DNA from: an uncultured Candidatus Saccharibacteria bacterium
GTDB lineage: Bacteria > Patescibacteriota > Saccharimonadia > Saccharimonadales > SZUA-47
Assembly (NCBI GenBank): GCA_964419675.1
Contig: CAYQPN010000002.1
Coordinates: 133,073-194,184, forward strand
Direction: 5' to 3'
DNA: 61,112 nucleotides
Below, in pieces: positions 1 through 61,112 of this stretch. The position numbers were made by a program, and so were the translations under genes. Under the pieces are notes generated by a model. The model was given only the letters and a program-made list of their open reading frames with translations, did no database searches and was not told the DNA's origin. Every line of letters starts with the position of its first letter. Within the stretch, counting starts at the first letter, position 1.

Positions 1-1
1 C

Positions 2-790
2 ATGCGTATTGGCTTAATGGGTGCGGAAGCGGCAGACAGCGACGCATACCAAAGTGCTTTGGCATTGAGCAAAGCATTTTCAGGATCCGGGCCTCGTAGC
101 TCGGCAGTGAAGTTTAACCCTAAGACGGGTGAACTCGAACTAAAAAGAGGTGGCGTGAGCGCACTAAGAACTGGCGGTTCAGCAACAACTGCTCCAATGT
201 GGGAAGTAGTTGCCACATATACAGACGCTGCTCAGATCTTATTCCCTAACTTAAGGTATGCTGACAGGAATGAGTCGAAAATGCTTGAGAGCCAAGTAAA
301 AAGTGATGCTAGGGTACAGTACCTTGTTACCAAGGAAACTGACAAACTTCGCAAATCAAAAGGTAGGAATGCAACGAGTGCTGAGCTTGAAAAAATTGTC
401 GAACATGCGAAAGCAGAAGTTGCAATGCAGGCAACAGGGTTAGCAGACGAAGAAAAAGACAAAAGAACTCCACGGGACAGAAAAAAAGCTAGAGGCAAAG
501 TAAAGAAACAGGCTAAGAAAGAAAGGCGAAGTCGTAATAAACAATATGCCCAACGAGCTAAGGAGATAGCGAGAGAAGACATCTTCGAACGAGACGAGGA
601 AAAAAATGCGGCAGTAAGAAACCGGGTGCTTCAAGAGCGAGCAGCTAGAGCCAGAGCTGCGAAAGCACTCAGGTTTAGTAATATTTCAACCACACGAACT
701 AGTCGGGCAAATGTAAGAACGACAAAACACGGATCTAGCACAAGGCCAGTAAGAGTGGTTACTCCTAAAAGAAAATTAAGTAGTTATTAA
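2..790 (+). CDS. Partial CDS (5' end outside window). Hydrophilic protein with a very basic Lys/Arg-rich C-terminal half. Function unknown; first gene of the T4SS-like cluster.
   Basis: Frame is open from the window edge to the stop at 788-790. Tail reads KKARGKVKKQAKKERRSRNK. Same strand as, and closely spaced with, the following cluster genes. Confidence 0.5.
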   Translation: MRIGLMGAEAADSDAYQSALALSKAFSGSGPRSSAVKFNPKTGELELKRGGVSALRTGGSATTAPMWEVVATYTDAAQILFPNLRYADRNESKMLESQVKSDARVQYLVTKETDKLRKSKGRNATSAELEKIVEHAKAEVAMQATGLADEEKDKRTPRDRKKARGKVKKQAKKERRSRNKQYAQRAKEIAREDIFERDEEKNAAVRNRVLQERAARARAAKALRFSNISTTRTSRANVRTTKHGSSTRPVRVVTPKRKLSSY

Positions 791-844
791 TAAAGCATAA
801 GCTTACTTTATTGGAAGCGACAACTGACGTATACTTATGCTTGT

Positions 845-2092
845 ATGGCGGTTCACAAGGTACCTCAAGATGTTGAGGCTGAAGACAAGTTTTTAGGCCC
901 TCTTAGTTTCAAGCAATTTTTGTTTGGAGGAGGGACTGTTATTTCTGGCTACATGATTTTTCTTGGACTGTCTAAAAACATTTGGCCACTATCCGTGGTT
1001 TTCTTTTTTCCGTTTTTAGCTTTTGCAATGTTAACATTCCCCTGGAGTAAAGAACAGCCAACAGAGTTGTGGCTGGCAGCCAGAATCCGATTTTTTATTA
1101 AACCACGGCGTAGAATTTGGGACCAGACAGGCTTAAAAGACTTAGTAAACGTTACCGCTCCTATCCACCAAACCCACGCCTTAACTGATGGTTTGAGCGC
1201 TACAGACGTGCAGGGAAGATTGAGCGCCCTGGCAACAATGGTTGATAGCAGAGGCTGGGCTGTTAAGAACCATATGGGTTCTTCTGCAGTTCTTGAGGAG
1301 CTTGATGTAAGCGACCGCTTAGTAGATGCTCCCGTTATACGCAATAAAGCTGTGCAGCTGGAAGAAGAGACGTTACCAGATGTGCTTGATGACCATTCCG
1401 GCACAATAGCAAGGCAATTTGAAACAATGATTGATAAGTCTGAAACTAAGCACAAATCTGAGACTATGCGACTACTAGAAGAGGCAAGGGGCCATGCTGC
1501 ATCTGCGCAGACACAAGTTACCGAAGACCAGGTTGAGGCGTCTCCGCCACAACCGCAAGTTGATAATTCAAACAAATCTGAGACTCTACGCCTTGTTGAA
1601 GAAGCTAGACGTAAACCCGCTGAGGCCATTAGCCCCGTTAAACCTGCAACTAAAGAAAAACACGATAAGTCCAAAAGCCAGGATTTTTGGTTTAAGCAGG
1701 ATCAACAAGCACCCAGCGCACCCACTCTAGCCACATTTCAACAATCAGCCATAGTTACCCCCGGCGCACAAAGCACCTCCCCTCAATCCCCTCCGCCAGC
1801 TGGCGGACCTATTCCCCAGTCTTCTTCTGCCCTTTCCGATGATGATTTACTACAAAAAGTCCATGAAAAGCAGCGCAAAGATGCCCTGCAAATTCACGGA
1901 AGCCACATAAAAACCCTGCAACCCCTTGGGCAAACCACAAACCCTTCGCTAAATCCTACTGTTACAACACCTGTAAACCCTGATATACTAGCATTAGCGA
2001 ATAGCAATGACTTAAATGTTGAGACATTGGCACGTCAAGCTGGCAAGAATGATGACGAGCTGACAGACGAAGTGGTAGTCCCTCTTCGTTAA
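845..2092 (+). CDS. PrgI-family (VirB3-like) T4SS membrane protein with a long Pro/Gln/Ser-rich C-terminal extension
   Basis: N-terminus MAVHKVPQDVEAEDKFLGPLSFKQFLF is followed by two hydrophobic helices (TVISGYMIFLGL, LSVVFFFPFLAFAMLTF), which matches the PrgI-family pattern as I recall it. It lies directly upstream of the VirB4-type ATPase. The tail carries an internal KSET(M/L)RL(L/V)EEAR repeat. Confidence 0.6.
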   Translation: MAVHKVPQDVEAEDKFLGPLSFKQFLFGGGTVISGYMIFLGLSKNIWPLSVVFFFPFLAFAMLTFPWSKEQPTELWLAARIRFFIKPRRRIWDQTGLKDLVNVTAPIHQTHALTDGLSATDVQGRLSALATMVDSRGWAVKNHMGSSAVLEELDVSDRLVDAPVIRNKAVQLEEETLPDVLDDHSGTIARQFETMIDKSETKHKSETMRLLEEARGHAASAQTQVTEDQVEASPPQPQVDNSNKSETLRLVEEARRKPAEAISPVKPATKEKHDKSKSQDFWFKQDQQAPSAPTLATFQQSAIVTPGAQSTSPQSPPPAGGPIPQSSSALSDDDLLQKVHEKQRKDALQIHGSHIKTLQPLGQTTNPSLNPTVTTPVNPDILALANSNDLNVETLARQAGKNDDELTDEVVVPLR

Positions 2093-2116
2093 TTTTAAAA
2101 CGGGTGGTAAATATCG

Positions 2117-2911
2117 ATGAATCCAAACCAACAACAATTTAACCCAAATGGCGCACAAACTGTTGCTACTGTAGGGCCGGCCTCAAAATCTAACCCTAAC
2201 AGCACTCAAAATACCCTGTTAATAGCAGAGGTTAGGGACGGCATTGTTATCATGAACGATGGGAGCTTCAGGGCGGTAGTTGCTTGCCAAAGTATAAATT
2301 TTGACCTTATGAGCCCGACAGAGCGAGAAGCAGTTGAATATAGCTATCAGGGATTTTTGAATTCACTTTACTTCCCGATTCAAATTTTTGTACGTAGCCA
2401 AAAAGTAGATTTACGACCGTATATTGAAAAGCTAGACAAGATTCGCTCAGAACACGATAACATGTTGCTGGCCTTGCTTATGGAAGACTACATAAATTTT
2501 ATGAGTGATATCTCTCTGCAAACCAACATTATGGACAAGAAATTTTACGTCGTAATCCCTTTTTTCCAGACAGTAGACGCTCAAAAAGCAGTGCAAGCCA
2601 GCAAGAACTTCTTAACTGGTGTCTTTGGTAAAAAAGAAGAGAAGATTACTATTAATGAACAGGACTTAGAAAAAGGCAAAACCGAACTTCGAAATCGAAT
2701 CCAGGCGGTTATGGCAGGCTTACAGCAATGTGGGGTACAAAGCGTGCCCCTAGATACCCAAGAACTAATTGAACTTTATTATGATGCCTATAACCCAGAT
2801 ACGGCTACCCGGCAGAAGTTGCGTAATTTTAAAGGTATGGATACACCTGTTGTTACAAAAGGTGAAGGCCAAGCCTACCAACCGAATTTAGAGCGGGAGA
2901 TGGACAAATAA
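2117..2911 (+). CDS. T4SS-associated protein resembling the N-terminal region of Gram-positive VirB4/TrsE/PrgJ ATPases
   Basis: The segment DGSFRAVVACQSINFDLMSPTEREAVEYSYQGFLNSLYFPIQIFV resembles VirB4 N-domain patterns. Its stop overlaps the ATPase start by 1 nt (TAATG at 2909-2913). It has no Walker motifs of its own. Confidence 0.5.
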   Translation: MNPNQQQFNPNGAQTVATVGPASKSNPNSTQNTLLIAEVRDGIVIMNDGSFRAVVACQSINFDLMSPTEREAVEYSYQGFLNSLYFPIQIFVRSQKVDLRPYIEKLDKIRSEHDNMLLALLMEDYINFMSDISLQTNIMDKKFYVVIPFFQTVDAQKAVQASKNFLTGVFGKKEEKITINEQDLEKGKTELRNRIQAVMAGLQQCGVQSVPLDTQELIELYYDAYNPDTATRQKLRNFKGMDTPVVTKGEGQAYQPNLEREMDK

Positions 2912-4833
2912 TGTTTAAGAAAAAACAAACACTTGACCCGGTGGCAGCCGCACAAGCTCAGCAACTTCGAGAACAAATGGAGGTCCAGGCTGCTTTTCAA
3001 AAAGGGGTAACAGCCCTTCGCGACTTTATTGCTCCAGCCAGTTTAGAATTTGAAAGTAGCCAGTTTAAGATTGGAACGCGTATCGCACGCTCTTACTATG
3101 TATACGGTTATCCACGCCAAATTTATACTGGCTGGTTAAGTTCCATGGTTAATCTTGACGAGGTTATTGACCTTTCCATGTTTATTTACCCAGTTGAAAG
3201 TCAAGTAGTCTTAGAGAATTTGCGTAAAAAAGTTGGCCAACTTGAAGCGGGATTGCAAATTGATGCCGAGCGTGGCAAAGTTCGTGACCCGGGTAAGCAA
3301 GCGGCAATTGTTGATGCCGAGGAGTTACGTGACAAACTGCAGGTTGGTGAAGAGCGCTTCTTTAGATTTGGCCTATATTTTACAATTTATGCAAATTCAG
3401 ATGATGAAATGGAGTTTGTTACACATAAAGTTGAGAGTATCTTGGGCCAGCAACTGGTTTATAGTAAGCCGGCCAGCGCGCAACAGGAACAAGGTCTTAA
3501 TTCAACTATCCCCCAATTCACAGACCAGCTTCAGATTAGGCGCAATATGAATACCGGTGCAATTAGCACTAGCTTCCCGTTCACCAGCGCAGATTTGTCT
3601 CAAGACAATGGAATTTTATATGGTATCAACATGCATAACTCTGGTTTGGTAATTTTTGACAGGTTTAGCCTGGAAAACGGCAACAGTGTTGTGTTTGCAA
3701 AATCTGGTGCTGGTAAAAGCTTTACCGTGAAACTTGAAGCCCTAAGAAGCATGATGTTTGGCACAGAGGTATTTATAATAGACCCAGAAAACGAATATCA
3801 ACGGATGTGTGACGCGGTTGGTGGGGCATATGTCCGTTTAAGTTTGAACAGCGCAACCCGTATAAATCCTTTTGACTTACCTGCTGTTGTTGACTCCGAA
3901 GAAGCCGATAACGCACTTCGCAGTAATTTAATCACTCTTCATGGTTTATTGCGCCTAATGATGGGGGGCGCCCAAGCCCAAATGATGTCATCTCAAGGAG
4001 GTGGAGTAGCCATGCCGGCCTTAAGCCCAGCCGAAGAAGCCGACTTAGATACAGCTTTAATTGAAACTTATTCAAGAGCTGGGATAACTAACGACCCGCT
4101 AACTCACCGCTCACCCCCGCCAACAATAAATGATTTATATGACACTCTACTTCATATGGGTGGTTCAGGGCCACAATTGGCACAGCGTCTGCGTAAGTAC
4201 ACAACTGGGACGTTCGCGGGAATTTTCAGCCAGGCCAGCAACATAGACATTAACAACCCGTTGGTCGTATTTAACATCCGAGATCTTGAGGATGAATTAA
4301 GACCAGTGGCTATGTATATTGTCTTGAATTACATCTGGAACAAGACAAAATCAGATAGAAAAAAACGCATACTTATTGTTGATGAGGCCTGGCAACTCAT
4401 GAAATACGAAGATAGCGCTAATTTCTTGTTTAGCCTTGCCAAGAGAGCCCGTAAGTACAACTTGGGCATAACTACAATTACCCAAGATGTTGAAGATTTT
4501 ATGGGTTCACGCATGGGAAGGGCCATCGTGGCTAACGCTAGTATGCAAATCCTGCTTAAACAATCTAGTTCGGCTGTTGATGTTCTTGCAGACGTATTCA
4601 AGCTAACCAGCGAGGAGAAGAAGCGTCTCAGTCAATTCCCAGTTGGGCAAGGTTTGTTTTTTGCTGGCCAAAATCATGTACATATTCAAATTACCGCCAG
4701 CCCAACAGAAACAAATCTAATCACAACAAACCCTGATGAAGTGAAGCAAATAGATTTGCAAGCCCAGCAAGATCAACAAACCCAAGTAGACCTACAACAG
4801 CAGAGCCTTAATGAGCCGACAGAAGTTCAATAA
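2911..4833 (+). CDS. virB4: VirB4/TrsE/PrgJ-type type IV secretion ATPase
   Basis: Walker A is VFAKSGAGKSFTVK and Walker B is KKRILIVDEAWQLM. The N-domain segment ARSYYVYGYPRQIYTGWLSSMVNLDEVIDLSMFIYPV is typical of the VirB4 family. Confidence 0.85.
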   Translation: MFKKKQTLDPVAAAQAQQLREQMEVQAAFQKGVTALRDFIAPASLEFESSQFKIGTRIARSYYVYGYPRQIYTGWLSSMVNLDEVIDLSMFIYPVESQVVLENLRKKVGQLEAGLQIDAERGKVRDPGKQAAIVDAEELRDKLQVGEERFFRFGLYFTIYANSDDEMEFVTHKVESILGQQLVYSKPASAQQEQGLNSTIPQFTDQLQIRRNMNTGAISTSFPFTSADLSQDNGILYGINMHNSGLVIFDRFSLENGNSVVFAKSGAGKSFTVKLEALRSMMFGTEVFIIDPENEYQRMCDAVGGAYVRLSLNSATRINPFDLPAVVDSEEADNALRSNLITLHGLLRLMMGGAQAQMMSSQGGGVAMPALSPAEEADLDTALIETYSRAGITNDPLTHRSPPPTINDLYDTLLHMGGSGPQLAQRLRKYTTGTFAGIFSQASNIDINNPLVVFNIRDLEDELRPVAMYIVLNYIWNKTKSDRKKRILIVDEAWQLMKYEDSANFLFSLAKRARKYNLGITTITQDVEDFMGSRMGRAIVANASMQILLKQSSSAVDVLADVFKLTSEEKKRLSQFPVGQGLFFAGQNHVHIQITASPTETNLITTNPDEVKQIDLQAQQDQQTQVDLQQQSLNEPTEVQ

Positions 4834-4861
4834 CAGTGAAGATATTTAGGAAAAGTCGTTT

Positions 4862-7800
4862 ATGAATCTACTACTAAACAAACGACCCGGCGATTATGAC
4901 CCCGACGCCGATGAACAAAACAATCCTGTAAATAAAAGTGGGGGAGGCGATAGTTCTTGGAGTCCCGACGGCTATGATGAAGATAATAGCGACTACGACC
5001 AAGACAATCCAACAAGCAAAGCAAGAAATAACGTAAATCCCGCAGCGGCAGAGATTGGAGCAATGACTAATGATGGTAACAAAACTAAAACTTCTGACGC
5101 TGAAAATAAGCTAAGTGGTTCTGCAGGACTGGCTGGTTCTGATGTAGTTGGTAGAGGCTTCCCGATAAGTGCGGGGGCTACGCCAGTAGGGGTACTTTCG
5201 AAATTTAGAGCTATGTCAACAAAAAAGAAGGCAGTATCTGGCGGAGGAATTGCCGGAGTAGCAACTCTACTGTTTATGATGTTCTTTATGAGTATTGGGC
5301 CACTTAAACTTGTACACGTTGGTTCTTTGCTTGAGCGATTTCACTTTTCAGCAAACCAAGATTTTAACGATAACAATAGCATGAGCTTAATGAGATACAT
5401 CCGTAAAGGGCCTCAAAGCACACGACTTGGTAGAACATTTTCAAGGGTTGCAGAAAATCTAGATCTTAAAATAACTGATAATACAGGTCTTAGAGCTGTT
5501 TATGGGAAAGGAACTAGAAGACTAATTGGCTACGAGATACTAGACCCTGATAAAGCATCAGGATTATTAAAAGACATCGAGAAGGACGGTTATGACACCA
5601 AAGGTACGCTCGGTGATGGGAATTTTGACACACAAGGAAATAAAATTACGCCGAAGGGCAACAACTTTATCCCAGTAAAAGAAGATACCTTTAGAAGAAA
5701 AAGAGGGCTCCAGAGACTAATTATTGAAGGGGCCGACATAGACGGAGTTGCAGCTACGTTGTCTTCAAGATTACTAAGCAAATATGCTGGGGTTGGGTGG
5801 GCACCGTTACAGAACCTTCGGAGAAAAGGTACTGATAAGGCAGTTGACTTTTATTTTAAGGTCCGGGAGGATATGGCGAAGCGAAACTCAAAAGGCATTA
5901 GCCCAGGAGATGTCACGCCGGCAGGGACTGATGCTGACAATGACGGGAAAATTGACACCGACACTACTTCGGCTAATACTCCTGAGGCTGACGCTTCCAG
6001 GGCTGGGGCAGATGCTGTAGATGTAACAAAGAATATTGACCCTGCCAGCCCAGACTATAGTGTTAAGGTAGATGCTGCCAAAGCTAATGTAAACGCAAAG
6101 CTAAAAGGGGCGGCGGCGGCGGCAGCAATTGTAGGAGTTATTTGCGCTGTAAGATCAGTCGGGGATGCGGCAGAGAACACACAATACTTGAACGTTATAT
6201 TACCAATGATTCGTTTGTCGACAATGTATATGAGCGTGGCGTCACAAATAAAATCTGGCGAGAATTTGTCTAGTGACGAAATAGCGGTATTTGCTGAGAG
6301 CCTTAATGACCCCGTAACTGGTTTGGGTGCGCTGTCAGCTGCTCCCTTCGTTGCCTCAACAAATGGTCCAGCACCGGCTGGTACTAAATATGCTAGTGAT
6401 TTAGACCCTGATTTAAAACCGGGTAAACTCGGTGAGAAACCAGAATTTTTCGGTTTACTTGATAGCATCCCTGGTATAGGCACAATCTGCGGAATTGACA
6501 CCTTAATTGGTGGGCTACCAATTATTAAACAAATTTCTGATATATCTTCTTTTGGGGTTGATAAGATTCTAGGAGTTGTAGGGTTGTCGCAAGAAAAGCT
6601 TATTAGTTCCCTAGTCAATGTTTTGGCTGGTAGCAGTATCAACTTTTATGCTGTCGGGGCCGAGCTGGGGAACTACCTAATGTACGGCGGAAGACTAGCT
6701 GCCAACGTGTTGAACATCTCAACAGGAGCAAGAGAACTATCATCAGACGAAGAAATAGCCCTGTTAAACGAAGAGCAGCAAAAAATTATAAAGCAAAACC
6801 AGTCTAAGAGTTTTTTTGCCAGAATGTTTGATGTAAATGACGTTGATTCACTGGCCGGTAGAGCTGTAATTAATTCTCCAGTAACGATAAACTCTCTGGT
6901 TAACAAATTTTCTCAGATTAGACCAAGTAGCTTACTTTCGTCTCTAATTCCATCGGCTAAAGCCGGGGCAATAAATGGTGGATACTTTGACTATGGTTTT
7001 CCAGCCTATGGTCACAGTCTGGCAGAACAGGATGACCCAAGAATTCAAGACCCCTATGCAAATGCCGAGATTGTTGAGGCTGATATAGCCGATATTGATG
7101 CTAAGTTTGGTGATTGCTTTAGTAAAAGAATTGACCCGACAACTCTTGATCTGATTGACAACGAGCTTGCAAGAAGAGATGTAACTGCGGCAAAATGTAA
7201 TGATAAAACATCAGAACAACTCTTGCGATACCGTTTTTACCTTCCTGCAAGGGTTACTGAGACCACACTTGCTTGTTACGGAGGTGATCGGCAGTCATGT
7301 GATACTCTTGGTGTCCAAGCCGGGAGCGAAAATGATACAGCAGATGCCACTACCGCAAACTCAACTGAACCAGTTGCGGTTGAAGACCTTAACTGTGAGG
7401 GGCTTCTTACGCTTGATTCTAGGTATAAGTACAGCTCGAAGGGGGCTATAGAACTTGATGCAGAAGGCATGCCGGTAAAAGCCTCTTTGCGACCATACAG
7501 CAGCAGAGTAAAGGAAGTGTGCGCACAACGAAAAGCAGAATGTATATCCGGAAACATGCCTTATACTCAAAAAGCATTGTGTGAAGGTTTTAAATTTTCA
7601 GAAACATTCTACGGAGCTAGTTATGGTAGGTTCACAGCTTTAACCCAAGAATGGTATGGACTTAAGGCAAAACGAAACCCTGAGCATAATGCTGAAGGGT
7701 GGAGCGCCAACTGGAGACCTGGACTCAACGAAGATAACTTATTTGGCTGCACAGGGCTAATAACAATATCTGTTTTTAAGGCATACGATCCTACTATAGA

Positions 7801-8077
7801 TTCCAGTGAGTTCCTTGGGTCGCCAAAATTCACCCGTCTCAAAAGTATGGATGAGTTACAGCCAGGAGATTTCATGGGCAATAATTCATTAGGACACTGG
7901 GTAATTGTTGCTGCCCCTCCTGCAAATGGAAAAGTAATAGTTTATCACTCATCAGGGTTTCCAAAAGTAGCTGGTTTTGGAGAAATATCAATTATTGACG
8001 ACAACAAGGATGGAGATAATGTTGACGATGGATGGAATAAGGGTAGATGGATGAGATGGAAAGAAAGCACCCCATAA
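4862..8077 (+). CDS. Giant polytopic membrane protein with a C-terminal papain-like (NlpC/P60- or CHAP-like) putative wall hydrolase domain. A VirB6/PrgK-type role is inferred.
   Basis: Acidic low-complexity N-terminus. Hydrophobic segments GIAGVATLLFMMFFMSIGPL, AAAAAAIVGVICAV, ILPMIRLSTMYMSVA and IPGIGTICGIDTLIGGLPII. C-terminal Cys/His arrangement FGCTGLITISVF ... GHWVIVAAPP ... VYHSSG. Confidence 0.5.
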   Translation: MNLLLNKRPGDYDPDADEQNNPVNKSGGGDSSWSPDGYDEDNSDYDQDNPTSKARNNVNPAAAEIGAMTNDGNKTKTSDAENKLSGSAGLAGSDVVGRGFPISAGATPVGVLSKFRAMSTKKKAVSGGGIAGVATLLFMMFFMSIGPLKLVHVGSLLERFHFSANQDFNDNNSMSLMRYIRKGPQSTRLGRTFSRVAENLDLKITDNTGLRAVYGKGTRRLIGYEILDPDKASGLLKDIEKDGYDTKGTLGDGNFDTQGNKITPKGNNFIPVKEDTFRRKRGLQRLIIEGADIDGVAATLSSRLLSKYAGVGWAPLQNLRRKGTDKAVDFYFKVREDMAKRNSKGISPGDVTPAGTDADNDGKIDTDTTSANTPEADASRAGADAVDVTKNIDPASPDYSVKVDAAKANVNAKLKGAAAAAAIVGVICAVRSVGDAAENTQYLNVILPMIRLSTMYMSVASQIKSGENLSSDEIAVFAESLNDPVTGLGALSAAPFVASTNGPAPAGTKYASDLDPDLKPGKLGEKPEFFGLLDSIPGIGTICGIDTLIGGLPIIKQISDISSFGVDKILGVVGLSQEKLISSLVNVLAGSSINFYAVGAELGNYLMYGGRLAANVLNISTGARELSSDEEIALLNEEQQKIIKQNQSKSFFARMFDVNDVDSLAGRAVINSPVTINSLVNKFSQIRPSSLLSSLIPSAKAGAINGGYFDYGFPAYGHSLAEQDDPRIQDPYANAEIVEADIADIDAKFGDCFSKRIDPTTLDLIDNELARRDVTAAKCNDKTSEQLLRYRFYLPARVTETTLACYGGDRQSCDTLGVQAGSENDTADATTANSTEPVAVEDLNCEGLLTLDSRYKYSSKGAIELDAEGMPVKASLRPYSSRVKEVCAQRKAECISGNMPYTQKALCEGFKFSETFYGASYGRFTALTQEWYGLKAKRNPEHNAEGWSANWRPGLNEDNLFGCTGLITISVFKAYDPTIDSSEFLGSPKFTRLKSMDELQPGDFMGNNSLGHWVIVAAPPANGKVIVYHSSGFPKVAGFGEISIIDDNKDGDNVDDGWNKGRWMRWKESTP

Positions 8078-8685
8078 TGGATATGAGGCGTAAATTATTT
8101 ATACGATTGTCAATTATAGGGATTCTTATTGTTGGTTTTGTAGTTTTTGCGATTTTGAACGGAAAAACGGACGAGCCCCGGAATATAGCAACAACTGACA
8201 CCAGTGGTAGGGCTACATTAAACCTTTCTGTTAGCGGTCCGGGAAAGAGTCTTAATATTACTTCGGATGTTGACGGATTTTTGGGTAATTATACTTTAGG
8301 TACTGTAGACCTAAAACTTTCAAAGCGCATTCAGACTTTAACTATAGCCGGAGATACCGTTGATCGTTCTACTTTATTTGTAGACATGACTGAAGGCGAC
8401 AAATCAATAACTACAGAAACAAAAGATAAGGGTTCGAGTGCTCAGATAATATCAAACGACTCCGGAAGCCCCCAAGATGTGAGCATTGACAGCTGCTCTT
8501 ACTACGGAAACAATACCTGGCTTACGTGTGTCGTAGCTAACCCAGATTTCTTAGAAACAGTAGTATACCAGCTCGAAAACGGTGCTTGGAAATATGTTAT
8601 TAGCGGTAGTTATTTAACTTACGAAGATTTTGTCGACATTGGGGCCCCCCAAGATCTACTTAGTAAAATAGAGAGGAATAATTAG
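8047..8685 (+). CDS. Membrane-anchored extracytoplasmic protein, unknown function (T4SS-like cluster)
   Basis: Single N-terminal TM helix LFIRLSIIGILIVGFVVFAIL. The in-frame ATG at 8077 overlaps the upstream stop (TAATG) and is the more likely start. Confidence 0.5.
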   Translation: MDEMERKHPIMDMRRKLFIRLSIIGILIVGFVVFAILNGKTDEPRNIATTDTSGRATLNLSVSGPGKSLNITSDVDGFLGNYTLGTVDLKLSKRIQTLTIAGDTVDRSTLFVDMTEGDKSITTETKDKGSSAQIISNDSGSPQDVSIDSCSYYGNNTWLTCVVANPDFLETVVYQLENGAWKYVISGSYLTYEDFVDIGAPQDLLSKIERNN

Positions 8686-10664
8686 TGTTTAAACACATCC
8701 ACCTCTCTAGTGTTTATTTGTTGATACTAGCTCTAATTTATGTGTTTTTTAGTACCGGGTCGGTGCTAGCATTAAGCGATAGACAAAAAGAACTTATCTC
8801 TCAGGGAATATATTATTATGATCCTGAGATCGACCCATGTGCGAATATTGGTATCCCTACGACTACCGGGGGGTCTGTTACTGCTGGCTCAAAAATTTAC
8901 ATACTAGGTGACTCTATTACAAACCAATCTGCTGAAGAAATTAGAACCGAGTTTAGCGGAAAGCAGTTAGAGATAACTTCTATTAACGCAAGTAGCGGCA
9001 GAGCCATTTCCTATCACAGCACAGATCCAGAAGGCCAAACTGGGATTGATGCCGTGGCTGCAGATATAGACATAATAAGTTCATCCGACGTAGCTTTGGT
9101 TGCGCTAGGTACTAATAGTGGTAACGAGGATCTTAGTGTCCAAATACCGGCGCTGGTTACAGAAATGCGCGCTGCAAACCCTGGAATAGCTATATACTGG
9201 GTTAACTTATTTTCACTATCAAACACAACCACTGTCAGCAAGAATGGAATAATAACAAAATTGTCTTCTGAAAATAAATATAAGGTCATCGATGCGTTCT
9301 CTGCAGGTATCGAACTGGGAGAAGACAAAACCCATCCAACTATAGCCGGTAACACGACATTCGCTAAGACTTTAGCCTCTGGCTTATTATCGGGTGGCAA
9401 CACCGGCATAGTAGGTTCTGGCGGCGTAGGATCAAGCGGCTATAATCCAATCTCGCTTACTTATCCTTCGTTCCCCAATAAAGACGAGATTGTCACTAAT
9501 TTAAAAAAATACATTTCTGAAAGTTTTTCCAGTTCGCCATTTGCATCATCTCCACAGTATGTTGATTATATTTTCAGTGCGAGTGAACAAAAGAATGTTA
9601 ACCCGCTACTAATTTTATCTGTTGCAAAACAAGAAAATGGTTTTGGTTCAGGAAAAAGTGGCGCGGTAGAAAACAATAACTATTTCGGCATGAAAGAAAG
9701 TGACAATGAAAAAGTACAGTTGTATGGTCCATATATAAAGTTTGGTACTCCTGAAGAGGGTATTGAGTTTTTTATAGGGCGAGTAGAGGCTCATGTTAAA
9801 ACTCCTTCAGGCAATTATTCTGAGCTGACTAATTTTTATGAGTACCTTTCTATACATCAAATGGGATTTATTGCTTATCCAAACGAATACCCAGCTCAGG
9901 CGCAAGGTGCAAATGCCACCCCTAAATACCTGATTGGTGACCCGGTTATGGGGGGAGTTCTTGTTAGTTGGGATACTACAGCAAACGATAATAGAACCGA
10001 CGGGTACAAAGGGAAAACGTATAACCCAGGTATATATTTCTCAAATTCAATTGTATTTATTAACAAAATAACGGGATTAAGTCTGTCGCCAGTCCCTGTC
10101 AGGGGTACGTCTACCGATACAGCCTGTCAGCAAGTAGAGCCTGGTGTATCTGGTTTAGTAGACTCAACTGGATATGCTTTTCCGCTTGAACCGCAAACAA
10201 AAAGTGTCGGCGGTGTTACTGATAACCAGACACAGACAAGACACCACGACAAGACACCGGCATTTGATCTCTTTAGTACTGACAGTGCGGATGTTTATGC
10301 GATATTTGGAGGTACCCCAACATTTATAAACACTTCCTTTAAAGGTATTGAGGGCTGCAGCACTATCCAGTTTTTAGCGGATGATGGGTTCTATTATTGG
10401 TATGGGCACCTTAAAAACGTAGTTGTTTCTCAAGGGGTGCATATAGAGGTTGGGACAAAAATGGCTGAAATTGCCGATAAAACGAACTTCGGCTCGGATT
10501 GTTGGGGAGGTGGACCTCACCTACATATTGACAGAGGATGCTCAATTAACGGTGTCCCTCAAACCGGTGGTAGGGACGAGTGCCGAGATCCTGATTTTAT
10601 CCCCTTTCTGAGCTCTTTGTATAGCAGGCTACCTAGTAATTCAGAAGGTGTGAAGAGGTATTAG
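8685..10664 (+). CDS. Secreted three-domain peptidoglycan hydrolase: SGNH/GDSL esterase, lysozyme/glucosaminidase-like domain and M23 metallopeptidase
   Basis: GTG start overlaps the upstream TAG (TAGTG). Signal anchor LSSVYLLILALIYVFF. GDS block KIYILGDSITNQS. The central NPLLILSVAKQENGFGSG resembles a muramidase catalytic-Glu region. M23 motifs are HHDKTPAFDL, YYWYGHL and GPHLHID. Confidence 0.65.
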   Translation: MFKHIHLSSVYLLILALIYVFFSTGSVLALSDRQKELISQGIYYYDPEIDPCANIGIPTTTGGSVTAGSKIYILGDSITNQSAEEIRTEFSGKQLEITSINASSGRAISYHSTDPEGQTGIDAVAADIDIISSSDVALVALGTNSGNEDLSVQIPALVTEMRAANPGIAIYWVNLFSLSNTTTVSKNGIITKLSSENKYKVIDAFSAGIELGEDKTHPTIAGNTTFAKTLASGLLSGGNTGIVGSGGVGSSGYNPISLTYPSFPNKDEIVTNLKKYISESFSSSPFASSPQYVDYIFSASEQKNVNPLLILSVAKQENGFGSGKSGAVENNNYFGMKESDNEKVQLYGPYIKFGTPEEGIEFFIGRVEAHVKTPSGNYSELTNFYEYLSIHQMGFIAYPNEYPAQAQGANATPKYLIGDPVMGGVLVSWDTTANDNRTDGYKGKTYNPGIYFSNSIVFINKITGLSLSPVPVRGTSTDTACQQVEPGVSGLVDSTGYAFPLEPQTKSVGGVTDNQTQTRHHDKTPAFDLFSTDSADVYAIFGGTPTFINTSFKGIEGCSTIQFLADDGFYYWYGHLKNVVVSQGVHIEVGTKMAEIADKTNFGSDCWGGGPHLHIDRGCSINGVPQTGGRDECRDPDFIPFLSSLYSRLPSNSEGVKRY

Positions 10665-10666
10665 TT

Positions 10667-11338
10667 ATGATGAATAAACGCTTGATTAAATTTGTTGTGG
10701 TCTTTGTATTATTGTTGATTAGTCTTCTGTTGCTTATTGCCAAACCACAAGATATTGACCAGCCCCCAGAAGAGGGTACGAATACAGACTACTCTGTGGC
10801 TGCCAGAATTGTTGATGGAGAAAACCTATTCTACCAGCTAGGCGGTGGGTCACGTTTTGATTCTCTCGCTAAAGATCTATATACATACGCAAAATCTAAT
10901 TATGAAAATTATAAGAATAATCCCGATAAGGTTGTTGGCTTTAAGGTAGAAGAGATAACCGAAAATGATCTCGATATTACGATTTATGGACGATACGGAT
11001 CATCAAAAAATAGAATTCAGATTCAAATTAAGCTCCTTAATAATAATAGGCAACACGTCTCTGTTGTAGACACAGTCACAAAAATAAATATCGACGAACA
11101 GCTAGCCTCTAATAATAGTAGAAATGAATATATTGCGACTCTACCAAAGACTGAAAATGGATACAGTGTCGAATATGTAGAAAAAACCGACTCAGTGGTT
11201 ATTAATTTATACGATAGAGATCCAGCACTAGCAGAACAAGCATACAAAGATTTGTTAAATATTGTTGGTGCTGAGTATTCAGAAGGTCAGCTTCTAATAG
11301 TAAATTTTCCTCCGCCGAGTTTTGGCGAAGATTTTTAG
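10667..11338 (+). CDS. Membrane-anchored extracytoplasmic protein, unknown function; last gene of the T4SS-like cluster
   Basis: N-terminal TM helix LIKFVVVFVLLLISLLLLIA. It starts 2 nt after the upstream stop. Its 3' end overlaps the convergent recF by 4 nt. Confidence 0.45.
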   Translation: MMNKRLIKFVVVFVLLLISLLLLIAKPQDIDQPPEEGTNTDYSVAARIVDGENLFYQLGGGSRFDSLAKDLYTYAKSNYENYKNNPDKVVGFKVEEITENDLDITIYGRYGSSKNRIQIQIKLLNNNRQHVSVVDTVTKINIDEQLASNNSRNEYIATLPKTENGYSVEYVEKTDSVVINLYDRDPALAEQAYKDLLNIVGAEYSEGQLLIVNFPPPSFGEDF

Positions 11339-12381
11339 CTTTGTTGCATAGGAATTATGTTGCAGTTTGTGAAATGATCAATAACAACATCTGCGTCGGT
11401 AGTTGTGATGAACGTTTGGTAGTCTTGCAAGGCTTCGGCCAAACTTCTGCGCCTTGCTCCGTCTAACTCACTAAAAACGTCGTCCAGTAGCAGTATGGGC
11501 TTTTTGCCAGCTTCTTGGCCAACCAGCTCAAGCTCAGCAATTTTTAACGCTAGTATTATGCTTCTAACTTCTCCGCGAGAAGCAGTTTGGCGCACGTCAG
11601 AATTCTTTAGTTCTATATATAAATCATCACGATGTGGGCCAGCTCCGGTAAAACCTCTTTGAATGTCTTTTTCGACATTACTGCGCAGATACGCCATTAA
11701 CTGGTCCCCGTAGTTATTGATGGTTAGTTTTGAAGCGTAGCTAATTGATAGCTTTTCTTTAGAGCTACTTATTTTCTTGTAGTGAGAGTCGCAAACCAGC
11801 TGAAGTTTTTCTACCAACTCACGCCGGGCAGAAACAATTGCTCCAGCCTTATCTACTAGTTGAACGTCCCAGACAAATAGTGTGTCTGGGGAAGGGTTAT
11901 TAGACTTTAAAAGACGATTACGCTGGGCTAGGGCTCGTTTGTATGAAGTTAGAGTTTGTTTATACCCTGGCTTGATAGTTGATAGTAACGTATCTAGATA
12001 GTTCCTTCTGCGTTCTGGTTCACCACCAAGAAGCAACATGTGTTCCGGCTCAAAAACCACAACAGGTAAGCTTTTTTGTGGACTCATTCTATATTTTGAT
12101 TCGCCATCAATTTCGATAAGTTTTTGTTTTTCAGATTGCAACTTTATAACTCTTGTCCCGTCGCTAGTTAGGGCCTCCAGCCTGGCCCATTTTTCGCCAT
12201 TTTTTAGCATGTCTTTATCTGAAGCCTTAAAACTATTCCCGCAACAAATTACATGAAGTGCTTCCAATAAATTAGTTTTTCCACTAGCATTAGGCCCAAC
12301 AATAATGTTCACGCCCGGCTCAAAACCAAATAGGCCGTTTTTATACGACCTAAAATTAGTTAGCTCCAGCGTCTGCAACAT
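11335..12381 (-). CDS. recF: DNA replication and repair protein RecF
   Basis: MLQTLELTNFRSYKN, Walker A GPNASGKTNLLEAL, and C-terminal ILLLDDVFSELD. Canonical dnaA-dnaN-recF order. Confidence 0.93.
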   Translation of the reverse strand: MLQTLELTNFRSYKNGLFGFEPGVNIIVGPNASGKTNLLEALHVICCGNSFKASDKDMLKNGEKWARLEALTSDGTRVIKLQSEKQKLIEIDGESKYRMSPQKSLPVVVFEPEHMLLLGGEPERRRNYLDTLLSTIKPGYKQTLTSYKRALAQRNRLLKSNNPSPDTLFVWDVQLVDKAGAIVSARRELVEKLQLVCDSHYKKISSSKEKLSISYASKLTINNYGDQLMAYLRSNVEKDIQRGFTGAGPHRDDLYIELKNSDVRQTASRGEVRSIILALKIAELELVGQEAGKKPILLLDDVFSELDGARRRSLAEALQDYQTFITTTDADVVIDHFTNCNIIPMQQS

Positions 12382-12440
12382 AGTACTAGTTTACAGTTTT
12401 TAGTTTATAGTTTACAGTTTCGTGTTCTAATGCCTATATC

Positions 12441-13532
12441 CTAGCTCTTAACCGGCATAATGACGTGTAAATAGTCATCATTGTCTGGGTCGGTCAAAAC
12501 GCAAGGATCTAATTTACCGTTAACATTTATAGTGATTTTTGTGCCATTAAATGCGCCCAGTGCGTCAAGTATGTATCTTGAGTTCATGGTAATAACTGCA
12601 TCACCGGTAACCTCAGCTTCAGCTGTAGCATTATTTTCACCAACTTGAGACGCAATAGATTTGATAGAAATTTGTTTTGCTTCCTGCTCAATCGCAACAG
12701 TAACTCCACCGGCCGCTTCACGGGCAAACAAGCTTGAAACCTTTGTAACTTCTTGGAGGTTTTGCTTGTTAAGTGTGGCTGTGGTTGCGTAGTCTTTTGG
12801 TAAAAGCTTGCGGTAATCTGGGTATTTTCCTTCGATTAAACGAGTAACGAGTTCTACTGAACCAATATTAAATCTGGCTTGTTGCTCATCATATTTCATA
12901 ACAACCGTCTCTACGCCGTCATGCATAACTCTTAGCGCATCTTGGAGTGAGTGAGCGGGTAGAAGCAAGGAAACTTCTCCTTTATGCTTCATAATTCTTC
13001 GCTCAGCTAGGCGATATGAGTCAGTTGCAGCACCGTATAAAAAACCACCCTCTGTGTGTAAATACAGCCCTGTTAGCACTGGTCGAGCTTCGTCGTTAGA
13101 TGCGGCAAACAATACCTGCTGAAGAGTGTTTTTAAAATCTTGAGCTCTTATGTTTAGCTCCTCGCCTTTTTCAATTGTTGGCATTTCTGGAAAATCATCG
13201 GCGGGCGTACCGTTGATTGTTGAGCTGTGGTGTTCGGTTGTTAGTTTTAGCTTATTTTCTTCAACCTCTAGGCTAAGTGTGCCGGTAGGAAGAGAGGAGA
13301 CATAATCTTGCATTAGACGAGCTGGAACAGTGATAGAGCCTTCTTTTTTTATCTTTGCTCCGATAGTTTCGCTGATGGCTACGTCAAGGTTGGTTGCCGC
13401 AACAAGAAGTTGGTTGTTGATAGTCTTGATTAAAACGTTTGAGAGAATTGGTAATGATCCTCTAGAGCTGGCAATTCTTGAAACGGTTGATAGGGCTCTG
13501 GCTAGATTTTCTTGGGTTACGCTAAGTTTCAT
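12441..13532 (-). CDS. dnaN: DNA polymerase III beta sliding clamp
   Basis: MKLSVTQENLARALSTVSRIASSRGSLPILSNVLIK. Length is 363 aa. Located between dnaA and recF. Confidence 0.93.
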   Translation of the reverse strand: MKLSVTQENLARALSTVSRIASSRGSLPILSNVLIKTINNQLLVAATNLDVAISETIGAKIKKEGSITVPARLMQDYVSSLPTGTLSLEVEENKLKLTTEHHSSTINGTPADDFPEMPTIEKGEELNIRAQDFKNTLQQVLFAASNDEARPVLTGLYLHTEGGFLYGAATDSYRLAERRIMKHKGEVSLLLPAHSLQDALRVMHDGVETVVMKYDEQQARFNIGSVELVTRLIEGKYPDYRKLLPKDYATTATLNKQNLQEVTKVSSLFAREAAGGVTVAIEQEAKQISIKSIASQVGENNATAEAEVTGDAVITMNSRYILDALGAFNGTKITINVNGKLDPCVLTDPDNDDYLHVIMPVKS

Positions 13533-13785
13533 TACTATGATTCTCCTAAGTTATTTATTTAAGTATTTAGTTTCTATAGGGTCTGAGTACAATGGGTATA
13601 AACCGCCAATTATAGGTGTTAAAAACGAAGCCTGGCTGGGTATAAGTTGGGTGTATATGACTCGTATAAAAAGAGCACAACCCTCAATTGCAAATTTTTG
13701 GGTGTTTATAAATAATGAATTAAACACAGTTTGTACCACAATGTTTAAAAGTTGTACTACAAATACACACAGCTTTTGCACAGCC

Positions 13786-15159
13786 CTAAACATACAGTCT
13801 CCCACGAAGCTCAACAAGCTGTTGGCGGACTGTTGCATCAAGATTTAACTCTTTTTCTATCTTATCGACAGAGTGTATGGCAGTTGTATGGTCTTTTCTG
13901 CCTAGCTCACGAGCAATCTTAGGAAAACTCATATGAAGCTCGCTCCTTAACATATACATTGCAATTTGGCGCGGGTAGACAATATCTTTATCCCGCTTTG
14001 GGCTAAGAATGTCGTCTAATGAAACAGAGTAATAACGGGCAGTTCTCTCAATAATTTGCTTAGGTGATACGTGTTTTGGACGAGATTTTGCGCTGCCCAA
14101 AAGCGTTTGGGCAACCTGAAGGTCTGGCTCAAGGTCACGCATCTCACAAAAAGCCAGAAGCTGGTTTAACACACCTTCAAGCTCTCTAATATTAGTGGTA
14201 ATAAGATTAGCTAAAAACTCAACTACGTCTGGCTCAAGCTTTAAATTGTGGTTATGCGCTTTAGTTTGGATGATTGCGCAACGGGTTTCAAAGTCCGGAA
14301 TCTGCATATCAATCGACATACCCCAAGCAAAACGAGATCTCAAGCGCTCCTCGAGAGTCGGTATGTCTTTTGGTGGCTTATCGCTACTAATAATAATCTG
14401 CTTGTTTGCCTGGTGTAGGGCGTTAAAGGTATGAAAAAACTCTTCCTGGGTCTTCTCTTTACCAGCAATAAACTGAATGTCATCAATAATCAGCACATCG
14501 GCGCTTCTATAGTGCCCCGCAAAATCAGTATTTTTCTTATATCTAATTGCATCCAAAAACTCCTGCACGAACTGCTCGGTCGATAAATAAACAACATGTG
14601 CGTCAGGGTTTTTCTTCAAAATTTCATTACCTACAGCCTGAATAAGGTGTGTTTTTCCTATACCAACACCACCGTAAACAAACAACGGGTTATATTTATC
14701 CCCAGGGCTGTTCGCAATAGCTTGGCAAGCCGCATAAGCCAGTTCGTTTCCTGAACCAACCACAAAATTATCAAATGTATATCTGTCGTTTAAACCACGC
14801 CGATAGGTGTGGGTCAACGACGACACCGATTTCTTAGGAGCAGGTTTGTTGTTGGCGGCGGAGTTGTCCAAAACAACCGTATCATTAGTACTTCTTTTTG
14901 AAGGCGAACCAGTGGAGTAAATTTTAAACTCCAATACCTCCGGCCTAACTCCATTTTTATCTAGCACGTCTAAAATGAGCTCTTGGTATTTACGCTCCAA
15001 CTGTTGCTTTATAAAAATATTCGGCACACCTATAACAACAATCGAACTGTCGGCCTGGAGTAGGGTGGTGTTTTTAAACCAAGTTACAAAGTTCCCATGC
15101 GAAACAGTAAGTTCGATTTCACCTAATACTGCCTGCCATAGGCGTGTGTTATCTTGCAC
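13786..15159 (-). CDS. dnaA: Chromosomal replication initiator DnaA
   Basis: AAA+ Walker A GGVGIGKTHL, Walker B LIIDDIQF, and domain IV signature KDHTTAIHSVDKI. A DnaA-box cluster lies immediately upstream. Confidence 0.95.
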   Translation of the reverse strand: MQDNTRLWQAVLGEIELTVSHGNFVTWFKNTTLLQADSSIVVIGVPNIFIKQQLERKYQELILDVLDKNGVRPEVLEFKIYSTGSPSKRSTNDTVVLDNSAANNKPAPKKSVSSLTHTYRRGLNDRYTFDNFVVGSGNELAYAACQAIANSPGDKYNPLFVYGGVGIGKTHLIQAVGNEILKKNPDAHVVYLSTEQFVQEFLDAIRYKKNTDFAGHYRSADVLIIDDIQFIAGKEKTQEEFFHTFNALHQANKQIIISSDKPPKDIPTLEERLRSRFAWGMSIDMQIPDFETRCAIIQTKAHNHNLKLEPDVVEFLANLITTNIRELEGVLNQLLAFCEMRDLEPDLQVAQTLLGSAKSRPKHVSPKQIIERTARYYSVSLDDILSPKRDKDIVYPRQIAMYMLRSELHMSFPKIARELGRKDHTTAIHSVDKIEKELNLDATVRQQLVELRGRLYV

Positions 15160-15451
15160 CGTTGTTTATTCCCTCAACTTACTTTGTCTGTAGTTAATAG
15201 AATAGTACACAACGCAGGACTTTTCCACAGCCAATTACACAACACTTAGAAAAACCAGAATCTTTGCATGAGAGGTGGCTTTATCCACAGTCTCAAATCT
15301 CATCTGTAAAAACTGTGGAGAAAGACTGTGGAAGAGTGGATAAACTCTATCCTAAATTTTTATTTTTGTAAAATAAATAACAAAGATATTTTTTGAGCTC
15401 CAAATATCCACCTTGAAAAATGCCCTCATCAGTGGTAGAATAAACCTAAGT
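15160..15451. other. Candidate chromosomal replication origin (oriC) between dnaA and rpmH
   Basis: DnaA boxes: perfect TTATCCACA at 15281-15289 and TTTTCCACA at 15221-15229. Reverse-orientation boxes: TGTGGAGAA at 15314-15322, TGTGGAAGA at 15327-15335 and AGTGGATAA at 15335-15343. A further box ATATCCACC lies at 15404-15412. An AT-rich tract at about 15353-15396 could serve as the unwinding element. Confidence 0.75.
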
Positions 15452-15589
15452 ATGCCAAAGCGAACATTCCAACCAAAAAAGCGCAAGCGATCACGCGTTC
15501 ACGGATTTATTGAAAGAATGTCTACCCGTACAGGTAGAAAAGTTCTAAAATCACGTCGAGAAAAAGGTCGCAAAAAAATCAGCGCCTAA
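15452..15589 (+). CDS. rpmH: 50S ribosomal protein L34
   Basis: Not in the ORF track because it is only 45 aa. My own translation is [45 protein letters not shown]. Canonical rpmH-rnpA-yidC order. Confidence 0.93.
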
Positions 15590-15676
15590 TCTCCAGCCTG
15601 TCGCCTAGCGCCTCCCACCCAACGCCTAACCTATAGCAGTTGAGCTAGTGGCTAAGAAAAGGTATGTTTAAATCAG

Positions 15677-16021
15677 ATGATTGCACTAAAAAACAGATTT
15701 CATGGTCATAATAGCGTTACAAAAGTGCGAGGTACGTCAATTGGTTTAGACGGCTTTAAAGTTTTTTGCGTGCGGAACCATAAAAGAAACGACTATCGCA
15801 TGGCGGTTATAGTTAGTAAAAAAATTGCCAAATCAGCCGTTGTGCGTAACCGAATCAGACGCCGTTTATATGAGGCCGTCAGAGTCTCAGAAAAGTTAAA
15901 TAATAGCCCGGTTGACGCTGTTTTTTTAGTTCAAGACACTAAACTTGCGACCACCCCACATGCCGAACTGACAGCTCAGGTTGAAAAAGCCTGCAGTAAA
16001 ATACTTTCCGCCTGTCTCTAA
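15677..16021 (+). CDS. rnpA: Ribonuclease P protein component
   Basis: Basic RNR motif KKIAKSAVVRNRIRRRLYEAVR. Length is 114 aa. Position follows rpmH. Confidence 0.88.
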   Translation: MIALKNRFHGHNSVTKVRGTSIGLDGFKVFCVRNHKRNDYRMAVIVSKKIAKSAVVRNRIRRRLYEAVRVSEKLNNSPVDAVFLVQDTKLATTPHAELTAQVEKACSKILSACL

Positions 16022-16068
16022 TTTCTCTCTCATAGCGTGATATAGTGGTATAAAAGGAGAAAATAAGT

Positions 16069-17013
16069 ATGTTCACGACTCTTATCGTGCAGCCTATCTT
16101 TAACGTACTGGTGCTGATTTACGCACTTATTCCTGGCCACAACTTCGGTCTGGCAATTATTTTGTTTACAATTGTTACCCGGTTTTTGTTTTACCCAATG
16201 CTTAAAAAACAGCTCAAACACACAAAATCCATGCGCGAGCTTGCACCAGAAATAAAAAAGATTAAAGCTGCTACCAAAGGTAACAAGCAACAAGAATCTT
16301 TAATGACCATGGAGCTATATAAAGAGCGTGAAATAAAACCAATGGCCTACCTGGGGCTAATGGTTATCCAGCTTATATTATTTTTAGCCCTCTTCTCAGG
16401 TTTAAACAAAGTGGTCAAAGACCCCAACCAGCTGGTAGATTTTTCATATAAGCCAATTCAATCTATGAGTGCTATGGTTGAACTTAAAGAAGACATATCT
16501 AAGTTTGATAACACTCTTTTCGGCGTAGTTGACCTGGGCAGAGCAGCTGTTAAGAGCGGTCAACCCTTCTATTTTCCGGCCTTCTTGCTGGTTTTGGGTT
16601 CGGCTCTAATACAGTTCTTTCAAATCAAGCAAACTATGCCCTCGGATAAAAATGCCCGCAAATTGCGCGATATTCTAAAAGAAGCCAACACAGGCACTAA
16701 CGCAGATAGCTCCGAAGTTAACGCTGCCATGGGGCGCAACATGGCCTACTTTATGCCCGTTATGATATTTGTGTTAACGATTGGCTTCCCGGGCGCACTT
16801 TCTCTTTATTGGTTTGTTGGAGGTTTGATTGCCTACGTACAGCAGACTAATTTATTGAAGCAAGACGAATACGCGATAGGCCACATACCTAAAGCAACAG
16901 TTATATCCAAAAAATCTTTAAGAGAAGAAGTTAATAAGGTGGTTGAACCATCGTCTAAAATAAAAACAGCAAAAAAGAAGACCTCCAAAAAAAATCGTAA
17001 GAAGAGGAGGTAG
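16069..17013 (+). CDS. yidC: Membrane protein insertase YidC/Oxa1 family (short Gram-positive type)
   Basis: FGLAIILFTIVTRFLFYPMLKKQLKHTKSMRELAPEIKKIK, multiple TM helices and a basic C-terminal tail KKKTSKKNRKKRR. Confidence 0.9.
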   Translation: MFTTLIVQPIFNVLVLIYALIPGHNFGLAIILFTIVTRFLFYPMLKKQLKHTKSMRELAPEIKKIKAATKGNKQQESLMTMELYKEREIKPMAYLGLMVIQLILFLALFSGLNKVVKDPNQLVDFSYKPIQSMSAMVELKEDISKFDNTLFGVVDLGRAAVKSGQPFYFPAFLLVLGSALIQFFQIKQTMPSDKNARKLRDILKEANTGTNADSSEVNAAMGRNMAYFMPVMIFVLTIGFPGALSLYWFVGGLIAYVQQTNLLKQDEYAIGHIPKATVISKKSLREEVNKVVEPSSKIKTAKKKTSKKNRKKRR

Positions 17014-17117
17014 TTATGTATAGGGAAAAGAGCAGCCAGAAGTTGAATTCATTTCAACTCCTGCGCGATGAGAAAAACCGTCAGGTTTGTCTCATAAGAG
17101 AGTCGCGGAGGTAAATT

Positions 17118-17702
17118 GTGGAAGAATCAATTCAGTTTGCAAAAAAATATCTTGAGGACCTATTGTCGTTCTTCGGCCTGAACATAGACGTTTACGGCAC
17201 CAGTGAAGATGGGGAAGTTATTGAGCTGAACGTGCCCAGCTCTCACCTAAACGGCTTTTTAATAGGTCAACATGGCGACACAGTCAGGTCTATGCAGTAT
17301 TTGATTTCAATGGCGCTTCGTAGCGGAGAATTTGAAATTACAAGGGTTAACGTTGACGTGGCTGATTATAAAAAACAGCGCGCCGGCAGATTAGAAGAAA
17401 AAGCTGTTATTTGGCTAAAAGAAGTTAAAGATTCAGGCAAAGAACGACATTTGCCAGCCATGAATTCAGCTGACCGCAGGACAATTCACCGTTTGGCAGG
17501 CGAACACGGGCTTGAAACTATATCTGAGGGAGAAGGCCGAGACCGCCACATTGTGCTTAAAGTTTCCTCTGGCGAGCCCGCAAACGAAAAAGACGTAGAA
17601 CGGGCCGAATCAGACCCAGCCACTGAGACAACCGAACCAGAAGAAGAAACTCACGACGAAACTGGTGAAGCTCCAGCCGACACTCTAGAAAAAGAAGCAT
17701 AA
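17118..17702 (+). CDS. jag: Jag/KhpB-like RNA-binding protein (KH-like plus R3H domains) with an acidic tail
   Basis: GTG start. R3H region MNSADRRTIHRLAGEHGLETISEGEGRDRHIVL. Conserved position after yidC. Confidence 0.8.
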   Translation: MEESIQFAKKYLEDLLSFFGLNIDVYGTSEDGEVIELNVPSSHLNGFLIGQHGDTVRSMQYLISMALRSGEFEITRVNVDVADYKKQRAGRLEEKAVIWLKEVKDSGKERHLPAMNSADRRTIHRLAGEHGLETISEGEGRDRHIVLKVSSGEPANEKDVERAESDPATETTEPEEETHDETGEAPADTLEKEA

Positions 17703-17775
17703 GAACAAATAGATCCAGTAGAAGAAAAATCTAATCCAGAAGAGTAATTATTCGTAAATAAGCAACTATACTAGA

Positions 17776-17811
17776 TACACATATTATACGCTATAGCGTA
17801 TAATATGTGTA
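17776..17811. repeat. 36-bp perfect palindrome TACACATATTATACGCTATAGCGTATAATATGTGTA, copy 1 of 3
   Basis: Exact 18+18 self-complementarity, identical to the copies at 51150-51185 and 56989-57024. It lies between the convergent jag and GT4 3' ends. A second 9-bp-stem hairpin (AGGTGATTA / TAATCACCT) at 17811-17835 abuts it. Confidence 0.95.
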
Positions 17812-17825
17812 GGTGATTAGAGGGG

Positions 17826-18941
17826 TTAATCACCTAGGATTTGTTTGAAAACTTCTAGGTGCTGAGTGGCAAAGCGTCGCCAAGAGAATTTTTTTACGTT
17901 CTCGTAACCTTTATCAATCAATTTTTTGCGTAATGGTTCGCTTGAAATTACCTCATCAATTTTCTGAGCCATTTCATGCACATCAGCTGGGTCAAAATAG
18001 TGTGCCGCGTCACCTAGAACCTCAGGCAGGCAGGTTGCATTACTGCTGACAACTGGGCAACCATGCACCATAGCTTCTAGCCCCGGTAAGCCAAAACCTT
18101 CCGACAAACTCGGAAAAACGTAGGCCAAAGCATTTTGGTAATACCATTTTAGTTCCTCGTCTGGGATAAATCCTGTAAAAATAATGTCATCAAAGTACAC
18201 TTGTTTTTTTGCCCATTTTTCAAGTTGTTTTGAATGATATTCTCGTTTGCCAACCAATACCAACTTAAGTTCCGAGTGTTGTTCTTTTAAAAGCTCAAAT
18301 GCTGTAATTAGTCTCTCTAAGTTCTTATGCGGAAAGGCACTGCCGGTATACATAATAAACTGTTCTGGCGGGTCGCTAGGAGCTATTGCGGTTCCTGGCA
18401 AAGGTGGCTCAGAGGACTCCAGTGCAACAGTAGTTTTACGGTTCGTAAAAAGGTGGTATTTGTTTACAGCGTCAGCCACATATTGGGTTGGAACAATAAC
18501 GTGTTTGGCTGTACGGTGGGCGTGCCATAACAAAAACCTATATCCGTACATTCTTAAAGCGTGCAACCAACCAGGTAGCTTACCGGCGCGCACAAACTTT
18601 AACATCGTTAAGTCATGCGTGAAGGTAGTCTGTTTTTTGATATACATAACCGGCTGTTGTGGTGTAAGCGTAAAATGAATCAAGTCTACTTTTAGCCTAT
18701 AGAGTTGCCACGCATAAAATATTTGGTTAAAAGGGTTAAAGCTAAAGTTGCTAAATCTTGTAGTTTTAACACTAAAATTTTTGTTAACTGGCTTCCAGTC
18801 ATCACTTTTTTCTAACAAAATAGTATATTTATGCTCATTATCAATTTCTTGAAGATGTTCAAGCAGTCTTGCAACAGGGCGTCCGGTGCTAGCCCGGCGG
18901 ATACGCGCATCAATCACAATATGTTTTTTAGATTTTTTCAT
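17826..18941 (-). CDS. Glycosyltransferase family 4 (GT-B fold)
   Basis: C-terminal domain motif FPSLSEGFGLPGLEAMVHGCPVVSSN. Its start overlaps the mazF-like stop (ATGA). Confidence 0.85.
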   Translation of the reverse strand: MKKSKKHIVIDARIRRASTGRPVARLLEHLQEIDNEHKYTILLEKSDDWKPVNKNFSVKTTRFSNFSFNPFNQIFYAWQLYRLKVDLIHFTLTPQQPVMYIKKQTTFTHDLTMLKFVRAGKLPGWLHALRMYGYRFLLWHAHRTAKHVIVPTQYVADAVNKYHLFTNRKTTVALESSEPPLPGTAIAPSDPPEQFIMYTGSAFPHKNLERLITAFELLKEQHSELKLVLVGKREYHSKQLEKWAKKQVYFDDIIFTGFIPDEELKWYYQNALAYVFPSLSEGFGLPGLEAMVHGCPVVSSNATCLPEVLGDAAHYFDPADVHEMAQKIDEVISSEPLRKKLIDKGYENVKKFSWRRFATQHLEVFKQILGD

Positions 18942-19270
18942 AAAGCAAAGAACTTTTTCAAAATTATCTTAACCTCACCAATAACATCCAACCTAAGTTT
19001 CCCCAGAGATTTCACGATTATTGATCTGTCAGCCGTAAAAAGTTTATCAGGGCGAATGTAGCTTACAGAATGAAGCCCCCCTACCAAAAACGAACTGTCG
19101 TCTATTTGTACTTTCTTAAGCTCCCCGTCAGCGATACTGGTTATTTGGCACAAGACAACGTCATTAAAATCACTAAACCCCAATACTAGGGCAGGTCGAT
19201 TTTTGTGAGCTTTTAAATTTGAGAAGGGAAAGCTAGTAACAACAACAGATCCTACTGTAAGTGCTTCCAT
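18938..19270 (-). CDS. MazF/PemK-family type II toxin (endoribonuclease fold)
   Basis: GSVVVTSFPFSNLKAHKNRPALVLG ... LCQITS ... SYIRPDKLFTAD matches the PemK/MazF pattern. It overlaps the upstream AbrB-type antitoxin gene by 19 nt. Confidence 0.8.
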   Translation of the reverse strand: MEALTVGSVVVTSFPFSNLKAHKNRPALVLGFSDFNDVVLCQITSIADGELKKVQIDDSSFLVGGLHSVSYIRPDKLFTADRSIIVKSLGKLRLDVIGEVKIILKKFFAL

Positions 19271-19485
19271 GCTTCATCCTCACGAGGGTCATCCCAAAAT
19301 TTAGCAAGGCTAGCCTCGCTCATTATCGCCAACTCTCTATTAGTAAGTTCATCTTCTGGTAATATTCTCAAGCTTCCGTCTTCAACCACGAGCCTCGCTT
19401 TTTTTTCTAAACCAACCTGCCTTAGGATCGATTTAGGGATTCTTATTCCCTGAGAATTACCAATTTTAACTATATTTATATCCAT
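19252..19485 (-). CDS. AbrB/MazE/SpoVT-family antitoxin
   Basis: MDINIVKIGNSQGIRIPKSILRQVGL is the swapped-hairpin AbrB motif. Length is 77 aa. It lies directly upstream of the toxin. Confidence 0.8.
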   Translation of the reverse strand: MDINIVKIGNSQGIRIPKSILRQVGLEKKARLVVEDGSLRILPEDELTNRELAIMSEASLAKFWDDPREDEAWKHLQ

Positions 19486-19486
19486 A

Positions 19487-19523
19487 GTAATTACATTGTA
19501 ATTACATATATTGCTTATGTCAA
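19487..19523 (-). promoter_or_regulatory. Predicted mazE promoter (TTGACA-N17-TACAAT on the minus strand) overlapped by two tandem GTAATTAC palindromes (putative antitoxin operator)
   Basis: On the plus strand, TGTCAA lies at 19518-19523 and ATTGTA at 19495-19500, with a 17-nt spacer. GTAATTAC occurs at 19487-19494 and 19498-19505, which is an 11-nt period. The -10 element ends 9 nt before the ATG, implying a leaderless or near-leaderless mRNA. Confidence 0.55.
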
Positions 19524-19560
19524 GGTTTACCCTGAGCTAATTCAAGTATATTATTGGTGT

Positions 19561-22383
19561 ATGCGAGGTGTTGGGAGCAGGATTTGTCTTTTTCTATTAA
19601 TTTTTGGTTGCTTCCTAGCAGTTCTGTCTAAATCTGACGTTAAGGCCGAAAGCTCAATTTGGGCCGGCAACGTTAATATTACCGAAACACCAATTTCTGA
19701 AGCGTCACCAAACAGGGGCAATTATCAGTGTGAAAACGTAACTTATAAATCTAGATACCTCCATAATGAACTGCTGGTTGGGGATAATCTTGTGTACACA
19801 AGCTCCACAACCGAAACGGAGGGCAAAACTTACGCAGATGTATGTTCTGTAAGCAACCAACAAGGTACGATCGGTGGGGGTGTTTGGGCGCCTGACGGCG
19901 AGCTAACCCATGCTATGCCAATAGTAACAACTGCCAACTACGAGGCTATTGGTGCCCCTGGTGGGGATACAACAGTTTTTGTAACACCAGCACCAACTTA
20001 CGGGCTACAATACAGCATAAATCACAATTTACCGTTCATCGGTAAGCTATCATATAAAACCTACGGCTCAGGTTTTTCAAAAGTTAAAGAAAAAGTTTGG
20101 AAAATTCACACACTTAGCGACTTTCTCAGCTACAGCGACAACTCTATTGCTCGGATAGATACTATGTCTTTTTCTAACAATGGGCGTTATGGGCTTATCC
20201 AGCTGTCAAAGCGGTCACTGGCCAGAATTGACCTTCAAACTAAAGAGTTAACCCCGTTTTATAACAATACATTTTCAAATTCTAACGGTTTGTATCTGTC
20301 AATAAGTAATGACGGCCGATACGCATCCTATTACCGCTCGGGGCAATTGAAGGTTTTTGATTTAGCCAACTGTACCACCAGCTACGCATACGGTAGCTGG
20401 CCGTCAAGTGGTTCGTTGTCTAACAGCGGCTGTACAAGCAGTGATTATTATTCAAATGTTCATGCGTCTTATCCAAACTTATTATTTATTTCAAGGCTAC
20501 GATTTTCGCCAAACGGTGCGCAATTGTCGGTTGATGTGGGCGTTCAAGACGCAACCTTTTACTGGAAGAGGTTGCTGATAAGCCCAACAGATTATGTATC
20601 TCAAGCCCAGGGATATTTAGCGATGGGAGACAGTTATTCCAGTGGTGAGGGCGACACGCGTGGCGGTGATTGGTATGAACCAGGCACAGACGAACAAGGC
20701 AATAAAGATACTTTTGCAGGGCGCAACCTGTGCCACCTATCGCGTCGAAGTTACCCATATTTGATGGCAGTTGATTTAGGATATTTAGTGACCAACAGCA
20801 CTACACCACTGGCTGACGGGCTATTCCACTCAGTGGCTTGTTCAGGAGCTAAAATCCATAACGTCATTGGTCTTCTTGGAGAAAAACAAGATGACGGCAC
20901 TCCCATAGATTTTGCTTTTACAGATAATCAGTATCGATATAGTGATGCGTCATTTCTTAAAACTTGGCAACCAGGAGCAACAAAACAAACTAATTTCGTA
21001 TTCGATAGCTTGTTGCCTAATGCTGATGAAAGACCTAACATGGTCCCAGAAGTAATTACTATTAGCATAGGTGGTAATGATGCAGGGTTTGGCCAGAAAC
21101 TATTAAGCTGTCTAATGCCTGGGACATGTGAATTTGCAATTAGCGAGGATTCTAGGGCGCAAGTAGCAATTGAACTTGCCTCAGAAAAACCTAACTTAGT
21201 TAGAACCTACAAAACCCTAAAAGATTCAGCTCCAGAAGCTAGAATTTACGCTATAGGCTACCCAATGTTTGTTCAATCAGCCAGTGGTACCTGCGCCAGC
21301 AACGTGCATCTTGACGAAGACGAACGGTTTTTTATAGCCAGTGCCACACAATATTTTAATCTAATAATTAAATCAGCCGCTAAAGAGGTGGGCGTAAATT
21401 TTGTAGACATTCAAGATATTCTAGCTGGTACAAATTTATGTAGTGGCGCCACGGAAGACGTAGTGACTGTTAATGGCATAACCGCCGGCAATGACATAAG
21501 TTTGTCGCCTGTGGATAGCGGGATTTTCAAGTACGGGCTGTGTATTGTTAGAGAATGTGTGGGCAGTGAAACCTACCATCCAAACTTCAGAGCGCAGGAA
21601 TTGTATAAGACTAATATTTTGTCTAGTACCAGTAACTTAACTTCAGCTAATCCGGACCCAGAAACAAACTACACACCTACCCCATCTGACTATTTTGGAG
21701 TAAAGGCTATAAGCTACACCAATTACGTAAATGGTTTTTCACTTACTGAGCCAGAATTTGCCCGTATGAAAGACCTAATAACTGGCGCAATAGACTACCG
21801 CAACCCCACAATTGGTTTAAGTGGGTTACTGCCTGGTTCTGAAGCTGTTATAGAGATTCATTCAACCCCAATAACGCTAACTACGCAAACCGTCGACGTA
21901 AACGGCAACATAAGTGCTGGAGTAACAATTCCAGATGATTTAGAGGGGGGTTATCACGAAATTCACGTCACGGGCGTGGATATATATGGCGCAAATGTGG
22001 ATTATTACCAACCCATACTACTAGCAGTAAGCTCGGATGACTTTGACGGTGACGGTGTACTAAACGACGCAGATTCTTGCCCAACAATAGCAAATATATT
22101 TATTGACGTAGACAGCGACGGAATTGATGATGCATGTGACCCCGAAACAACAGTTACCGCACCGACGCCGACAGATGAAGATTTGCAAAAAGGGGAACGA
22201 AGCTCAGAAACAGTAGCAGGCGACAGCGAACCAGTAGGCCAAAGCAATGCTCAAGTACTTGGCGCTGTAACTACCGACGGGGAATTATCTAAAACTGGGG
22301 ATACAATTATGGGGTCTGTTATTCTAGGCATATTTGTAGTGATATTATCCTTGGCTATGTCTAAAAAACAAAAACAAAGCTAG
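19561..22383 (+). CDS. Giant cell-surface protein: N-terminal beta-propeller-like repeats, SGNH/GDSL hydrolase, Ig-like region, thrombospondin type-3-like Ca-binding repeats, and an LPXTG-like sorting signal
   Basis: Signal peptide ICLFLLIFGCFLAVLS. Repeated SN(N/D)GRY motifs. SGNH blocks YLAMGDSYSSGEGD, ITISIGGNDAGFG and ETYHPNF. Asp-rich repeats DFDGDGVLNDADSCP and DVDSDGIDDACDP. C-terminus is LSKTGD followed by a hydrophobic helix and KKQKQS. Confidence 0.7.
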   Translation: MRGVGSRICLFLLIFGCFLAVLSKSDVKAESSIWAGNVNITETPISEASPNRGNYQCENVTYKSRYLHNELLVGDNLVYTSSTTETEGKTYADVCSVSNQQGTIGGGVWAPDGELTHAMPIVTTANYEAIGAPGGDTTVFVTPAPTYGLQYSINHNLPFIGKLSYKTYGSGFSKVKEKVWKIHTLSDFLSYSDNSIARIDTMSFSNNGRYGLIQLSKRSLARIDLQTKELTPFYNNTFSNSNGLYLSISNDGRYASYYRSGQLKVFDLANCTTSYAYGSWPSSGSLSNSGCTSSDYYSNVHASYPNLLFISRLRFSPNGAQLSVDVGVQDATFYWKRLLISPTDYVSQAQGYLAMGDSYSSGEGDTRGGDWYEPGTDEQGNKDTFAGRNLCHLSRRSYPYLMAVDLGYLVTNSTTPLADGLFHSVACSGAKIHNVIGLLGEKQDDGTPIDFAFTDNQYRYSDASFLKTWQPGATKQTNFVFDSLLPNADERPNMVPEVITISIGGNDAGFGQKLLSCLMPGTCEFAISEDSRAQVAIELASEKPNLVRTYKTLKDSAPEARIYAIGYPMFVQSASGTCASNVHLDEDERFFIASATQYFNLIIKSAAKEVGVNFVDIQDILAGTNLCSGATEDVVTVNGITAGNDISLSPVDSGIFKYGLCIVRECVGSETYHPNFRAQELYKTNILSSTSNLTSANPDPETNYTPTPSDYFGVKAISYTNYVNGFSLTEPEFARMKDLITGAIDYRNPTIGLSGLLPGSEAVIEIHSTPITLTTQTVDVNGNISAGVTIPDDLEGGYHEIHVTGVDIYGANVDYYQPILLAVSSDDFDGDGVLNDADSCPTIANIFIDVDSDGIDDACDPETTVTAPTPTDEDLQKGERSSETVAGDSEPVGQSNAQVLGAVTTDGELSKTGDTIMGSVILGIFVVILSLAMSKKQKQS

Positions 22384-22416
22384 TGCTTATAATAATTTAA
22401 CTCTATACTTAACACT

Positions 22417-22998
22417 ATGCCCAAAAAGCCTACAGTAAAATCCAAGAAAGTTTCCAGTAAGCAAGCTAAGTCTAAGTTTGAATCCAGGATTCACCTAAGC
22501 TGGCATGCTCATCTAAAAGAAGTTGTTTTTCATCATAAAATGATTGGTTTTCTATTAATACTTCTGGCACTTGTATTATTTCAGTACCCTTACCAAAAGT
22601 ATAAAGATTGGGACAACGCCCAACTTATAAAAGGGCTCGCGCGAGATTTTCCGATTTTAGTTTCAGAAATTGAGCAAGCCACCGGATTAACCTTAGTGCA
22701 AAAAGTCGACTGTTCAACAACCCAAGAAAAGTACAGTGCAGGCGTGCGCACATGTGAACTTAGTACTAGCTCAGTTGCGCTTCAAGATCAAATAGATAAA
22801 GCAGTGCAAGTATATGAGAATTCAAAAAGTTTTATAAAATCTTCACAGTACGATAATAAAGAGGGGTTTCAATATAGGTATAGGGATAAACAAAGTTGTA
22901 GCTTTAGGTATCAGAAAACCGTATATATCAGTTGTATAACAGCCGTTAGGGATGCGAACATAGATTTAGCACGCGAAGTTTTTCAGAAAAGGCAGTAG
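22417..22998 (+). CDS. Membrane-anchored protein with a basic N-terminus and a Cys-containing ectodomain; unknown function
   Basis: TM helix MIGFLLILLALVLF. I recognised no other motifs. Confidence 0.45.
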   Translation: MPKKPTVKSKKVSSKQAKSKFESRIHLSWHAHLKEVVFHHKMIGFLLILLALVLFQYPYQKYKDWDNAQLIKGLARDFPILVSEIEQATGLTLVQKVDCSTTQEKYSAGVRTCELSTSSVALQDQIDKAVQVYENSKSFIKSSQYDNKEGFQYRYRDKQSCSFRYQKTVYISCITAVRDANIDLAREVFQKRQ

Positions 22999-23013
22999 GT
23001 TTTACGTCTTATT

Positions 23014-24429
23014 TTGGGGGATGAGTCTGATTTTTTCTTTGTGAATGCGGAAATTAGTAAAAAAAGCTACACTGTATGCATGCAAAAGCCTCGAGCTAAC
23101 CTTATTTATCAATTATTATTTATTACCTCTCTTATTTTCATAATCTATATGCCCCTTCACGTCTTCATTGTTCAGTCGGCTAGTCTTTTGACGGGTGGTT
23201 TGGGCTCCTGGAAGGCAGGGAAAGATATTTTGTTATTTTTGCTAGTGCCAGCGCTACTTTACCTTAGCTATCGTCGTGGGCTTTTTAAAAATAAAACTTT
23301 CAGATTATTAATAATCTTAGGTGGTGTCTATGCATTTTTGCATCTGTTATTTGTTTTGTTTGATAGAAATGATGATTTGTATTCAGCAATTGTTGGTAGT
23401 GTTTATAATACTCGCTTGCTTGCGTATTTATTGTTGGGCTACGTTGTAGGTTCGGCCAAGCAGGGCGAGAAGTATTTAAAGTATTTGTTGACGGCAACGG
23501 TGCTTATAGCAACGGCTGTGGCGCTTTTTGGGGTGGCTCAGTACTTTTTGCCTCACGATATGCTAACTCATGTGGGCTATAGCCTGGATCGGGGCGTGAA
23601 ACCGCTGTTTTTCATTGATGATAAACCTGACTTCCCACGGGTTATGAGCACCCTAAAAGACCCTAACTCGCTAGGCGCCTATCTTATATTGCCTATTTTG
23701 TTGACGGGTTACGCGCTAATAAACAAAAAAGTTAACGAACAGTTGTTTGCACGCCCGTTTCGACGAAAAGTATTGGTCGGGATGACAGGCATTATGCTAC
23801 TGGCACTTTTTCTAACCTTCTCCCGCGGGGCAGTACTCGGCTTAATCCTAGGAACTGCAACGATGCTTGCATTAACCACGGGTAAAAAAGTCCTAACTCT
23901 TGCAAGAACCCACTGGGGATTAGTTGTAGCTACCTTATTTATTATCCCTTGTTTATTATTTATGTTCAGAAATACTTACGTTTTCCAGAACCTCTTTTTT
24001 CACGCTGATAAGTCCACCGTTTTAGAAGACCCAAACGAACTAAGAATTACGCTCACTAAAAGTGTTGTTGATGATATTTGGTCGACTCCGTTAGGGCACG
24101 GACCGGGAACGGCTGGCTTAGTTTCTATTAACAACCCTAAGGGCGGGGTACTGACTGAAAATTATTATCTGCAAATAGCCTACGAAGTTGGCTGGCTCGG
24201 TATCGCCCTATTCGTAGCCATCCTTTACCTAATATTCAAGCATTTACTTCGTACTTCTTACTCCTCACCCATTACCGCCATCATGCTGTCCAGCATGATC
24301 GGCTATCTCTTCATCAGTCTCCTGATTCACCTCTGGTCCAACGAATCCGTCGCCCTGCAGTTCTGGCTCCTCAGCGGTGCAATGCTGGGATTGTCTTTAT
24401 CAAAACAAGATACTAAAAAAGCTATCTGA
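23014..24429 (+). CDS. O-antigen ligase/polymerase-like (Wzy_C family) polytopic membrane protein
   Basis: About 10 or more hydrophobic helices. The loop motif LTFSRGAVLGLILG is typical of the family. The track start is TTG at 23014; the ATG at 23080 (MQKPRANL) is an alternative start. Confidence 0.6.
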   Translation: MGDESDFFFVNAEISKKSYTVCMQKPRANLIYQLLFITSLIFIIYMPLHVFIVQSASLLTGGLGSWKAGKDILLFLLVPALLYLSYRRGLFKNKTFRLLIILGGVYAFLHLLFVLFDRNDDLYSAIVGSVYNTRLLAYLLLGYVVGSAKQGEKYLKYLLTATVLIATAVALFGVAQYFLPHDMLTHVGYSLDRGVKPLFFIDDKPDFPRVMSTLKDPNSLGAYLILPILLTGYALINKKVNEQLFARPFRRKVLVGMTGIMLLALFLTFSRGAVLGLILGTATMLALTTGKKVLTLARTHWGLVVATLFIIPCLLFMFRNTYVFQNLFFHADKSTVLEDPNELRITLTKSVVDDIWSTPLGHGPGTAGLVSINNPKGGVLTENYYLQIAYEVGWLGIALFVAILYLIFKHLLRTSYSSPITAIMLSSMIGYLFISLLIHLWSNESVALQFWLLSGAMLGLSLSKQDTKKAI

Positions 24430-25483
24430 TTGAAAAGGCGTCGGTGAAGGTGCCTACGGCTGGGACGAAGGAGGCTTTTATTTCGTTTTTTGTTACTTTG
24501 AACAGGCTAAAGCCGTAGGTGTCGCCGACATTACTGCCATTGAAGGCGGTGAAGTAGTTGTATTCTTTATCATCAGAATTAACCTCTCGTAATTTATAAC
24601 CACCTGCACCGCTTATAACAATTACGGTTCCTTGGCCTTTTTTTAACTGGTCTCCAGTTTGAGCAATGCACGATTCGTTAAACTCATTAACGATTATCGC
24701 GGGGCAGGTTTCTGGATTCAGTGCGAGTTGTTTTGATCTAAAGTAAGCATGTTCGTGACCCTGCAAGACAATATCAACCTTCAAATCAACTAGTGTATTC
24801 AACAGGTCGTCACCTATTTCGCATTCTTTTATGCCGGGGGTAATACAGTTTTTGTGCATTCCTACGACAACCCATTTTATTCCTTCAGATCGAGCGCTGT
24901 CGATCATATCTATAACCCATTGAAGATGTTCACCACCGTTAACATAATCAAAACCGTAATTATTAATGTCTGGAGAAATTAATATAAATCTTGCTAAATT
25001 TTGATAGTCAAAATAATATTCAATTCCGTAGTCCCCCACAATATTCTCTAGTTTGTTAGGTAAACATTTTGCGTATTCATTAATATTGCCATCCTTTGAA
25101 CCATCATCGTGGTTGCCGGCTATTAACTCAAACGGGTGGTCGTTACCTATTTTGGATTTAACAAAATCGCACCAAGCTGGCTCAGTTCCGTTTCCTGCAT
25201 ACCCTAGGTCGCCAAGAGCGAGTGTAAATGCTGATTTTGCATCTGCTATACCACGCAGTACTGCATCAGCCGTGTCTCCGTTTGCAAAATCTCCTGCAGC
25301 TGTAAAGGTAAATGGGGGAGTTGGTAGGGTGGTTTGAGTATCAAGCTGCGAACTTTCTGTTTCGGGCTTGGCGTTTTGGGTTTTATTCTTAGTGTTTTGA
25401 TAAGCAAAAAAACCAACAGTTGCCAGCAGTAAAATAAAGAGAATTAGCGTAAAATCAACTGCTCCTCTACTCTTATTTTCCAT
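24422..25483 (-). CDS. Membrane-anchored extracytoplasmic calcineurin-like metallophosphoesterase
   Basis: Signal anchor FTLILFILLLATVGFFAY. Motifs are AAGDFANGD, LALGDLGY, IAGNHDDG, VVGMHKN and LQGHEHAY. Confidence 0.75.
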   Translation of the reverse strand: MENKSRGAVDFTLILFILLLATVGFFAYQNTKNKTQNAKPETESSQLDTQTTLPTPPFTFTAAGDFANGDTADAVLRGIADAKSAFTLALGDLGYAGNGTEPAWCDFVKSKIGNDHPFELIAGNHDDGSKDGNINEYAKCLPNKLENIVGDYGIEYYFDYQNLARFILISPDINNYGFDYVNGGEHLQWVIDMIDSARSEGIKWVVVGMHKNCITPGIKECEIGDDLLNTLVDLKVDIVLQGHEHAYFRSKQLALNPETCPAIIVNEFNESCIAQTGDQLKKGQGTVIVISGAGGYKLREVNSDDKEYNYFTAFNGSNVGDTYGFSLFKVTKNEIKASFVPAVGTFTDAFSIR

Positions 25484-25527
25484 GATTACATTTTAACACT
25501 TACGTTCTCAGAATACTCGGGGTGCGC

Positions 25528-25536
25528 TGGTATAAT
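25528..25536 (+). promoter_or_regulatory. Extended -10 element TGGTATAAT upstream of gmd
   Basis: TGnTATAAT match lies 35 nt upstream of the ATG. Shine-Dalgarno AAGGAG is at 25562-25567. There is no good -35 hexamer. Confidence 0.4.
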
Positions 25537-25571
25537 AAACTTAAGAATTAGTTATTAAATCAAGGAGTTTT

Positions 25572-26609
25572 ATGCCAAAAACAGCTTTAATTACGGGTAT
25601 CGCGGGACAAGACGGGGGGCATTTAGCTCAACTATTGCACAGCAAAGGTTACAAAGTCTACGGCATAATTCGTGGGCAGATGGAATCCAGTCACCCAAGG
25701 TACAAGCAGGTTAGAGATGAAATGCCTTATGTAGAACTCGTTATGGCCGACTTGGTGGACCTTTCGGCGCTGACTCGGGCTATGCAACTTGCAAAACCGG
25801 ACGAAGTATATAATCTTGCCGCTATTAGCCATGTTGGTTATTCATTTAAAGATCCACTGCTAACAGCTGATGTAACTGGCAAAGGCGTGGTTAATGTTCT
25901 CGAAGCAATCCGTTTGGCTGGCTTAGAAAAAACTACAAAATTTTATCAAGCGTCGACTTCAGAGATGTTCGGAGGGTTAGATTATAACCGTTCAGACAAA
26001 GGCTATGACGAGGATGCACTTTTTCACCCAAGAAGCCCTTACGGCGTCGCAAAACTTTACGGGCACTGGATAACACGTAATTACCGTGAGAGTTACGGCA
26101 TGTTTGCTTCATGTGGGATTTTATTTAATCATGAAGGCGAAAGACGAGGCCCGGAATTTGTGACTAGAAAGATTAGCCAGTCGGTTGCACGCATCAAACT
26201 TGGCAAACAAGAATTTATAGAGCTGGGTAATATGGATGCAAAACGCGATTGGGGTTACGCAGGAGATTATGTTGAGGGGATGTGGCGCATTTTACAGCAA
26301 AAAGAACCGGGTGATTATGTGTTAGCAACAGGGGAAACTCATTCTGTTAGAGAGTTTGTAGAGCTTGCCTTTAAAGAGATTGGTATAGAAATTGAATGGC
26401 GCGGTAAAGCTGAAAAAGAAGAGGGAGTAGACAAAAAAACCGGTAAAGTATTGGTAAAAATAAATCCGGAATTTTATCGTCCTGCGGAAGTAGATATGTT
26501 GCTAGGCAACCCCGCAAAAGCCGAAAAAGATCTAGGCTGGAAACGCAAAGTCGATTTCCCTGGCCTTGTTAAGTTAATGGTAGATTACGACTTAAAACTA
26601 GAAAAGTAA
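25572..26609 (+). CDS. gmd: GDP-mannose 4,6-dehydratase
   Basis: ALITGIAGQDGGHLAQLLHSKGYKVYGIIR, ASTSEMFGG, SPYGVAKLYGHW and NHEGERRG. Confidence 0.92.
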   Translation: MPKTALITGIAGQDGGHLAQLLHSKGYKVYGIIRGQMESSHPRYKQVRDEMPYVELVMADLVDLSALTRAMQLAKPDEVYNLAAISHVGYSFKDPLLTADVTGKGVVNVLEAIRLAGLEKTTKFYQASTSEMFGGLDYNRSDKGYDEDALFHPRSPYGVAKLYGHWITRNYRESYGMFASCGILFNHEGERRGPEFVTRKISQSVARIKLGKQEFIELGNMDAKRDWGYAGDYVEGMWRILQQKEPGDYVLATGETHSVREFVELAFKEIGIEIEWRGKAEKEEGVDKKTGKVLVKINPEFYRPAEVDMLLGNPAKAEKDLGWKRKVDFPGLVKLMVDYDLKLEK

Positions 26610-26610
26610 A

Positions 26611-27561
26611 TTATTTAGAAGATTTTTGCCAAGTTACAAAGTCTTTGACCATTTGCTCTACAGATATTTCAGGTTGCCAGCCAGTATCTTGGGTTAATCG
26701 TTCGCGTGAGCCGTAGATATCCATAACTTCGTTTGGGCGAATTCTTGATGGGTCGATTTTTGTTTGCAAATCTGCAACGCTAAAAGCTTCGCATAAAAAC
26801 TTAAGTATTTCTTGCCCAGAAATACTTTTACCAGAACAAATATTGTAGATATCATGCTTCAAATCTGACTGCGCACAGGTTGCTAGCTCTGAGTAAGCTC
26901 TTGCGACGTCACGTACATCGGTAAAATCTCTTTTTGTGTCAAGATTACCTACAAGAAGCGGGGTACCGTCAGATATTGCTTTTTTAATTTGGGCACCTAG
27001 GTCTGGCAATAGAAATCCTGGTAATTGACCAGGACCAGAATGGTTAAATGGTCTAGCAATAATTATTTCTAACCCTTTTTCCTTGTATGGCCTAAGAGCC
27101 TCTTCCATTTTTTGTTTACTAACTACGTATTCGTTTGTCTCGTCTTGAGGGATTAGAGCAGACTCCTCAGTAATTGGGAGTGGTTGGTTAGGGTCATAGA
27201 CAGCGCCAGTGCTAACGGCTATTATTCGTGGGGTTACACCTTGTCTTAAGCATTCATCATACAAAACTGTATGCACACCAATATTTACTTTGTCGTATAA
27301 CTCACCCTGTCCGCGAGAATCTCCAACATTTGCAAAACCGGCAAGGTTAATGATTGCCGAAACAGTCCTTAAATCAATAGTTTTAATTGATTCAGAACTT
27401 GTTAGGTCACAGCCAACATAGCCTTCGACTACTTCTGACAAATCTGGTTGTAATTCTGGTTGGTTGCCAACACCCAACACCTCGAACCCAGAAGTATGTA
27501 ATTGTTCGGCAACATGATGCCCAACAAATCCATTCACGCCTGTAACTAATATCTGGCTCAT
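26611..27561 (-). CDS. NAD(P)-dependent SDR epimerase/reductase, probably GDP-4-keto-6-deoxy-D-mannose reductase (Rmd-like)
   Basis: Rossmann motif ILVTGVNGFVGHHV and YVVSK (YxxxK). About 316 aa. Adjacent to gmd and wzm/wzt, as in D-rhamnan (CPA-type) loci. Specificity versus Fcl is not resolvable by eye. Confidence 0.6.
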   Translation of the reverse strand: MSQILVTGVNGFVGHHVAEQLHTSGFEVLGVGNQPELQPDLSEVVEGYVGCDLTSSESIKTIDLRTVSAIINLAGFANVGDSRGQGELYDKVNIGVHTVLYDECLRQGVTPRIIAVSTGAVYDPNQPLPITEESALIPQDETNEYVVSKQKMEEALRPYKEKGLEIIIARPFNHSGPGQLPGFLLPDLGAQIKKAISDGTPLLVGNLDTKRDFTDVRDVARAYSELATCAQSDLKHDIYNICSGKSISGQEILKFLCEAFSVADLQTKIDPSRIRPNEVMDIYGSRERLTQDTGWQPEISVEQMVKDFVTWQKSSK

Positions 27562-27638
27562 GACTATTAGGTTAGCAGAATATGGATACCCTGGCTATTT
27601 AGTTGCTAGTTACGCCCTGACAACCTAAAATAGAGTAG

Positions 27639-28439
27639 ATGAAAAAGATCTTTTCAAAACAAAATAGAGTTTTGTTATCAGAACTTGTAAGAACTGATTT
27701 TAAACTTAGGTATCAAGGCTCAGTACTGGGGTATACCTGGTCTTTGTTGCGACCACTACTTTTGTTTACAATTTTGTATATTGTTTTTGCAAAGTTTTTA
27801 AAAATCGGTAGTGACATTCAAAACTACCCAATCTATCTATTACTGGGTATTGTTTTATGGAGCTTTTTTAGCGACATGACCTCTCAAAGTCTCTCGTCAA
27901 TCGTAGCCAGGGGGGATCTTATAAGGAAAATTAGGATACCACGTTGGCTTATCATTGTTTCGACAAGTATGTCAGCACTAATTAATCTGGGGTTAAATCT
28001 TGTTGTCGTTTTAATTTTTGCACTTTTCACCAAGTTAGACCTGATGGCTACCAGTGTATTTTTACCTTTTATACTTTTGGAAATTTATATATTTGCACTG
28101 GGCGTATCGTTAATATTGTCGGCAATGTTCGTAAAGTATAGAGATATTAGTCACATATGGGAGGTTTTCTTGCAGGCTGGGTTTTATTTAACACCAATAC
28201 TTTATCCCATATCACTGATTACTAATATTACTGCTAGAGAATTCTTACTATTAAATCCTTTGGCTCAATCTATGCAGGATGCAAGGCAGTTTTTTGTTAC
28301 AAAACAATCGATAACACTGGGGGAGACATTTAACGGTGATGTTGTCTATTTAATACCTATCTCAATAGTTATTTTCACTCTAATAATTGGTCTATTGTAT
28401 TTCCGTTCACAAGCTAAAACATTTGCAGAGAATATCTAA
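27639..28439 (+). CDS. wzm: ABC-2 type polysaccharide exporter permease (Wzm/TagG-like)
   Basis: Six hydrophobic helices. N-terminal FKLRYQGSVLGYTWSLLRPLL is typical of ABC-2 permeases. The next base after its stop is the ATPase start. Confidence 0.85.
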   Translation: MKKIFSKQNRVLLSELVRTDFKLRYQGSVLGYTWSLLRPLLLFTILYIVFAKFLKIGSDIQNYPIYLLLGIVLWSFFSDMTSQSLSSIVARGDLIRKIRIPRWLIIVSTSMSALINLGLNLVVVLIFALFTKLDLMATSVFLPFILLEIYIFALGVSLILSAMFVKYRDISHIWEVFLQAGFYLTPILYPISLITNITAREFLLLNPLAQSMQDARQFFVTKQSITLGETFNGDVVYLIPISIVIFTLIIGLLYFRSQAKTFAENI

Positions 28440-29627
28440 ATGAAAGACCTAAAAGAAAACGCAATTGTTGTTACGAACTTGAGCAAATCCTTTAAGTTGC
28501 CTCACGAAATTCATAGCTCCATAAAAGGTTTGTTTGTGAATATATTCAGAAGAAAACGCACCTATGAAATGCAGAAATCTGTAGACGGAGTTAACTTTTC
28601 GATCAAGAAAGGTGAGTTCTTTGGCATAGTAGGAAAGAACGGTAGCGGAAAAAGCACACTTCTAAAACTAATTGCAGGTATTTATTCTCCGGATACAGGG
28701 ACTATTGATATAGACGGGAAACTCACTCCATTTATTGAATTGGGGGTAGGTTTTAACCCAGATTTATCTGGTAGAGAAAACATCTTTCTAAACGGAGCAT
28801 TATTGGGCTTCTCTCGTACAGACATGTTAAAAATGTATGACGATATTGTTAGTTTTGCAGAGCTAGAAAAGTTTATGGACCAAAAACTCAGGAATTATTC
28901 TTCAGGCATGCAGGTACGGTTGGCGTTTTCAATAGCTATTAGGGCTGACGCACCAATATTACTTTTAGACGAGGTTCTAGCCGTTGGTGACGCTGCTTTC
29001 CAGCGTAAGTGCTATAACTACTTTAAAGATCTAAAGAAAAAGAAAAAAACAGTAGTACTAGTTACTCATGACATGGATGTAGTTAGAGAGTTTTGTGACA
29101 GCGGAATTTTGTTTAATAAGGGTAAAATAGTATATTCCGGCGCCCCTCAGGATTTAGCCCGCGAATATTTAAAAATGTTTTCGCCAGTTGCGGGCCAAAA
29201 TGTAGTACAAAAAGATGAAGGTCCAAGGTGGGGTAAGGGTGCTATAAAATACAAATCTGCCAAAGTAACAAAAACAAAAACCGGGTACAAAGTAAGTTTG
29301 ATAACAGAAGCTAAAACTGAGGTAATAAATCCAATATTTGGATTCTTAGTAAAGGGCCCAGATGGTAAACCTATCTTGGGGACAAATAGTCTTATAAAAA
29401 AGCAATTTCCGGGGACGATTAAGGACAACAAGAAGGTCGAGTTATCTTGGGAATTTCCGGATCTTTTTACAAATGGGGTACATTCAGTAGATGTAGCAAT
29501 CACTCAAAATGACGGTGCAACAGTACACGATTGGTGGGAGTCTGCAATCACTTTCAATGTAATCGGCAAGGATAGATCGCCTTATATTATATTGCCTAGT
29601 ATCAAACTTAATATTAAACAGGGGTAG
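28440..29627 (+). CDS. wzt: Polysaccharide ABC exporter ATP-binding protein with a C-terminal glycan-binding (Wzt_C-like) extension
   Basis: Walker A GKNGSGKST, signature YSSGMQVRLAFS and Walker B ILLLDEVLAVGD. About 150 extra C-terminal residues (KYKSAKVTKTKTGYKVSLITE ... HDWWESAITFNV) are predicted beta-rich. Confidence 0.85.
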   Translation: MKDLKENAIVVTNLSKSFKLPHEIHSSIKGLFVNIFRRKRTYEMQKSVDGVNFSIKKGEFFGIVGKNGSGKSTLLKLIAGIYSPDTGTIDIDGKLTPFIELGVGFNPDLSGRENIFLNGALLGFSRTDMLKMYDDIVSFAELEKFMDQKLRNYSSGMQVRLAFSIAIRADAPILLLDEVLAVGDAAFQRKCYNYFKDLKKKKKTVVLVTHDMDVVREFCDSGILFNKGKIVYSGAPQDLAREYLKMFSPVAGQNVVQKDEGPRWGKGAIKYKSAKVTKTKTGYKVSLITEAKTEVINPIFGFLVKGPDGKPILGTNSLIKKQFPGTIKDNKKVELSWEFPDLFTNGVHSVDVAITQNDGATVHDWWESAITFNVIGKDRSPYIILPSIKLNIKQG

Positions 29628-29629
29628 TA

Positions 29630-30616
29630 ATGTTTAGAAGTAAAAAAGTAAAATTACCAATAGAATACCTATCTATGTCACCAGAAAAAGTTTGGAATAA
29701 AAACGAATGGCAAAGAGTAGATATGACAGTTTCGTGCAGGGATACGGATTATATAAATAAACGCAAAAATGCCGGAAACTACAAAGAAATTAACGGTCAA
29801 AAATTTCAAATAATGCACAACGGACTATACGTAAAAGCCGGAGGGTATCATGGCGAGTGGATGCAAAAAATAATTGAAAAATTAAAAGGGCACCACGAAC
29901 CGCAGGAAGAAAAATTATTTTATGAAATACTGAAATATCTCGACAAGTCTCCAGTAATCTTAGAACTAGGAAGTTTCTGGTCCTACTACAGCTTATGGCT
30001 ACTAAAAGAGTTCCCAAACGCAAAGTCGTTTTGTTGCGAACCGGACCCTGTAAATATGAAGGTTGGTAAGGCTAATGCAACAGTTAACGGACTAAGTGGT
30101 AGAATAAAGTTTATCAATGCAGCAGCTGGGGAGACCGACAAAGAAATAATTGATTTCAATCTTGATTCAGACCCTTCAAAAAAAATTAAGGCAAAAGTCA
30201 GGACAGTTGACTCTTTAGCAGAAGAATTTAAAATAAAAAAAATTGATATATTACACATGGACGTCCAGGGGGTTGAATTAAGCGCCTTACAGGGGTCTCT
30301 AAAAATGATAAAAGATAAAAAAGTTAGATTTGTTTTTGTTTCGACACATCATTATCTTTTTTCTGGTGATCCTTTGACCCACCAGCGGTGCAAGGATTTT
30401 CTTGTAGATAATGGGGCGCATATAATATCAGCGCATAATGTACTTGAATCTTTTAGCGGAGACGGGTTGATAGTGGCTTCATTTGATAAAAGAGATGCAG
30501 ATTTAATAATAGAAACTTCAAAAAACGATAGCGACAACTCTTTGTTCAGAGCCTATGAGTATGATTTATCAGAGCTATCAAACTATTATGGTAATCAGTC
30601 TAAGAAGAGGAAGTAA
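29630..30616 (+). CDS. FkbM-family SAM-dependent methyltransferase
   Basis: ILELGSFWSYYS ... VNGL ... ILHMDVQGVELSAL fits the FkbM pattern. Confidence 0.7.
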   Translation: MFRSKKVKLPIEYLSMSPEKVWNKNEWQRVDMTVSCRDTDYINKRKNAGNYKEINGQKFQIMHNGLYVKAGGYHGEWMQKIIEKLKGHHEPQEEKLFYEILKYLDKSPVILELGSFWSYYSLWLLKEFPNAKSFCCEPDPVNMKVGKANATVNGLSGRIKFINAAAGETDKEIIDFNLDSDPSKKIKAKVRTVDSLAEEFKIKKIDILHMDVQGVELSALQGSLKMIKDKKVRFVFVSTHHYLFSGDPLTHQRCKDFLVDNGAHIISAHNVLESFSGDGLIVASFDKRDADLIIETSKNDSDNSLFRAYEYDLSELSNYYGNQSKKRK

Positions 30617-30622
30617 TACTTT

Positions 30623-31519
30623 ATGGTTAAGGATAGTTTTATATCGTATGCGCAGAACCGGGAAGACTTAATTATTTATTCTTTGCTAAATAAAACTTCC
30701 AAGGGCTTCTATGTCGATATAGGAGCTAATAGCCCGGATATAGATTCAATCACAAAACATTTTTATATTGATGGATGGAGTGGGATTAATGTAGAGCCGA
30801 TTGGCAGGCTCTATGATGCGCTGAAGAAAGCGAGGCCAAGGGATATAAATCTTAATGTTGGGATAGGCAAAAAGACAGGAAAACTAACTCTCAGAGAATA
30901 TACAAATATAGATGGTCACTCTACTTTCTCGGAAGAAGTAAAAACTCACAAGGATACTAAACAGAAGCATGTCGACTACGAAGTAGAAGTCATCACTCTC
31001 CAAAAGCTTTTCAAGGATAATGAAGTCAGTAAAATAGATTTTCTAAAAATTGATGTTGAAGGTTTTGAAGAAGAGGTAATATTGGGTAATGACTGGGACA
31101 AGTACAGGCCCACAGTTGTTTGTATAGAGGCAGATCATTTTCATAAAGACTGGAATAGTTTGTTTACTTCTTGGGGGTATAGGTACGTAATGTTTGATGG
31201 GCTAAACGAATATTATATTGCTAATGAGTCCGATAGCTTACTTGATGGTTTTTCAGAGAGATTGGTGGAATTGGGGCATAACTCTCTTAAGGTTCACCAG
31301 CACAATGAGCGGGTAGACCACCAATTGACTGTAGAAAATGACAAAAAAAATATATCATTTCTTAAATCTAAAACTGAAGAGTTAGAAAAAGCGATACTTG
31401 ATAAAGACACAGAAATTGGAGTATTGAATAAAACTAGCTATGTGAATAGGCGCTATCTTGGTAGGGTGAAGATGGCCTTAGTTAGTTTGACGACTGGTTG
31501 GTTTCGTAAAACTAAATGA
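30623..31519 (+). CDS. FkbM-family SAM-dependent methyltransferase with a C-terminal coiled-coil tail
   Basis: FYVDIGANSPDIDS ... DFLKIDVEGFEEEV. The tail KNISFLKSKTEELEKAILDKDTEIGVLNK is heptad-like. Confidence 0.7.
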   Translation: MVKDSFISYAQNREDLIIYSLLNKTSKGFYVDIGANSPDIDSITKHFYIDGWSGINVEPIGRLYDALKKARPRDINLNVGIGKKTGKLTLREYTNIDGHSTFSEEVKTHKDTKQKHVDYEVEVITLQKLFKDNEVSKIDFLKIDVEGFEEEVILGNDWDKYRPTVVCIEADHFHKDWNSLFTSWGYRYVMFDGLNEYYIANESDSLLDGFSERLVELGHNSLKVHQHNERVDHQLTVENDKKNISFLKSKTEELEKAILDKDTEIGVLNKTSYVNRRYLGRVKMALVSLTTGWFRKTK

Positions 31520-31550
31520 TTTGTTTTGATGTTTTAACGTTTGTTAAATT

Positions 31551-31757
31551 TTAGCTCTTTGGTTTTTTGTCGATCTCAAGTAATTCTATAAGTTTCTCGT
31601 TTGTTTTTGTCGTTTTTTCCTGAAGATCTAATATCTTTTTGTCTAGTTCATGTAAAGCATGGTGCACGGCATGCAATTTTCTTGGGAGCAGTAGAACAGA
31701 AGTTAATAATCTGTACAGATACCCTACGAGTGGGATTTTTACTATAAGACTTCTCAT
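31551..31757 (-). CDS. Small (68 aa) hydrophobic/coiled-coil protein of unknown function, translationally coupled to the upstream GT4
   Basis: ATGA overlap with the stop of 31754-32947. Contains ALHELDKKILDLQEKTTKTNEKLIELLE. I recognised no homology. Confidence 0.4.
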   Translation of the reverse strand: MRSLIVKIPLVGYLYRLLTSVLLLPRKLHAVHHALHELDKKILDLQEKTTKTNEKLIELLEIDKKPKS

Positions 31758-32947
31758 ATTGATTTTCTACCTTTCTCGGTACCCTCTGAACTTTTAATGA
31801 TTGAGTGTAAAAATATTCTAGCATTTTCTTCAGTGTCCAATTTTTTGATTCTCTTGTACCCTTTAGTCTTTAGCCTATCAGCTACCTCGGCGTCTGAAAG
31901 TATGCTCTCAAGCCCTTTGGTGATTTCTTTCACATCCAAGGCGTTTACCGTAAGAGCCGCATCACCGACAGCCTCAGGGAGTGAGGAATTATTACTGCTC
32001 AACACAGCTGTTCCGCAAGCCATGGCTTCTGTAGGCGGGATCCCATAACCTTCATAAACACTAACGTACGCAAAAGCGCTTGCGGCGCTGTACAGGGCGG
32101 GTAGGTCTGCATCTTCTACGTAACTGGTGGGTAGAATAACCTTAAGTCCCTTACTCTGCATATTTTCAATCTGATTATGTATCTCGTTGTCCTTCCAACC
32201 TTTTGCCCCTACAAGTAGTAGAGCAAAATTCTTCTGTAGGTCGCTTTGCATATTCTCGTAGGCCTTCAGCAAAGACACTAAGTTTTTTCTAGGTTCGATA
32301 TTCCCTACAAATAATATGTAATCATCGAATAGTGAATATTTAGCACGTATACCTTTTTTTGTAGCTGGAGTTTGAGGGCGAAATTTTTTAGTGTCAAGGA
32401 TAGGTATAACTTTATCAATATTTTCAGGAGAATACTGGTAGTGGTCGGCGATTTCTTTTTTACTATTTTCAGAAATTGTAATTACACGTGTGGCACGTTT
32501 TATAGATATTTCAGTCTGGTCAGTCAAGAATTCTTGATTTCTTTCAGCAGAGAACTGGGGGAAATGGATAAAGGATAAGTCATAAATAATGGGGATTTGT
32601 GGGCTAAACAAAGTCGGCCAAGAACTAAAATGCGTAAAAACATATGTTTTTCTACCGAAAAATAAATCAATAGGTGGTATTAAACCACGTCTTTTTAAGC
32701 CGTTTGATATTCTTGGTGAAATAGGCATCCTTCTAATCTTAAAGTTTTTGTACCCGAACTTTTCTATACGCTTGCTTAATCTCCACGGCAAACCAATCTC
32801 TATTTTAATATTTGAATATTCTTTATCCTCTAGTAATTTATCGACTTCCTGAAGTAGTGAGGCAGTATAGTGCCCTATACCACTAAAATGGTCAAGCACC
32901 AGTACTTCACCATCTACAAAAACTTTAATCTTTTTTTGGGTCATCAA
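31754..32947 (-). CDS. Glycosyltransferase family 4
   Basis: VSVYEGYGIPPTEAMACGTAVLSSN (EX7E-type motif). It overlaps the neighbouring GT4 by 4 nt. Confidence 0.85.
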   Translation of the reverse strand: MMTQKKIKVFVDGEVLVLDHFSGIGHYTASLLQEVDKLLEDKEYSNIKIEIGLPWRLSKRIEKFGYKNFKIRRMPISPRISNGLKRRGLIPPIDLFFGRKTYVFTHFSSWPTLFSPQIPIIYDLSFIHFPQFSAERNQEFLTDQTEISIKRATRVITISENSKKEIADHYQYSPENIDKVIPILDTKKFRPQTPATKKGIRAKYSLFDDYILFVGNIEPRKNLVSLLKAYENMQSDLQKNFALLLVGAKGWKDNEIHNQIENMQSKGLKVILPTSYVEDADLPALYSAASAFAYVSVYEGYGIPPTEAMACGTAVLSSNNSSLPEAVGDAALTVNALDVKEITKGLESILSDAEVADRLKTKGYKRIKKLDTEENARIFLHSIIKSSEGTEKGRKSI

Positions 32948-34071
32948 TTTCCTAAATTACCTGTTTGTTTAATTATACCTAAACATTTAACAAAGTCTTC
33001 GTATGAATTATCAAAAGTAAACTGACGGCTGTTTTCTATACCCGCATCTCGCATCTTTTCTAGTCTTTTAGGGTCCTCTAATAATTTTGTTATCTTTAAT
33101 GATAAATCGACAAAATTTCCGGACTTAGCTAATAGTCCTGTTTTGCCGTCTAGAACACTATCTCTTAGTCCATCTGTGTCGTAGGCTACGGCGGGTACGC
33201 CTTGACTTGCCGCTTCGGTAGCAATAATTCCCCAGCCTTCTTTAACTGAAGTTATAACTATTATCGCCGAATCTCTAAGCAATTGTTCTTTCGCTTTTTC
33301 ATCTACTTTACCGTAAAACTTAATAGAGTCTGAGTAATTAGATTTTTTTGCGTGTGCAAAAACCCTTTTGCCGTATTTACCGGAATAATCACCTACTACA
33401 ACAAGTATTAAATCTGGTAGTTTTTGTACGGCCAGTTCAAATGCTTTTATTATATGCAAAGTCCTCTTCATTGGTCTTACTGACCCCAATGAGATTATCG
33501 TTCGGGTGCTCTTTTTTGCATGTTGTGTTGTAGTTTTAATATTCATGCCAATCCTGAATGTTTTTATCGCGTCTTGTCTGAACCCATACTTTGCTAAATC
33601 TTTCTTTGTACTATCAGATTCAGTTAGTACCAGATTATACTTATTTCTAGACAGGTATCTTAGTAGCAGGGGTTCTAACAGGTACCCAGCGAGGGAAAAG
33701 GGGAATATCATCTGGTAAAACCATACTTGTCGCGCTAACTGGTAGGTTAAAAGCACTGTTGGCATTTTATCGTATTTAAAACCAAGAAAAGGGATGGTGT
33801 TCATCTCGTCAATAATTAAATCTGCCCAACCACCCATTGATTTTTTATATAGTTTTTTAGCTTTGGTATAAACGGTATATTTATTGCCTGTTCTGTATAT
33901 CTCAACTCCATCAATTACAGATTTTATATCAGAATTGTCTGGTCTAGACGTAATCAATCGTACTGAATGTCCGTCTAAAATAAGTCTTTTTCGTATTTCT
34001 GTAGATACAAGTTCCGCACCACCTGAAAGTGGATGCTCAATATCTTTCCAAGACAGCCATAGTATATTCAT
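32944..34071 (-). CDS. Glycosyltransferase family 4
   Basis: TSVKEGWGIIATEAASQGVPAVAYD. Confidence 0.85.
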   Translation of the reverse strand: MNILWLSWKDIEHPLSGGAELVSTEIRKRLILDGHSVRLITSRPDNSDIKSVIDGVEIYRTGNKYTVYTKAKKLYKKSMGGWADLIIDEMNTIPFLGFKYDKMPTVLLTYQLARQVWFYQMIFPFSLAGYLLEPLLLRYLSRNKYNLVLTESDSTKKDLAKYGFRQDAIKTFRIGMNIKTTTQHAKKSTRTIISLGSVRPMKRTLHIIKAFELAVQKLPDLILVVVGDYSGKYGKRVFAHAKKSNYSDSIKFYGKVDEKAKEQLLRDSAIIVITSVKEGWGIIATEAASQGVPAVAYDTDGLRDSVLDGKTGLLAKSGNFVDLSLKITKLLEDPKRLEKMRDAGIENSRQFTFDNSYEDFVKCLGIIKQTGNLGN

Positions 34072-34076
34072 TTATT

Positions 34077-35033
34077 TTAAGATTTTTCAGCAATTACGTA
34101 GAGAGGTCTATTTTGCGTCTCATAATAGACACTTTCAATATATAGGGCTAATAAGCCTTGGCATACTAAAACAATGCCTACCAAAAAGGTGACAAAAATA
34201 GCAAGAAGCGCAGCGCCACTTATTGAAAGATTCATTGGGTCACCTAGTATATATTCCTGAACCGCCAAAGCTAAGCCCGCAAAAGCTGAGAACACCGATA
34301 TTAACATGCCTAAAGCTGCGATAAGTTTAAGCGGTCTAGTTGAGTGCGATATTATACCGTCAATAGCAAGTTTAAAAAGTTTACGGAAAGAGTAAGTAGC
34401 AGTTCCTGCATGTCGCTCTTCAGCTTCAAATGGTACTTCAACTCGTTTGTAGCCAAGCCAATCCAGTAGATTACGCGTTACACGATTGCGTTCAGTTAAC
34501 TTATTAAACTCATCCACAACTTTTTTATCGATTAATCTGAAGTCCGTAGTGCCTGCAACTACGTCTTTACCGCCAATAAATTTTAGTAATTTATAGAAAA
34601 GTCTTGAACCGTGCTTTTTGACGAACCCTTCACCAACATTGCCTCTTCTTATCCCAACAACTACATCATTTCCTTTTTCCCATAATTCTATAAAAGTTTC
34701 AACAAGTTCTATTGGATGCTGACCATCTCCGTCCATAATTATTGCAGCATCACCGGATACTTCAGAGATTCCAGCACTAGTAGCAGCTTCTTTTCCAAAA
34801 TTTCTAGAAAGAGATATAAAGCGTGTATTTTTTGATGCGGCCTTAATTTTGCGAATAATTTCCAGTGAGTCATCAGTACTACCGTCATTAACATAGATAA
34901 TCTCAAAATTTCGATTTAACTTATTAAAAAACTCCACTATTTTATTGTGGTGCCACTGAAGATTCTCCTGCTCATTAAATATAGGTATAACAACGCTGAA
35001 AGTGGTAATTTTACTATGTTCTCTTATTCTCAT
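34077..35033 (-). CDS. GT2 polyprenyl-phosphate glycosyltransferase (GtrB/CsbB/ArnC-like)
   Basis: FSVVIPIFNEQENL, YVNDGSTDDS, IIMDGDGQHP and two C-terminal TM helices (LIAALGMLISVFSAFAGLALA, LLAIFVTFLVGIVLVCQGLL). Confidence 0.8.
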   Translation of the reverse strand: MRIREHSKITTFSVVIPIFNEQENLQWHHNKIVEFFNKLNRNFEIIYVNDGSTDDSLEIIRKIKAASKNTRFISLSRNFGKEAATSAGISEVSGDAAIIMDGDGQHPIELVETFIELWEKGNDVVVGIRRGNVGEGFVKKHGSRLFYKLLKFIGGKDVVAGTTDFRLIDKKVVDEFNKLTERNRVTRNLLDWLGYKRVEVPFEAEERHAGTATYSFRKLFKLAIDGIISHSTRPLKLIAALGMLISVFSAFAGLALAVQEYILGDPMNLSISGAALLAIFVTFLVGIVLVCQGLLALYIESVYYETQNRPLYVIAEKS

Positions 35034-35058
35034 TTTAATCTAACTAGTCCTTAGCTAC

Positions 35059-36303
35059 TTACTTAGTATATACGTTTCTTGTTGAGGACCTCAAGCTTAT
35101 CCAGAATGATATGCTGCAGAAGATAAAACCAAAAAGCGCGATAGTGTTTAAGCCGTACATTCTCGCTACGCTACCTTGGTTTCCCCCTAAAATCAAATAC
35201 ATGGTGGTAGCGATAGTAATAATCGTAGGGATAATGAAAGCCATATAGTCACGAACGACAATGAAATATAGGGTATAGGCCATAATTCCAACCCAGAAAA
35301 ACTTATAGAGGATTGATAAGGTTGATAGGCTACGAATCTCGGCTAATGAATAGCTAGTGCCCATAATAGCGTTAAGTATGTAATTACCAAAGAAATACAT
35401 AAGTACTACACTTGTAGCACTAACAAGGAACAGGAAGGACAATAACTGCATTGTTGGCTTAAAATTATTACGTAAATCATGCACATCGATAGAGGACAGA
35501 AAGGGCCACACAAAAATCAAGCCACCAAAGAATACTGCGCGACTAATTACATAAATATCAGTATAGACTTTAGCGTCAATTTTCGCAGCTGTAATAGCTA
35601 ATAAATCTATTACTTGTAAAATATTTACAAGTAATATTCCTATAGATGCGACAACGGCATAATATAGTAGAGCCTTATAGCGGCCAGAAAGACTTTTTAG
35701 AAATCTGCTATTAATCGCAATTCTCGGTAATTGCTCTTCTCTAAAAAGCGACACTATGAGCACAATGGCTAATAAGTGGCCAACTGACATAGCGATTAAT
35801 GCCAAAGCTCCACTCTTTGATATCAGCGCTACTGCAATAGTCGGCAAGAATTGAAAAGTAGCAGTTATAACTGCGACAATACCCACTTTTACAAGCTTTC
35901 TTTTACCATTTAAATACCCTGAGAATACGGATGAGGGTACTGAAAATATCAGCAGTAGGGCTATCGGTAGTATGTAAATCGGTGGCAGGTTAATACCTCT
36001 AAACAATGTTGGAGAAGAAATACTAAATAATATTATGATAATTACAAATAGTTTTATTACGACTGTCTGTAAGTGCTCTATTGTCTCTTGGTTGTCTTCT
36101 TTATCTTTCGTTAGCCCAATCGTTAAAGCAACAACCGATAATAATACCGTTGCAATTTGAGTTAGTAGGGATAACGCTACCGAAACATGGATAAATTGAT
36201 CAGCACCTAGCACCCTCCCCAATATTGGGTAGGTGAGGTAGTTAAGGGCCGAAGCAACGATGCTTAAGAGCAAAAAATAGAATAGGGGAGTATGTTTTAT
36301 CAC
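35059..36303 (-). CDS. Polysaccharide flippase (Wzx / MOP superfamily-like) polytopic membrane protein
   Basis: 414 aa with about 12 hydrophobic helices and no soluble domain. Glycan-cluster context. Confidence 0.6.
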   Translation of the reverse strand: MIKHTPLFYFLLLSIVASALNYLTYPILGRVLGADQFIHVSVALSLLTQIATVLLSVVALTIGLTKDKEDNQETIEHLQTVVIKLFVIIIILFSISSPTLFRGINLPPIYILPIALLLIFSVPSSVFSGYLNGKRKLVKVGIVAVITATFQFLPTIAVALISKSGALALIAMSVGHLLAIVLIVSLFREEQLPRIAINSRFLKSLSGRYKALLYYAVVASIGILLVNILQVIDLLAITAAKIDAKVYTDIYVISRAVFFGGLIFVWPFLSSIDVHDLRNNFKPTMQLLSFLFLVSATSVVLMYFFGNYILNAIMGTSYSLAEIRSLSTLSILYKFFWVGIMAYTLYFIVVRDYMAFIIPTIITIATTMYLILGGNQGSVARMYGLNTIALFGFIFCSISFWISLRSSTRNVYTK

Positions 36304-36435
36304 TATATGTATTCTACATTAATGCCCTAGTGCTCAGAACCTATTTAGAGTAAGTGAAATTAACAATTCTGTAAGGGATGTCTAGATGGTAATATATATA
36401 TAACTTTTCAGGGTACATAATAAGAGGGAATATTC

Positions 36436-37509
36436 GTGAACAAACATCAGGCTGAACATAGTGTTAATAATAGGATCACCTCACTATCGGTGGTAATACC
36501 AACCTATAATGGTGCATCTTGGCTGCCAGAAACTATTAATAAGGTTTGTGAAGCGGTTAATGTAGCGGGTATACATGATTACGAGATTCTTGTTGTTAAT
36601 GATGGTTCTACAGACGAAACAGAACTAACCATTAATAAATTAATAAATGAATCAAAACTACCAATTAAATTAATAACACAAAATAATGGCGGTAGGTTTG
36701 TGGCACGTCAAACTGGGGCAAACGAGGCATCGTTTAATTTCATACTATTTGTTGATACTCGCGTATTCATTGGTAGAAACGCATTAAAGTATGTTGTCGA
36801 GAAGCACGCTGAAGATCCATCGAGAAACGTGTGGTGTGCACATGTTAAATCGAAGAGCGCAGGAAATATATATGCAAGATTCTGGGAAGCCATAGCATAT
36901 ATAGCTTGGAGAAAGTATTTCAGTGATCCCAGGGATATCTCTTATGGGATTGAAGGCTTTGATGATTATCCTAAAGGCACTACCTGTTTCTTTATAAAGA
37001 AAGAAACCATAATTAAAGCAAATGACTGGTTTTTGAAGAATACAAAAAATCTTAAAACATCTAACGACGATACTCTGCTCATACGACACATTGCGGAGGA
37101 CCACAGCATAAACATTAGCCCTGAATACTGGTGTTTATATCATGCTCGATCATCAATGAAACAATATTTAAAACACGTATACCACCGCGGGAAAGTGTTT
37201 GTTGATGGTTTCTTGAGAAATGACGGTAACAGGTTCTATTATCCACTTATAGGGTTTTTATTGCTGTCAGTTGGAATTTCTATTTTAATATTAATAAAAC
37301 CAACTATACTTCTCCCACTTTTGCTAGTTGGCTTTATTGGTTGGGTGGTTGAACTTGTCTGTATAATACTTCTAAGGGTCCCACTAAAAGACGGACTAAG
37401 CTTGTTTATATTGAGCCCGGTATTCGGTATTTTTTACGGGGCAGGGATATGGCAAGCATTTCTAGAAATTAATATATTTAATAAATTCAGCAAAGAAAGA
37501 AAAATATAA
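36436..37509 (+). CDS. GT2 glycosyltransferase with C-terminal TM helices
   Basis: GTG start. LSVVIPTYNGASWL and LVVNDGSTDET. C-terminal hydrophobic region YYPLIGFLLLSVGISILILI. Confidence 0.8.
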   Translation: MNKHQAEHSVNNRITSLSVVIPTYNGASWLPETINKVCEAVNVAGIHDYEILVVNDGSTDETELTINKLINESKLPIKLITQNNGGRFVARQTGANEASFNFILFVDTRVFIGRNALKYVVEKHAEDPSRNVWCAHVKSKSAGNIYARFWEAIAYIAWRKYFSDPRDISYGIEGFDDYPKGTTCFFIKKETIIKANDWFLKNTKNLKTSNDDTLLIRHIAEDHSINISPEYWCLYHARSSMKQYLKHVYHRGKVFVDGFLRNDGNRFYYPLIGFLLLSVGISILILIKPTILLPLLLVGFIGWVVELVCIILLRVPLKDGLSLFILSPVFGIFYGAGIWQAFLEINIFNKFSKERKI

Positions 37510-38252
37510 TGAGCACAGGTAAATTGATTGATTATTATGATGAAGAAAAGTGGGGAGAAAATATACTAACAAAGCCCGAGCTTTTTGATAGAGAAAAAAA
37601 ATCTATAAAGCTAATTGAGAGTATCGGAATAAATAAAGCTAAGTTTTTGGATATTGGTAGCGGGATTGGTTTCTTTATGGACAAACTTTCAAAAGTTAAG
37701 CCAAAATTTGATATGCATGGTGTTGATTATTCAGAATACAATTTGAAAATAGCTAAAAAGCTGCAGTTTAATTTTAAGCAGTGCAACATTGAGCTTGGTA
37801 TACCATACGCTGACAAAACTTTCGATATTGTATATGCAGGAGAACTAATTGAACATCTAGTGAACCCAGATTTTTTTGTAGCGGAGTGCGCACGACTTAC
37901 GAAAAAAGGAGGTCACGTTATTATAACGACCCCTAATTTGTGCGCTTGGTATAACCGAATATTGGTGCTTTTTGGAATAATGCCGATGTTCTACGAGCTC
38001 TCTACCGTATCACCAAAAATTGGCGCAGGACCGCTTAAAAAAATCAAACAAGGGACGATACCCGTGGGCCATATTCGTATCTTCACTATACGTGCGCTTC
38101 GAGATTTACTTGAAAAAGGGGGATTTGAAGTAGTGAAGATCAAGGGTGCTCATTTTGCAGCACTTCCAAAGCCTGTAAGGTTGGTAGACGATATATTTAC
38201 TGTTTATCCACGATTATCCTCGGGCATAATTATCATGGCGAGAAAGAAATAG
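37509..38252 (+). CDS. Class I SAM-dependent methyltransferase
   Basis: Motif I is FLDIGSGIGFF, with FDIVYAGELIEHL. Its start overlaps the upstream stop (TAATG). Confidence 0.8.
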   Translation: MSTGKLIDYYDEEKWGENILTKPELFDREKKSIKLIESIGINKAKFLDIGSGIGFFMDKLSKVKPKFDMHGVDYSEYNLKIAKKLQFNFKQCNIELGIPYADKTFDIVYAGELIEHLVNPDFFVAECARLTKKGGHVIITTPNLCAWYNRILVLFGIMPMFYELSTVSPKIGAGPLKKIKQGTIPVGHIRIFTIRALRDLLEKGGFEVVKIKGAHFAALPKPVRLVDDIFTVYPRLSSGIIIMARKK

Positions 38253-38256
38253 GCTT

Positions 38257-40443
38257 GTGAAAATAGTTGAGAAGCTTGTCAAAGCGACAAAAAAAACTAA
38301 AGTCTCACTATTCTTGGTTTTGTTATCTTATCTATTTTTCACAATATTTTATATGGGGCCAAGTACATGGGACTGTAAAAACACACTTTACGGCTTTGGA
38401 GACAACACAGCAGGACCTATTTGGAGGTATGAGCTTGAGCCAAAGCAACCACCTCTTGGTACATACACTAATCAAACTAACTACCCTGTTGGCGAGGATT
38501 TATATAGCCCAACAAGCTATAGTTTGGTTGGGCAAACTATGTTAATCTGGTCAAGCTCAAGATTACTTGGTCCAATTTGTGGTTATAACGTTGTTAATAT
38601 GGTCGGGTTTATAGCTAGTGCTGGAGTTATGTATGGCTTTATTGTGGCCGTAACAAAAAAGCGCTGGATTGCGTGGTTAGCAGGGTATGCAGTATCGTTT
38701 AGTCCTTACTTTCAAATGAAAGTTGGAGGACATCCGGGGTATGGTTATCAAGCCTTATTAATTGGCTCAGCCTGGGCTTTATTTAATTTACTTACTCACA
38801 AGCGGAAAAAAGACGCACTTATATTTGGGGTCGTCTCCGCAACTACAGCTTACTTTGACCCTTATTTCTCTTTATTGCTAGCTTCAATAGTAGGTCCAAT
38901 ACTTGGTGTTTGGCTTGGAATACAGTGGCTCAAAGGTCGCAAGTCCCATAATGAAAGAAAGTTATTTTACTCAGATCTAAAGAGGGTATTATTAGGATTT
39001 GCTATTCTTGGTGCGTTATTACTACCTTTGGCTGGAGTTATATTAAAAAACAGCAGCGAAATTAGCAGTTCAGTCGCGGCCTTAAGGGGCAATGTTCTTT
39101 TTGAAGCTAAGTCATGTAGCAACTTACCACACGAGTATGCGGTTCCTTTTGTATTACACCCAGTATTTCAACGAGCTTTTGGTAAAGAGGATTACGTTAG
39201 TATAATAGATAGTTTGCATAGTGGGTTTACATGTGGGATAGGTGAAGACACTGTAGGCATAAGTATGATAATTCTAGCAATCACAAGCACCGGCCTAATA
39301 ATCTTCTGCTGGGAAAGACTTAATAAAAGAAAACCTATCATCCCTTTGGGATATGATAAAAAATTACTGTTGGCAGGCATGATAGGTGTAGTTTTAGTTG
39401 CGGGATTAATTGCACTACCGCCAATAAAACTAATGGGAATTATCCCAACCCCTTCGTACATATTGTTGGAGATTACTAGTACGTGGAGAACTCTGACAAG
39501 GCTGTATGTTCCTGCTAATTTTGCAGTCATAACTCTTTTTTCTATCATACTTACCTATATTGTTGCTAACTTCAGCAAATATAGAAAAACACTGAAGGTA
39601 CTCTTCATTATGATTTTCTTAATAGTATTTGTTGAGTATCAAGCATTCAAGCCTTTTATTGGTAATAAGTTATCAACTTTTAGTTATAAAACAGATGTAC
39701 CACAGATCTATAGCTGGCTTCGAGACCAGCAAGACATTAAAGTTGTTGCGGAATATCCAACAGAAAGAGCAGGTGGTGAATCAAACGCTATGGCATACTA
39801 CTTGTCGATGCAAAATGTTCATAAGAAAGTGTTATTTAACAGCAACAACCCTTTAGCATACGAAGAAGATCTGAGAGCTTCACTGAAAGATATATCAGAT
39901 ATCCAAACTTTACGAGTTTTGCGTGGGACAGGTGTAGATCATGTGATTATTCATGGGGTGGAAGAAAAGGAAATATCGAAAATACAAGGGCTTGAAATAG
40001 TACGAGTTGCGCCACAATCACCCTTTAGTATTTTAGCATTTACTCCATTGGTAAAAAATGACATCACAATTATTGCCAAGATTACTGCTGAACCTCAACA
40101 CAACATGCTAAAGTTCGAAAATGGCTTTGTTAGGAACGCTACTATTATTAAGTCTGCAATTGATTGGGAATATGAGGCTGTTAACGAGAGTGTTATGAAG
40201 GTGTCGCCATTACCAGGATCTAATCAAGTTCCAGAAGGGATAATTAAAAATTGTTTTGAGATAAGAATGGCGGTAGAGGAAGGTACAGCTCAACTATTTA
40301 CTACTGATGAAACCGGGCAAGTTACAACATCCACGGTCGGCACTACTTATGCACCAATAACTATTGTTTCGAATGGTTTAATTACATTAAAAAACGACAA
40401 GGGCTACAATATGAGAGTTAGAAACATTGGTTGTTCTAGTTAA
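38257..40443 (+). CDS. Large polytopic GT-C-like glycosyltransferase (YfhO/ArnT-type architecture) with a C-terminal extracytoplasmic domain
   Basis: GTG start. About 12 TM helices over the first 470 aa or so, then a soluble 250-aa domain. It clusters with a GtrB-like enzyme. The family assignment is from architecture only. Confidence 0.5.
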   Translation: MKIVEKLVKATKKTKVSLFLVLLSYLFFTIFYMGPSTWDCKNTLYGFGDNTAGPIWRYELEPKQPPLGTYTNQTNYPVGEDLYSPTSYSLVGQTMLIWSSSRLLGPICGYNVVNMVGFIASAGVMYGFIVAVTKKRWIAWLAGYAVSFSPYFQMKVGGHPGYGYQALLIGSAWALFNLLTHKRKKDALIFGVVSATTAYFDPYFSLLLASIVGPILGVWLGIQWLKGRKSHNERKLFYSDLKRVLLGFAILGALLLPLAGVILKNSSEISSSVAALRGNVLFEAKSCSNLPHEYAVPFVLHPVFQRAFGKEDYVSIIDSLHSGFTCGIGEDTVGISMIILAITSTGLIIFCWERLNKRKPIIPLGYDKKLLLAGMIGVVLVAGLIALPPIKLMGIIPTPSYILLEITSTWRTLTRLYVPANFAVITLFSIILTYIVANFSKYRKTLKVLFIMIFLIVFVEYQAFKPFIGNKLSTFSYKTDVPQIYSWLRDQQDIKVVAEYPTERAGGESNAMAYYLSMQNVHKKVLFNSNNPLAYEEDLRASLKDISDIQTLRVLRGTGVDHVIIHGVEEKEISKIQGLEIVRVAPQSPFSILAFTPLVKNDITIIAKITAEPQHNMLKFENGFVRNATIIKSAIDWEYEAVNESVMKVSPLPGSNQVPEGIIKNCFEIRMAVEEGTAQLFTTDETGQVTTSTVGTTYAPITIVSNGLITLKNDKGYNMRVRNIGCSS

Positions 40444-42523
40444 CTTTGGTATAAAAGCTTAGTCCTAAATCATTAAACCAAGTTAAATTATTTGCAATAA
40501 TATTAAATCGCTCATGTCGTTCACCTGGGGCATTCGGTGCAGTCATCCAGAACTCAAATGTACCTGTCTGCCCAGGAGCCACAGTCGATTCTTGAAGTAG
40601 TGCAGGCCGCGTACCGCTTAACCATCCACTACTTGGTGAGAATACACTAGGTCTTTCGTTTGGGCTAGTGGTCCCAACCAATAACGCGTTCGTGCCAGTG
40701 TTTCTCCATGTAATAGTTCCAGTATTTTTAGCTTTAAATCCAACATACGTCCTTTCTCCAGGCACTAGATTACCCAGATTCTTAACAGTTGTCTTGGTTT
40801 GGTCGGTATAAGCGTACTGGCTAGTCATTTGCCATGTATATGTTTGTGGCAAAATGTTTGTGTAGAAACTTAGCCCAGTATCGTTAAACCAACTATAGCC
40901 ATTTGCAATTAGACCGAACCGCTCATGCCGTTCGCCCGGAGCATTTGGTGCAGTCATCCAGAATTCGAATGTACCGGTCTGCCCAGGAGCCACAGACGAT
41001 TCTTGAAGTAGGGCAGGTCGCGTACCACTTAGCCAACTGCTGCCTGGCGAGAAGACGCTAGGCCTTTCGTTGGGGCTCAATGTCCCCACTAATATCGATT
41101 GTGGACCAGTGTTACCCCACGTCATATTACCCGTATTTCTGGCAGTAAACCCAATATAGGCTTTTTCACCAGGGAGTAAGTTGTTTAGAGACCTAACGCT
41201 GGTCTTGGTTTGGTCAGTGTAGGAATATTGAGACAACATTTGCCAACTGAAAACCGCTGGATTGGTTTGCATACTATAGAAAAGTCCAATATCCTGCATC
41301 CAGAGAGAGCCTTCAATGACAGGTGCAAAATATTCAGAAACCTGAGCCCCATTTAGAGGTGCCTTGAGCCAAAAGCTGAATGTTGCAATCCCTTCCGGGG
41401 CAACAGTGGCCTCCGCCATTGTTGCAGGCCTCGAACACGATAGCCAAGTGGGGTCACAGAACACGCTTTGTCTTTCATGTGGCCTTACAGTACCAAACCG
41501 TATTGGATTAGAGCCTGTATTGCTCCATGATTGGTTTCCTGTGTTTCTGATACTAATTGTTGCATACACTCTATTATTTGGTGCCATGTTGGAAGTCCCG
41601 ACTGGTACTGTTCTGGTTTGGTCGGTGTGAACTGTTTGAGACACTAAAGACCAAGAGTAATTTGCGTTTTGGGTGCTACCAAACCAGTCATTGAAGAGGC
41701 GCCAGAAGTTGCGGTTGCCGTAGGCACTACACGAATCTCCAGTACCGTATAAGTTATTTAGGGCGGCGGTATTTGGTTGGTAGGGGGTATAAATGTATAA
41801 ACTAGCTGTTGCTTGGTTTTCAATAAAAACATTTGAGCTGCCACAACCGCTAAGATTTGGGTTGTAATAAATTGTGTTGTTGCGATTAGCCTTGTAGTTA
41901 TAACTATTAGGATTAGCCTCGTATCGTCTAAAGGCTTTGGCTGCTTGGTAAACTTGATTGAAGAAGCCGTAATACTCAGAATCACATGGTGCGGTGTCTG
42001 GACATCCGTAGCCGGTGGCACTTCGGTATTGCGTGTCCCATGGCCAATCGTCGGTAACCAGGCTTTGTTCTTTTTGGAGTAGAACTATTAGTACTTGAGG
42101 GTTTATACCACAGGCACGAGAAGCGTCGTAAATTATTTGGGCAGATGACTTTGTGCCGGCTGTAATGCTTCCTGTACATAAGTCGCTTCCGCTATTAGTA
42201 ATTGCAGGTACGGTTTGCGAGTAGTCTTTCAAACATATAAACGGCGCTGGGTGACCTTGAGATGCACTATATGAAGCACGAGTTGTGCCATATATAGGCT
42301 GAGTACCATTGGTATCACAAACCGGCACTTTTGAATTAAGAAAATCTTGAATCTGCTGAATTGTCATCGAACTTGAGTTATAAAATACAGAGTTATCAAT
42401 TATTCGGCCGGCTTGAAAATCTGAACCAGATAGAGCGCTTGCAGAAGCTGGCAATAATGCAGAAACTAGAAAAAAACTTGCTAAGAAAAGTAGTTTTCCG
42501 AAGATTAAATTTTGCGTTTTCAT
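40436..42523 (-). CDS. Secreted surface protein: conserved N-terminal domain plus three tandem ~135-aa Ig-like (NBR1-like) repeats
   Basis: Signal peptide LLFLASFFLVSALLPASASA. N-domain contains GINPQVLIVLLQKEQSLVTDDWPW ... ATGYGCPD. Repeat units 2 and 3 share identical stretches, for example GTRPALLQES.VAPGQTGTFEFWMTAPNAPGERHERF. Confidence 0.65.
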   Translation of the reverse strand: MKTQNLIFGKLLFLASFFLVSALLPASASALSGSDFQAGRIIDNSVFYNSSSMTIQQIQDFLNSKVPVCDTNGTQPIYGTTRASYSASQGHPAPFICLKDYSQTVPAITNSGSDLCTGSITAGTKSSAQIIYDASRACGINPQVLIVLLQKEQSLVTDDWPWDTQYRSATGYGCPDTAPCDSEYYGFFNQVYQAAKAFRRYEANPNSYNYKANRNNTIYYNPNLSGCGSSNVFIENQATASLYIYTPYQPNTAALNNLYGTGDSCSAYGNRNFWRLFNDWFGSTQNANYSWSLVSQTVHTDQTRTVPVGTSNMAPNNRVYATISIRNTGNQSWSNTGSNPIRFGTVRPHERQSVFCDPTWLSCSRPATMAEATVAPEGIATFSFWLKAPLNGAQVSEYFAPVIEGSLWMQDIGLFYSMQTNPAVFSWQMLSQYSYTDQTKTSVRSLNNLLPGEKAYIGFTARNTGNMTWGNTGPQSILVGTLSPNERPSVFSPGSSWLSGTRPALLQESSVAPGQTGTFEFWMTAPNAPGERHERFGLIANGYSWFNDTGLSFYTNILPQTYTWQMTSQYAYTDQTKTTVKNLGNLVPGERTYVGFKAKNTGTITWRNTGTNALLVGTTSPNERPSVFSPSSGWLSGTRPALLQESTVAPGQTGTFEFWMTAPNAPGERHERFNIIANNLTWFNDLGLSFYTKVN
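40439..41260 (-). repeat. Intragenic tandem duplication with a 411-bp period (two high-identity units; a third, diverged unit lies at about 41261-41670)
   Basis: CGCTCATG anchors at 40509 and 40920 are exactly 411 nt (137 codons) apart. Long near-identical runs include GGTGCAGTCATCCAGAA and CTGCCCAGGAGCCACAG.CGATTCTTGAAGTAG. Confidence 0.85.
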
Positions 42524-42525
42524 TG

Positions 42526-43074
42526 TTATTGAATCTCCAGAGTGGTTGATGCGCTACCGGAAACAGTTTTTCCTGTGTAGGCCACTTCAACATTCCAGGT
42601 ACCTGAAGTAGAAAAGTCAGATTTTTTTAAAGTCAAAGTTACGCACGGAGTTGTCGATGCATCGCCGAAGGCTGGTACTTCTTTTTCAAAGCTCGAAGAG
42701 CCATTCGTAAAGGCTATATTGCATTTGCCGTCTTCTATAAAGTTTGAGATGAAGGCTCTTACCTCGACGTCGTCTCCGTATTGATTTGCATCAACAATCA
42801 CTACATTTGCAGAGCTAGGCAAAGTCTGAGTTTGTTGTTCTACAATTTTCTGTTTTTGTTCTTCGCCTGCTGTTGCCTCTGCCTCAGTTGGGGGATTGTA
42901 GTTGATTGTATCTTCAGTGGCTTGCGGGGTTGTAGTAACTGGTTTTTGGTAGAAGTTTGTTACTCCAGTTTTTTCTAACGTAAATAACAAAATCAGCAAC
43001 AACAATACCAGCAAAAATATGTAAGTTTTTTTATTTTTAGAATTGGTTGATTTTGTTTTATACACAGTAAACAC
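42526..43074 (-). CDS. Membrane-anchored small extracytoplasmic protein, unknown function
   Basis: TM helix YIFLLVLLLLILLFTL followed by a Thr/Glu-rich linker and a beta-rich domain. It starts 2 nt beyond the downstream gene. Confidence 0.5.
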   Translation of the reverse strand: MFTVYKTKSTNSKNKKTYIFLLVLLLLILLFTLEKTGVTNFYQKPVTTTPQATEDTINYNPPTEAEATAGEEQKQKIVEQQTQTLPSSANVVIVDANQYGDDVEVRAFISNFIEDGKCNIAFTNGSSSFEKEVPAFGDASTTPCVTLTLKKSDFSTSGTWNVEVAYTGKTVSGSASTTLEIQ

Positions 43075-43165
43075 ATACTATCATAAAACACAAGCTTTTT
43101 CAAGTGCCAAAACGATAACTTCTTTACTGTTCGATAAACTAAGCCAACCTGTTAATATTATATAA

Positions 43166-43312
43166 ATGAGGGTTACAGTTGTAGGAACCGGTTATGTTGG
43201 TCTGGTCACAGGAACATGTTTTGCCGGGCGAAACACTAATGATCAGCGCACTATGAATGAAAACGGGCTTACATACATAAGTATTAGAAGACCAGAAGTT
43301 AGACATGGGTAA
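43166..43312 (+). pseudogene. Remnant of a UDP-glucose 6-dehydrogenase gene with an internal deletion (N-terminal Rossmann motif joined to a C-terminal-like end)
   Basis: My own translation is MRVTVVGTGYVGLVTGTCFAGRNTNDQRTMNENGLTYISIRRPEVRHG. The first 20 aa match the UGDH N-terminus (VIGTGYVGLVTGxCFA) and GLTYISIRR resembles the family C-terminus. It is only 48 codons long and overlaps the next gene's start. Confidence 0.6.
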
Positions 43313-44189
43313 ATTGATACTTGTTACTGGGGGCGCAGGACATGTAGGTTCTCACGTAATTGAGCTGTTGCTTGAAGATAAAACAAATCGTGTGGTATCT
43401 CTGGATAATTACTTTAATGGTAAAAAAGAAAATCATATTAAGGGTGCGGAATACCGTGAGGGGCACACTAAGGACATCAATAAGTTAGTACCAGAAACAC
43501 CCGACGTTGTATATCACCTTGGTGAGTATGCACGCATTGCCCCATCTTTTGATGATGTAGAGCGGGTATATGACATGAATATTACCGGTACTTTTGCTGT
43601 TGTTGAGTTTTGCAGAAAGCGAAAAGTTGGGAAATTGGTATACGCTGGCTCCAGCACAAAGTTTGCAGCTGAGGGTGATGGACGTCACCAAAACCCCTAT
43701 TCTTTTACTAAGGCTACGAATGTAGACTTAATTAATGATTATGGTAGATGGTACAACCTGCCTTACGCAATATGCTATTTTTATAACGCTTTTGGACCTA
43801 GAGAGAACGGAGTCGGAAAATACGCTACTTTAATCGCTAAGTTTGAAAGGCTTTATCTAGAAGGTAAATCTTTTACCGTGGACCTCCCAGGGACTCAAAA
43901 ACGCAATTTTACATACGTGAAAGATTTGGCGCGGGGAATTATATTAACTGCCGAAAAAGGCTCAGGCGATGGGTATTCGCTAAATAATACTAAGAGCTAC
44001 TCGGTTGTTGAAATAGCGGAAGCATTTGGAGGCCCTATAGAATATGTAGAAAAGTATTCAGGGAGACTAAATTCAGGTGAAGTACCTGAAAAAGCACGCG
44101 AAGAACTTGATTGGCACACAACAGTGGACATTATTAACTATATTGAAAAATTTAAGGCTGAAAATCGAGATAAAGTGTTGCGAAAGTAA
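43305..44189 (+). CDS. NAD-dependent nucleotide-sugar epimerase/dehydratase (short SDR; possibly UDP-glucuronate decarboxylase or epimerase-like)
   Basis: LVTGGAGHVGSHVIELL and PYSFTKA (YxxxK). It follows the UGDH remnant. Confidence 0.7.
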   Translation: MGKLILVTGGAGHVGSHVIELLLEDKTNRVVSLDNYFNGKKENHIKGAEYREGHTKDINKLVPETPDVVYHLGEYARIAPSFDDVERVYDMNITGTFAVVEFCRKRKVGKLVYAGSSTKFAAEGDGRHQNPYSFTKATNVDLINDYGRWYNLPYAICYFYNAFGPRENGVGKYATLIAKFERLYLEGKSFTVDLPGTQKRNFTYVKDLARGIILTAEKGSGDGYSLNNTKSYSVVEIAEAFGGPIEYVEKYSGRLNSGEVPEKAREELDWHTTVDIINYIEKFKAENRDKVLRK

Positions 44190-44228
44190 CTTTTATAAGT
44201 CTAAGGAAAGGTATTATACTTACCTAAT

Positions 44229-45275
44229 ATGATTGTATGTATCATCGCAGGAGGAAGCGGAACTAGGCTTTGGCCACTCTCGACTCCGGACTATCCTAAG
44301 CATCTAATGAAAGTTAACGGCGACGATAAATCTCTACTTCAAAACACCTACGAACGAGCAAAAAAAATTGCTGAGCACGTGTATATCATTACCGAGAGTG
44401 GTCATGCCCATCACATAAAAGACCAATTACCAGAACTGACAGATGATAATTTTGTGGTTGATCCGGCCAGAAGGGGTACGGCAAGTTGCATTGTCTCGGC
44501 GCTAAATCATGTGGCATCAAGACACGATAACAACGAGCCAATTGCGATACTATCGGCTGATCACTATATACGTGATGTAGTTGGTTTTACGCATAGCTTT
44601 AAGATAGCTGGAGAAGCGTCAAAGTCAGAGAATAGAATAGTGTTAGTTGGGGTAGAACCTGACTACCCAGCAACAGGCTTTGGGTATATCCAAAAAGACG
44701 GAATTTTTGACGAAGAAAGTCTAGTTTATGATGTACATTCTTTTAAAGAAAAGCCAGAATATGATGTAGCAAGACAGTATGTAAAAAGCGGAAAGTATTT
44801 GTGGAACAGTGGGTATTTTGTAGGTTCAGTAGAGACATTTAAAAATAAAATGAAAGCCTACGCGCCTGTATTATATGAAAACTTTAATAAACTCAGAGAC
44901 ACAAAGACCCCTGAAGAATTTGAAAAAGTATACCTAGAATTTGAAAATGATTCGATAGACTACGCTTTAATAGAAAAAGTAGACGACCTGTTAGTTGTAC
45001 CAGCAAGTTTTGACTGGATGGATTTAGGCTCATATGGTGATTTGCATAAAGCCGTCGGTGCTGATGAGCACGGAAATTTTGTAGGCAAAGGATATGTAGA
45101 ACTTGAGGACGTTGACAATTGCTACATAGAGAATCATGAGGACAAACCTGTTGCAGTTGTTGGGCTAGATAACGTGGTTGTCATAAACACCAAAGATGGA
45201 ATATTGGTTGCCCGCAAAGACTTAGGACAAAAGGTTGGTGTGGTAGCAAAAAGAATTGCAGAAAAGAGAAAATAA
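44229..45275 (+). CDS. Mannose-1-phosphate guanylyltransferase (nucleotidyltransferase domain only)
   Basis: IIAGGSGTRLWPLS and GFGYIQ. It lacks the C-terminal cupin/PMI domain found in bifunctional ManC. Confidence 0.8.
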   Translation: MIVCIIAGGSGTRLWPLSTPDYPKHLMKVNGDDKSLLQNTYERAKKIAEHVYIITESGHAHHIKDQLPELTDDNFVVDPARRGTASCIVSALNHVASRHDNNEPIAILSADHYIRDVVGFTHSFKIAGEASKSENRIVLVGVEPDYPATGFGYIQKDGIFDEESLVYDVHSFKEKPEYDVARQYVKSGKYLWNSGYFVGSVETFKNKMKAYAPVLYENFNKLRDTKTPEEFEKVYLEFENDSIDYALIEKVDDLLVVPASFDWMDLGSYGDLHKAVGADEHGNFVGKGYVELEDVDNCYIENHEDKPVAVVGLDNVVVINTKDGILVARKDLGQKVGVVAKRIAEKRK

Positions 45276-45276
45276 T

Positions 45277-46050
45277 ATGCCCAAAAAAGTTATTGTATTT
45301 GATCTTGATGGTACACTTGCTCCCAGTAAATCGACTTTGCCCGATGCTATGGGTGCAGAATTATCCGAGTTGCTACGCCATAAACAAGTATGTGTAATTT
45401 CTGGTGGTAAGTTTGGCCAGTTTGAAAAACAACTTTTGTCGAATTTGAAGGTGTCTCCGGAGCACTTAAAAAACCTACACATCATGCCTACCTGTGGTAC
45501 CCGATACTACAAATATAATCTCGAAAACAAAGAGTGGGAACTTGTTTACGCTGAAGATTTTAAAGAGTCTGAAAAGCAAAAGATCATAGATGCGTTGAAT
45601 AAGGGTTTTGACGACTTAGGCTACCGAGTAGAAAAAACATACGGTGAGTGTATTGAAGACCGCGAGAGCCAAATTACCTTCTCTGTTTTGGGCCAAGACA
45701 TAGTTGATGTTTTAGGTGAAGAAGGTGTAGAGCTTAAAGAGGCTTGGGACCCAGATAATAAGAAGAAGCTAGAACTTCGCGACTATATTGCTCCACTTCT
45801 TCCTGAGTTTGAGGTTAGAGTTGGCGGGGTAACATCGATTGACGTGACTAAGCTGGGAGTAGATAAGGCTTACGGTATACAAAAATTAATGGATGTGTTG
45901 AATGTCAAAAAAGAGGAAATATTGTTTATTGGGGATAGGCTACAAGAAGGCGGAAACGACTATCCTGTATTTGCATTTGGGGTAGACTGTATTGCTATAG
46001 AAAAATGGCCTGAGACCAGAGCCGCCGTAGCAGTAATAAATAAGCTATGA
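45277..46050 (+). CDS. HAD-IIB phosphomannomutase-like phosphatase/mutase
   Basis: VIVFDLDGTLAPSKS and FIGDRLQEGGNDYPVF. The track ORF begins at 45256, inside the upstream gene. The ATG at 45277 lies 1 nt after the upstream stop and is preferred. Confidence 0.7.
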   Translation: MPKKVIVFDLDGTLAPSKSTLPDAMGAELSELLRHKQVCVISGGKFGQFEKQLLSNLKVSPEHLKNLHIMPTCGTRYYKYNLENKEWELVYAEDFKESEKQKIIDALNKGFDDLGYRVEKTYGECIEDRESQITFSVLGQDIVDVLGEEGVELKEAWDPDNKKKLELRDYIAPLLPEFEVRVGGVTSIDVTKLGVDKAYGIQKLMDVLNVKKEEILFIGDRLQEGGNDYPVFAFGVDCIAIEKWPETRAAVAVINKL

Positions 46051-46550
46051 ATAAATACGATGTGCTAAAGAGAGCTAAAAGTGAGTTAATCTTTTCTAAA
46101 GATTATGTTTTGTCTGATGTGGACGAATATAAGCCGTGGGGCGCCTATTATCGTCTTGCTGATTTTTGTGTAGATCAGTTTGTCAAAGAGTATTTTCCGG
46201 GTCGAACGGTTGAAGAGCTTGGTCATGGCGGAAGTTTAAGTCCGAAATTTCTTATTTTTGAACCAGGTAAGAAATTAAGCCTGCAGTATCACGAGAGGCG
46301 TGCAGAGATTTGGCGAGTTATTGAAGGTAGCTTATTGGCTGCTATATCCGACACAGATAAGGAAGGTGAGTGGAAAACGTATGAGGCGGGTGAAGAGCTG
46401 TCGTACGGTGCGTTGGCGCGACATAGAGCCGGTGCGCCAGAGGGTGGTGACTGGGTAATAGTTGCTGAAATATGGCAGCATACGGATTTAAATAATCCTA
46501 CGGACGAAGCAGATATTGTCCGCCTGGCAGATGACTTTGGCCGAGCTTAA
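46047..46550 (+). CDS. Stand-alone cupin resembling the type II phosphomannose isomerase domain of ManC
   Basis: LSLQYHERRAEIWRVIEG ... HRAG. It shares a 4-nt overlap (ATGA) with the upstream gene. Confidence 0.65.
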   Translation: MNKYDVLKRAKSELIFSKDYVLSDVDEYKPWGAYYRLADFCVDQFVKEYFPGRTVEELGHGGSLSPKFLIFEPGKKLSLQYHERRAEIWRVIEGSLLAAISDTDKEGEWKTYEAGEELSYGALARHRAGAPEGGDWVIVAEIWQHTDLNNPTDEADIVRLADDFGRA

Positions 46551-46553
46551 ACT

Positions 46554-48374
46554 TTACTCAACGGTGACGGATTTGGCTAGGTTGCGGGGTTTGTCTATGT
46601 CACGACCAAGTTTTCTAGAAGCGTAGTAGGCAAACAGGAACATTGGGATTACGCCAATGATTGGTTGAAGCTGTTCTGAAACTTTAGGGATAACAATTAC
46701 GTCGTCTGCCAGTTTGGCTGAGGCTGAATTTTTATCGTCAACGACGGCCACTATTTTGCCGGTGCGAGTATGAATTTCTTGCAAGTTTGAATACAATTTC
46801 TCATGCATGCCATTGCTGAGCGCAACGGCAAAGGTAGGAAAATCTTTGTCGATTAATGCTAGTGGCCCATGCTTCATTTCACCGCCAGCAAAACCTTCAG
46901 CGTGAATGTAGCTTAACTCTTTGAGCTTAAGTGCGCCTTCAAGAGCCAGTGGGTAGGCATAACGACGGCCAATGTAGAGAAAATCGGTATATTTACTATA
47001 TTTTTCGGCCAGTTTTTTAATGTGTGATTCTTGGGCAAATACTTCTTCCATTTTTTGCGGTAGTTCGGAGAGCTCGCTCAACAATTTGTCGTAGTTTTTG
47101 TAATTTTTAGACAAGTGCAAAGAAATAAGTAAGAAAATTGTTACTTGGGCAACAAATGCCTTGGTGCTGGCCACAGCCTTTTCTGGGCCGGCGTGACAAT
47201 ACACTCCCGCATCAGTCATACGGGCAAGCGTTGAGCCAGAAGCATTAACTATGCCGAGCTTTAATATTCCCGTGCCGTCTAGTTTTTTCAAGGCTGCAAT
47301 TGTATCAGCGGTCTCACCAGACTGCGATACAACTAATACAGCCGTGCTCCGAGACAGGGGTTCTACGCGGTAGCGAAATTCGCTAGCTTGTTGAACTTCA
47401 ACCGGGATTCCGGCAATTTCTTCAAGCAAATATTCACCAACAAGGCCGGCGTAGTAGGACGTACCGCACGCTAAAATAATAATTCGATCAATGTAATCAA
47501 GCTGACTTTTCACCAAGTCTAGTCCACCAAGCCTGATAATTCCTTCCTCAACTTTCAAGCGTCCCAGCATTGCAGAGCGAACAGTTTTGGCCACTTCATG
47601 AATTTCTTTGAGTGTAAAATCTGGATAGTCGCCTTTGTCTGCGGTTTCCTGTTCAATTTTTATAAGTTCTGCTGGGCGTTCAATTGATTCGTCTGTCGCT
47701 ACATTAAAAAGCTGGTAGCCTTTTTGGGTAATCACAGCCCCTTCATTATCTTCTAGATAAACTATCTTTTGAGTGTGGGGCATTATAGGCACGGCATCAG
47801 ACGCTATGTACATTTCATCTTTTCCAACACCTATTGCTAGAGGGCTAGAAAGTTTTGCGGCGTACATGTGAGATGAATCATGAGAGCTAATCATCACCAC
47901 TGCATATGCACCGCGTAGAGTTTTTAGAGCTGTTTTAAAGGCTTTTTCAACGTTATTTGTATCTTTGTAGAGAAAGGCTATAAGGTTTGGGATTACCTCT
48001 GTGTCAGTATCAGAATGAAACACAACGCCCTTTTTTATCAAAAAATCCTTAATTTCTTGGTAGTTTTCAATAATTCCGTTATGGATTACATAAAAGTTTT
48101 TGTCTTGGTCCCAGTGGGGGTGGGCGTTTTTTTCCAGCACTCCTCCGTGCGTTGCCCAGCGCGTATGACCGATGCCGAGCGAACCTCTCGCTTCGGTATT
48201 GGACACACTAGATCTTAACTGTTCGACACGGCCGGCGACTTTTATACAGGTCATTTCACCATTTAAGCAGGCAATTCCGGCTGAGTCATAGCCACGGTAT
48301 TCTAAGGCTTCCAGCCCACCTAACAGATAGTCTTTTGCCTGTTTATTGCCGATGTAGCCTACGATTCCGCACAT
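46554..48374 (-). CDS. glmS: Glutamine--fructose-6-phosphate aminotransferase
   Basis: MCGIVGYIG N-terminal nucleophile, two SIS domains and the C-terminal AKSVTVE. Confidence 0.95.
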   Translation of the reverse strand: MCGIVGYIGNKQAKDYLLGGLEALEYRGYDSAGIACLNGEMTCIKVAGRVEQLRSSVSNTEARGSLGIGHTRWATHGGVLEKNAHPHWDQDKNFYVIHNGIIENYQEIKDFLIKKGVVFHSDTDTEVIPNLIAFLYKDTNNVEKAFKTALKTLRGAYAVVMISSHDSSHMYAAKLSSPLAIGVGKDEMYIASDAVPIMPHTQKIVYLEDNEGAVITQKGYQLFNVATDESIERPAELIKIEQETADKGDYPDFTLKEIHEVAKTVRSAMLGRLKVEEGIIRLGGLDLVKSQLDYIDRIIILACGTSYYAGLVGEYLLEEIAGIPVEVQQASEFRYRVEPLSRSTAVLVVSQSGETADTIAALKKLDGTGILKLGIVNASGSTLARMTDAGVYCHAGPEKAVASTKAFVAQVTIFLLISLHLSKNYKNYDKLLSELSELPQKMEEVFAQESHIKKLAEKYSKYTDFLYIGRRYAYPLALEGALKLKELSYIHAEGFAGGEMKHGPLALIDKDFPTFAVALSNGMHEKLYSNLQEIHTRTGKIVAVVDDKNSASAKLADDVIVIPKVSEQLQPIIGVIPMFLFAYYASRKLGRDIDKPRNLAKSVTVE

Positions 48375-48527
48375 ATAACAATGGTTCCTTTATATTTATG
48401 GTGTATGGGGAGTATCATCCGTTTATATAAATTCGTATAGGTTAAAATCGCAACAAAAATATATGTTAACAGGTAACGAGCAAATATATAATTGGATAAA
48501 AACAATACATTTTATGAAATAGTAGAG

Positions 48528-49634
48528 TTAGACTTTGGCGTTATTCACAACGATTTGGTCGATGTTTTTGCGGAATTCTTCGTTTGAAAACTTTTTTGCC
48601 TGGTCGATTATTGTGCGGGTATTGTAAAGTTTGTAGTTAAAAGCCTTTAGTTTGTTGCTCAAACACTTTGTGGACTGTTCTTCAAAAAACTCACCAGTGA
48701 CACCCTCAACTACTGTATCGAGTGCTCCGCCAGCTTTGTAAGCTATGACTGGCGTGCCAGAAGCTTGAGCTTCAACTGCGACAATCCCAAAATCTTCTTC
48801 GTTTGGAAATATGAATGCTTCTGCCGTAGATATATATTTCACCATATCATCATCAGATACGTTCGTTTTGAAAGTAATTGTTGGCCCTGCCATAGACTTA
48901 AGGCGGGTATGTTCTGGCCCGTTGCCAATTACTGTTAGCGGTGCCTGGATTTCATTACAGGCAGAGATTGCAAGGTCAAAGCGTTTATGCTGAACTTGAC
49001 GCCCAAAAGTTACAAAACCCTTACGTGAATCAACAAATTTAGCTGTGAAGCGTTCTGTATCGGCCGGCGGGTACAATATCTCGCTGTTGCGGTTATAATA
49101 TTTTTTGATTCTGGTTTGCACAGCTGTTGAAATGGCATAAATTTTGTCTGGGCGTTTTGATGCTTTTAAGTCCCATTTTTTGGCGTAGGGGAGTAATAGT
49201 TTTAGGCCAAGGCGCCAAATAGGATTAAGCCCTCCGCTACCTTCGTTGTTAAGATATTCTTCGGGTTTTACCCAATAGTAAAGTGTAGGGGTATAACAGA
49301 TGTTGATGTGCACTCCGTCAGGGGCTCTAACTGCTTTAGCTTCTGCACCGGAGCCTGAGATTACTACGTCGTAGTTCTTTAGTTTCAAGTGGCCGAAATA
49401 CCACTGACGAGGCAGTGTTAGCAATTGATGTTTACGTAAAAATTTTGGTAATTTTTGAAACCACGCAGTCCGAACATCTGCGTCTTTAAACAACGGCATT
49501 TTTTCAGGTTCGTAAGTTGAGGTGAATATTGGTGCTTTGGGGTACATTTTGTGAAGCTCTAAAATTACCCTCTCTGCACCCGCCATATTGGTTAGCCAGT
49601 CGCAAACTATCGCAATTTTTAGTTCCTTAGCCAT
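48528..49634 (-). CDS. Glycosyltransferase family 4
   Basis: IFPNEEDFGIVAVEAQASGTPVIAYKAGG. It lies 1 nt from the upstream WbaP-like gene. Confidence 0.85.
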   Translation of the reverse strand: MAKELKIAIVCDWLTNMAGAERVILELHKMYPKAPIFTSTYEPEKMPLFKDADVRTAWFQKLPKFLRKHQLLTLPRQWYFGHLKLKNYDVVISGSGAEAKAVRAPDGVHINICYTPTLYYWVKPEEYLNNEGSGGLNPIWRLGLKLLLPYAKKWDLKASKRPDKIYAISTAVQTRIKKYYNRNSEILYPPADTERFTAKFVDSRKGFVTFGRQVQHKRFDLAISACNEIQAPLTVIGNGPEHTRLKSMAGPTITFKTNVSDDDMVKYISTAEAFIFPNEEDFGIVAVEAQASGTPVIAYKAGGALDTVVEGVTGEFFEEQSTKCLSNKLKAFNYKLYNTRTIIDQAKKFSNEEFRKNIDQIVVNNAKV

Positions 49635-49635
49635 G

Positions 49636-51084
49636 CTAGTCTACTTTCTTTGAAAAAGCTCTTCTGACTACTTGGACGACGGTTTTCATAAGTATCACAA
49701 TGTCCATCCAAAAGCTCCAATGTTGGGCGTAGTACATATCTAATTTACGGCGTTCTTCAAACGGAATGTCTCTTCGTCCTGATACTGCGGCTAGACCAGT
49801 TACTCCTGGCTTAACACTTAAAATTACGTTTTTCTTATGAAATAAATCTATTTCTTGAGGGATAAGTGGGCGTGGGCCTACAAGGCTCAAATCACCGCGT
49901 ACGACGTTAAAAAGCTGAGGCAGCTCATCGATGCTAGTTTTTCTTAAAATACGTCCTATCTTGCTAATTCGAGGATCGTCAATTAGAAAGTCGCCGTTTT
50001 CACGGTATTTTTTTATTAGCTCTGGCCGCCCCATTTTTGTAAAGACCTGCTCCGGTGTAAGCCCACCACTATACTCGGTTTTGTGCGTGCGAAATTTATA
50101 TAAGCCAATTTCTGTGTTATATCGGGACATTCTGGTTTGACGGTAGACAGCTTTGCTTCCTCCGAATATTGTTAGGACCAGCCATGTGATTAGCAGGATA
50201 GGTGATACTAGTAAAATCAGTAACGAGCCAGCTGCTAGATCAAACAGTCTTTTAGCAACTCGACCCCAACCCGTAAGCGCGGTTTGATGGACAGCAACCG
50301 TTGGGATGCCTTCGAATAGATTAACCTCGATACTACCCACAAACAACCGGTTGTTTCCTGGGACAAAACGGTAGGCAATGTGATGTTCCTGAGCGTAGGC
50401 AAGAATTTCATCATTACGGTCTTGGTCTGCAAATAGTTCTGTTTGAACGATGGTGTGAATATCTGTATTTTTGAGGTGTTTCGAAGCTTCTTCAAAGTCT
50501 TTAAACTGGATATCTTTATCAACGCCTGAGAAATTTGTTCTTTTGTCGCCAACTATCCCAACTACTCTAAACCCTAGCATGGGGTTAGATAGTTTTTCAG
50601 CTAACTCCCCGGTAATCCTGGTTGTACCAATAATAAGTACGTTAGAGATGCCAATGTCGTAGCTGAACAAGATTCTTCTAACTGCTCTTGCAATTGTTCT
50701 AAAGAGTAGCGTAAGCAAAAAAGCAAAAGAGAAACCGTACGCTGTGACTAAGCGAGCCGGAAAAACAGCGCGGTTTAGAACATATTCGCTACCTATTAAG
50801 AACAAGATACCTATAAAGGACCCCATTAAAAGCATGCTGGCTTCTTTAAACCTATTTTCATAGACTTGGGCGCGGTATAAGCCAAGCAGTGCGTAAATTA
50901 TTAGCCAAAAAACCAGTAAAACAGCAACAACGCCAATGTACCCCCATGCGGATATTGGTTCGAGCAGGGGTCGGTCGTCAAGTTTCACGCGAATTACGTA
51001 AGCTAAGACAAATGCTAAAACAACTGCAACAAAGTCTGTGACTAGAAGGATAAAGCTGTAAAGTAGCGATGCGCTGTGTTTCAT
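49636..51084 (-). CDS. Polyprenyl-phosphate glycosyl-1-phosphate transferase (WbaP/large PGT family); initiating enzyme
   Basis: Four or five N-terminal TM helices, a central Rossmann-like region, and the C-terminal catalytic motif IDELPQLFNVVRGDLSLVGPRP. Confidence 0.88.
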   Translation of the reverse strand: MKHSASLLYSFILLVTDFVAVVLAFVLAYVIRVKLDDRPLLEPISAWGYIGVVAVLLVFWLIIYALLGLYRAQVYENRFKEASMLLMGSFIGILFLIGSEYVLNRAVFPARLVTAYGFSFAFLLTLLFRTIARAVRRILFSYDIGISNVLIIGTTRITGELAEKLSNPMLGFRVVGIVGDKRTNFSGVDKDIQFKDFEEASKHLKNTDIHTIVQTELFADQDRNDEILAYAQEHHIAYRFVPGNNRLFVGSIEVNLFEGIPTVAVHQTALTGWGRVAKRLFDLAAGSLLILLVSPILLITWLVLTIFGGSKAVYRQTRMSRYNTEIGLYKFRTHKTEYSGGLTPEQVFTKMGRPELIKKYRENGDFLIDDPRISKIGRILRKTSIDELPQLFNVVRGDLSLVGPRPLIPQEIDLFHKKNVILSVKPGVTGLAAVSGRRDIPFEERRKLDMYYAQHWSFWMDIVILMKTVVQVVRRAFSKKVD

Positions 51085-51149
51085 TACTTCTTATTCTACA
51101 CCAATAAAAATCTTAATAACTGTTGAAAACACCAAATATAATTCAATAA

Positions 51150-51185
51150 TACACATATTATACGCTATAGCGTATAATATGTGTA
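51150..51185. repeat. 36-bp perfect palindrome, copy 2 of 3, centred in a divergent promoter region
   Basis: Identical 36-mer. It sits 65 nt from the WbaP-like start codon on the minus side and 67 nt from the gtrA start codon on the plus side. Confidence 0.95.
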
Positions 51186-51252
51186 GGTATAGCAACGGAA
51201 GTTGTTAATTGTAGTTTTATGGCACATGTCGTAAGATAAAAGCATAAACAAA

Positions 51253-51738
51253 ATGCGTACAAACAAAAAAACAAGAAAGTTTATCGTCCAGTTCACTGAA
51301 TATATGATATCTGGTGGTGCTTGGTTTTGGGTTGGCTATGGGGCCTTTGCGGTATTAGACAAGGTGTTTCACGTTCCATTTTGGCCAACCAAAATCTCGA
51401 GCTATATTATTGGTGCTAGTGTTAACTTTTTACTACAACGCTATTGGGTTTTCAAACAGAAAAAATCTGGCCATAAAGAACTTGGCGATTCGGCAAAGAG
51501 ATACTACAGTTTAATGTTTGTTAATTTTATTTTAGATCAAGCGATTGTTGGTGGTTTGCGTGAAGTAGGAGTTTCGCCGTATATAGGGCAATTTATTTCT
51601 AGTGGGTTTTTCACCGTTTGGAACTGGCTCTGGTATAGTTTGTGGGTTTTCAAAAAACAGAAAAAATCACTATCCTACAAAAAACAACACGCGCCATTGC
51701 TTCATAGACATAAGAAAGTGAGGATTAATAGAAAATGA
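51253..51738 (+). CDS. gtrA: GtrA-family small membrane protein (polyprenyl-P-sugar translocation associated)
   Basis: Four hydrophobic helices. FTEYMISGGAWFWVGYGAF ... NFLLQRYWVFK is typical of GtrA. Confidence 0.75.
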   Translation: MRTNKKTRKFIVQFTEYMISGGAWFWVGYGAFAVLDKVFHVPFWPTKISSYIIGASVNFLLQRYWVFKQKKSGHKELGDSAKRYYSLMFVNFILDQAIVGGLREVGVSPYIGQFISSGFFTVWNWLWYSLWVFKKQKKSLSYKKQHAPLLHRHKKVRINRK

Positions 51739-52148
51739 GTACTAGACCAACTAAAAAACAGTTTGAACTACTAGAATATCTTAGAGGTTTTATTGCTGAA
51801 CATGGGTATAGCCCAAGCTACAGGGAAGTAATGCGTGGGTGTAATTACACATCGGTTGCTACAGTTGCGCTGCACATAAATAACCTGATAAAACGTGGGC
51901 ACGTTATAAAGCGAGATAAATCTGCCCGTTCATTGGAAGTTGTTAGCGGAGTAGATGAAAAATCTAATGCAACCAGTAATCACAAACATGAGCTGATAAA
52001 AGAAATCGAGGCAAGATTTAAAACTTTAGAGAAAGAAGTAGAAGAAGATATTTTAAACGAAGTATATGTCTTGGTTGGGTCTCTAAAAATCCTTGGCCAC
52101 GTAGACGCCGCCCGCGCCTACGCCGCTAGAATTAACCAGCTAAACTAG
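51735..52148 (+). CDS. LexA-N-terminal-domain (winged HTH) DNA-binding protein lacking the S24 peptidase domain
   Basis: TKKQFELLEYLRGFIAEHGYSPSYREVMRGCNYTSVATVALHINNLIKRGHVIKRDKSARSLEV parallels the LexA DNA-binding domain. The C-terminal 60 aa are helical/coiled-coil with no Ser/Lys dyad or Ala-Gly site. ATGA overlap with gtrA. Confidence 0.7.
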   Translation: MSTRPTKKQFELLEYLRGFIAEHGYSPSYREVMRGCNYTSVATVALHINNLIKRGHVIKRDKSARSLEVVSGVDEKSNATSNHKHELIKEIEARFKTLEKEVEEDILNEVYVLVGSLKILGHVDAARAYAARINQLN

Positions 52149-52943
52149 AGGGCCGTTTTCTCTATCTGCAAAGTCGCCGAGCATGCTGTGGAGTTGACCC
52201 TCGGGCGGCTGATGACCCCCTGCAATATAAGCTTTGTGCTCGTCAGTTATATAAACTAAGCCCGCCTCCATAGGTAATGAGTATATTGTTTCAATCTTAA
52301 ATCCATCTTCTTCAGCTCTGTTGAAAACATTAATAACTCCTTGAGGAGCAACAAACCCAGCCAGGCACCTAACAGAGGTTGCGCCCAGGTCAACGGCGTG
52401 AGTATTTAAATCATGCAAAGACCCACCTGTAGCTAACATAAAATCAACAGAAAGACACTCTAATCCGTCAAATCTTCCCATCTTCGACACTTCATTAGAA
52501 GCTACTAGTGATGTAGCATGCCGGCTCTGGGTGTCAAACCCCCTCTGAATACCAGGAACAGCTTCTCTAACAATATGACCGAACGTATCGCCTCCTCTAA
52601 TAGAAACAGCAAGTTTGTAAGCTTCACCATCCCGTTTTATTTCGTTTGGAAGGAGATCAACTACTCCCCGCATCATATATGTGCTTAGATCCTGAAAGGC
52701 GGCTCGGGGTATATCGCGTTTAATCTCTTCCATCATCCAGCGGATTTTAGCGGTGTTTGCTATAACCAAACGCCCGGTTTGAAATAGCTCAAAGCATTTT
52801 TCGTCAACTTGTGCAATAGATTCATATCCTCTTGGCAACTGCATAGCAAGTCCGTCTCTTTGGTCTCTGTCCCTCGCCTCTAATACTGCGGCGTAGGGCG
52901 TTGAAAACATCGGATCATATTCGTGCGCCATTGTTGTTGGCAT
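52140..52943 (-). CDS. Divergent phosphoribosyltransferase, uracil-PRT-like, with an N-terminal extension
   Basis: VDFMLATGGSLHD resembles the UPRT PRPP-binding signature DPMLATGGS. Strong SD AGGAGG upstream. 267 aa, longer than the canonical protein. Confidence 0.55.
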   Translation of the reverse strand: MPTTMAHEYDPMFSTPYAAVLEARDRDQRDGLAMQLPRGYESIAQVDEKCFELFQTGRLVIANTAKIRWMMEEIKRDIPRAAFQDLSTYMMRGVVDLLPNEIKRDGEAYKLAVSIRGGDTFGHIVREAVPGIQRGFDTQSRHATSLVASNEVSKMGRFDGLECLSVDFMLATGGSLHDLNTHAVDLGATSVRCLAGFVAPQGVINVFNRAEEDGFKIETIYSLPMEAGLVYITDEHKAYIAGGHQPPEGQLHSMLGDFADRENGPLV

Positions 52944-53060
52944 ATAGTAAACCTCCTATTTTCATATGATTGTATAGAAACTTAACGAACTAAGAAAGTA
53001 TAAGCGGTAAGAAAGTCTACATGTTAAGCGTTTTATATTTTTCAGTATAGAATAATAGTT

Positions 53061-53789
53061 ATGATTAAGCCTGTATCGGGTAAGCAACTAAGAATCAGGA
53101 GATCTTCGTTTGTTGTACTGATACTTTTGTTGTTTACACTGATTGGTTTAGACCCAGCAATATTTAATGACACAACTACCAATGTAGAACCACAAAGCGG
53201 TGTATTATCAGAAAATGTTGAGGGAACTGAGCTTGCCTCGGTTGTTTTGGAACAATTACAAGTTAAAGGGCGGGCGCCAAAAACAGGATATACCAGAGCG
53301 CAATTTAGTGATGGTTGGGCAGACATTGGCGGGTGTGATGTGCGCAATTTAATACTTAGACAACAAATGAGCGAGGTAGAGTTGGGGAGTGACGGTTGTG
53401 TGGTGTTAAACGGTGTGCTAAATGACCCCTACACTGGCAACACGATTAATTTTAAGCGCGGTGAATCAACTAGCGCCGACGTGCAGATTGACCACGTTGT
53501 TGCGTTGAGCGATGCTTGGCAAAAAGGCGCTCAAAACATTGATGAGCAATCACGATTTTCTTTTGCGAATGATTCACTAAATTTACTGGCTGTTGACGGC
53601 CCTTCTAATCAGAAAAAAGGTGATTCAGATGCTGCTTCATGGCTACCGCCAAATAAATCTTTCAGATGCAGATATGTTGCCCGTCAAATTGCTGTAAAAA
53701 GAAAATACAGTTTGTGGGTGAGCGAAGCAGAGTATTCGGCAATGAAGAGGGTGTTAAACGGGTGTGAGAGTCAGGTATTACCGGTTTAA
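53061..53789 (+). CDS. Membrane-anchored extracytoplasmic DUF1524/HNH-type nuclease
   Basis: TM helix SSFVVLILLLFTLIGL. Motifs are VQIDHVVALSDAWQKGA and LLAVDGPSNQKKGDSDAASWLPPN. Confidence 0.7.
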   Translation: MIKPVSGKQLRIRRSSFVVLILLLFTLIGLDPAIFNDTTTNVEPQSGVLSENVEGTELASVVLEQLQVKGRAPKTGYTRAQFSDGWADIGGCDVRNLILRQQMSEVELGSDGCVVLNGVLNDPYTGNTINFKRGESTSADVQIDHVVALSDAWQKGAQNIDEQSRFSFANDSLNLLAVDGPSNQKKGDSDAASWLPPNKSFRCRYVARQIAVKRKYSLWVSEAEYSAMKRVLNGCESQVLPV

Positions 53790-55253
53790 ATGAAGCGCTA
53801 CAAAGACGAAGCTATTAAACGGTATCACTACTCATGGCTACTGGCCTGGCTTAGCGGGGGAACACTTTTAGGAACGGTAATTAGCATTTGGATAAATCCA
53901 AAAGACATTAGCCCTATTGAGGTCCTAGTTATTAGTGCGAGTTTGGGTATTGTCGGATTTAAAAATAGACGTATCTTAGGGGTCTTGTTTGTAATATCCT
54001 CTGGCCTACTATTTGGGCTCTGGCGAGGAGGGAATGAAAGGCTGAACCTATCGGGGTATAAACAATATTTTGGGGAGTCAATAAGTGTAGTTGGTAGGGT
54101 GGCAGAAGACCCAAGTTACAGCATTGACGGCGATTTACGACTCAAGTTAAAAGATGTGGATATTGAGGGTAGTAATTTTGGCGGTGAGCTTTGGGTTAGC
54201 ACTAAAGATAAAACTAGCTTGAATCGTTCGGATAAAGTTACAGTTTACGGCGAAATTAGTAAGGGTTTTGGCACAATCCCGGCTGCGCTCTATAGAGCCG
54301 AGGTTCTGAGGGTTGAACGTCAAGATTATACTGACGTAGCCCGCGACACCAGAGACTGGTTTGCTGAAGGTGTTAGAAATTCCTTAGACGAACCCGAAGC
54401 CTCGCTTGGAATTGGGTTTTTAGTTGGGCAAAAAACCACATTGCCTGAAAAGCTAAATAACGAATTAAGGTTGTTGGGGCTTACGCACATCGTTGTTGCC
54501 AGTGGCTACAATCTAACGATACTTGTGAGATTTGCTCGGCGGCTTTTTGCCAAAGTGTCTCGGTTTACAGCGCTGGCTGCATCGGGATTTATGATTTACG
54601 GATTTACTTTACTGACTGGATATTCACCATCAATGAGCCGGGCATCACTAATTGCTGGCTTAAGTTTGGTTGCTTGGTATTACGGCCGAAAAATTCACCC
54701 TATGGTGCTTTTGCCACTTTCAGCAGCTATCACGGTTGTGATAAACCCGTCATATGCGTGGGGGGATATTGGCTGGTTATTATCGTTTACGTCGTTCGTA
54801 GGCGTAATAATGTTGGGTCCGTTAATTCAAGCTTACTTTTGGGGAGATAAAAAACCAGGGGTTGTGAGACAAGTGGTTATAGAGACAATGTCTGCACAAA
54901 TGCTCACGCTACCGATTATTGCGTATGTATTTGGGCAATATTCGCCACTTTCAATCATCGCTAACGCATTAATTTTGCCGTTTATTCCAATCGCCATGTT
55001 GTTGACGTTTATTGCTGGTTTTGGTGGAATTGTAGGTGCTGGAGTAGGCACAATTCTTGGTGGTCCTGCAACAGAATTACTAGAATATATGACAACCATA
55101 ATTGGTAAATTGGCGCTCCTGCCAGCGGCTAGTTCTGAGTTGATATTTTCAATTAACACTTTGATTATTTTCTACTTAGCGATAGTAGTTGGGCTGGTAT
55201 TTTTATATCGTCGCACTGGACATGCCTTTCGCGAATACAACGTAATCGAGTAA
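53790..55253 (+). CDS. comEC: ComEC/Rec2 DNA-uptake channel, short form (OB-fold plus competence domain, no metallo-beta-lactamase domain)
   Basis: LRLLGLTHIVVASGYNLTILV competence-domain motif. N-terminal OB-like ISVVGRVAEDPSYSIDGDLRLKL ... VTVYGEIS. 487 aa. The ATG follows the nuclease stop immediately. Confidence 0.8.
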   Translation: MKRYKDEAIKRYHYSWLLAWLSGGTLLGTVISIWINPKDISPIEVLVISASLGIVGFKNRRILGVLFVISSGLLFGLWRGGNERLNLSGYKQYFGESISVVGRVAEDPSYSIDGDLRLKLKDVDIEGSNFGGELWVSTKDKTSLNRSDKVTVYGEISKGFGTIPAALYRAEVLRVERQDYTDVARDTRDWFAEGVRNSLDEPEASLGIGFLVGQKTTLPEKLNNELRLLGLTHIVVASGYNLTILVRFARRLFAKVSRFTALAASGFMIYGFTLLTGYSPSMSRASLIAGLSLVAWYYGRKIHPMVLLPLSAAITVVINPSYAWGDIGWLLSFTSFVGVIMLGPLIQAYFWGDKKPGVVRQVVIETMSAQMLTLPIIAYVFGQYSPLSIIANALILPFIPIAMLLTFIAGFGGIVGAGVGTILGGPATELLEYMTTIIGKLALLPAASSELIFSINTLIIFYLAIVVGLVFLYRRTGHAFREYNVIE

Positions 55254-55348
55254 CAAAAAACGTTAATTATACTAACGGCCGTTAAAAACATTAGCGCATT
55301 GAAAAAATGCTAGCGTTGGGGGATACTGGGCTTTATGAGGGTTAACTT

Positions 55349-56971
55349 GTGAAGTTACTTTTCTCAATTTTTATCACCTTATCTATACTTGTTCAGTTTG
55401 TAGTTATTAGTCCTAAAAGCGCATCGGCTATCTCTGAAAACGTTTTAATTATGCAGTTGCAGACTGGTGGTGCCGGCACGGGCACGACTGCTCAGGAGTT
55501 TATACTTCTTTATAATAATTCTGACGTTGAGGTGAATGTTACGGAGTGGTGTTTGAGCTATAGCTCTGCCTCAAACGGGTCTACGTTTACGAAACTTGCC
55601 TGCATGGTTCCGCCCAACGCAACAACAGAACTTTGGGTTGAGGCTGATGGGTACGTGAGTTTTGCAACAACGGAGTTTATCACTGCTAACCCGGGCTTTG
55701 TACCAGACTTTACTTTCAGCTCAGCTGTATCCATTGCCGGGACTGGTGGGCATGTCAGGCTGGTTAACGAAACGGCTGTTGAGGTTGATAGAGTTGGTTG
55801 GGGTGGCGCTGTTGCGCCGGAAGGCTTAGCTGTTCCAGCGCATGCATCCGGGCAAGTATTGGGGAGAAACTCTCTGGAGGTAAATCTAGACACAGATGTA
55901 AATCTTGTAGGCTTTAGCTCAAGAGCAATACAGAGCTCTATAGTTAGTGGAATTTATGAAAAAGAAATAATTATAGATTCATGCCCAAATATAGCCGATA
56001 CACAAATTGTATTACCTGTTGGTTACCTCAAAGACGAATCGGGCGATTGTTTTGAAGATTTTTGCCCAAATCTTGATGGTTTACAGACCGTAGCACCGGT
56101 AGGCTTCTATAAACCGAGTGGAGAAGAAGATTGCATCGCTGTGCCTCTTGAAAACTCAATATTATTTATCACTGAGTTGTTACCAAATGCACCGAGCTAC
56201 GACACAGGGCAAGAATTTATTGAGATTTATAACCCAAACGCCGTCGTGATTAACTTAACTGGTTACAAACTACAGTTGGGCCCAAGTTTTACAACGCAGT
56301 TTACTTTTGCTAGTGGGATAATCGAGCCGGGTCAGTTTTTAACTTTTTCAGATACATTTACTGGGATAGTTCTGCCTAATACTTCCGCAACATCGGTTCG
56401 ATTAATTGCACCAGCTGGTAATTTAGCTAGCGAAACGGGGACATATTCTGACGCTGGCGATGACGTTTCTTGGGCTTTGGTTGAAGATGTTTGGATTTTT
56501 ACAAACCAGATTACACCCGGAGCTGCCAACAAACCGTATCTTGTTCCAGTAGAAAATGAAGTTCTGGGAGTTACAACCGTCTATGCTCCTTGCCCAGCAG
56601 GTAAGTATCGAAACCCAGAGACAAATAGGTGTAAGACTTCAGAAACTGCCGTTTCTCAACTTGTGCCGTGTAGTGAAGATGAATATAGAAACCCAGATAC
56701 AAATAGGTGTAATAAACTCAGTTCGGCCACCTCAAGTTTAGTGCCCTGCAAAGAGGGGCAAGAGCGAAATCCGGATACTAATCGCTGTAGAAATGAGTCA
56801 GTTTTGGGAGAAATTAGCGACCTTACAAAAGTAACTGATATTCCGGTTGAGTCGACAGAGGGTCGGGTAAACTGGTTTATAGTATCCTCAGCATTTCTGG
56901 GGGCTTTCGGTTACATGTTGTATGAATGGCGCTTTGAACTTAGGCAAAAGTTACTATTAGCTCGAAGGTAA
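55349..56971 (+). CDS. Surface protein with two lamin-tail-like domains, three Cys-bounded RNP.TNRC repeats and a C-terminal TM anchor
   Basis: GTG start and a signal peptide. LTD-like segments are VLIMQLQTGGAGTGTTAQEFILLYNNSDVEVNVTEW and LFITELLPNAPSYDTGQEFIEIYNPNAVVINLTGY. Repeats are PCPAGKYRNPETNRC, PCSEDEYRNPDTNRC and PCKEGQERNPDTNRC. Anchor is WFIVSSAFLGAFGYMLY. Confidence 0.65.
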   Translation: MKLLFSIFITLSILVQFVVISPKSASAISENVLIMQLQTGGAGTGTTAQEFILLYNNSDVEVNVTEWCLSYSSASNGSTFTKLACMVPPNATTELWVEADGYVSFATTEFITANPGFVPDFTFSSAVSIAGTGGHVRLVNETAVEVDRVGWGGAVAPEGLAVPAHASGQVLGRNSLEVNLDTDVNLVGFSSRAIQSSIVSGIYEKEIIIDSCPNIADTQIVLPVGYLKDESGDCFEDFCPNLDGLQTVAPVGFYKPSGEEDCIAVPLENSILFITELLPNAPSYDTGQEFIEIYNPNAVVINLTGYKLQLGPSFTTQFTFASGIIEPGQFLTFSDTFTGIVLPNTSATSVRLIAPAGNLASETGTYSDAGDDVSWALVEDVWIFTNQITPGAANKPYLVPVENEVLGVTTVYAPCPAGKYRNPETNRCKTSETAVSQLVPCSEDEYRNPDTNRCNKLSSATSSLVPCKEGQERNPDTNRCRNESVLGEISDLTKVTDIPVESTEGRVNWFIVSSAFLGAFGYMLYEWRFELRQKLLLARR

Positions 56972-56988
56972 AAATAGAACATCGCTAA

Positions 56989-57024
56989 TACACATATTAT
57001 ACGCTATAGCGTATAATATGTGTA
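56989..57024. repeat. 36-bp perfect palindrome, copy 3 of 3
   Basis: Identical 36-mer. It lies 17 nt after the LTD-protein stop and 24 nt before the ATG at 57049. Confidence 0.95.
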
Positions 57025-57048
57025 GATTGCCGAGTGTATAATCTAAGT

Positions 57049-57441
57049 ATGATTGAGCAAAATGTAGTTATTCCAAATGCAACAGCCAGTGCAGTTTATG
57101 AGGTGTTAATGGACGGCGAGATGCATTCTGAGCTTACAGGTGACATTGCAAAAATTGACCCGAAAGTTGGGGGTAAATTTACGACTTTTAGTGGTTATTC
57201 CGAGGGCAAAACTACAAGACTAGAACCGGAAAAGCTGATTGAGCAAACATGGCGGGCTAGCGACTGGCCTGAGGGACATTATTCAACCATCAAGTTCAAA
57301 TTATCAGATGTTGAAGGTGGTACGCAAATTCATTTTACGCAGATTAATCTGCCAGAAGGATCACAAAAAGAATTTGAAGCCGGCTGGCAGGATAATTATT
57401 GGAACCCGCTAGAAGAGTACTTTGCCGAAAAACCGTATTAG
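57049..57441 (+). CDS. SRPBCC-superfamily protein (AHSA1/Aha1-like domain)
   Basis: SAVYEVLMDGEMHSELTG ... GGKFTTFSGY ... EQTWRASDWPEGHYSTIKFKL ... GWQDNYWNPLEEYF. The track ORF extends to a GTG at 57034. The ATG at 57049 sits 6 nt after a TATAAT (57037-57042). Confidence 0.7.
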   Translation: MIEQNVVIPNATASAVYEVLMDGEMHSELTGDIAKIDPKVGGKFTTFSGYSEGKTTRLEPEKLIEQTWRASDWPEGHYSTIKFKLSDVEGGTQIHFTQINLPEGSQKEFEAGWQDNYWNPLEEYFAEKPY

Positions 57442-57447
57442 CTATAT

Positions 57448-57726
57448 TTAAGCCAAGCCGTAAAAACTCTCTAAAAGTTTATAGACAATGTATGCTGGCC
57501 AAACCCCTGCTTTCAAAAAACCAGTCACGACTGCACCAAAACCTACTGCGACTTGTAGCCAATAGACTAGCGAACCGACAAATCCCACACAGTACAACAT
57601 ACCGCCACCGCCACCAGGGTTTTTGTATCTATTTTTTTTATTCTTTCCCCAATCTTTCCAAAATTCAGGGCCACTCCACTTAGCATTAATCTCTAATTTG
57701 GGCTCTTCTGATTTATTTGTTCCCAT
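57448..57726 (-). CDS. Small membrane protein, unknown function
   Basis: Gly run followed by two hydrophobic helices (MLYCVGFVGSLVYWLQVAVGFGAVVTGFL, VWPAYIVYKLL). More protein-like than the overlapping plus-strand ORF at 57399-57683. Confidence 0.45.
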   Translation of the reverse strand: MGTNKSEEPKLEINAKWSGPEFWKDWGKNKKNRYKNPGGGGGMLYCVGFVGSLVYWLQVAVGFGAVVTGFLKAGVWPAYIVYKLLESFYGLA

Positions 57727-57983
57727 GATTGCTTCTGTTTATACACTTATTATAGTATATGAGTAAACTTTCATGATAACGCTAGTTAATAAGCCATTAG
57801 CGTTTAAGCTTCTTCAAAACGTTTTTTGTCAGCCAGCCACTATTCCATAACCGTGTAGTTAAGGTTTGGCCGGTTGAGGAAATTGCTAGTTATGCCAGGG
57901 CAAAGGGGTTGAAAGTGGAGTCGTCACGAATGGACGAGCACTATATCCACCCTCATGCAGCCTTGACTATTACTAAGAGCTAG

Positions 57984-58277
57984 CTACTTTTCAAGTAACC
58001 AACGCTGTGTCGGGCTCATTGATTTGTCGGTGCGGTGGATACAACCAGACCAACAACACGGGCGACGTACCCCTTCCAGTAGTTCCGTAATGGTTCGTTC
58101 TATGTGGTTTTTTCTGGTTTCGGGTTTCTTGGTTGTAATTGTCCAGCAAATCCATTCGTTGCGGGCAAGTGGAGTTAAATCTTCCCAGCGCTCTAAAACG
58201 CTTTCATCAGATACTAGTGCTTTATATAAATCGGCCGGAACTTCATGGGCTACACCAGAGGCAATTTTCTTCGTCAT
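57984..58277 (-). CDS. YdeI/OmpD-associated family protein
   Basis: VPADLYKAL ... WEDLTPLARNEWICWTITTKKPETRKNHIERTITELLEG.RRPCCW matches the family pattern as I recall it. Confidence 0.65.
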   Translation of the reverse strand: MTKKIASGVAHEVPADLYKALVSDESVLERWEDLTPLARNEWICWTITTKKPETRKNHIERTITELLEGVRRPCCWSGCIHRTDKSMSPTQRWLLEK

Positions 58278-58280
58278 ATT

Positions 58281-58538
58281 TTAACTGTCGGCGTCAGATT
58301 CCATTATTTTAAGTCTGGTGTAGTAATCTGGGATTTCCTTTAAGTGAGCCCAGGCAATCTTACCTGTGATTATTGGGTCGCTATTTGTTACATCTGTCTC
58401 AGGGTCGTTCGAACCGTGTTCTAGCTCGACAGCCAAACCCATCCTAAACTCTTCAATATTGAACTTAGTAAAGTCGATCCCAATACTAGTACCTATTTCA
58501 CGTGCTTCATCTTCTGAGAATATTTTTTTAGCGGTCAT
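58281..58538 (-). CDS. Small conserved hypothetical protein (DUF5661-like)
   Basis: FRMGLAVELEHG ... IAWAHLKEIPDYYTRL. Confidence 0.5.
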   Translation of the reverse strand: MTAKKIFSEDEAREIGTSIGIDFTKFNIEEFRMGLAVELEHGSNDPETDVTNSDPIITGKIAWAHLKEIPDYYTRLKIMESDADS

Positions 58539-58618
58539 ATCTATACTATAGCAAGAATATTATTGGTAGGTGGTGATATAGCGGTTCTTTCTGGTTGGGG
58601 CAGTTCAAACTAGATTGA

Positions 58619-59194
58619 TTAGTTGGCATCGACAGCAGGTAGTGATAACAGTTCTTCCAAACTGTTTATCTTACCTAATACTGATTCTGCAAGGTACCGT
58701 GCTTTTGGAGTTTTTTTAAGTTCGCGTATTTCTTCTAATGTCATAAATTCAATATCGATTTTTTCGCCAGAATCAAGGTCCTGATTGATTTGATTATCAA
58801 AATCTGTTGCAAGGAAAGTATACGAGAACCATTCAATCTTAGATTGGGGCTGCTCGACTCTTACTAATCGCCAAGTGTTAAACGCCATTCCAGTTTCCTC
58901 CAGTAGTTCTCTCTTTGCTGCATCAAGCTCGTCTTCAGCAGAAACATCGTGTCTACCTCCTGGCAAATCGTAAAACTTCTTGGAACCAGGTTGTTCTTGA
59001 TTTAAGACGACAATCATATCGTTTTTAACAGCGATAACACTTATTGTGTCAGGTCTTTTTAGCATTTCAAAAGTAGAGAATGTTCCGTCATACATTTTCT
59101 GTTGCCATTGATATGTATCAAAGATAATCCCTTTAAAGATACATTGTGCATCTTTAGGAACCAATTTTGCATTTTTAGGCAGGAATCTTCGCAT
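58619..59194 (-). CDS. NUDIX hydrolase
   Basis: Nudix box-like GGRHDVSAEDELDAAKRELLEETGM. Confidence 0.8.
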   Translation of the reverse strand: MRRFLPKNAKLVPKDAQCIFKGIIFDTYQWQQKMYDGTFSTFEMLKRPDTISVIAVKNDMIVVLNQEQPGSKKFYDLPGGRHDVSAEDELDAAKRELLEETGMAFNTWRLVRVEQPQSKIEWFSYTFLATDFDNQINQDLDSGEKIDIEFMTLEEIRELKKTPKARYLAESVLGKINSLEELLSLPAVDAN

Positions 59195-59294
59195 ACTTTG
59201 ATTATCTCACAAAACAGATTATTCAGTCCTTGGGCGGGGAAGTTAGACTCTAAAGCGGGAGCATACTTTGCAACTTAAACACTAATTTGTGCCA

Positions 59295-59708
59295 TTATTT
59301 AAGCCAGTTAAATTTTTCTACTGTTGAATTGTCATCAAACTCTAAGTAATTGTTGGTTATTTCTTCACCGGCTTTAATGTCTCGATTGGCAACAAATAGA
59401 GGTTCATCTGAAATCTCTCGATTTATCACTACACTTGTATTATGAGCAATGGGATCATGGTTTGTATAACAAGCAGGGTCATCTTCAGGTGGCATAACCC
59501 ACATGTCTGAAGTAGGTGAAAGGTAGGCAATTCGTTCTAAAATGGTTTTTCTAGTCTCACCCAGACTTTCAAATAGTGCTTTGGTCATTTTCTTATCATG
59601 GCCTTCTGTGTACCGCCAAACGATAGTGCCTTTTTTGATATCTACTATTGTGAACACGCCCTTACCGTCAATGGGGGATTCCTTAATCTCAAGCTGAATG
59701 GTATACAT
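59295..59708 (-). CDS. SET-domain protein (putative lysine methyltransferase)
   Basis: ESPIDGKGVFTIVDIKKGTIV, YTNHD and IKAGEEITNNY. Confidence 0.75.
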   Translation of the reverse strand: MYTIQLEIKESPIDGKGVFTIVDIKKGTIVWRYTEGHDKKMTKALFESLGETRKTILERIAYLSPTSDMWVMPPEDDPACYTNHDPIAHNTSVVINREISDEPLFVANRDIKAGEEITNNYLEFDDNSTVEKFNWLK

Positions 59709-59769
59709 GATTACATCATATCAAAGTCATTCCAGCTTAGGTCCCGGGGGCGGGGTGATGGGGCCAAAA

Positions 59770-60678
59770 TTAAACGATGGTGACTTGACTAGTTAGTTGC
59801 ATAGTTTGATGAGGTTGCAAGACTATTGAACTGTTTTTAAGGTTACCGTCAGAATCTAACGTGCGTCCGGCAAGAGGCTCGAAACATACCGTATCTGTAC
59901 CGGGACGATGCCAGATTAGCATTTGAACAGGGATAGCACCATCTGGAGATTCTGCGTGAGCTTCGATCTTCAAAATATCACCAGTTGGTAGGCGCAATAA
60001 TTGACTACCATCGAATCCTTCATAAAAGAATGAATTTCCTTCGCTAAGCTCTGGCCACAGATCTCTTATAGTACCAGTCTGAGTACTGCCATCTTTTCTT
60101 CTGACAGTGATATCGGTTGCTACCCCGGAACTGTCTAGCATCTCTATTTCAGGAATTTGTTGCTGGTCTACTTTAAAATAAAAATGTTCGCCAAGGCTAA
60201 GCCCTTCAGTTTCTTCGCCAAGTTTTACTACATCGTCAATAATCTGTAGGCCGTTGGGCAAAACCTGGAATGTCTTTGTGTGGCCAAGTTCATGTAGTCC
60301 ATCGCGGGCGCTTAACTGAGCTTCTGAGTGTATAGCGTGGTCTGTTTCGTATTTGAGATATCGAGACGCCCCGTGCTGTGGGCCAAACTCCGCCATACCC
60401 GCCGGTAACATGGTATGAGTTGCGTCAATCTTAACGGGCTGCTGGAAGTCGGTCCCCAAGTCTGGGCTTGTAAGTATTGTTTTTCCGTTAACACTTAGTC
60501 CAAGAATCATCGCCCCTTCTGGACGAATAAGTAGACTTGTGGCTCCCTCTTCTCCAGATGCTTCCAAGCTCAAGCTACTATATTCACGTTCGGTTATGCC
60601 GAAGGTTGTTTCATAGCTTATGCCATTTTGGAGTTCCGGGGTACTCATAGTGTATATTCTATCATAAAAACTGCTCAT
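59770..60678 (-). CDS. Aldose-1-epimerase/galactose-mutarotase-like superfamily protein (tentative)
   Basis: Beta-rich sequence. FGPQHGASRY resembles the HGFxR motif of hexose-6-P epimerase-like proteins. I trimmed the start to ATG 60678 because the track's N-terminal extension runs through a terminator hairpin and a tRNA fragment. The ATG at 60648 is also possible. Confidence 0.45.
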   Translation of the reverse strand: MSSFYDRIYTMSTPELQNGISYETTFGITEREYSSLSLEASGEEGATSLLIRPEGAMILGLSVNGKTILTSPDLGTDFQQPVKIDATHTMLPAGMAEFGPQHGASRYLKYETDHAIHSEAQLSARDGLHELGHTKTFQVLPNGLQIIDDVVKLGEETEGLSLGEHFYFKVDQQQIPEIEMLDSSGVATDITVRRKDGSTQTGTIRDLWPELSEGNSFFYEGFDGSQLLRLPTGDILKIEAHAESPDGAIPVQMLIWHRPGTDTVCFEPLAGRTLDSDGNLKNSSIVLQPHQTMQLTSQVTIV

Positions 60679-60731
60679 CGTCAATCTTGCTTCTTCGGAA
60701 AAGTTGGGTTTGAGGTTTAGTTCAAGAGTAT

Positions 60732-60757
60732 AAAAAAGACCCTCATGAATGAAGGTC
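60732..60757 (-). terminator. Intrinsic terminator-like hairpin on the minus strand
   Basis: The minus strand reads GACCTTCA-TTCA-TGAGGGTC followed by TTTTTT. In plus coordinates the stem is 60738-60745 / 60750-60757 and the A-run is 60732-60737. Confidence 0.6.
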
Positions 60758-60765
60758 GTTTTCTT

Positions 60766-61020
60766 TGGCTCCCGGGGCCGGAATACTAAGGTATAATTCG
60801 CCCGTCTTGCTGTAAGACAGCGGGAAATTAGCGAACTCGGCAACCTTCTGTCTTACAAAAGACAAGCCAGGACTAAGGGGCCGGGCAGCGGGCTAAAGCC
60901 CTTCTTAAGTTTGCTTGCAAAATGAAAATACCTGGAGACCAGGTGCTTTCTTTTGCTTCACTGCACTACGCCGAACCGCTTTTGTTTCACAAAAGTCCGG
61001 TTCTCGTCCGGCCTCCGGGA
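60766..61020 (-). ncRNA. Candidate structured non-coding element (~255 nt) bounded by inverted tRNA-Asn 3'-end fragments; identity unknown
   Basis: TCCCGGGGCCGGA (60770-60782) pairs with TCCGGCCTCCGGGA (61007-61020) as a 13-bp helix with one bulge. The minus-strand 3' end reads CCGGCCCCGGGAGCCA, which mimics the tRNA acceptor end. There are internal hairpins (CCTGG-TCT-CCAGG, GGGC-TTTA-GCCC, TGTCTT-TTGT-AAGACA). Terminator-like hairpins flank it on both sides. Confidence 0.3.
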
Positions 61021-61025
61021 CTAAG

Positions 61026-61049
61026 AAAAAAGCCGGTCAAAAGACCGAC
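61026..61049 (-). terminator. Intrinsic terminator downstream of tRNA-Asn (usable in both directions)
   Basis: The minus strand reads GTCGGTC-TTTT-GACCGGC followed by TTTTTT. On the plus strand the hairpin is followed by TTCTTTTCTT. Confidence 0.7.
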
Positions 61050-61058
61050 TTCTTTTCT

Positions 61059-61112
61059 TGGCTCTCGGGGCCGGACTCGAACCGGCAACCTCGAAGTTAA
61101 CAGCTTCTTGCT
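61059..61112 (-). tRNA. tRNA-Asn (GTT), 3' two-thirds only; the 5' part lies beyond the window edge
   Basis: The reverse complement reads ...GAAG-CTGTTAA-CTTC GAGGTT GCCGG-TTCGAGT-CCGGC CCCGAGA G CCA. The anticodon loop CUGUUAA gives anticodon GUU. The T-arm is perfect, the discriminator is G and CCA is encoded. Confidence 0.8.

Follow-up and report, generated by a model that had tools for sequence, protein, structure and literature searches.

A probable Patescibacteria-clade type IV secretion locus beside the replication genes of a Saccharimonadales bacterium

Conjugative type IV secretion systems (T4SSs) of Gram-positive bacteria regularly come with dedicated VirB1-like hydrolases of several domains, PrgK, TraG and CwlT among them. 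A relaxase-less, dnaA-proximal T4SS has been described in Patescibacteria, in which relaxases are rare (109 in 103 genomes) (Quinonero-Coronel et al., 2025, Microb Genom; PMC12102498). In the epibiont Southlakia epibionticum the T4SS genes within SEML1_0004-0019 are essential by Tn-seq, with SEML1_0004-0011 and SEML1_0013-0019 scored ES (essential) in the gene table of strain ML1 (Wang et al., 2023, Cell; PMC10633639), while a homologue of the coupling protein (T4CP) is reported to lie far from virB4 and to be non-essential (PMC12102498). Publications see this Gram-positive-type T4SS as kept for interaction with the host and not for conjugation (PMC10633639; PMC12102498; PMC12857230).

Our analysis concerns a stretch of 61,112 nt, hereafter the window. 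Positions 2-11338 very probably constitute the origin-proximal half of a chromosomal Patescibacteria-clade T4SS of Saccharimonadales, gene for gene orthologous to SEML1_0004-0010 and serving as a host-interaction machine. The locus shares with the published clade an MPF-FATA-related VirB4 adjoined by TrsD and PrgI, the absence of a relaxase, the proximity of dnaA and dnaN, and M23-type and similar hydrolases 3' of virB4, and no essential difference was noted (PMC12102498). The observation is genuine but lacks novelty, since others have described the locus before and have shown that growth on host bacteria requires it. The preliminary description of this DNA had likewise proposed a T4SS kept for a purpose other than ICE or plasmid transfer, which is supported, every refuting check named there having spoken for it, and coincides with the published view.

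Although ML1 is a different species from the source of the window, its gene order mirrors the one found here: dnaA, dnaN and recF are followed by convergent T4SS genes, whose products are, in order, an exported protein of 250 aa, a PEGA protein of 212 aa, a multi-lysozyme/Cys-peptidase protein of 644 aa, a protein of 1114 aa ending in a peptidase, VirB4, TrsD and PrgI. SEML1_0004 (3738-4487) even overlaps recF (2737-3741) by the same 4 nt as the corresponding genes of the window, and both clusters are without relaxase or coupling protein (PMC10633639). The transposon fitness assay suggested for this locus has already been carried out in S. epibionticum, and the orthologues of O2-O8 all scored as essential. 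By analogy with ML1, a T4CP homologue may be located elsewhere in the source genome.

Gene map and chromosomal setting

Re-reading of the ORFs recovered all eight tightly packed genes previously noted in this region (O1-O8, plus strand) at the same coordinates. The 1-nt overlaps reported at 2911, 8077 and 8685 were partly borne out: the motifs TAATG (2909-2913, O3/O4; 8075-8079, O5/O6) and TAGTG (8683-8687, O6/O7) are all present, but the overlap at 8077 presupposes the ATG there as the start of O6, while the first in-frame ATG of this gene (8047) gives an overlap of 31 nt with O5. At the other end, the stop codon of O8 (11336-11338) does overlap that of recF (11335-11337, minus strand), as had been proposed.

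Two earlier readings had to be revised. O1 (2..790, 262 codons) is not a whole ORF but what remains, on the 3' side, of a longer gene that runs across the window edge. The truncation at base 1 leaves the module incomplete here and is also why equivalents of SEML1_0011-0019 are absent. The term "minimised" is an overstatement, as the full cluster comprises about 14-16 genes including VirB2-like pilins. O1 is rich in Ala, Arg and Lys, has no transmembrane (TM) segment and gave no family profile matches; its sole relative is a 600-aa ORF (L013:6066-7868), in which residues at about 413-470 align with O1 aa 36-95. O1 belongs to a longer, fast-evolving gene of the T4SS cluster, and its position corresponds to that of an optional gene of 250-600 aa which precedes prgI and follows the VirB6-like gene, according to the upstream architecture of 52 loci.

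The proposed contact with the recF-dnaN-dnaA-oriC region was confirmed by Pfam matches to recF (11335-12381), dnaN (12441-13532) and dnaA (13786-15159), all on the minus strand and thus facing the T4SS operon in convergent orientation. The interval between dnaA and rpmH (15455-15589) contains four DnaA boxes in 123 bp (15221..15343), of which one is perfect (TTATCCACA) and the other three each have a single mismatch; this cluster is probably oriC or the dnaA promoter region. After rpmH come rnpA and yidC.

The distribution of the locus is not patchy. At least 546 VirB4 relatives were found in GTDB species genomes, and the best 80 of them all belong to Saccharibacteria or unclassified MAGs (82-92% identity). 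The order and orientation PrgI-TrsD-VirB4...recF(-)-dnaN(-)-dnaA(-) is kept in each of the 60 related loci whose recF match is near-full, a 61st locus with only a recF fragment (L012) having been left out of this count. The operon is fixed beside recF-dnaN-dnaA across the class. Identity falls from VirB4 (85-92%), which is more conserved than DnaA (58-84%), through TrsD (63-81%), DnaN, RecF and PrgI (31-49%) to O5 (23-42%). The GC content of the locus (0.40-0.46) is not distinct from that of the adjoining housekeeping genes.

On the upstream side of prgI, relatives have a VirB6-like gene of 800-1200 aa and five to eight small, divergent pilin genes, four of which in locus L001 are PF18895 (T4SS_pilin) members. 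Next to the pilin array, in the two loci read past it (L025 and L031), stand Hsp20 and a ComFC-like gene; this was reconfirmed for L025, where the latter encodes a ComFC-like PRTase. No VirB6-, VirB8- or VirB2-like gene was found inside the window; judging from the relatives, the VirB6-like gene and the pilin array would stand just upstream of base 1. In agreement with the preliminary description, relaxase, T4CP and integrase families were absent from every scanned ORF of the window and from the surroundings of the cluster in relatives, where the upstream side was read furthest in L025 and L031.

The energising module

PrgI/VirB3, TrsD and VirB4, with VirB4 split over two genes, form a conserved energising module of the cytoplasmic membrane. 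HMM searches placed both PrgI and VirB4, as assigned from the sequence, above the family cut-offs. O2 (845..2092), the orthologue of SEML1_0010, matches PF12666 (E=1.5e-11, 45 bits against a cut-off of 27) over aa 5-91 (nt 857-1117), with a TM segment at aa 46-64 and a long low-complexity tail after the domain; relatives in the same position, among loci reaching far enough upstream, are 31-49% identical. O3 (2117..2911, 264 aa), in which no domain had been recognised, is a TrsD/TraD-like, separately encoded VirB4 N-terminal domain (NCBIfam NF041427, E=6.5e-8) and the orthologue of SEML1_0009; it is 63-81% identical across loci, and its orthologue in L001 matches PF26593 (TraC-like). O4 (2911..4833), the orthologue of SEML1_0008, is a VirB4-type ATPase of the MPF-FATA / CD1110 family (NCBIfam conju_CD1110, E=5e-107, 359 bits against a cut-off of 325; Pfam P-loop_TraG, 4.4e-28), with Walker A KSGAGKSF at aa 264-271 (nt 3700-3723) and Walker B ILIVDEAW at aa 487-494 (nt 4369-4392). 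On the CD1110 VirB4 model of 752 positions, O3 covers 11-129 and O4 covers 173-735.

These features recall the MPF-FATA systems (Trs of pGO1/pSK41, the CD1110 type of CTn2 and Prg of pCF10): the window VirB4 scores above the CD1110 equivalog cut-off, the split TrsD and VirB4 reproduce the arrangement of pGO1, and a PrgI/VirB3 protein is present. Unlike these conjugative systems, which reside on plasmids and ICEs, the locus has a fixed place on the chromosome, at the origin, and is essential in ML1; it lacks T4CP, relaxase, oriT and adhesin. VirB2-like pilins accompany it in relatives, while the Gram-positive systems have none.

Hydrolases and exported proteins 3' of virB4

The genes 3' of virB4 encode a family-specific membrane protein of about 1000 aa with a C-terminal wall hydrolase, a multi-domain hydrolase and two small anchored exported proteins. 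The dedicated multi-domain wall hydrolases have analogues in PrgK, TraG, TrsG and CwlT.

O5 belongs to a membrane-anchored family specific to the Saccharibacteria T4SS, found directly 3' of virB4 in 61 of 61 loci. Its core (aa 1-844, 4862..7393; aa 10-844 by iterated profile search) is the positional orthologue of SEML1_0007 and has no match in Pfam or PDB. Kinship with the upstream VirB6-like family was considered and rejected (hhalign probability 0.9%). The 1071-aa protein had been called polytopic, and one clear (aa 126-148) and one probable TM segment (416-434) were found, but the other segments are only weakly hydrophobic.

The C-terminal Cys/His hydrolase-like domain noted earlier (aa 845-1071, 7394..8077) is predicted to be an NlpC/P60-CHAP-fold cysteine peptidase or amidase, on which alignment, AF2 model (pLDDT 86.4) and Foldseek agree. 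All top Foldseek matches are NlpC/P60 or CHAP enzymes, with E-values of only 1e-3 to 1e-1, namely the phage phi812 baseplate lysin (9eug_A), Escherichia coli MepS, Clostridioides difficile Acd24020, Enterococcus faecium SagA and the CHAP domain of phage K LysK. As in these enzymes, the residues of the domain follow the order Cys...His...polar, its predicted fold is papain-like and its nucleophile motif is of the "xCSGL" type, but it has an additional Cys-rich N-terminal subdomain. The window sequence itself gave no significant Pfam match, while its relatives show weak CHAP/NLPC_P60 matches. Only 14 relatives were found among 1.84 billion representative proteins, nearly all at the C-termini of O5-like proteins, and their alignment points to a putative triad of Cys963 (motif FGCTGL, nt 7742-7759), His1012 and His1029. 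Four conserved Cys residues suggest an extracytoplasmic location. In contrast, the C-terminus of SEML1_0007 is a VanY-like DD-peptidase.

O7 (8685..10664, 659 aa) is a predicted secreted or anchored wall hydrolase, found as a family in 54 of 61 loci, and is the positional orthologue of SEML1_0006, which combines two lysozyme-like domains with a Cys proteinase. The earlier reading of SGNH, lysozyme-like and M23 domains was upheld by profiles plus catalytic motifs, as an SGNH esterase (nt 8904-9350), a GH73 glucosaminidase (nt 9573-9800) and an M23 endopeptidase (nt 10263-10529). M23 exceeds its Pfam cut-off (32.4 against 28.7 bits), whereas Glucosaminidase (26.3 against 30.2) and GDSL_2 (19.6 against 32.9) fall below theirs; the motifs GDS, DxxH, catalytic Glu (QENG), HxxxD and HxH (HLH) are all present. 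Further matches were to a PHROG metallo-endopeptidase (2e-6) and, for M23 in PDB, 9gy1_A.

O6 and O8 are N-terminally anchored exported proteins. O6 (8047..8685; TM at aa 19-37) has a PEGA/CarboxypepD_reg-like beta-sandwich, its family profile matching the N-terminal beta-sandwich of 9gbc_A (E=1e-4), and is probably the equivalent of SEML1_0005, also a 212-aa PEGA protein. The family occurs in 13 of 61 loci at varying positions; in the window the gene lies between O5 and O7, while in ML1 it follows the O7 equivalent. O8 (10667..11338; TM at aa 6-24), the last operon gene and positional equivalent of SEML1_0004, has no PDB or Pfam match, and its family is found in 19 of 61 loci, near recF every time.

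Possible roles of the apparatus

According to the literature, epibiotic growth requires the orthologous genes, and a VirB6-like protein and a VirB2-like pilin array complete the machine. We infer that the VirB4/TrsD/PrgI motor would power the assembly of a channel with a pilus across the wall of the epibiont itself, while the fast-evolving, domain-shuffled hydrolases would cut the peptidoglycan of the epibiont, the host or both, allowing channel or pilus to reach the host envelope. Instead of conjugating DNA, the machine may then pass macromolecules, such as proteins, between the epibiont and its host.

The same machine could work inward, taking up DNA, nucleotides, lipids or other host molecules in the manner of Helicobacter pylori ComB or archaeal Ced. 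We consider this unlikely. In its favour, relaxase and T4CP are absent, so that nothing points to substrate recruitment of the export type; Patescibacteria do not make nucleotides, amino acids or lipids de novo (PMC10633639; PMC12857230), and a FEMS review openly speculates on the pilus as an import route (PMC12857230). The T4SS of the ABY1 class adjoins comF, recG and radA (PMC12102498), a ComFC-like gene stands beside the cluster in two Saccharibacteria relatives, and the window carries comEC (53790-55253). VirB4 also shows weak P-loop matches to CedB and CedD; however, these are confined to the P-loop region with scores far under the cut-offs, and no import-specific component was identified. 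Furthermore, deletion of comEC in S. epibionticum is cited as abolishing competence while leaving viability unaffected (PMC12857230, citing Wang 2023), so that DNA uptake through ComEC cannot be the reason why the T4SS is essential.

It is improbable that O5-O8 serve the cell itself as autolysins in wall growth or division, merely sharing an operon with the T4SS core genes and standing apart from the secretion apparatus. Reduced genomes do place unrelated essential genes in one operon, M23, NlpC/P60, GH73 and VanY are typical housekeeping autolysin domains, and essentiality in ML1 would also suit a division role. Housekeeping autolysins are, however, usually conserved, while no genes of the region evolve faster than O5-O8, and even close relatives differ by swaps of the catalytic domains; the O5 core is, moreover, placed directly 3' of virB4 in all 61 loci, and Gram-positive conjugative T4SSs regularly have hydrolases of their own.

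Finally, a decayed or domesticated integrative conjugative element still serving DNA transfer, with mobilisation genes outside the window, is very improbable and already largely refuted: VirB4 does fall in a conjugative family, TrsD and PrgI are conjugation-plasmid families and the window edge hides the upstream side, but against this stand the recF-dnaN-dnaA adjacency in every related locus with enough flank, a VirB4 conservation above that of DnaA, the far boundary formed by Hsp20 and the ComFC-like gene in L025 and L031, the unremarkable GC content and the rarity of relaxases in Patescibacteria (PMC12102498).

Variation at the C-terminus of the O5 family

In the O5 family the core is conserved while the C-terminal envelope-degrading domain is interchangeable, with 19 types in 60 species, and species share a type irrespective of phylogeny. 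The published survey describes neither the O5 core family nor its domain shuffling (PMC12102498), and an interchangeable domain on a conserved core may be a new observation. By analogy only, the arrangement resembles polymorphic toxins (Rhs, CdiA, LXG and T6SS Tae/Tge), with a constant N-terminal delivery or anchor part and a highly variable C-terminal enzymatic domain. There is no homology to these proteins; O5 appears membrane-anchored rather than secreted, and its variable domains are mostly ordinary wall-processing enzymes instead of known toxins. As in such systems, the variable domains occur independently of phylogeny, and a small exported-protein gene is often found directly 3' of O5.

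The operon and its origin neighbourhood

All eight same-strand ORFs of the preliminary description are present on the plus strand between positions 2 and 11338 (O1, 2-790; O2, 845-2092; O3, 2117-2911; O4, 2911-4833; O5, 4862-8077; O6, 8047-8685; O7, 8685-10664; O8, 10667-11338). Two of the three proposed 1-nt overlaps were confirmed, namely TAATG at 2909-2913 (O3/O4) and TAGTG at 8683-8687 (O6/O7), while the third, TAATG at 8075-8079 (O5/O6), amounts to 1 nt only with the ATG at 8077 as the start of O6, whose first in-frame ATG lies at 8047. The other intergenic gaps measure 54, 24, 28 and 2 nt, which makes a single operon likely. Scans for promoters and terminators gave results at or near shuffle expectation and were uninformative.

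The stop codon of O8 (11336-11338) overlaps, as proposed, that of the convergent recF (11335-11337), and recF, dnaN and dnaA follow on the minus strand. Four DnaA boxes are clustered within 123 bp upstream of dnaA (15221-15343), followed by rpmH (15455-15589), rnpA, yidC and jag/khpB. The arrangement of recF-dnaN-dnaA, DnaA boxes and rpmH-rnpA-yidC is a textbook origin neighbourhood. DnaA boxes are not enriched over the whole window (22 observed vs. 16.4 expected). The boxes were nevertheless used to place the putative origin, as GC skew in the window tracks gene orientation and could not locate it. If oriC corresponds to the box cluster, the operon points toward it and meets the replication fork head-on, and dnaA-dnaN-recF are co-directional with the fork, an orientation kept in all relatives and in Southlakia epibionticum. 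A small ORF of 96 aa (13551-13841, minus strand), with no Pfam match, lies between dnaN and dnaA and, when called from the first start codon, overlaps dnaA at the 3' end; in the related locus L001 an 89-aa ORF was called in the same place (18273-18542).

The motor genes could be assigned with profiles. O2 is a PrgI/VirB3-like protein (Pfam PrgI, 1.5e-11, above cut-off) and O4 a VirB4 ATPase (NCBIfam equivalog conju_CD1110, NF045971, 359 bits vs. a cut-off of 325), in which the Walker A and Walker B motifs noticed earlier are present. O3, previously thought to lack recognisable domains, is in fact a TrsD/TraD protein (NCBIfam TrsD, 6.5e-8); its PHROGs match to a terminase was spurious. Since O3 and O4 align to successive parts of the 752-position VirB4 model (11-129 and 173-735, together covering 11-735), VirB4 is split into two genes, as it is in pGO1. 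The VirB4 type of O4 is MPF-FATA/CD1110, as in conjugative MPF-FATA type IV secretion systems (T4SSs), and the TrsD-like and PrgI/VirB3-like genes lie directly upstream of virB4, an order that relatives keep.

Downstream of the motor, O7 had been read as an SGNH, lysozyme-like and M23 hydrolase. Its M23 domain (aa 527-615) scores above the Pfam gathering score (32.4 vs. 28.7 bits) and carries the zinc motifs HHDKTPAFD (HxxxD) and HLH (HxH), whereas the GH73 glucosaminidase (aa 297-372; 26.3 vs. 30.2 bits) and SGNH esterase (aa 74-222; GDSL_2, 19.6 vs. 32.9 bits) domains fall below theirs with catalytic motifs intact (Glu in AKQENGFG; GDS and DxxH). Both of the latter are common in positional orthologues of O7. 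O6 has an anchor at its N-terminus and, by profile comparison, a beta-sandwich of the PEGA/CarboxypepD_reg-like kind. O8 has an anchor without a recognisable fold, and its family profile gave no match against the PDB.

To assess conservation, a single genome was scanned for each GTDB species. This detected at least 546 relatives of VirB4; the best 80, which stem from MAGs whose titles read Saccharibacteria, Saccharimonadales, Patescibacteria group or, for some, simply "bacterium", share 82-92% amino acid identity with O4. In each of the 60 related loci whose recF match is near-full, PrgI-TrsD-VirB4 is followed by three to five same-strand genes and then by convergent recF-dnaN-dnaA; a 61st locus, L012, retains only a recF fragment. 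In that locus (around 16916) recF is detectable over just 15% of its length with dnaN and dnaA intact, and the gene may have decayed or been lost; in S. epibionticum, recF scored as non-essential (Wang et al., 2023; PMC10633639). Conservation falls off steeply from gene to gene: identity to relatives is 85-92% for VirB4, 58-84% for DnaA, 63-81% for TrsD, 54-74% for DnaN, 44-67% for RecF, 31-49% for PrgI and 23-42% for O5; O7 gave partial matches only, and O6 and O8 are mostly detectable just by profiles. VirB4 (2911-4833) is more conserved than DnaA (13786-15159) in each of about 60 species compared, and for a secretion ATPase this constraint is unusually strong.

In relatives, the region before prgI contains a gene of 250-600 aa that is not always present, a VirB6-like gene of 800-1200 aa and then an array of five to eight small divergent genes; in L001 this array has four PF18895 T4SS pilin genes. 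The positions of the VirB6-like gene and the pilin array are filled likewise in L001 and about 50 other relatives, and here both would lie upstream of base 1; of the cluster, the window thus holds just the half nearest the origin. O1 is a gene fragment, its sole relative being a 600-aa ORF in the locus L013, to which it aligns from about residue 380 of that ORF onward.

Relation to the essential T4SS of Southlakia epibionticum

The T4SS is a central unsolved part of the life of ultrasmall epibiotic bacteria off their hosts, and its importance has already been recognised. Apart from this type of locus, no T4SS is known to be essential to the bacterium encoding it. In S. epibionticum ML1, "an apparent T4SS (SEML1_0006-0019)" was described as closest to Gram-positive conjugative systems, with essential pilins and without recognisable coupling and relaxase proteins (Wang et al., 2023). 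There, dnaA (SEML1_0001), dnaN (0002) and recF (0003) are followed by the convergent SEML1_0004 (250 aa, exported), SEML1_0005 (212 aa, PEGA), SEML1_0006 (644 aa, two lysozyme-like domains and a cysteine proteinase), SEML1_0007 (1114 aa, C-terminal DD-peptidase), 0008 (VirB4), 0009, 0010 (PrgI) and 0011, and then by an NTF2-like protein (0012), a TrbL/VirB6-like protein (0013) and pilins (0014-0019) (Wang et al., 2023). In ML1, the overlap of recF with SEML1_0004 is 4 nt, as is that of recF with O8 here, and SEML1_0012, with the NTF2-like fold that marks VirB8-like components of conjugative MPF-FATA systems, belongs to the part of the cluster outside the window. All of SEML1_0004-0019 except 0012 scored as essential by Tn-seq (Wang et al., 2023). 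The fitness test that the preliminary description had proposed has therefore already been published for these orthologues, the only ones for which essentiality for epibiotic growth is established.

A survey of 2,474 Patescibacteria virB4 genes described a clade related to MPF-FATA, in which TrsD and PrgI stand beside virB4 and relaxases are generally absent; it also noted the hydrolases downstream of virB4 in ML1 and attributed the nearness to dnaA/dnaN to gene dosage (Quinonero-Coronel et al., 2025; PMC12102498). The VirB4 group, the TrsD/PrgI order, the dnaA/dnaN location and the absence of a relaxase and a type IV coupling protein were all found in our locus, and by its sequence it is assigned to this chromosomal Patescibacteria-clade T4SS. 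The earlier interpretation is thus supported, and all its elements are already in print; the system is known and genetically tested, and the window contributes one more orthologous copy of it.

The window offers one operon fixed at the origin that encodes a split VirB4 motor with a VirB3-like anchor, a family-specific membrane protein with a wall hydrolase, a second, multi-domain hydrolase and two small exported proteins; essentiality, the pilins and the VirB6-like channel protein are taken from the orthologous system. The motor would assemble a pilus-bearing channel, and the hydrolases would open peptidoglycan, that of the epibiont itself and/or of the host, so that the structure could reach the host. 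The machine might then exchange proteins or other macromolecules instead of conjugating DNA. Import instead of export is a live alternative: a recent review, which repeats the T4SS picture, speculates on signal exchange or uptake via the pilus, but the result of deleting comEC in S. epibionticum speaks against DNA import through ComEC as what makes the system essential (FEMS review, 2025; PMC12857230). The locus, which uses conjugation-derived parts, is not classed as a conjugation system because both a type IV coupling protein (VirD4/TcpA) and a relaxase with oriT are absent from the window and from the flanks examined in relatives. In agreement with the preliminary description, Pfam found neither protein among the ORFs scanned over the 61-kb window, nor was there an integrase among them. 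The upstream flanks of relatives contain the pilin array, followed in the loci L025 and L031 by genes for Hsp20 and a ComFC-like phosphoribosyltransferase (the L025 pair being backed by PDB matches), and again no relaxase, coupling protein or integrase. A remnant of an integrative and conjugative element is rejected, since a chromosomal site that is fixed in 60/60 loci with a near-full recF match, and not patchy, together with an ATPase more conserved than the replication initiator, is the opposite of what such an element presents.

The O5 family and its variable C-terminal domains

O5 (1071 aa) consists of a core (aa 1-844) and a C-terminal domain (aa 845-1071). Its family directly follows virB4 in 61/61 loci, as revealed by iterated profile search, and the conserved part of the core spans aa 10-844. 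The core matched no family or structure in Pfam, NCBIfam or PDB searches, the sole PDB profile matches of O5 being low-complexity ones to ribosomal protein L17. The earlier term "polytopic" holds only in part, as we found one clear and one probable transmembrane segment plus weakly hydrophobic stretches. A VirB6/TrbL identity was considered and rejected: no Pfam or PDB match points to it, hhalign against the upstream VirB6-like family gave a probability of 0.9%, and one or two clear transmembrane segments compare with the five or more required.

The C-terminal domain had been described as Cys/His hydrolase-like, correctly so, as both the alignment and the structural model point to NlpC/P60 or CHAP enzymes. 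A word-index homologue search with the O5 C-terminus returned no match, and an exhaustive search with its last 240 aa detected 14 relatives among 1.84 billion representative proteins, nearly all at the C-termini of similar proteins of 1000-1400 aa. Their alignment (A3, 14 sequences) shows a conserved Cys (FGCTGL/LECSGL), a His (GHW/GHV), a third His/Glu and four conserved cysteines; C963, H1012 and H1029 of O5 are among the conserved positions. AlphaFold modelled the domain with a pLDDT of 86.4 when given the 14-row alignment, vs. 35 from the single sequence. The best PDB matches of the model in Foldseek were phi812 baseplate lysin, MepS, Acd24020, SagA and LysK; the leading matches are all NlpC/P60 or CHAP proteins (probability 0.9-1.0, E-values of 1.4e-3 to 0.1, i.e., of modest significance). 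Pfam NLPC_P60 and CHAP did not match the O5 C-terminus itself; among the relatives, CHAP was found in 5/14 (best 7.7e-4) and NLPC_P60 in 3/14 (best 2.2e-3), all weakly, and the best PDB profile match was 7cfl_A (E = 0.42). The model thus predicts, at modest significance, a papain-like NlpC/P60-CHAP fold with a Cys-His-polar residue order.

Across the family, this domain is one of many. Clustering of the last 230 aa of O5-family proteins separated 19 unrelated types among 60 species. Pfam on the last 330 aa of the 60 orthologues identified VanY in 22, GDSL (SGNH) in four and M14, CHAP and Exo_endo_phos (nuclease/phosphatase) in two each, with single cases of alginate lyase, Amidase_2, GDPD, DUF2817, M74, NlpC/P60, M23 and Amidase_5; about a third had no Pfam match in this region. 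The same type is shared in 14-19% of species pairs in every DnaN identity bin between 50% and 90%, being no commoner between close (80-90%) than between distant (50-60%) relatives. Even the nearest relative, L001 (VirB4 92%, DnaA 84%), has an M14 domain in place of the NlpC/P60-like one. The remaining genes of the virB4-recF interval take their domains from this pool too (Phage_lysozyme2 in 39 cases, GDSL in 19, C39_2 in 11, GH73 and M23 in 10 each, as well as SLT, NlpC/P60, amidases, VanY and GH3), and domains evidently move between O5 and O7 proteins.

The O6 PEGA gene is present in 8/11 loci with the NlpC/P60-like type vs. 5/50 without it (Fisher p = 5.5e-5, kinship ignored), and in 7/8 loci that have both it lies directly downstream of the gene for the protein with this ending (8047-8685 next to 7394-8077 in the window; also L013, L014, L021, L030, L051 and L058). 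O6 as a strict partner of the domain was rejected, given the five loci that have the gene alone. Because the test ignores kinship and several of the NlpC/P60-like matches in the count span only the Cys-rich subdomain, the association is a lead only; it may reflect a partner or immunity-like pairing. Formally, a conserved scaffold with a swappable enzymatic tip and an adjacent small exported protein resembles polymorphic effector/partner (possibly immunity) modules. We consider it conceivable, if rather doubtful, that the O5 family is a conserved T4SS-associated scaffold displaying an interchangeable C-terminal "warhead" against the host envelope, the variable tips of which would determine host range or match the host wall and would evolve through the exchange of cassettes. 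If the variable domains do match host cell-wall chemistry, they would offer a sequence-based handle on the host range of uncultured Saccharibacteria.

A full-text literature search, including PMC10633639, PMC12102498 and PMC12857230, retrieved no description of O5 domain shuffling, which is not proof of absence, and the shuffling may be a new, modest and testable addition. What is added here to the known system is the coupling of an ultra-conserved motor to hypervariable, domain-shuffled wall-degrading genes, quantified over 61 loci, along with an O5 scaffold family invariably located after virB4 and a fold assignment for a rare C-terminal type.

Other features of the window

Several further features were recorded. 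Overlapping genes for a MazE (77 aa, PF04014)/MazF (110 aa, PemK) toxin-antitoxin pair lie on the minus strand at 18938-19485, about 4 kb from the putative origin. Next to them, 19561-22383 (plus strand) encodes a 940-aa secreted protein with an SGNH/GDSL esterase domain, thrombospondin type-3 repeats and a C-terminal transmembrane anchor, i.e., a further large hydrolase of the cell surface, encoded apart from the T4SS operon. The region around 27500-40500 is low in GC (36-37% vs. 41-44% elsewhere). Besides unknown proteins, it encodes an ABC exporter for polysaccharides (Wzm/Wzt type), two FkbM methyltransferases and several glycosyltransferases of the GT2 and GT4 families; it resembles a gene cluster for surface glycans and may have been exchanged horizontally. 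Further sugar-nucleotide and glycosyltransferase genes are found at 17826-18941, 23014-27561 and 43305-51738. No tRNA or tmRNA gene was found in the whole 61-kb window.

The comEC gene (53790-55253) is located between genes for a protein with a GmrSD_C-type nuclease domain (53061-53789) and a 540-aa protein with lamin-tail domains (55349-56971); in a lineage that is naturally competent, they are candidates for an accessory role in DNA uptake. Finally, a 137-aa protein encoded at 51735-52148 (plus strand) amounts essentially to a DNA-binding domain of the LexA type, in which no peptidase part was detected, and a separate protein of 137 aa, encoded at 59295-59708 (minus strand), carries a SET domain.

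Follow-up and report, generated by a model that had tools for sequence, protein, structure and literature searches.

A 36-bp perfect palindrome in a Saccharibacteria origin region as a probable, recently copied MITE/REP-like repeat

Three identical copies of a 36-bp perfect palindrome, TACACATATTATACGCTATAGCGTATAATATGTGTA, lie in separate spacers of the 61,112-nucleotide stretch of DNA analysed here (the window), which is the oriC region of a Saccharibacteria chromosome. We consider it moderately probable that this palindromic repeat family, labelled F1 and known from three copies within the 61-kb window, is a non-autonomous, dispersed repeat of the MITE/REP kind that was recently copied into the three spacers and whose arms mimic a YGTATAAT -10 context. 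Its resemblance to a two-way promoter is most likely only secondary. The coordinates are presented in Table 1.

Table 1. F1 copies, neighbouring genes and nearby signals in the window.
Feature	Position	Strand	Remark
jag/khpB	17118-17702	+	left neighbour of copy 1
Palindrome copy 1	17776-17811		shared unit 17775-17814; between convergent jag/khpB and GT4
Copy 1 rightward -10-like TATAAT	17799-17804	+	mirror on minus strand, 17783-17788
Separate hairpin	17810-17836		10-bp stem, 7-nt loop: TAGGTGATTA gaggggt TAATCACCTA
GT4 gene	17826-18941	-	right neighbour of copy 1
wbaP-like sugar transferase	49636-51084	-	left neighbour of copy 2
Palindrome copy 2	51150-51185		shared unit 51149-51188; between divergent wbaP-like and gtrA
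Copy 2 rightward -10-like TATAAT	51173-51178	+	faces gtrA; mirror on minus strand, 51157-51162, faces wbaP
Conserved native promoter/leader block taagATAAAAGCATAAACAAAATGCGTACAAACAA	51232-51266	+	upstream of gtrA/lexA-like
gtrA	51253-51738	+	right neighbour of copy 2
LexA-DBD (LexA-like) protein, 137 aa	51735-52148	+	next after gtrA
LTD-domain protein gene	55349-56971	+	left neighbour of copy 3
Palindrome copy 3	56989-57024		shared unit 56988-57027; between tandem LTD-protein and AHSA1/SRPBCC genes
Copy 3 rightward -10-like TATAAT	57012-57017	+	faces AHSA1; mirror on minus strand, 56996-57001, faces 3' end of LTD gene
Native AHSA1 promoter-like GTGTATAAT-ctaagt-ATG	57034-57051	+	just downstream of copy 3
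AHSA1/SRPBCC gene	57049-57441	+	right neighbour of copy 3; ATG at 57049

A whole-window search recovered the 36-mer exactly at the three positions given by the initial annotation, where 0 copies are expected by chance (100 shuffles). All three are intergenic and, as had been noted, differ in context (convergent, divergent and tandem genes). In every copy, two perfectly matching 18-bp arms (18+18) adjoin without a spacer, and background perfect palindromes in the window have arms of at most 8 bp. Neither a fourth copy nor an isolated half-site occurs in the window at up to 3 mismatches. The many degenerate copies by which the initial annotation would have recognised a plain repeat are likewise absent from the window, the next match of the nhmmer family profile having E>40. 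The element is discrete with unrelated flanks, as claimed, but what is repeated extends a little beyond the 36 bp and is not symmetric as a whole: all three copies have the form A + 36 bp + G(G/A)T in one orientation, and only beyond this unit do the flanks become unrelated. In locus L004 and in the copies from Sungbacteria, a T at the flank position continues the palindrome, which it does not in the window; the window copies share a derived asymmetric flank base in an identical 38-40-nt unit. These common flanks, in one orientation, imply descent from one master copy. A Logan unitig of the same strain (L023) starts inside copy 3, i.e., an assembly break falls at the repeat.

Evidence for recent arrival comes from relatives whose Jag and LexA-like proteins are 80-84% and 78-82% identical, respectively, to those of the window. 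Gene order is kept in them: T4SS-recF-dnaN-dnaA, then rnpA-yidC-jag converging on GT4, and further on glmS, GT4 and wbaP pointing left, followed by gtrA, lexA-like, GmrSD_C, comEC and LTD pointing right. The palindrome is absent from the comparable jag/GT4 and wbaP/gtrA spacers of these syntenic relatives, and no perfect palindrome with arms of at least 13 bp was found in about 150 kb of their sequence. The jag/GT4 spacer is 0 nt long in L028, is occupied by a small ORF in L026 and measures 43 nt in L029, where it includes a different hairpin, always without F1, while the wbaP/gtrA spacer (168 nt in the window) has 110 nt in L031/L032 and 81 nt in L033/L034, again without F1. Given these palindrome-free syntenic spacers, the window sites are not ancestral. 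Of the two origins first proposed for the mutation-free copies, very recent copying of a REP/PATE-like element fits best, considering the empty spacers and the common derived flank base, whereas strong selection on a conserved operator or promoter disagrees with relatives that keep the genes without the palindrome.

F1 also occurs elsewhere in the CPR. Another Saccharimonadales MAG (JBLFWT01) carries an identical copy after ligA and a decayed one between nadD-like and kefB-like genes, and the core of F1 was found in 14 metagenome contigs, assigned by exact-protein look-up to Ca. Sungbacteria / Parcubacteria GW2011_GWB1_52_7. This CPR lineage is distant from Saccharibacteria, and the F1 loci of both the MAG and Sungbacteria are unrelated to those of the window. 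Close relatives within Sungbacteria are polymorphic, some with F1 and some without: in L012/L014/L020, F1 lies within a 119-nt extra segment of the pth-mfd spacer, and it is present in 0/10 other pth-mfd spacers found by look-up, three of which were aligned. Gene contexts across F1 loci are about three convergent, one divergent and six tandem, a mixture expected of any tolerated intergenic insert. The near-identical arms in two CPR lineages could alternatively reflect shared functional constraint; this conservation is partly an artefact of the search patterns, which fixed 24 and 18 bases.

Both strands of the 36-mer read TACACA-17-TATAAT, which matches 10/12 consensus positions and gives the top promoter-like scores of the region. 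It is rather unlikely that F1 is mainly a portable cassette that functions as a bidirectional promoter (a "mobile promoter"), made of two fused back-to-back promoters and retained for driving flanking genes. This explanation would account for the arm TAGCGTATAAT, which matches the native leaderless promoter cctgTAGCGTATAATataactATG of relative L031, for YGTATAAT being a common native -10 context, for the placing of copy 2 almost midway between the start codons of two divergent genes, and for the mere 25 nt that separate copy 3 from the AHSA1 start codon downstream of it. Putative mobile promoters are likewise near-identical promoter-like sequences reused upstream of unrelated genes, some common to distant taxa (PMC3575422). 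Furthermore, the F1 copy found 25-64 nt upstream of an MGMT-like gene in Sungbacteria (-64 to -25) does not vary across at least 10 contigs, has no other -10 between it and the gene, and adjoins on its far side a 66-nt block conserved at 98-100%. Judging from these sequences, it looks like the sole promoter of that gene, and given this invariant locus some F1 copies may be functional.

However, F1 differs from mobile promoters in being a perfect palindrome that is also present where there is nothing to transcribe: copy 1, whose -10-like boxes have no gene to drive either way, L002, L011 and the Sungbacteria group B copy all lie between convergent genes. The downstream genes of the window, moreover, have their own promoters, conserved in F1-free relatives. 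The taagATAAAAGCATAAACAAAATGCGTACAAACAA block begins 46 nt downstream of copy 2, outside the repeat, and is shared by L031, L032, L033/L034 and L035, all without the palindrome; hence the gtrA/lexA-like operon is independent of the repeat. The AHSA1 promoter-like sequence has a leaderless-type geometry, with the same ctaagtATG as rpmH. The hairpin that abuts copy 1 and includes the GT4 stop codon is probably also native to the convergent jag/GT4 spacer. The extended -10 TG that typifies promoters in this genome (TGGTATAAT, TGGTAGAAT) is missing from F1, and neither its central symmetry nor the mirrored changes outside the hexamers are needed for promoter function. Symmetric bidirectional promoters, in which symmetry also sets -10s on both strands and which are enriched in recently acquired DNA, have overlapping -10s and divergent starts within 7-25 bp of each other, most often at 18 bp (Warman et al., bioRxiv 10.1101/2020.01.31.928960), whereas the F1 hexamers do not overlap but are spaced by 10 bp, and the predicted starts are about 36-40 bp apart. 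The bidirectional promoter of the initial annotation thus stands as a near-consensus sigma70-type sequence in both directions but not as a needed promoter, given the native taagATAAAAGCATAAACAAAATGCGTACAAACAA and GTGTATAAT-ctaagt-ATG. Promoter activity both ways is plausible as a side effect.

The long hairpin foreseen for either direction was recovered, with a predicted energy of about -22 kcal/mol and z of about -6 (-21.7 to -24.3 kcal/mol and z -5.5 to -6.8, both strands). An RNA role, in which F1 would be a bidirectional 3'-end/processing hairpin, i.e., an RNase III site, transcript stabiliser or unconventional terminator, agrees with this stability, with at least one gene 3' end adjoining F1 at 9 of about 10 loci, with mirrored substitutions that preserve stem pairing, and with symmetric Correia repeats being RNase III substrates (PMC2649163). 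Nevertheless, we regard it as improbable. The terminator scan left F1 unflagged, as it has no U tract and its stem is AT-rich rather than GC-rich, and the group B copy in Sungbacteria is flanked on both sides by canonical GC-rich terminators with A/T tracts, which speaks against the suggested standard terminator. In addition, copy 2 is flanked by 5' ends on both sides, the same gene ends occur in relatives without F1, and the persistently palindromic centres, TATA and GATC, exceed what an RNA hairpin would need, since its loop does not have to be self-complementary.

Perfect dyad symmetry, centre included, would also suit an operator or binding site of a dimeric protein, such as the neighbour with the LexA DBD, a nucleoid/roadblock protein, or a ParB/KorB-like protein with origin-proximal sites. 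Copy 2 does lie upstream of the gtrA-lexA-like operon, the three sites are 2.6-42 kb from dnaA, all on one side, and several genes next to F1 at other loci serve DNA repair (mfd, ligA and MGMT-like). This role is nonetheless very improbable. With 5668 homologues, the LexA-like protein belongs to the core gene set of Saccharibacteria; it is present in relatives (78-82% identity) without an upstream palindrome, and no homologue is found near F1 at other loci, so a LexA operator finds no support. Three identical 38-nt units are beyond the reach of point mutation and must have been copied, and F1 positions differ between lineages. No canonical parS exists in the window or the relatives, nor a ParB in the window, and Sungbacteria have several distinct perfect-palindrome families with differing half-site spacing.

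The surface-polysaccharide cluster (17826-51084) is bounded exactly by copy 1 on one side and copy 2 on the other. F1 might hence be considered a site of site-specific recombination or telomere-resolution type, bracketing exchangeable cassettes: this 33-kb cluster from copy 1 to copy 2, and a 5.8-kb segment from copy 2 to copy 3. The telRL protelomerase site of phage N15 shares the core ATTATACGC..GCGTATAAT, and structural-variant breakpoints in Sungbacteria fall at palindrome centres. Such a site is extremely unlikely, however: Pfam reveals no recombinase or protelomerase in the window, the F1 TATAAT boxes are 4 bp wider apart than those of telRL, three resolvable sites would break the chromosome into pieces, the relatives have the same cluster boundaries without F1, and phage and viral collections contain no match.

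Within the 38-bp element, every variable position has a varying partner on the opposite arm (columns 24/31, 26/29, 10/45 and 9/46). The covariation score is 0.175 against 0.107 when shuffled, and 1/500 shuffles reached the observed score. L020 differs from L012/L014 at 4 positions in 600 nt, two of which form a mirrored pair, with a chance of about 3e-4 by our own estimate, and the centres of the F1 variants, TATA and GATC, remain palindromic. These mirrored changes point to arm-to-arm templated correction. One-step template switching is documented as both making and maintaining perfect stems, with seemingly "compensatory" double changes (PMC8794818), and the mirrored pair and palindromic centres match this signature. 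Template switching would explain the upkeep and growth of the palindrome, but not the spread of the unit to new loci.

Close parallels among known systems are the Correia elements (CREE) of Neisseria and bacterial MITEs in general. Like F1, these are noncoding, multi-copy and mostly intergenic, with unrelated flanks, inverted repeats, TA (sometimes CA) termini, outward promoter-like ends, a symmetric hairpin with a potential RNase III cut, and presence/absence among relatives; Correia elements undergo RNase III cleavage, carry outward promoters and have no known transposase (PMC2649163). In comparison with CREE, which have about 105-155 bp, a core and an IHF site, F1 is a coreless, perfect, loop-less palindrome of 36-54 bp, of unrelated sequence and with three copies in 61 kb. 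Its target duplication is not demonstrable: no unambiguous one was found, since TA is itself palindromic, and CA/TG in L007 and GA/TC in L018 act as part of the palindrome. REP/REPIN sequences, which RAYT (TnpA_REP) mobilises, are also short extragenic palindromes that spread within genomes, often between convergent genes, with two-sided changes that preserve pairing (PMC3733652, PMC8049555). Unlike F1, REPs are imperfect, GC-rich and looped, and F1 has no consistent GTAG/CGTC tag: GTAG is found at one end of the window copies only, not in L004 or most Sungbacteria copies.

The repeat we favour would be a minimal, noncoding pair of inverted arms, copied into three permissive intergenic spacers of this Saccharibacteria lineage by an enzyme acting in trans. 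In its TA...TA flanks and CA...TG termini it is reminiscent of Correia and Tc1/IS630-type elements, and a single-strand, hairpin-dependent route would be an alternative. Symmetry, centre included, would be kept by one-step arm-to-arm correction (template switching at the hairpin during replication) rather than by per-base selection. With arms mimicking the native -10 context, an inserted copy probably starts outward transcription both ways and would place a hairpin of 16 bp and about -22 kcal/mol in any transcript reading through it. It may thereby supply wbaP, gtrA-lexA-like and AHSA1 with additional promoters upstream and give rise to antisense RNA at jag/GT4, as side effects that are perhaps co-opted locally. 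Several points count against this reading, among them the ambiguous target duplication, the small number of copies (three) visible in the window and the invariant copy at the MGMT-like gene. Moreover, Pfam detected no transposase, Y1/RAYT or recombinase gene in the 61-kb window, and F1, at 36-54 bp, is to our knowledge shorter than any described MITE.

Beside the other F1 copies, no mobilising enzyme was found except an unrelated IS256-like element. In favour of a mobile repeat, these genomes contain other small mobile DNA directed at the centres of palindromes: the F1 centre is the site of a TA-flanked element of about 96 nt, and an IS256-like insertion with an 8-9-bp duplication lies at the centre of another palindrome, F2.

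As described in the initial annotation, three exact intergenic copies of the 36-mer of F1, TACACATATTATACGCTATAGCGTATAATATGTGTA, were found in the window, while the number expected by chance is 0 (100 dinucleotide-preserving shuffles). The window search found no further match at up to three mismatches, nor any solo half-site at that threshold. Each copy is an 18+18 perfect palindrome without a spacer, in a window whose background perfect palindromes have arms no longer than 8 bp. Scattered degenerate copies, which the initial annotation would have read as the mark of a plain repeat, are absent from the window according to an nhmmer family profile, the next match having E>40. The claim of a discrete element also holds, with a unit that is slightly longer than stated and asymmetric: it exceeds 36 bp and reads A-[36]-G(G/A)T in all three window copies, in one orientation, and outside it the flanks are unrelated. 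Given point mutation cannot yield three identical units of 38-40 nt with a common derived asymmetry, these units were copied. At gathering thresholds, Rfam reports only tRNAs in the window and seven loci, with no match at the palindromes. L023, like L021 a Logan unitig of the same strain (SRR7369911), begins within F1, with TTATACGCTATAGCGTATAA..., and the ending of Logan unitigs within F1 indicates the element breaks de Bruijn / k-mer assemblies.

Pfam annotation shows that the window covers the replication origin of a Saccharibacteria chromosome, and homologue names confirm the phylum. The rpmH gene, being shorter than 60 aa, is missing from the gene list. The gene annotation bears out that the three copies lie in differing contexts. 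Genes for a transposase, recombinase, RAYT (Y1 transposase) or ParB are absent from the 61-kb window. The Jag/KhpB protein has a long acidic C-terminal tail that is absent from most relatives, and its E/P-rich frame runs on past the stop codon (EQIDPVEEKSNPEE*; 17560-17746 in all), which suggests the tail is recently truncated or variable. Feature coordinates and the paired alignment columns are presented in the table.

Positions and contexts of F1, neighbouring genes, related palindromes and paired alignment columns
Feature	Position	Detail
Type IV secretion genes	845-10664	
recF, dnaN, dnaA	11335-15159	minus strand
oriC (likely)	13533-13785 and 15160-15676	
DnaA boxes and rpmH, then rnpA, yidC, jag	rpmH 15452-15589	DnaA-box-like 9-mers at 15221, 15281, 15314, 15335, between dnaA and rpmH
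F1 copy 1	17776-17811	convergent jag / GT4
Surface-polysaccharide cluster	17826-51084	33 kb
F1 copy 2	51150-51185	divergent wbaP / gtrA
gtrA, 137-aa LexA-DBD-only protein, comF-like, GmrSD_C, comEC, LTD protein, AHSA1/SRPBCC, small genes	after polysaccharide cluster	
F1 copy 3	56989-57024	tandem LTD / AHSA1
jag / GT4 spacer	window	123 nt; relatives: 0 nt (L028), small ORF (L026), 43 nt with a different hairpin (L029)
wbaP / gtrA spacer	window	168 nt; relatives: 110 nt (L031/L032), 81 nt (L033/L034, no gtrA), GIY-YIG gene inserted (L035)
140-nt long hairpin	L012:2323-2463, L014:207-346, L038-L047	F1-type arms and TA-flanked ~96-nt insert
F2-F5	L015:3535-3570, L019:12061-12100, L007:326-365, L009:4809-4846; L009:1091-1130, L014:419-458; L009:12973-13000, L014:7526-7553; L011:11223-11256	AT-rich loop-less palindromes
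Mirrored pair	columns 24/31	A-T vs G-C, 6 to 4
Mirrored pair	columns 26/29	T-A vs G-C, 7 to 3
Mirrored pair	columns 10/45	T-A to C-G, L007
Mirrored pair	columns 9/46	A-T to C-G, L020

Saccharibacteria relatives were fetched through Jag and LexA-like homologues (L026/L032, a 942-kb JGI contig; L028; L029/L030, GCA_030428125.1; L031; L033/L034; L035-L037), and the gene order of the window is kept in them. F1 is absent from their comparable jag/GT4 and wbaP/gtrA loci, and about 150 kb of the relatives' loci contain no perfect palindrome with arms of at least 13 bp. The block TATGATAAAAGCATAAACAAAATRCGTACAAACAA precedes gtrA/lexA-like in all relatives, and the window's copy of it (51232-51266) starts 46 nt downstream of copy 2. 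This conserved block indicates the gtrA/lexA-like operon has a conserved promoter/leader of its own. Judged by these sequence comparisons, copy 2 was added to the wbaP/gtrA spacer in its variable part, and the F1 sites in the window are not ancestral. From their gene content, the wbaP|gtrA-type spacers of relatives appear to accept selfish DNA: that of L035 holds a GIY-YIG endonuclease-like gene (2451-2729), and in L032 a reverse-transcriptase gene (9942-11000) replaces comEC/LTD.

The initial annotation had also considered F1 an operator and had named the LexA-like protein as a possible binder. The gene for this protein belongs to the core set (5668 homologues, 73-82% identity), and the palindrome is missing upstream of the conserved gene in L031-L035, which led us to reject a LexA/SOS-type operator. 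Given the gene is kept in relatives without the palindrome, the protein is not F1's conserved operator partner. No LexA-like homologue was found near F1 at other loci either; hence, with no co-occurrence across relatives or other F1 loci, neither the operator nor the binder is supported.

Beyond the window, a half-site scan covering one genome per species yielded two relevant matches, both in the Saccharimonadales MAG JBLFWT01: an identical full copy after ligA (L004), and a decayed copy between nadD-like and kefB-like genes (L002), in which other sequence has taken the place of the inner left arm and a 9-nt loop remains. An 18-mer in Nanosyncoccus (L005), considered as a solo-arm promoter, lies inside a 1213-aa glycosyltransferase ORF (LLAYNMCKK) and was set aside as a chance match, as were those in an alphaproteobacterium, a Pirellulales genome and Sporolactobacillus, about 17 matches being expected for an 18-mer. 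A metagenome scan with the pattern CACATATTATAC-N0-14-GTATAATATGTG retrieved 14 contigs representing five loci. Exact-protein look-up assigns these contigs to Ca. Sungbacteria / Parcubacteria GW2011_GWB1_52_7, a phylum-level CPR lineage differing from the window's, and tblastx of the Sungbacteria contigs against the Saccharibacteria loci gave no useful match. The F1 contexts there (tRNA / MGMT-like, pth / mfd, response regulator / subtilase, and two hypothetical genes) are unrelated to those of the window; overall, about 3 contexts are convergent, 1 is divergent and 6 are tandem. Phage, viral-contig and plasmid collections gave no meaningful match to F1. The distribution is patchy, with F1 present in distant lineages and missing from the window's near relatives.

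The pth-mfd spacer of Sungbacteria is polymorphic for the element. In L012, L014 and L020, F1 lies inside a 119-nt extra segment of this spacer, while the palindrome is absent from 10 of 10 contigs retrieved via the Mfd cluster representative (three of them aligned). In the empty allele, the position of this segment corresponds to the middle of a small quasi-palindrome. A long form is found 3' of mfd, with the same arms bearing one mirrored T>C change and a TA-flanked hairpin insert of ~96 nt between them (z = -6.6). The insert's first 22 nt recur, with the motif GGTTCGACGAGCTCACCACAAG at L019:6004-6025 and L014:8052-8110 and 8186-8206, and contig L041 has a 46-nt deletion inside the insert.

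Sungbacteria contigs also contain further perfect palindromes. F2 (TGCTATTATAATACGCTA|TAGCGTATTATAATAGCA) has its central 16 nt (ATACGCTATAGCGTAT) in common with the window's F1, and in three contigs (L053:936-2030, L054, L056) an IS256-like insertion of ~1.1 kb interrupts it precisely at the centre; the insertion has a 330-aa ORF with a weak Transposase_mut match, imperfect terminal repeats and a duplication of 8-9 bp, (G)CTATAGCG. F3, F4 and F5 are other perfect loop-less families, found alongside ordinary GC-rich looped terminators with A/T tracts. F2-F4 each occur at two or more loci, and F5 at a single one. In L009, a tRNA gene lies between the arms of a 21-bp perfect inverted repeat (8775-8872), adjoined by an N-terminally truncated large serine recombinase (8969-9943).

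Ten F1 loci were aligned over 54 columns. Within the 38-bp element, all positions that vary do so on both arms, and the only unpaired cells are the A/G flank common to the three window copies. That the outer arms are constant is due in part to the search patterns (24 or 18 fixed bases), and only variation in the centre and extensions is unbiased. Covariation is 0.175 vs 0.107±0.022 in shuffles, a value that 1 of 500 shuffles attained. At the pth-mfd locus, L020 presents four differences in 600 nt from L012/L014, two of which form a mirrored complementary pair; the chance of such a pair among four is estimated at ~3e-4 (46/600 × 1/599 × 1/3 × 6 pairs). The centre of F1 remains palindromic (TATA, GATC), which is not needed for an RNA hairpin loop. 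This pattern fits what one-step arm-to-arm templated correction by replication template switching would leave, a documented route to create and keep perfect stems (PMC8794818).

Empty sites, patchy distribution, indel polymorphism, a decayed copy and mixed contexts are together the signature of a non-autonomous dispersed repeat. These observations support F1 being a small repeat of this kind, recently copied. Among the roles put forward initially, recent copying of a REP/PATE-like element is the one favoured by the empty orthologous sites, the patchy distribution and the common asymmetric unit.

In comparison with known classes, F1 shares with MITEs the terminal inverted repeats, multiple copies and unrelated flanks, as well as presence/absence at orthologous sites, given that jag|GT4 and wbaP|gtrA are empty in the Saccharibacteria relatives and pth-mfd is empty in Sungbacteria relatives. 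In most copies the CACA...TGTG core has TA on either side, but TA is itself palindromic, and the flanks of L007 (CA/TG) and L018 (GA/TC) change as mirrored pairs rather than direct repeats. By Pfam, the window has no partner transposase with ends matching the F1 arms (TACACATATTATAC), and the sole IS seen, the IS256-like element of L053, has ends unrelated to F1. Correia elements resemble F1: their termini are TA or CA, they carry promoters that face outward and a symmetry that RNase III can cleave, and no transposase is known for them (PMC2649163). They and other MITEs on the one hand, and REP/REPIN sequences on the other, are the closest analogues, yet F1 is much shorter and a perfect loop-less palindrome, and differs from both in having no GTAG/CGTC tag and no demonstrable target duplication or partner enzyme. 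GTAG occurs 3' of the window copies and L020 only, with GTAT in L004 and in groups A, B and D of the Sungbacteria loci.

A parS/ParB centromere was rejected, given no 16-bp parS match at up to three mismatches in the window or in the relatives' origin regions, and no ParB domain in the window ORFs. The F1 core shares ATTATACGC / GCGTATAAT, a 9-nt half-site match, with telRL of N15 (NC_001901; L022:1276-1331); as a protelomerase target of that type, however, F1 has a centre 4 bp longer, no protelomerase gene in the window and three sites within 40 kb, and the resemblance is probably coincidental. A recombination site is not supported, with no recombinase in the window.

As for transcription, the initial annotation had proposed a promoter on both strands. 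All three copies read TACACA-17-TATAAT on both strands, matching the consensus at 10 of 12 positions, and score highest as promoter-like sites in the region. Three of the six promoter directions point toward a gene (wbaP, gtrA, AHSA1), while both directions of copy 1 and the leftward one of copy 3 have no gene ahead. Native promoters in this genome look to be of extended -10 or leaderless types, such as TGGTATAAT before gmd, TGGTAGAAT-aaacctaagt-ATG at rpmH and GTGTATAAT-ctaagt-ATG at AHSA1, the last two having 'ctaagtATG' in common; the window neighbours of F1 have putative promoters of their own. In related loci, YGTATAAT recurs as a native -10 context, and cctgTAGCGTATAATataactATG in L031 matches the F1 arm over 13 nt. 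Because these contexts match them, the F1 arms plausibly work as promoters despite having no TG extension. F1 as the native sigma70-type promoter of conserved genes was rejected, given its absence at orthologous positions in L026, L028, L029 and L031-L035. The promoter claim survives as a plausible secondary property, near consensus on both strands. In symmetric bidirectional promoters, opposite-strand -10s overlap and divergent starts lie 7-25 bp apart (bioRxiv 10.1101/2020.01.31.928960), whereas the F1 hexamers, at positions 8-13 and 24-29 of the 36-mer, are 10 bp apart with no overlap.

The proposed long hairpin from either strand agrees with the predicted RNA fold (16-bp stem, 4-nt loop, -21.7 to -24.3 kcal/mol, z about -6). 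The proposed terminator role does not agree with the data: a terminator scan called no terminator-like site at F1, whose stem is AT-rich and whose flanks are not T-rich. An intrinsic terminator was rejected on this lack of a GC-rich stem and U tract, and canonical terminators adjoin F1 in Sungbacteria. In group B, F1 lies between two canonical terminators of convergent genes, and so is neither their terminator nor their promoter there. F1 is likely to give rise to outward transcription and to a hairpin in read-through RNA. A 10-bp-stem hairpin (17810-17836), whose right arm is formed by the 3' end of GT4, directly abuts copy 1, and F1 at L011, L018 and group B likewise adjoins other hairpins. 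In Sungbacteria, the MGMT-like gene may have recruited the copy lying upstream of it as a promoter. A 66-nt block adjoining F1 (L007:882-947, L019:12617-12682, L015:2966-3031) is 98-100% conserved, while coding DNA of the same lineages differs by ~12%; it holds a mini-ORF of 15 codons and a small hairpin that precedes a U-rich stretch, and may be a small RNA driven by F1.

Saccharibacteria and other CPR have tiny genomes and are regarded as repeat-poor, and the searchable literature yielded no description of small dispersed repeats in them. The main interest of F1 lies in its occurrence in CPR, in two distant CPR lineages sharing it, which could mark horizontal exchange among CPR, and in the clear natural example it gives of one-step mirrored mutation in palindromes. 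F1 is not a new regulatory system, and effects on neighbouring genes are putative; it could add promoters or antisense transcription beside surface-polysaccharide and competence genes, which bears on annotation and strain-level variation. We consider it improbable that F1 and F2-F5 are a new class of CPR-wide 'self-perfecting' palindromes, crossing phylum-level lineages (Saccharimonadia, Sungbacteria), spreading in a structure-dependent rather than sequence-specific manner with no dedicated transposase, and delivering two-way promoters, ready for use, to further loci. The candidate routes would be intermediates folded as hairpins or cruciforms, insertion into the centres of palindromes, or single-stranded DNA taken up from outside.

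Within the surface-polysaccharide cluster, a MazE/MazF toxin-antitoxin pair (18938-19485) directly follows the conserved GT4, and a 695-aa Ig-like surface protein gene (40436-42523, minus strand) contains tandem repeats of ~411 nt with 77% identity (40446-41626). The stretch 28000-38000, which covers the wzm/wzt, FkbM methyltransferase and glycosyltransferase part, has a GC of 0.355-0.373 vs about 0.41 elsewhere, and between the conserved cluster ends the gene content differs in relatives.
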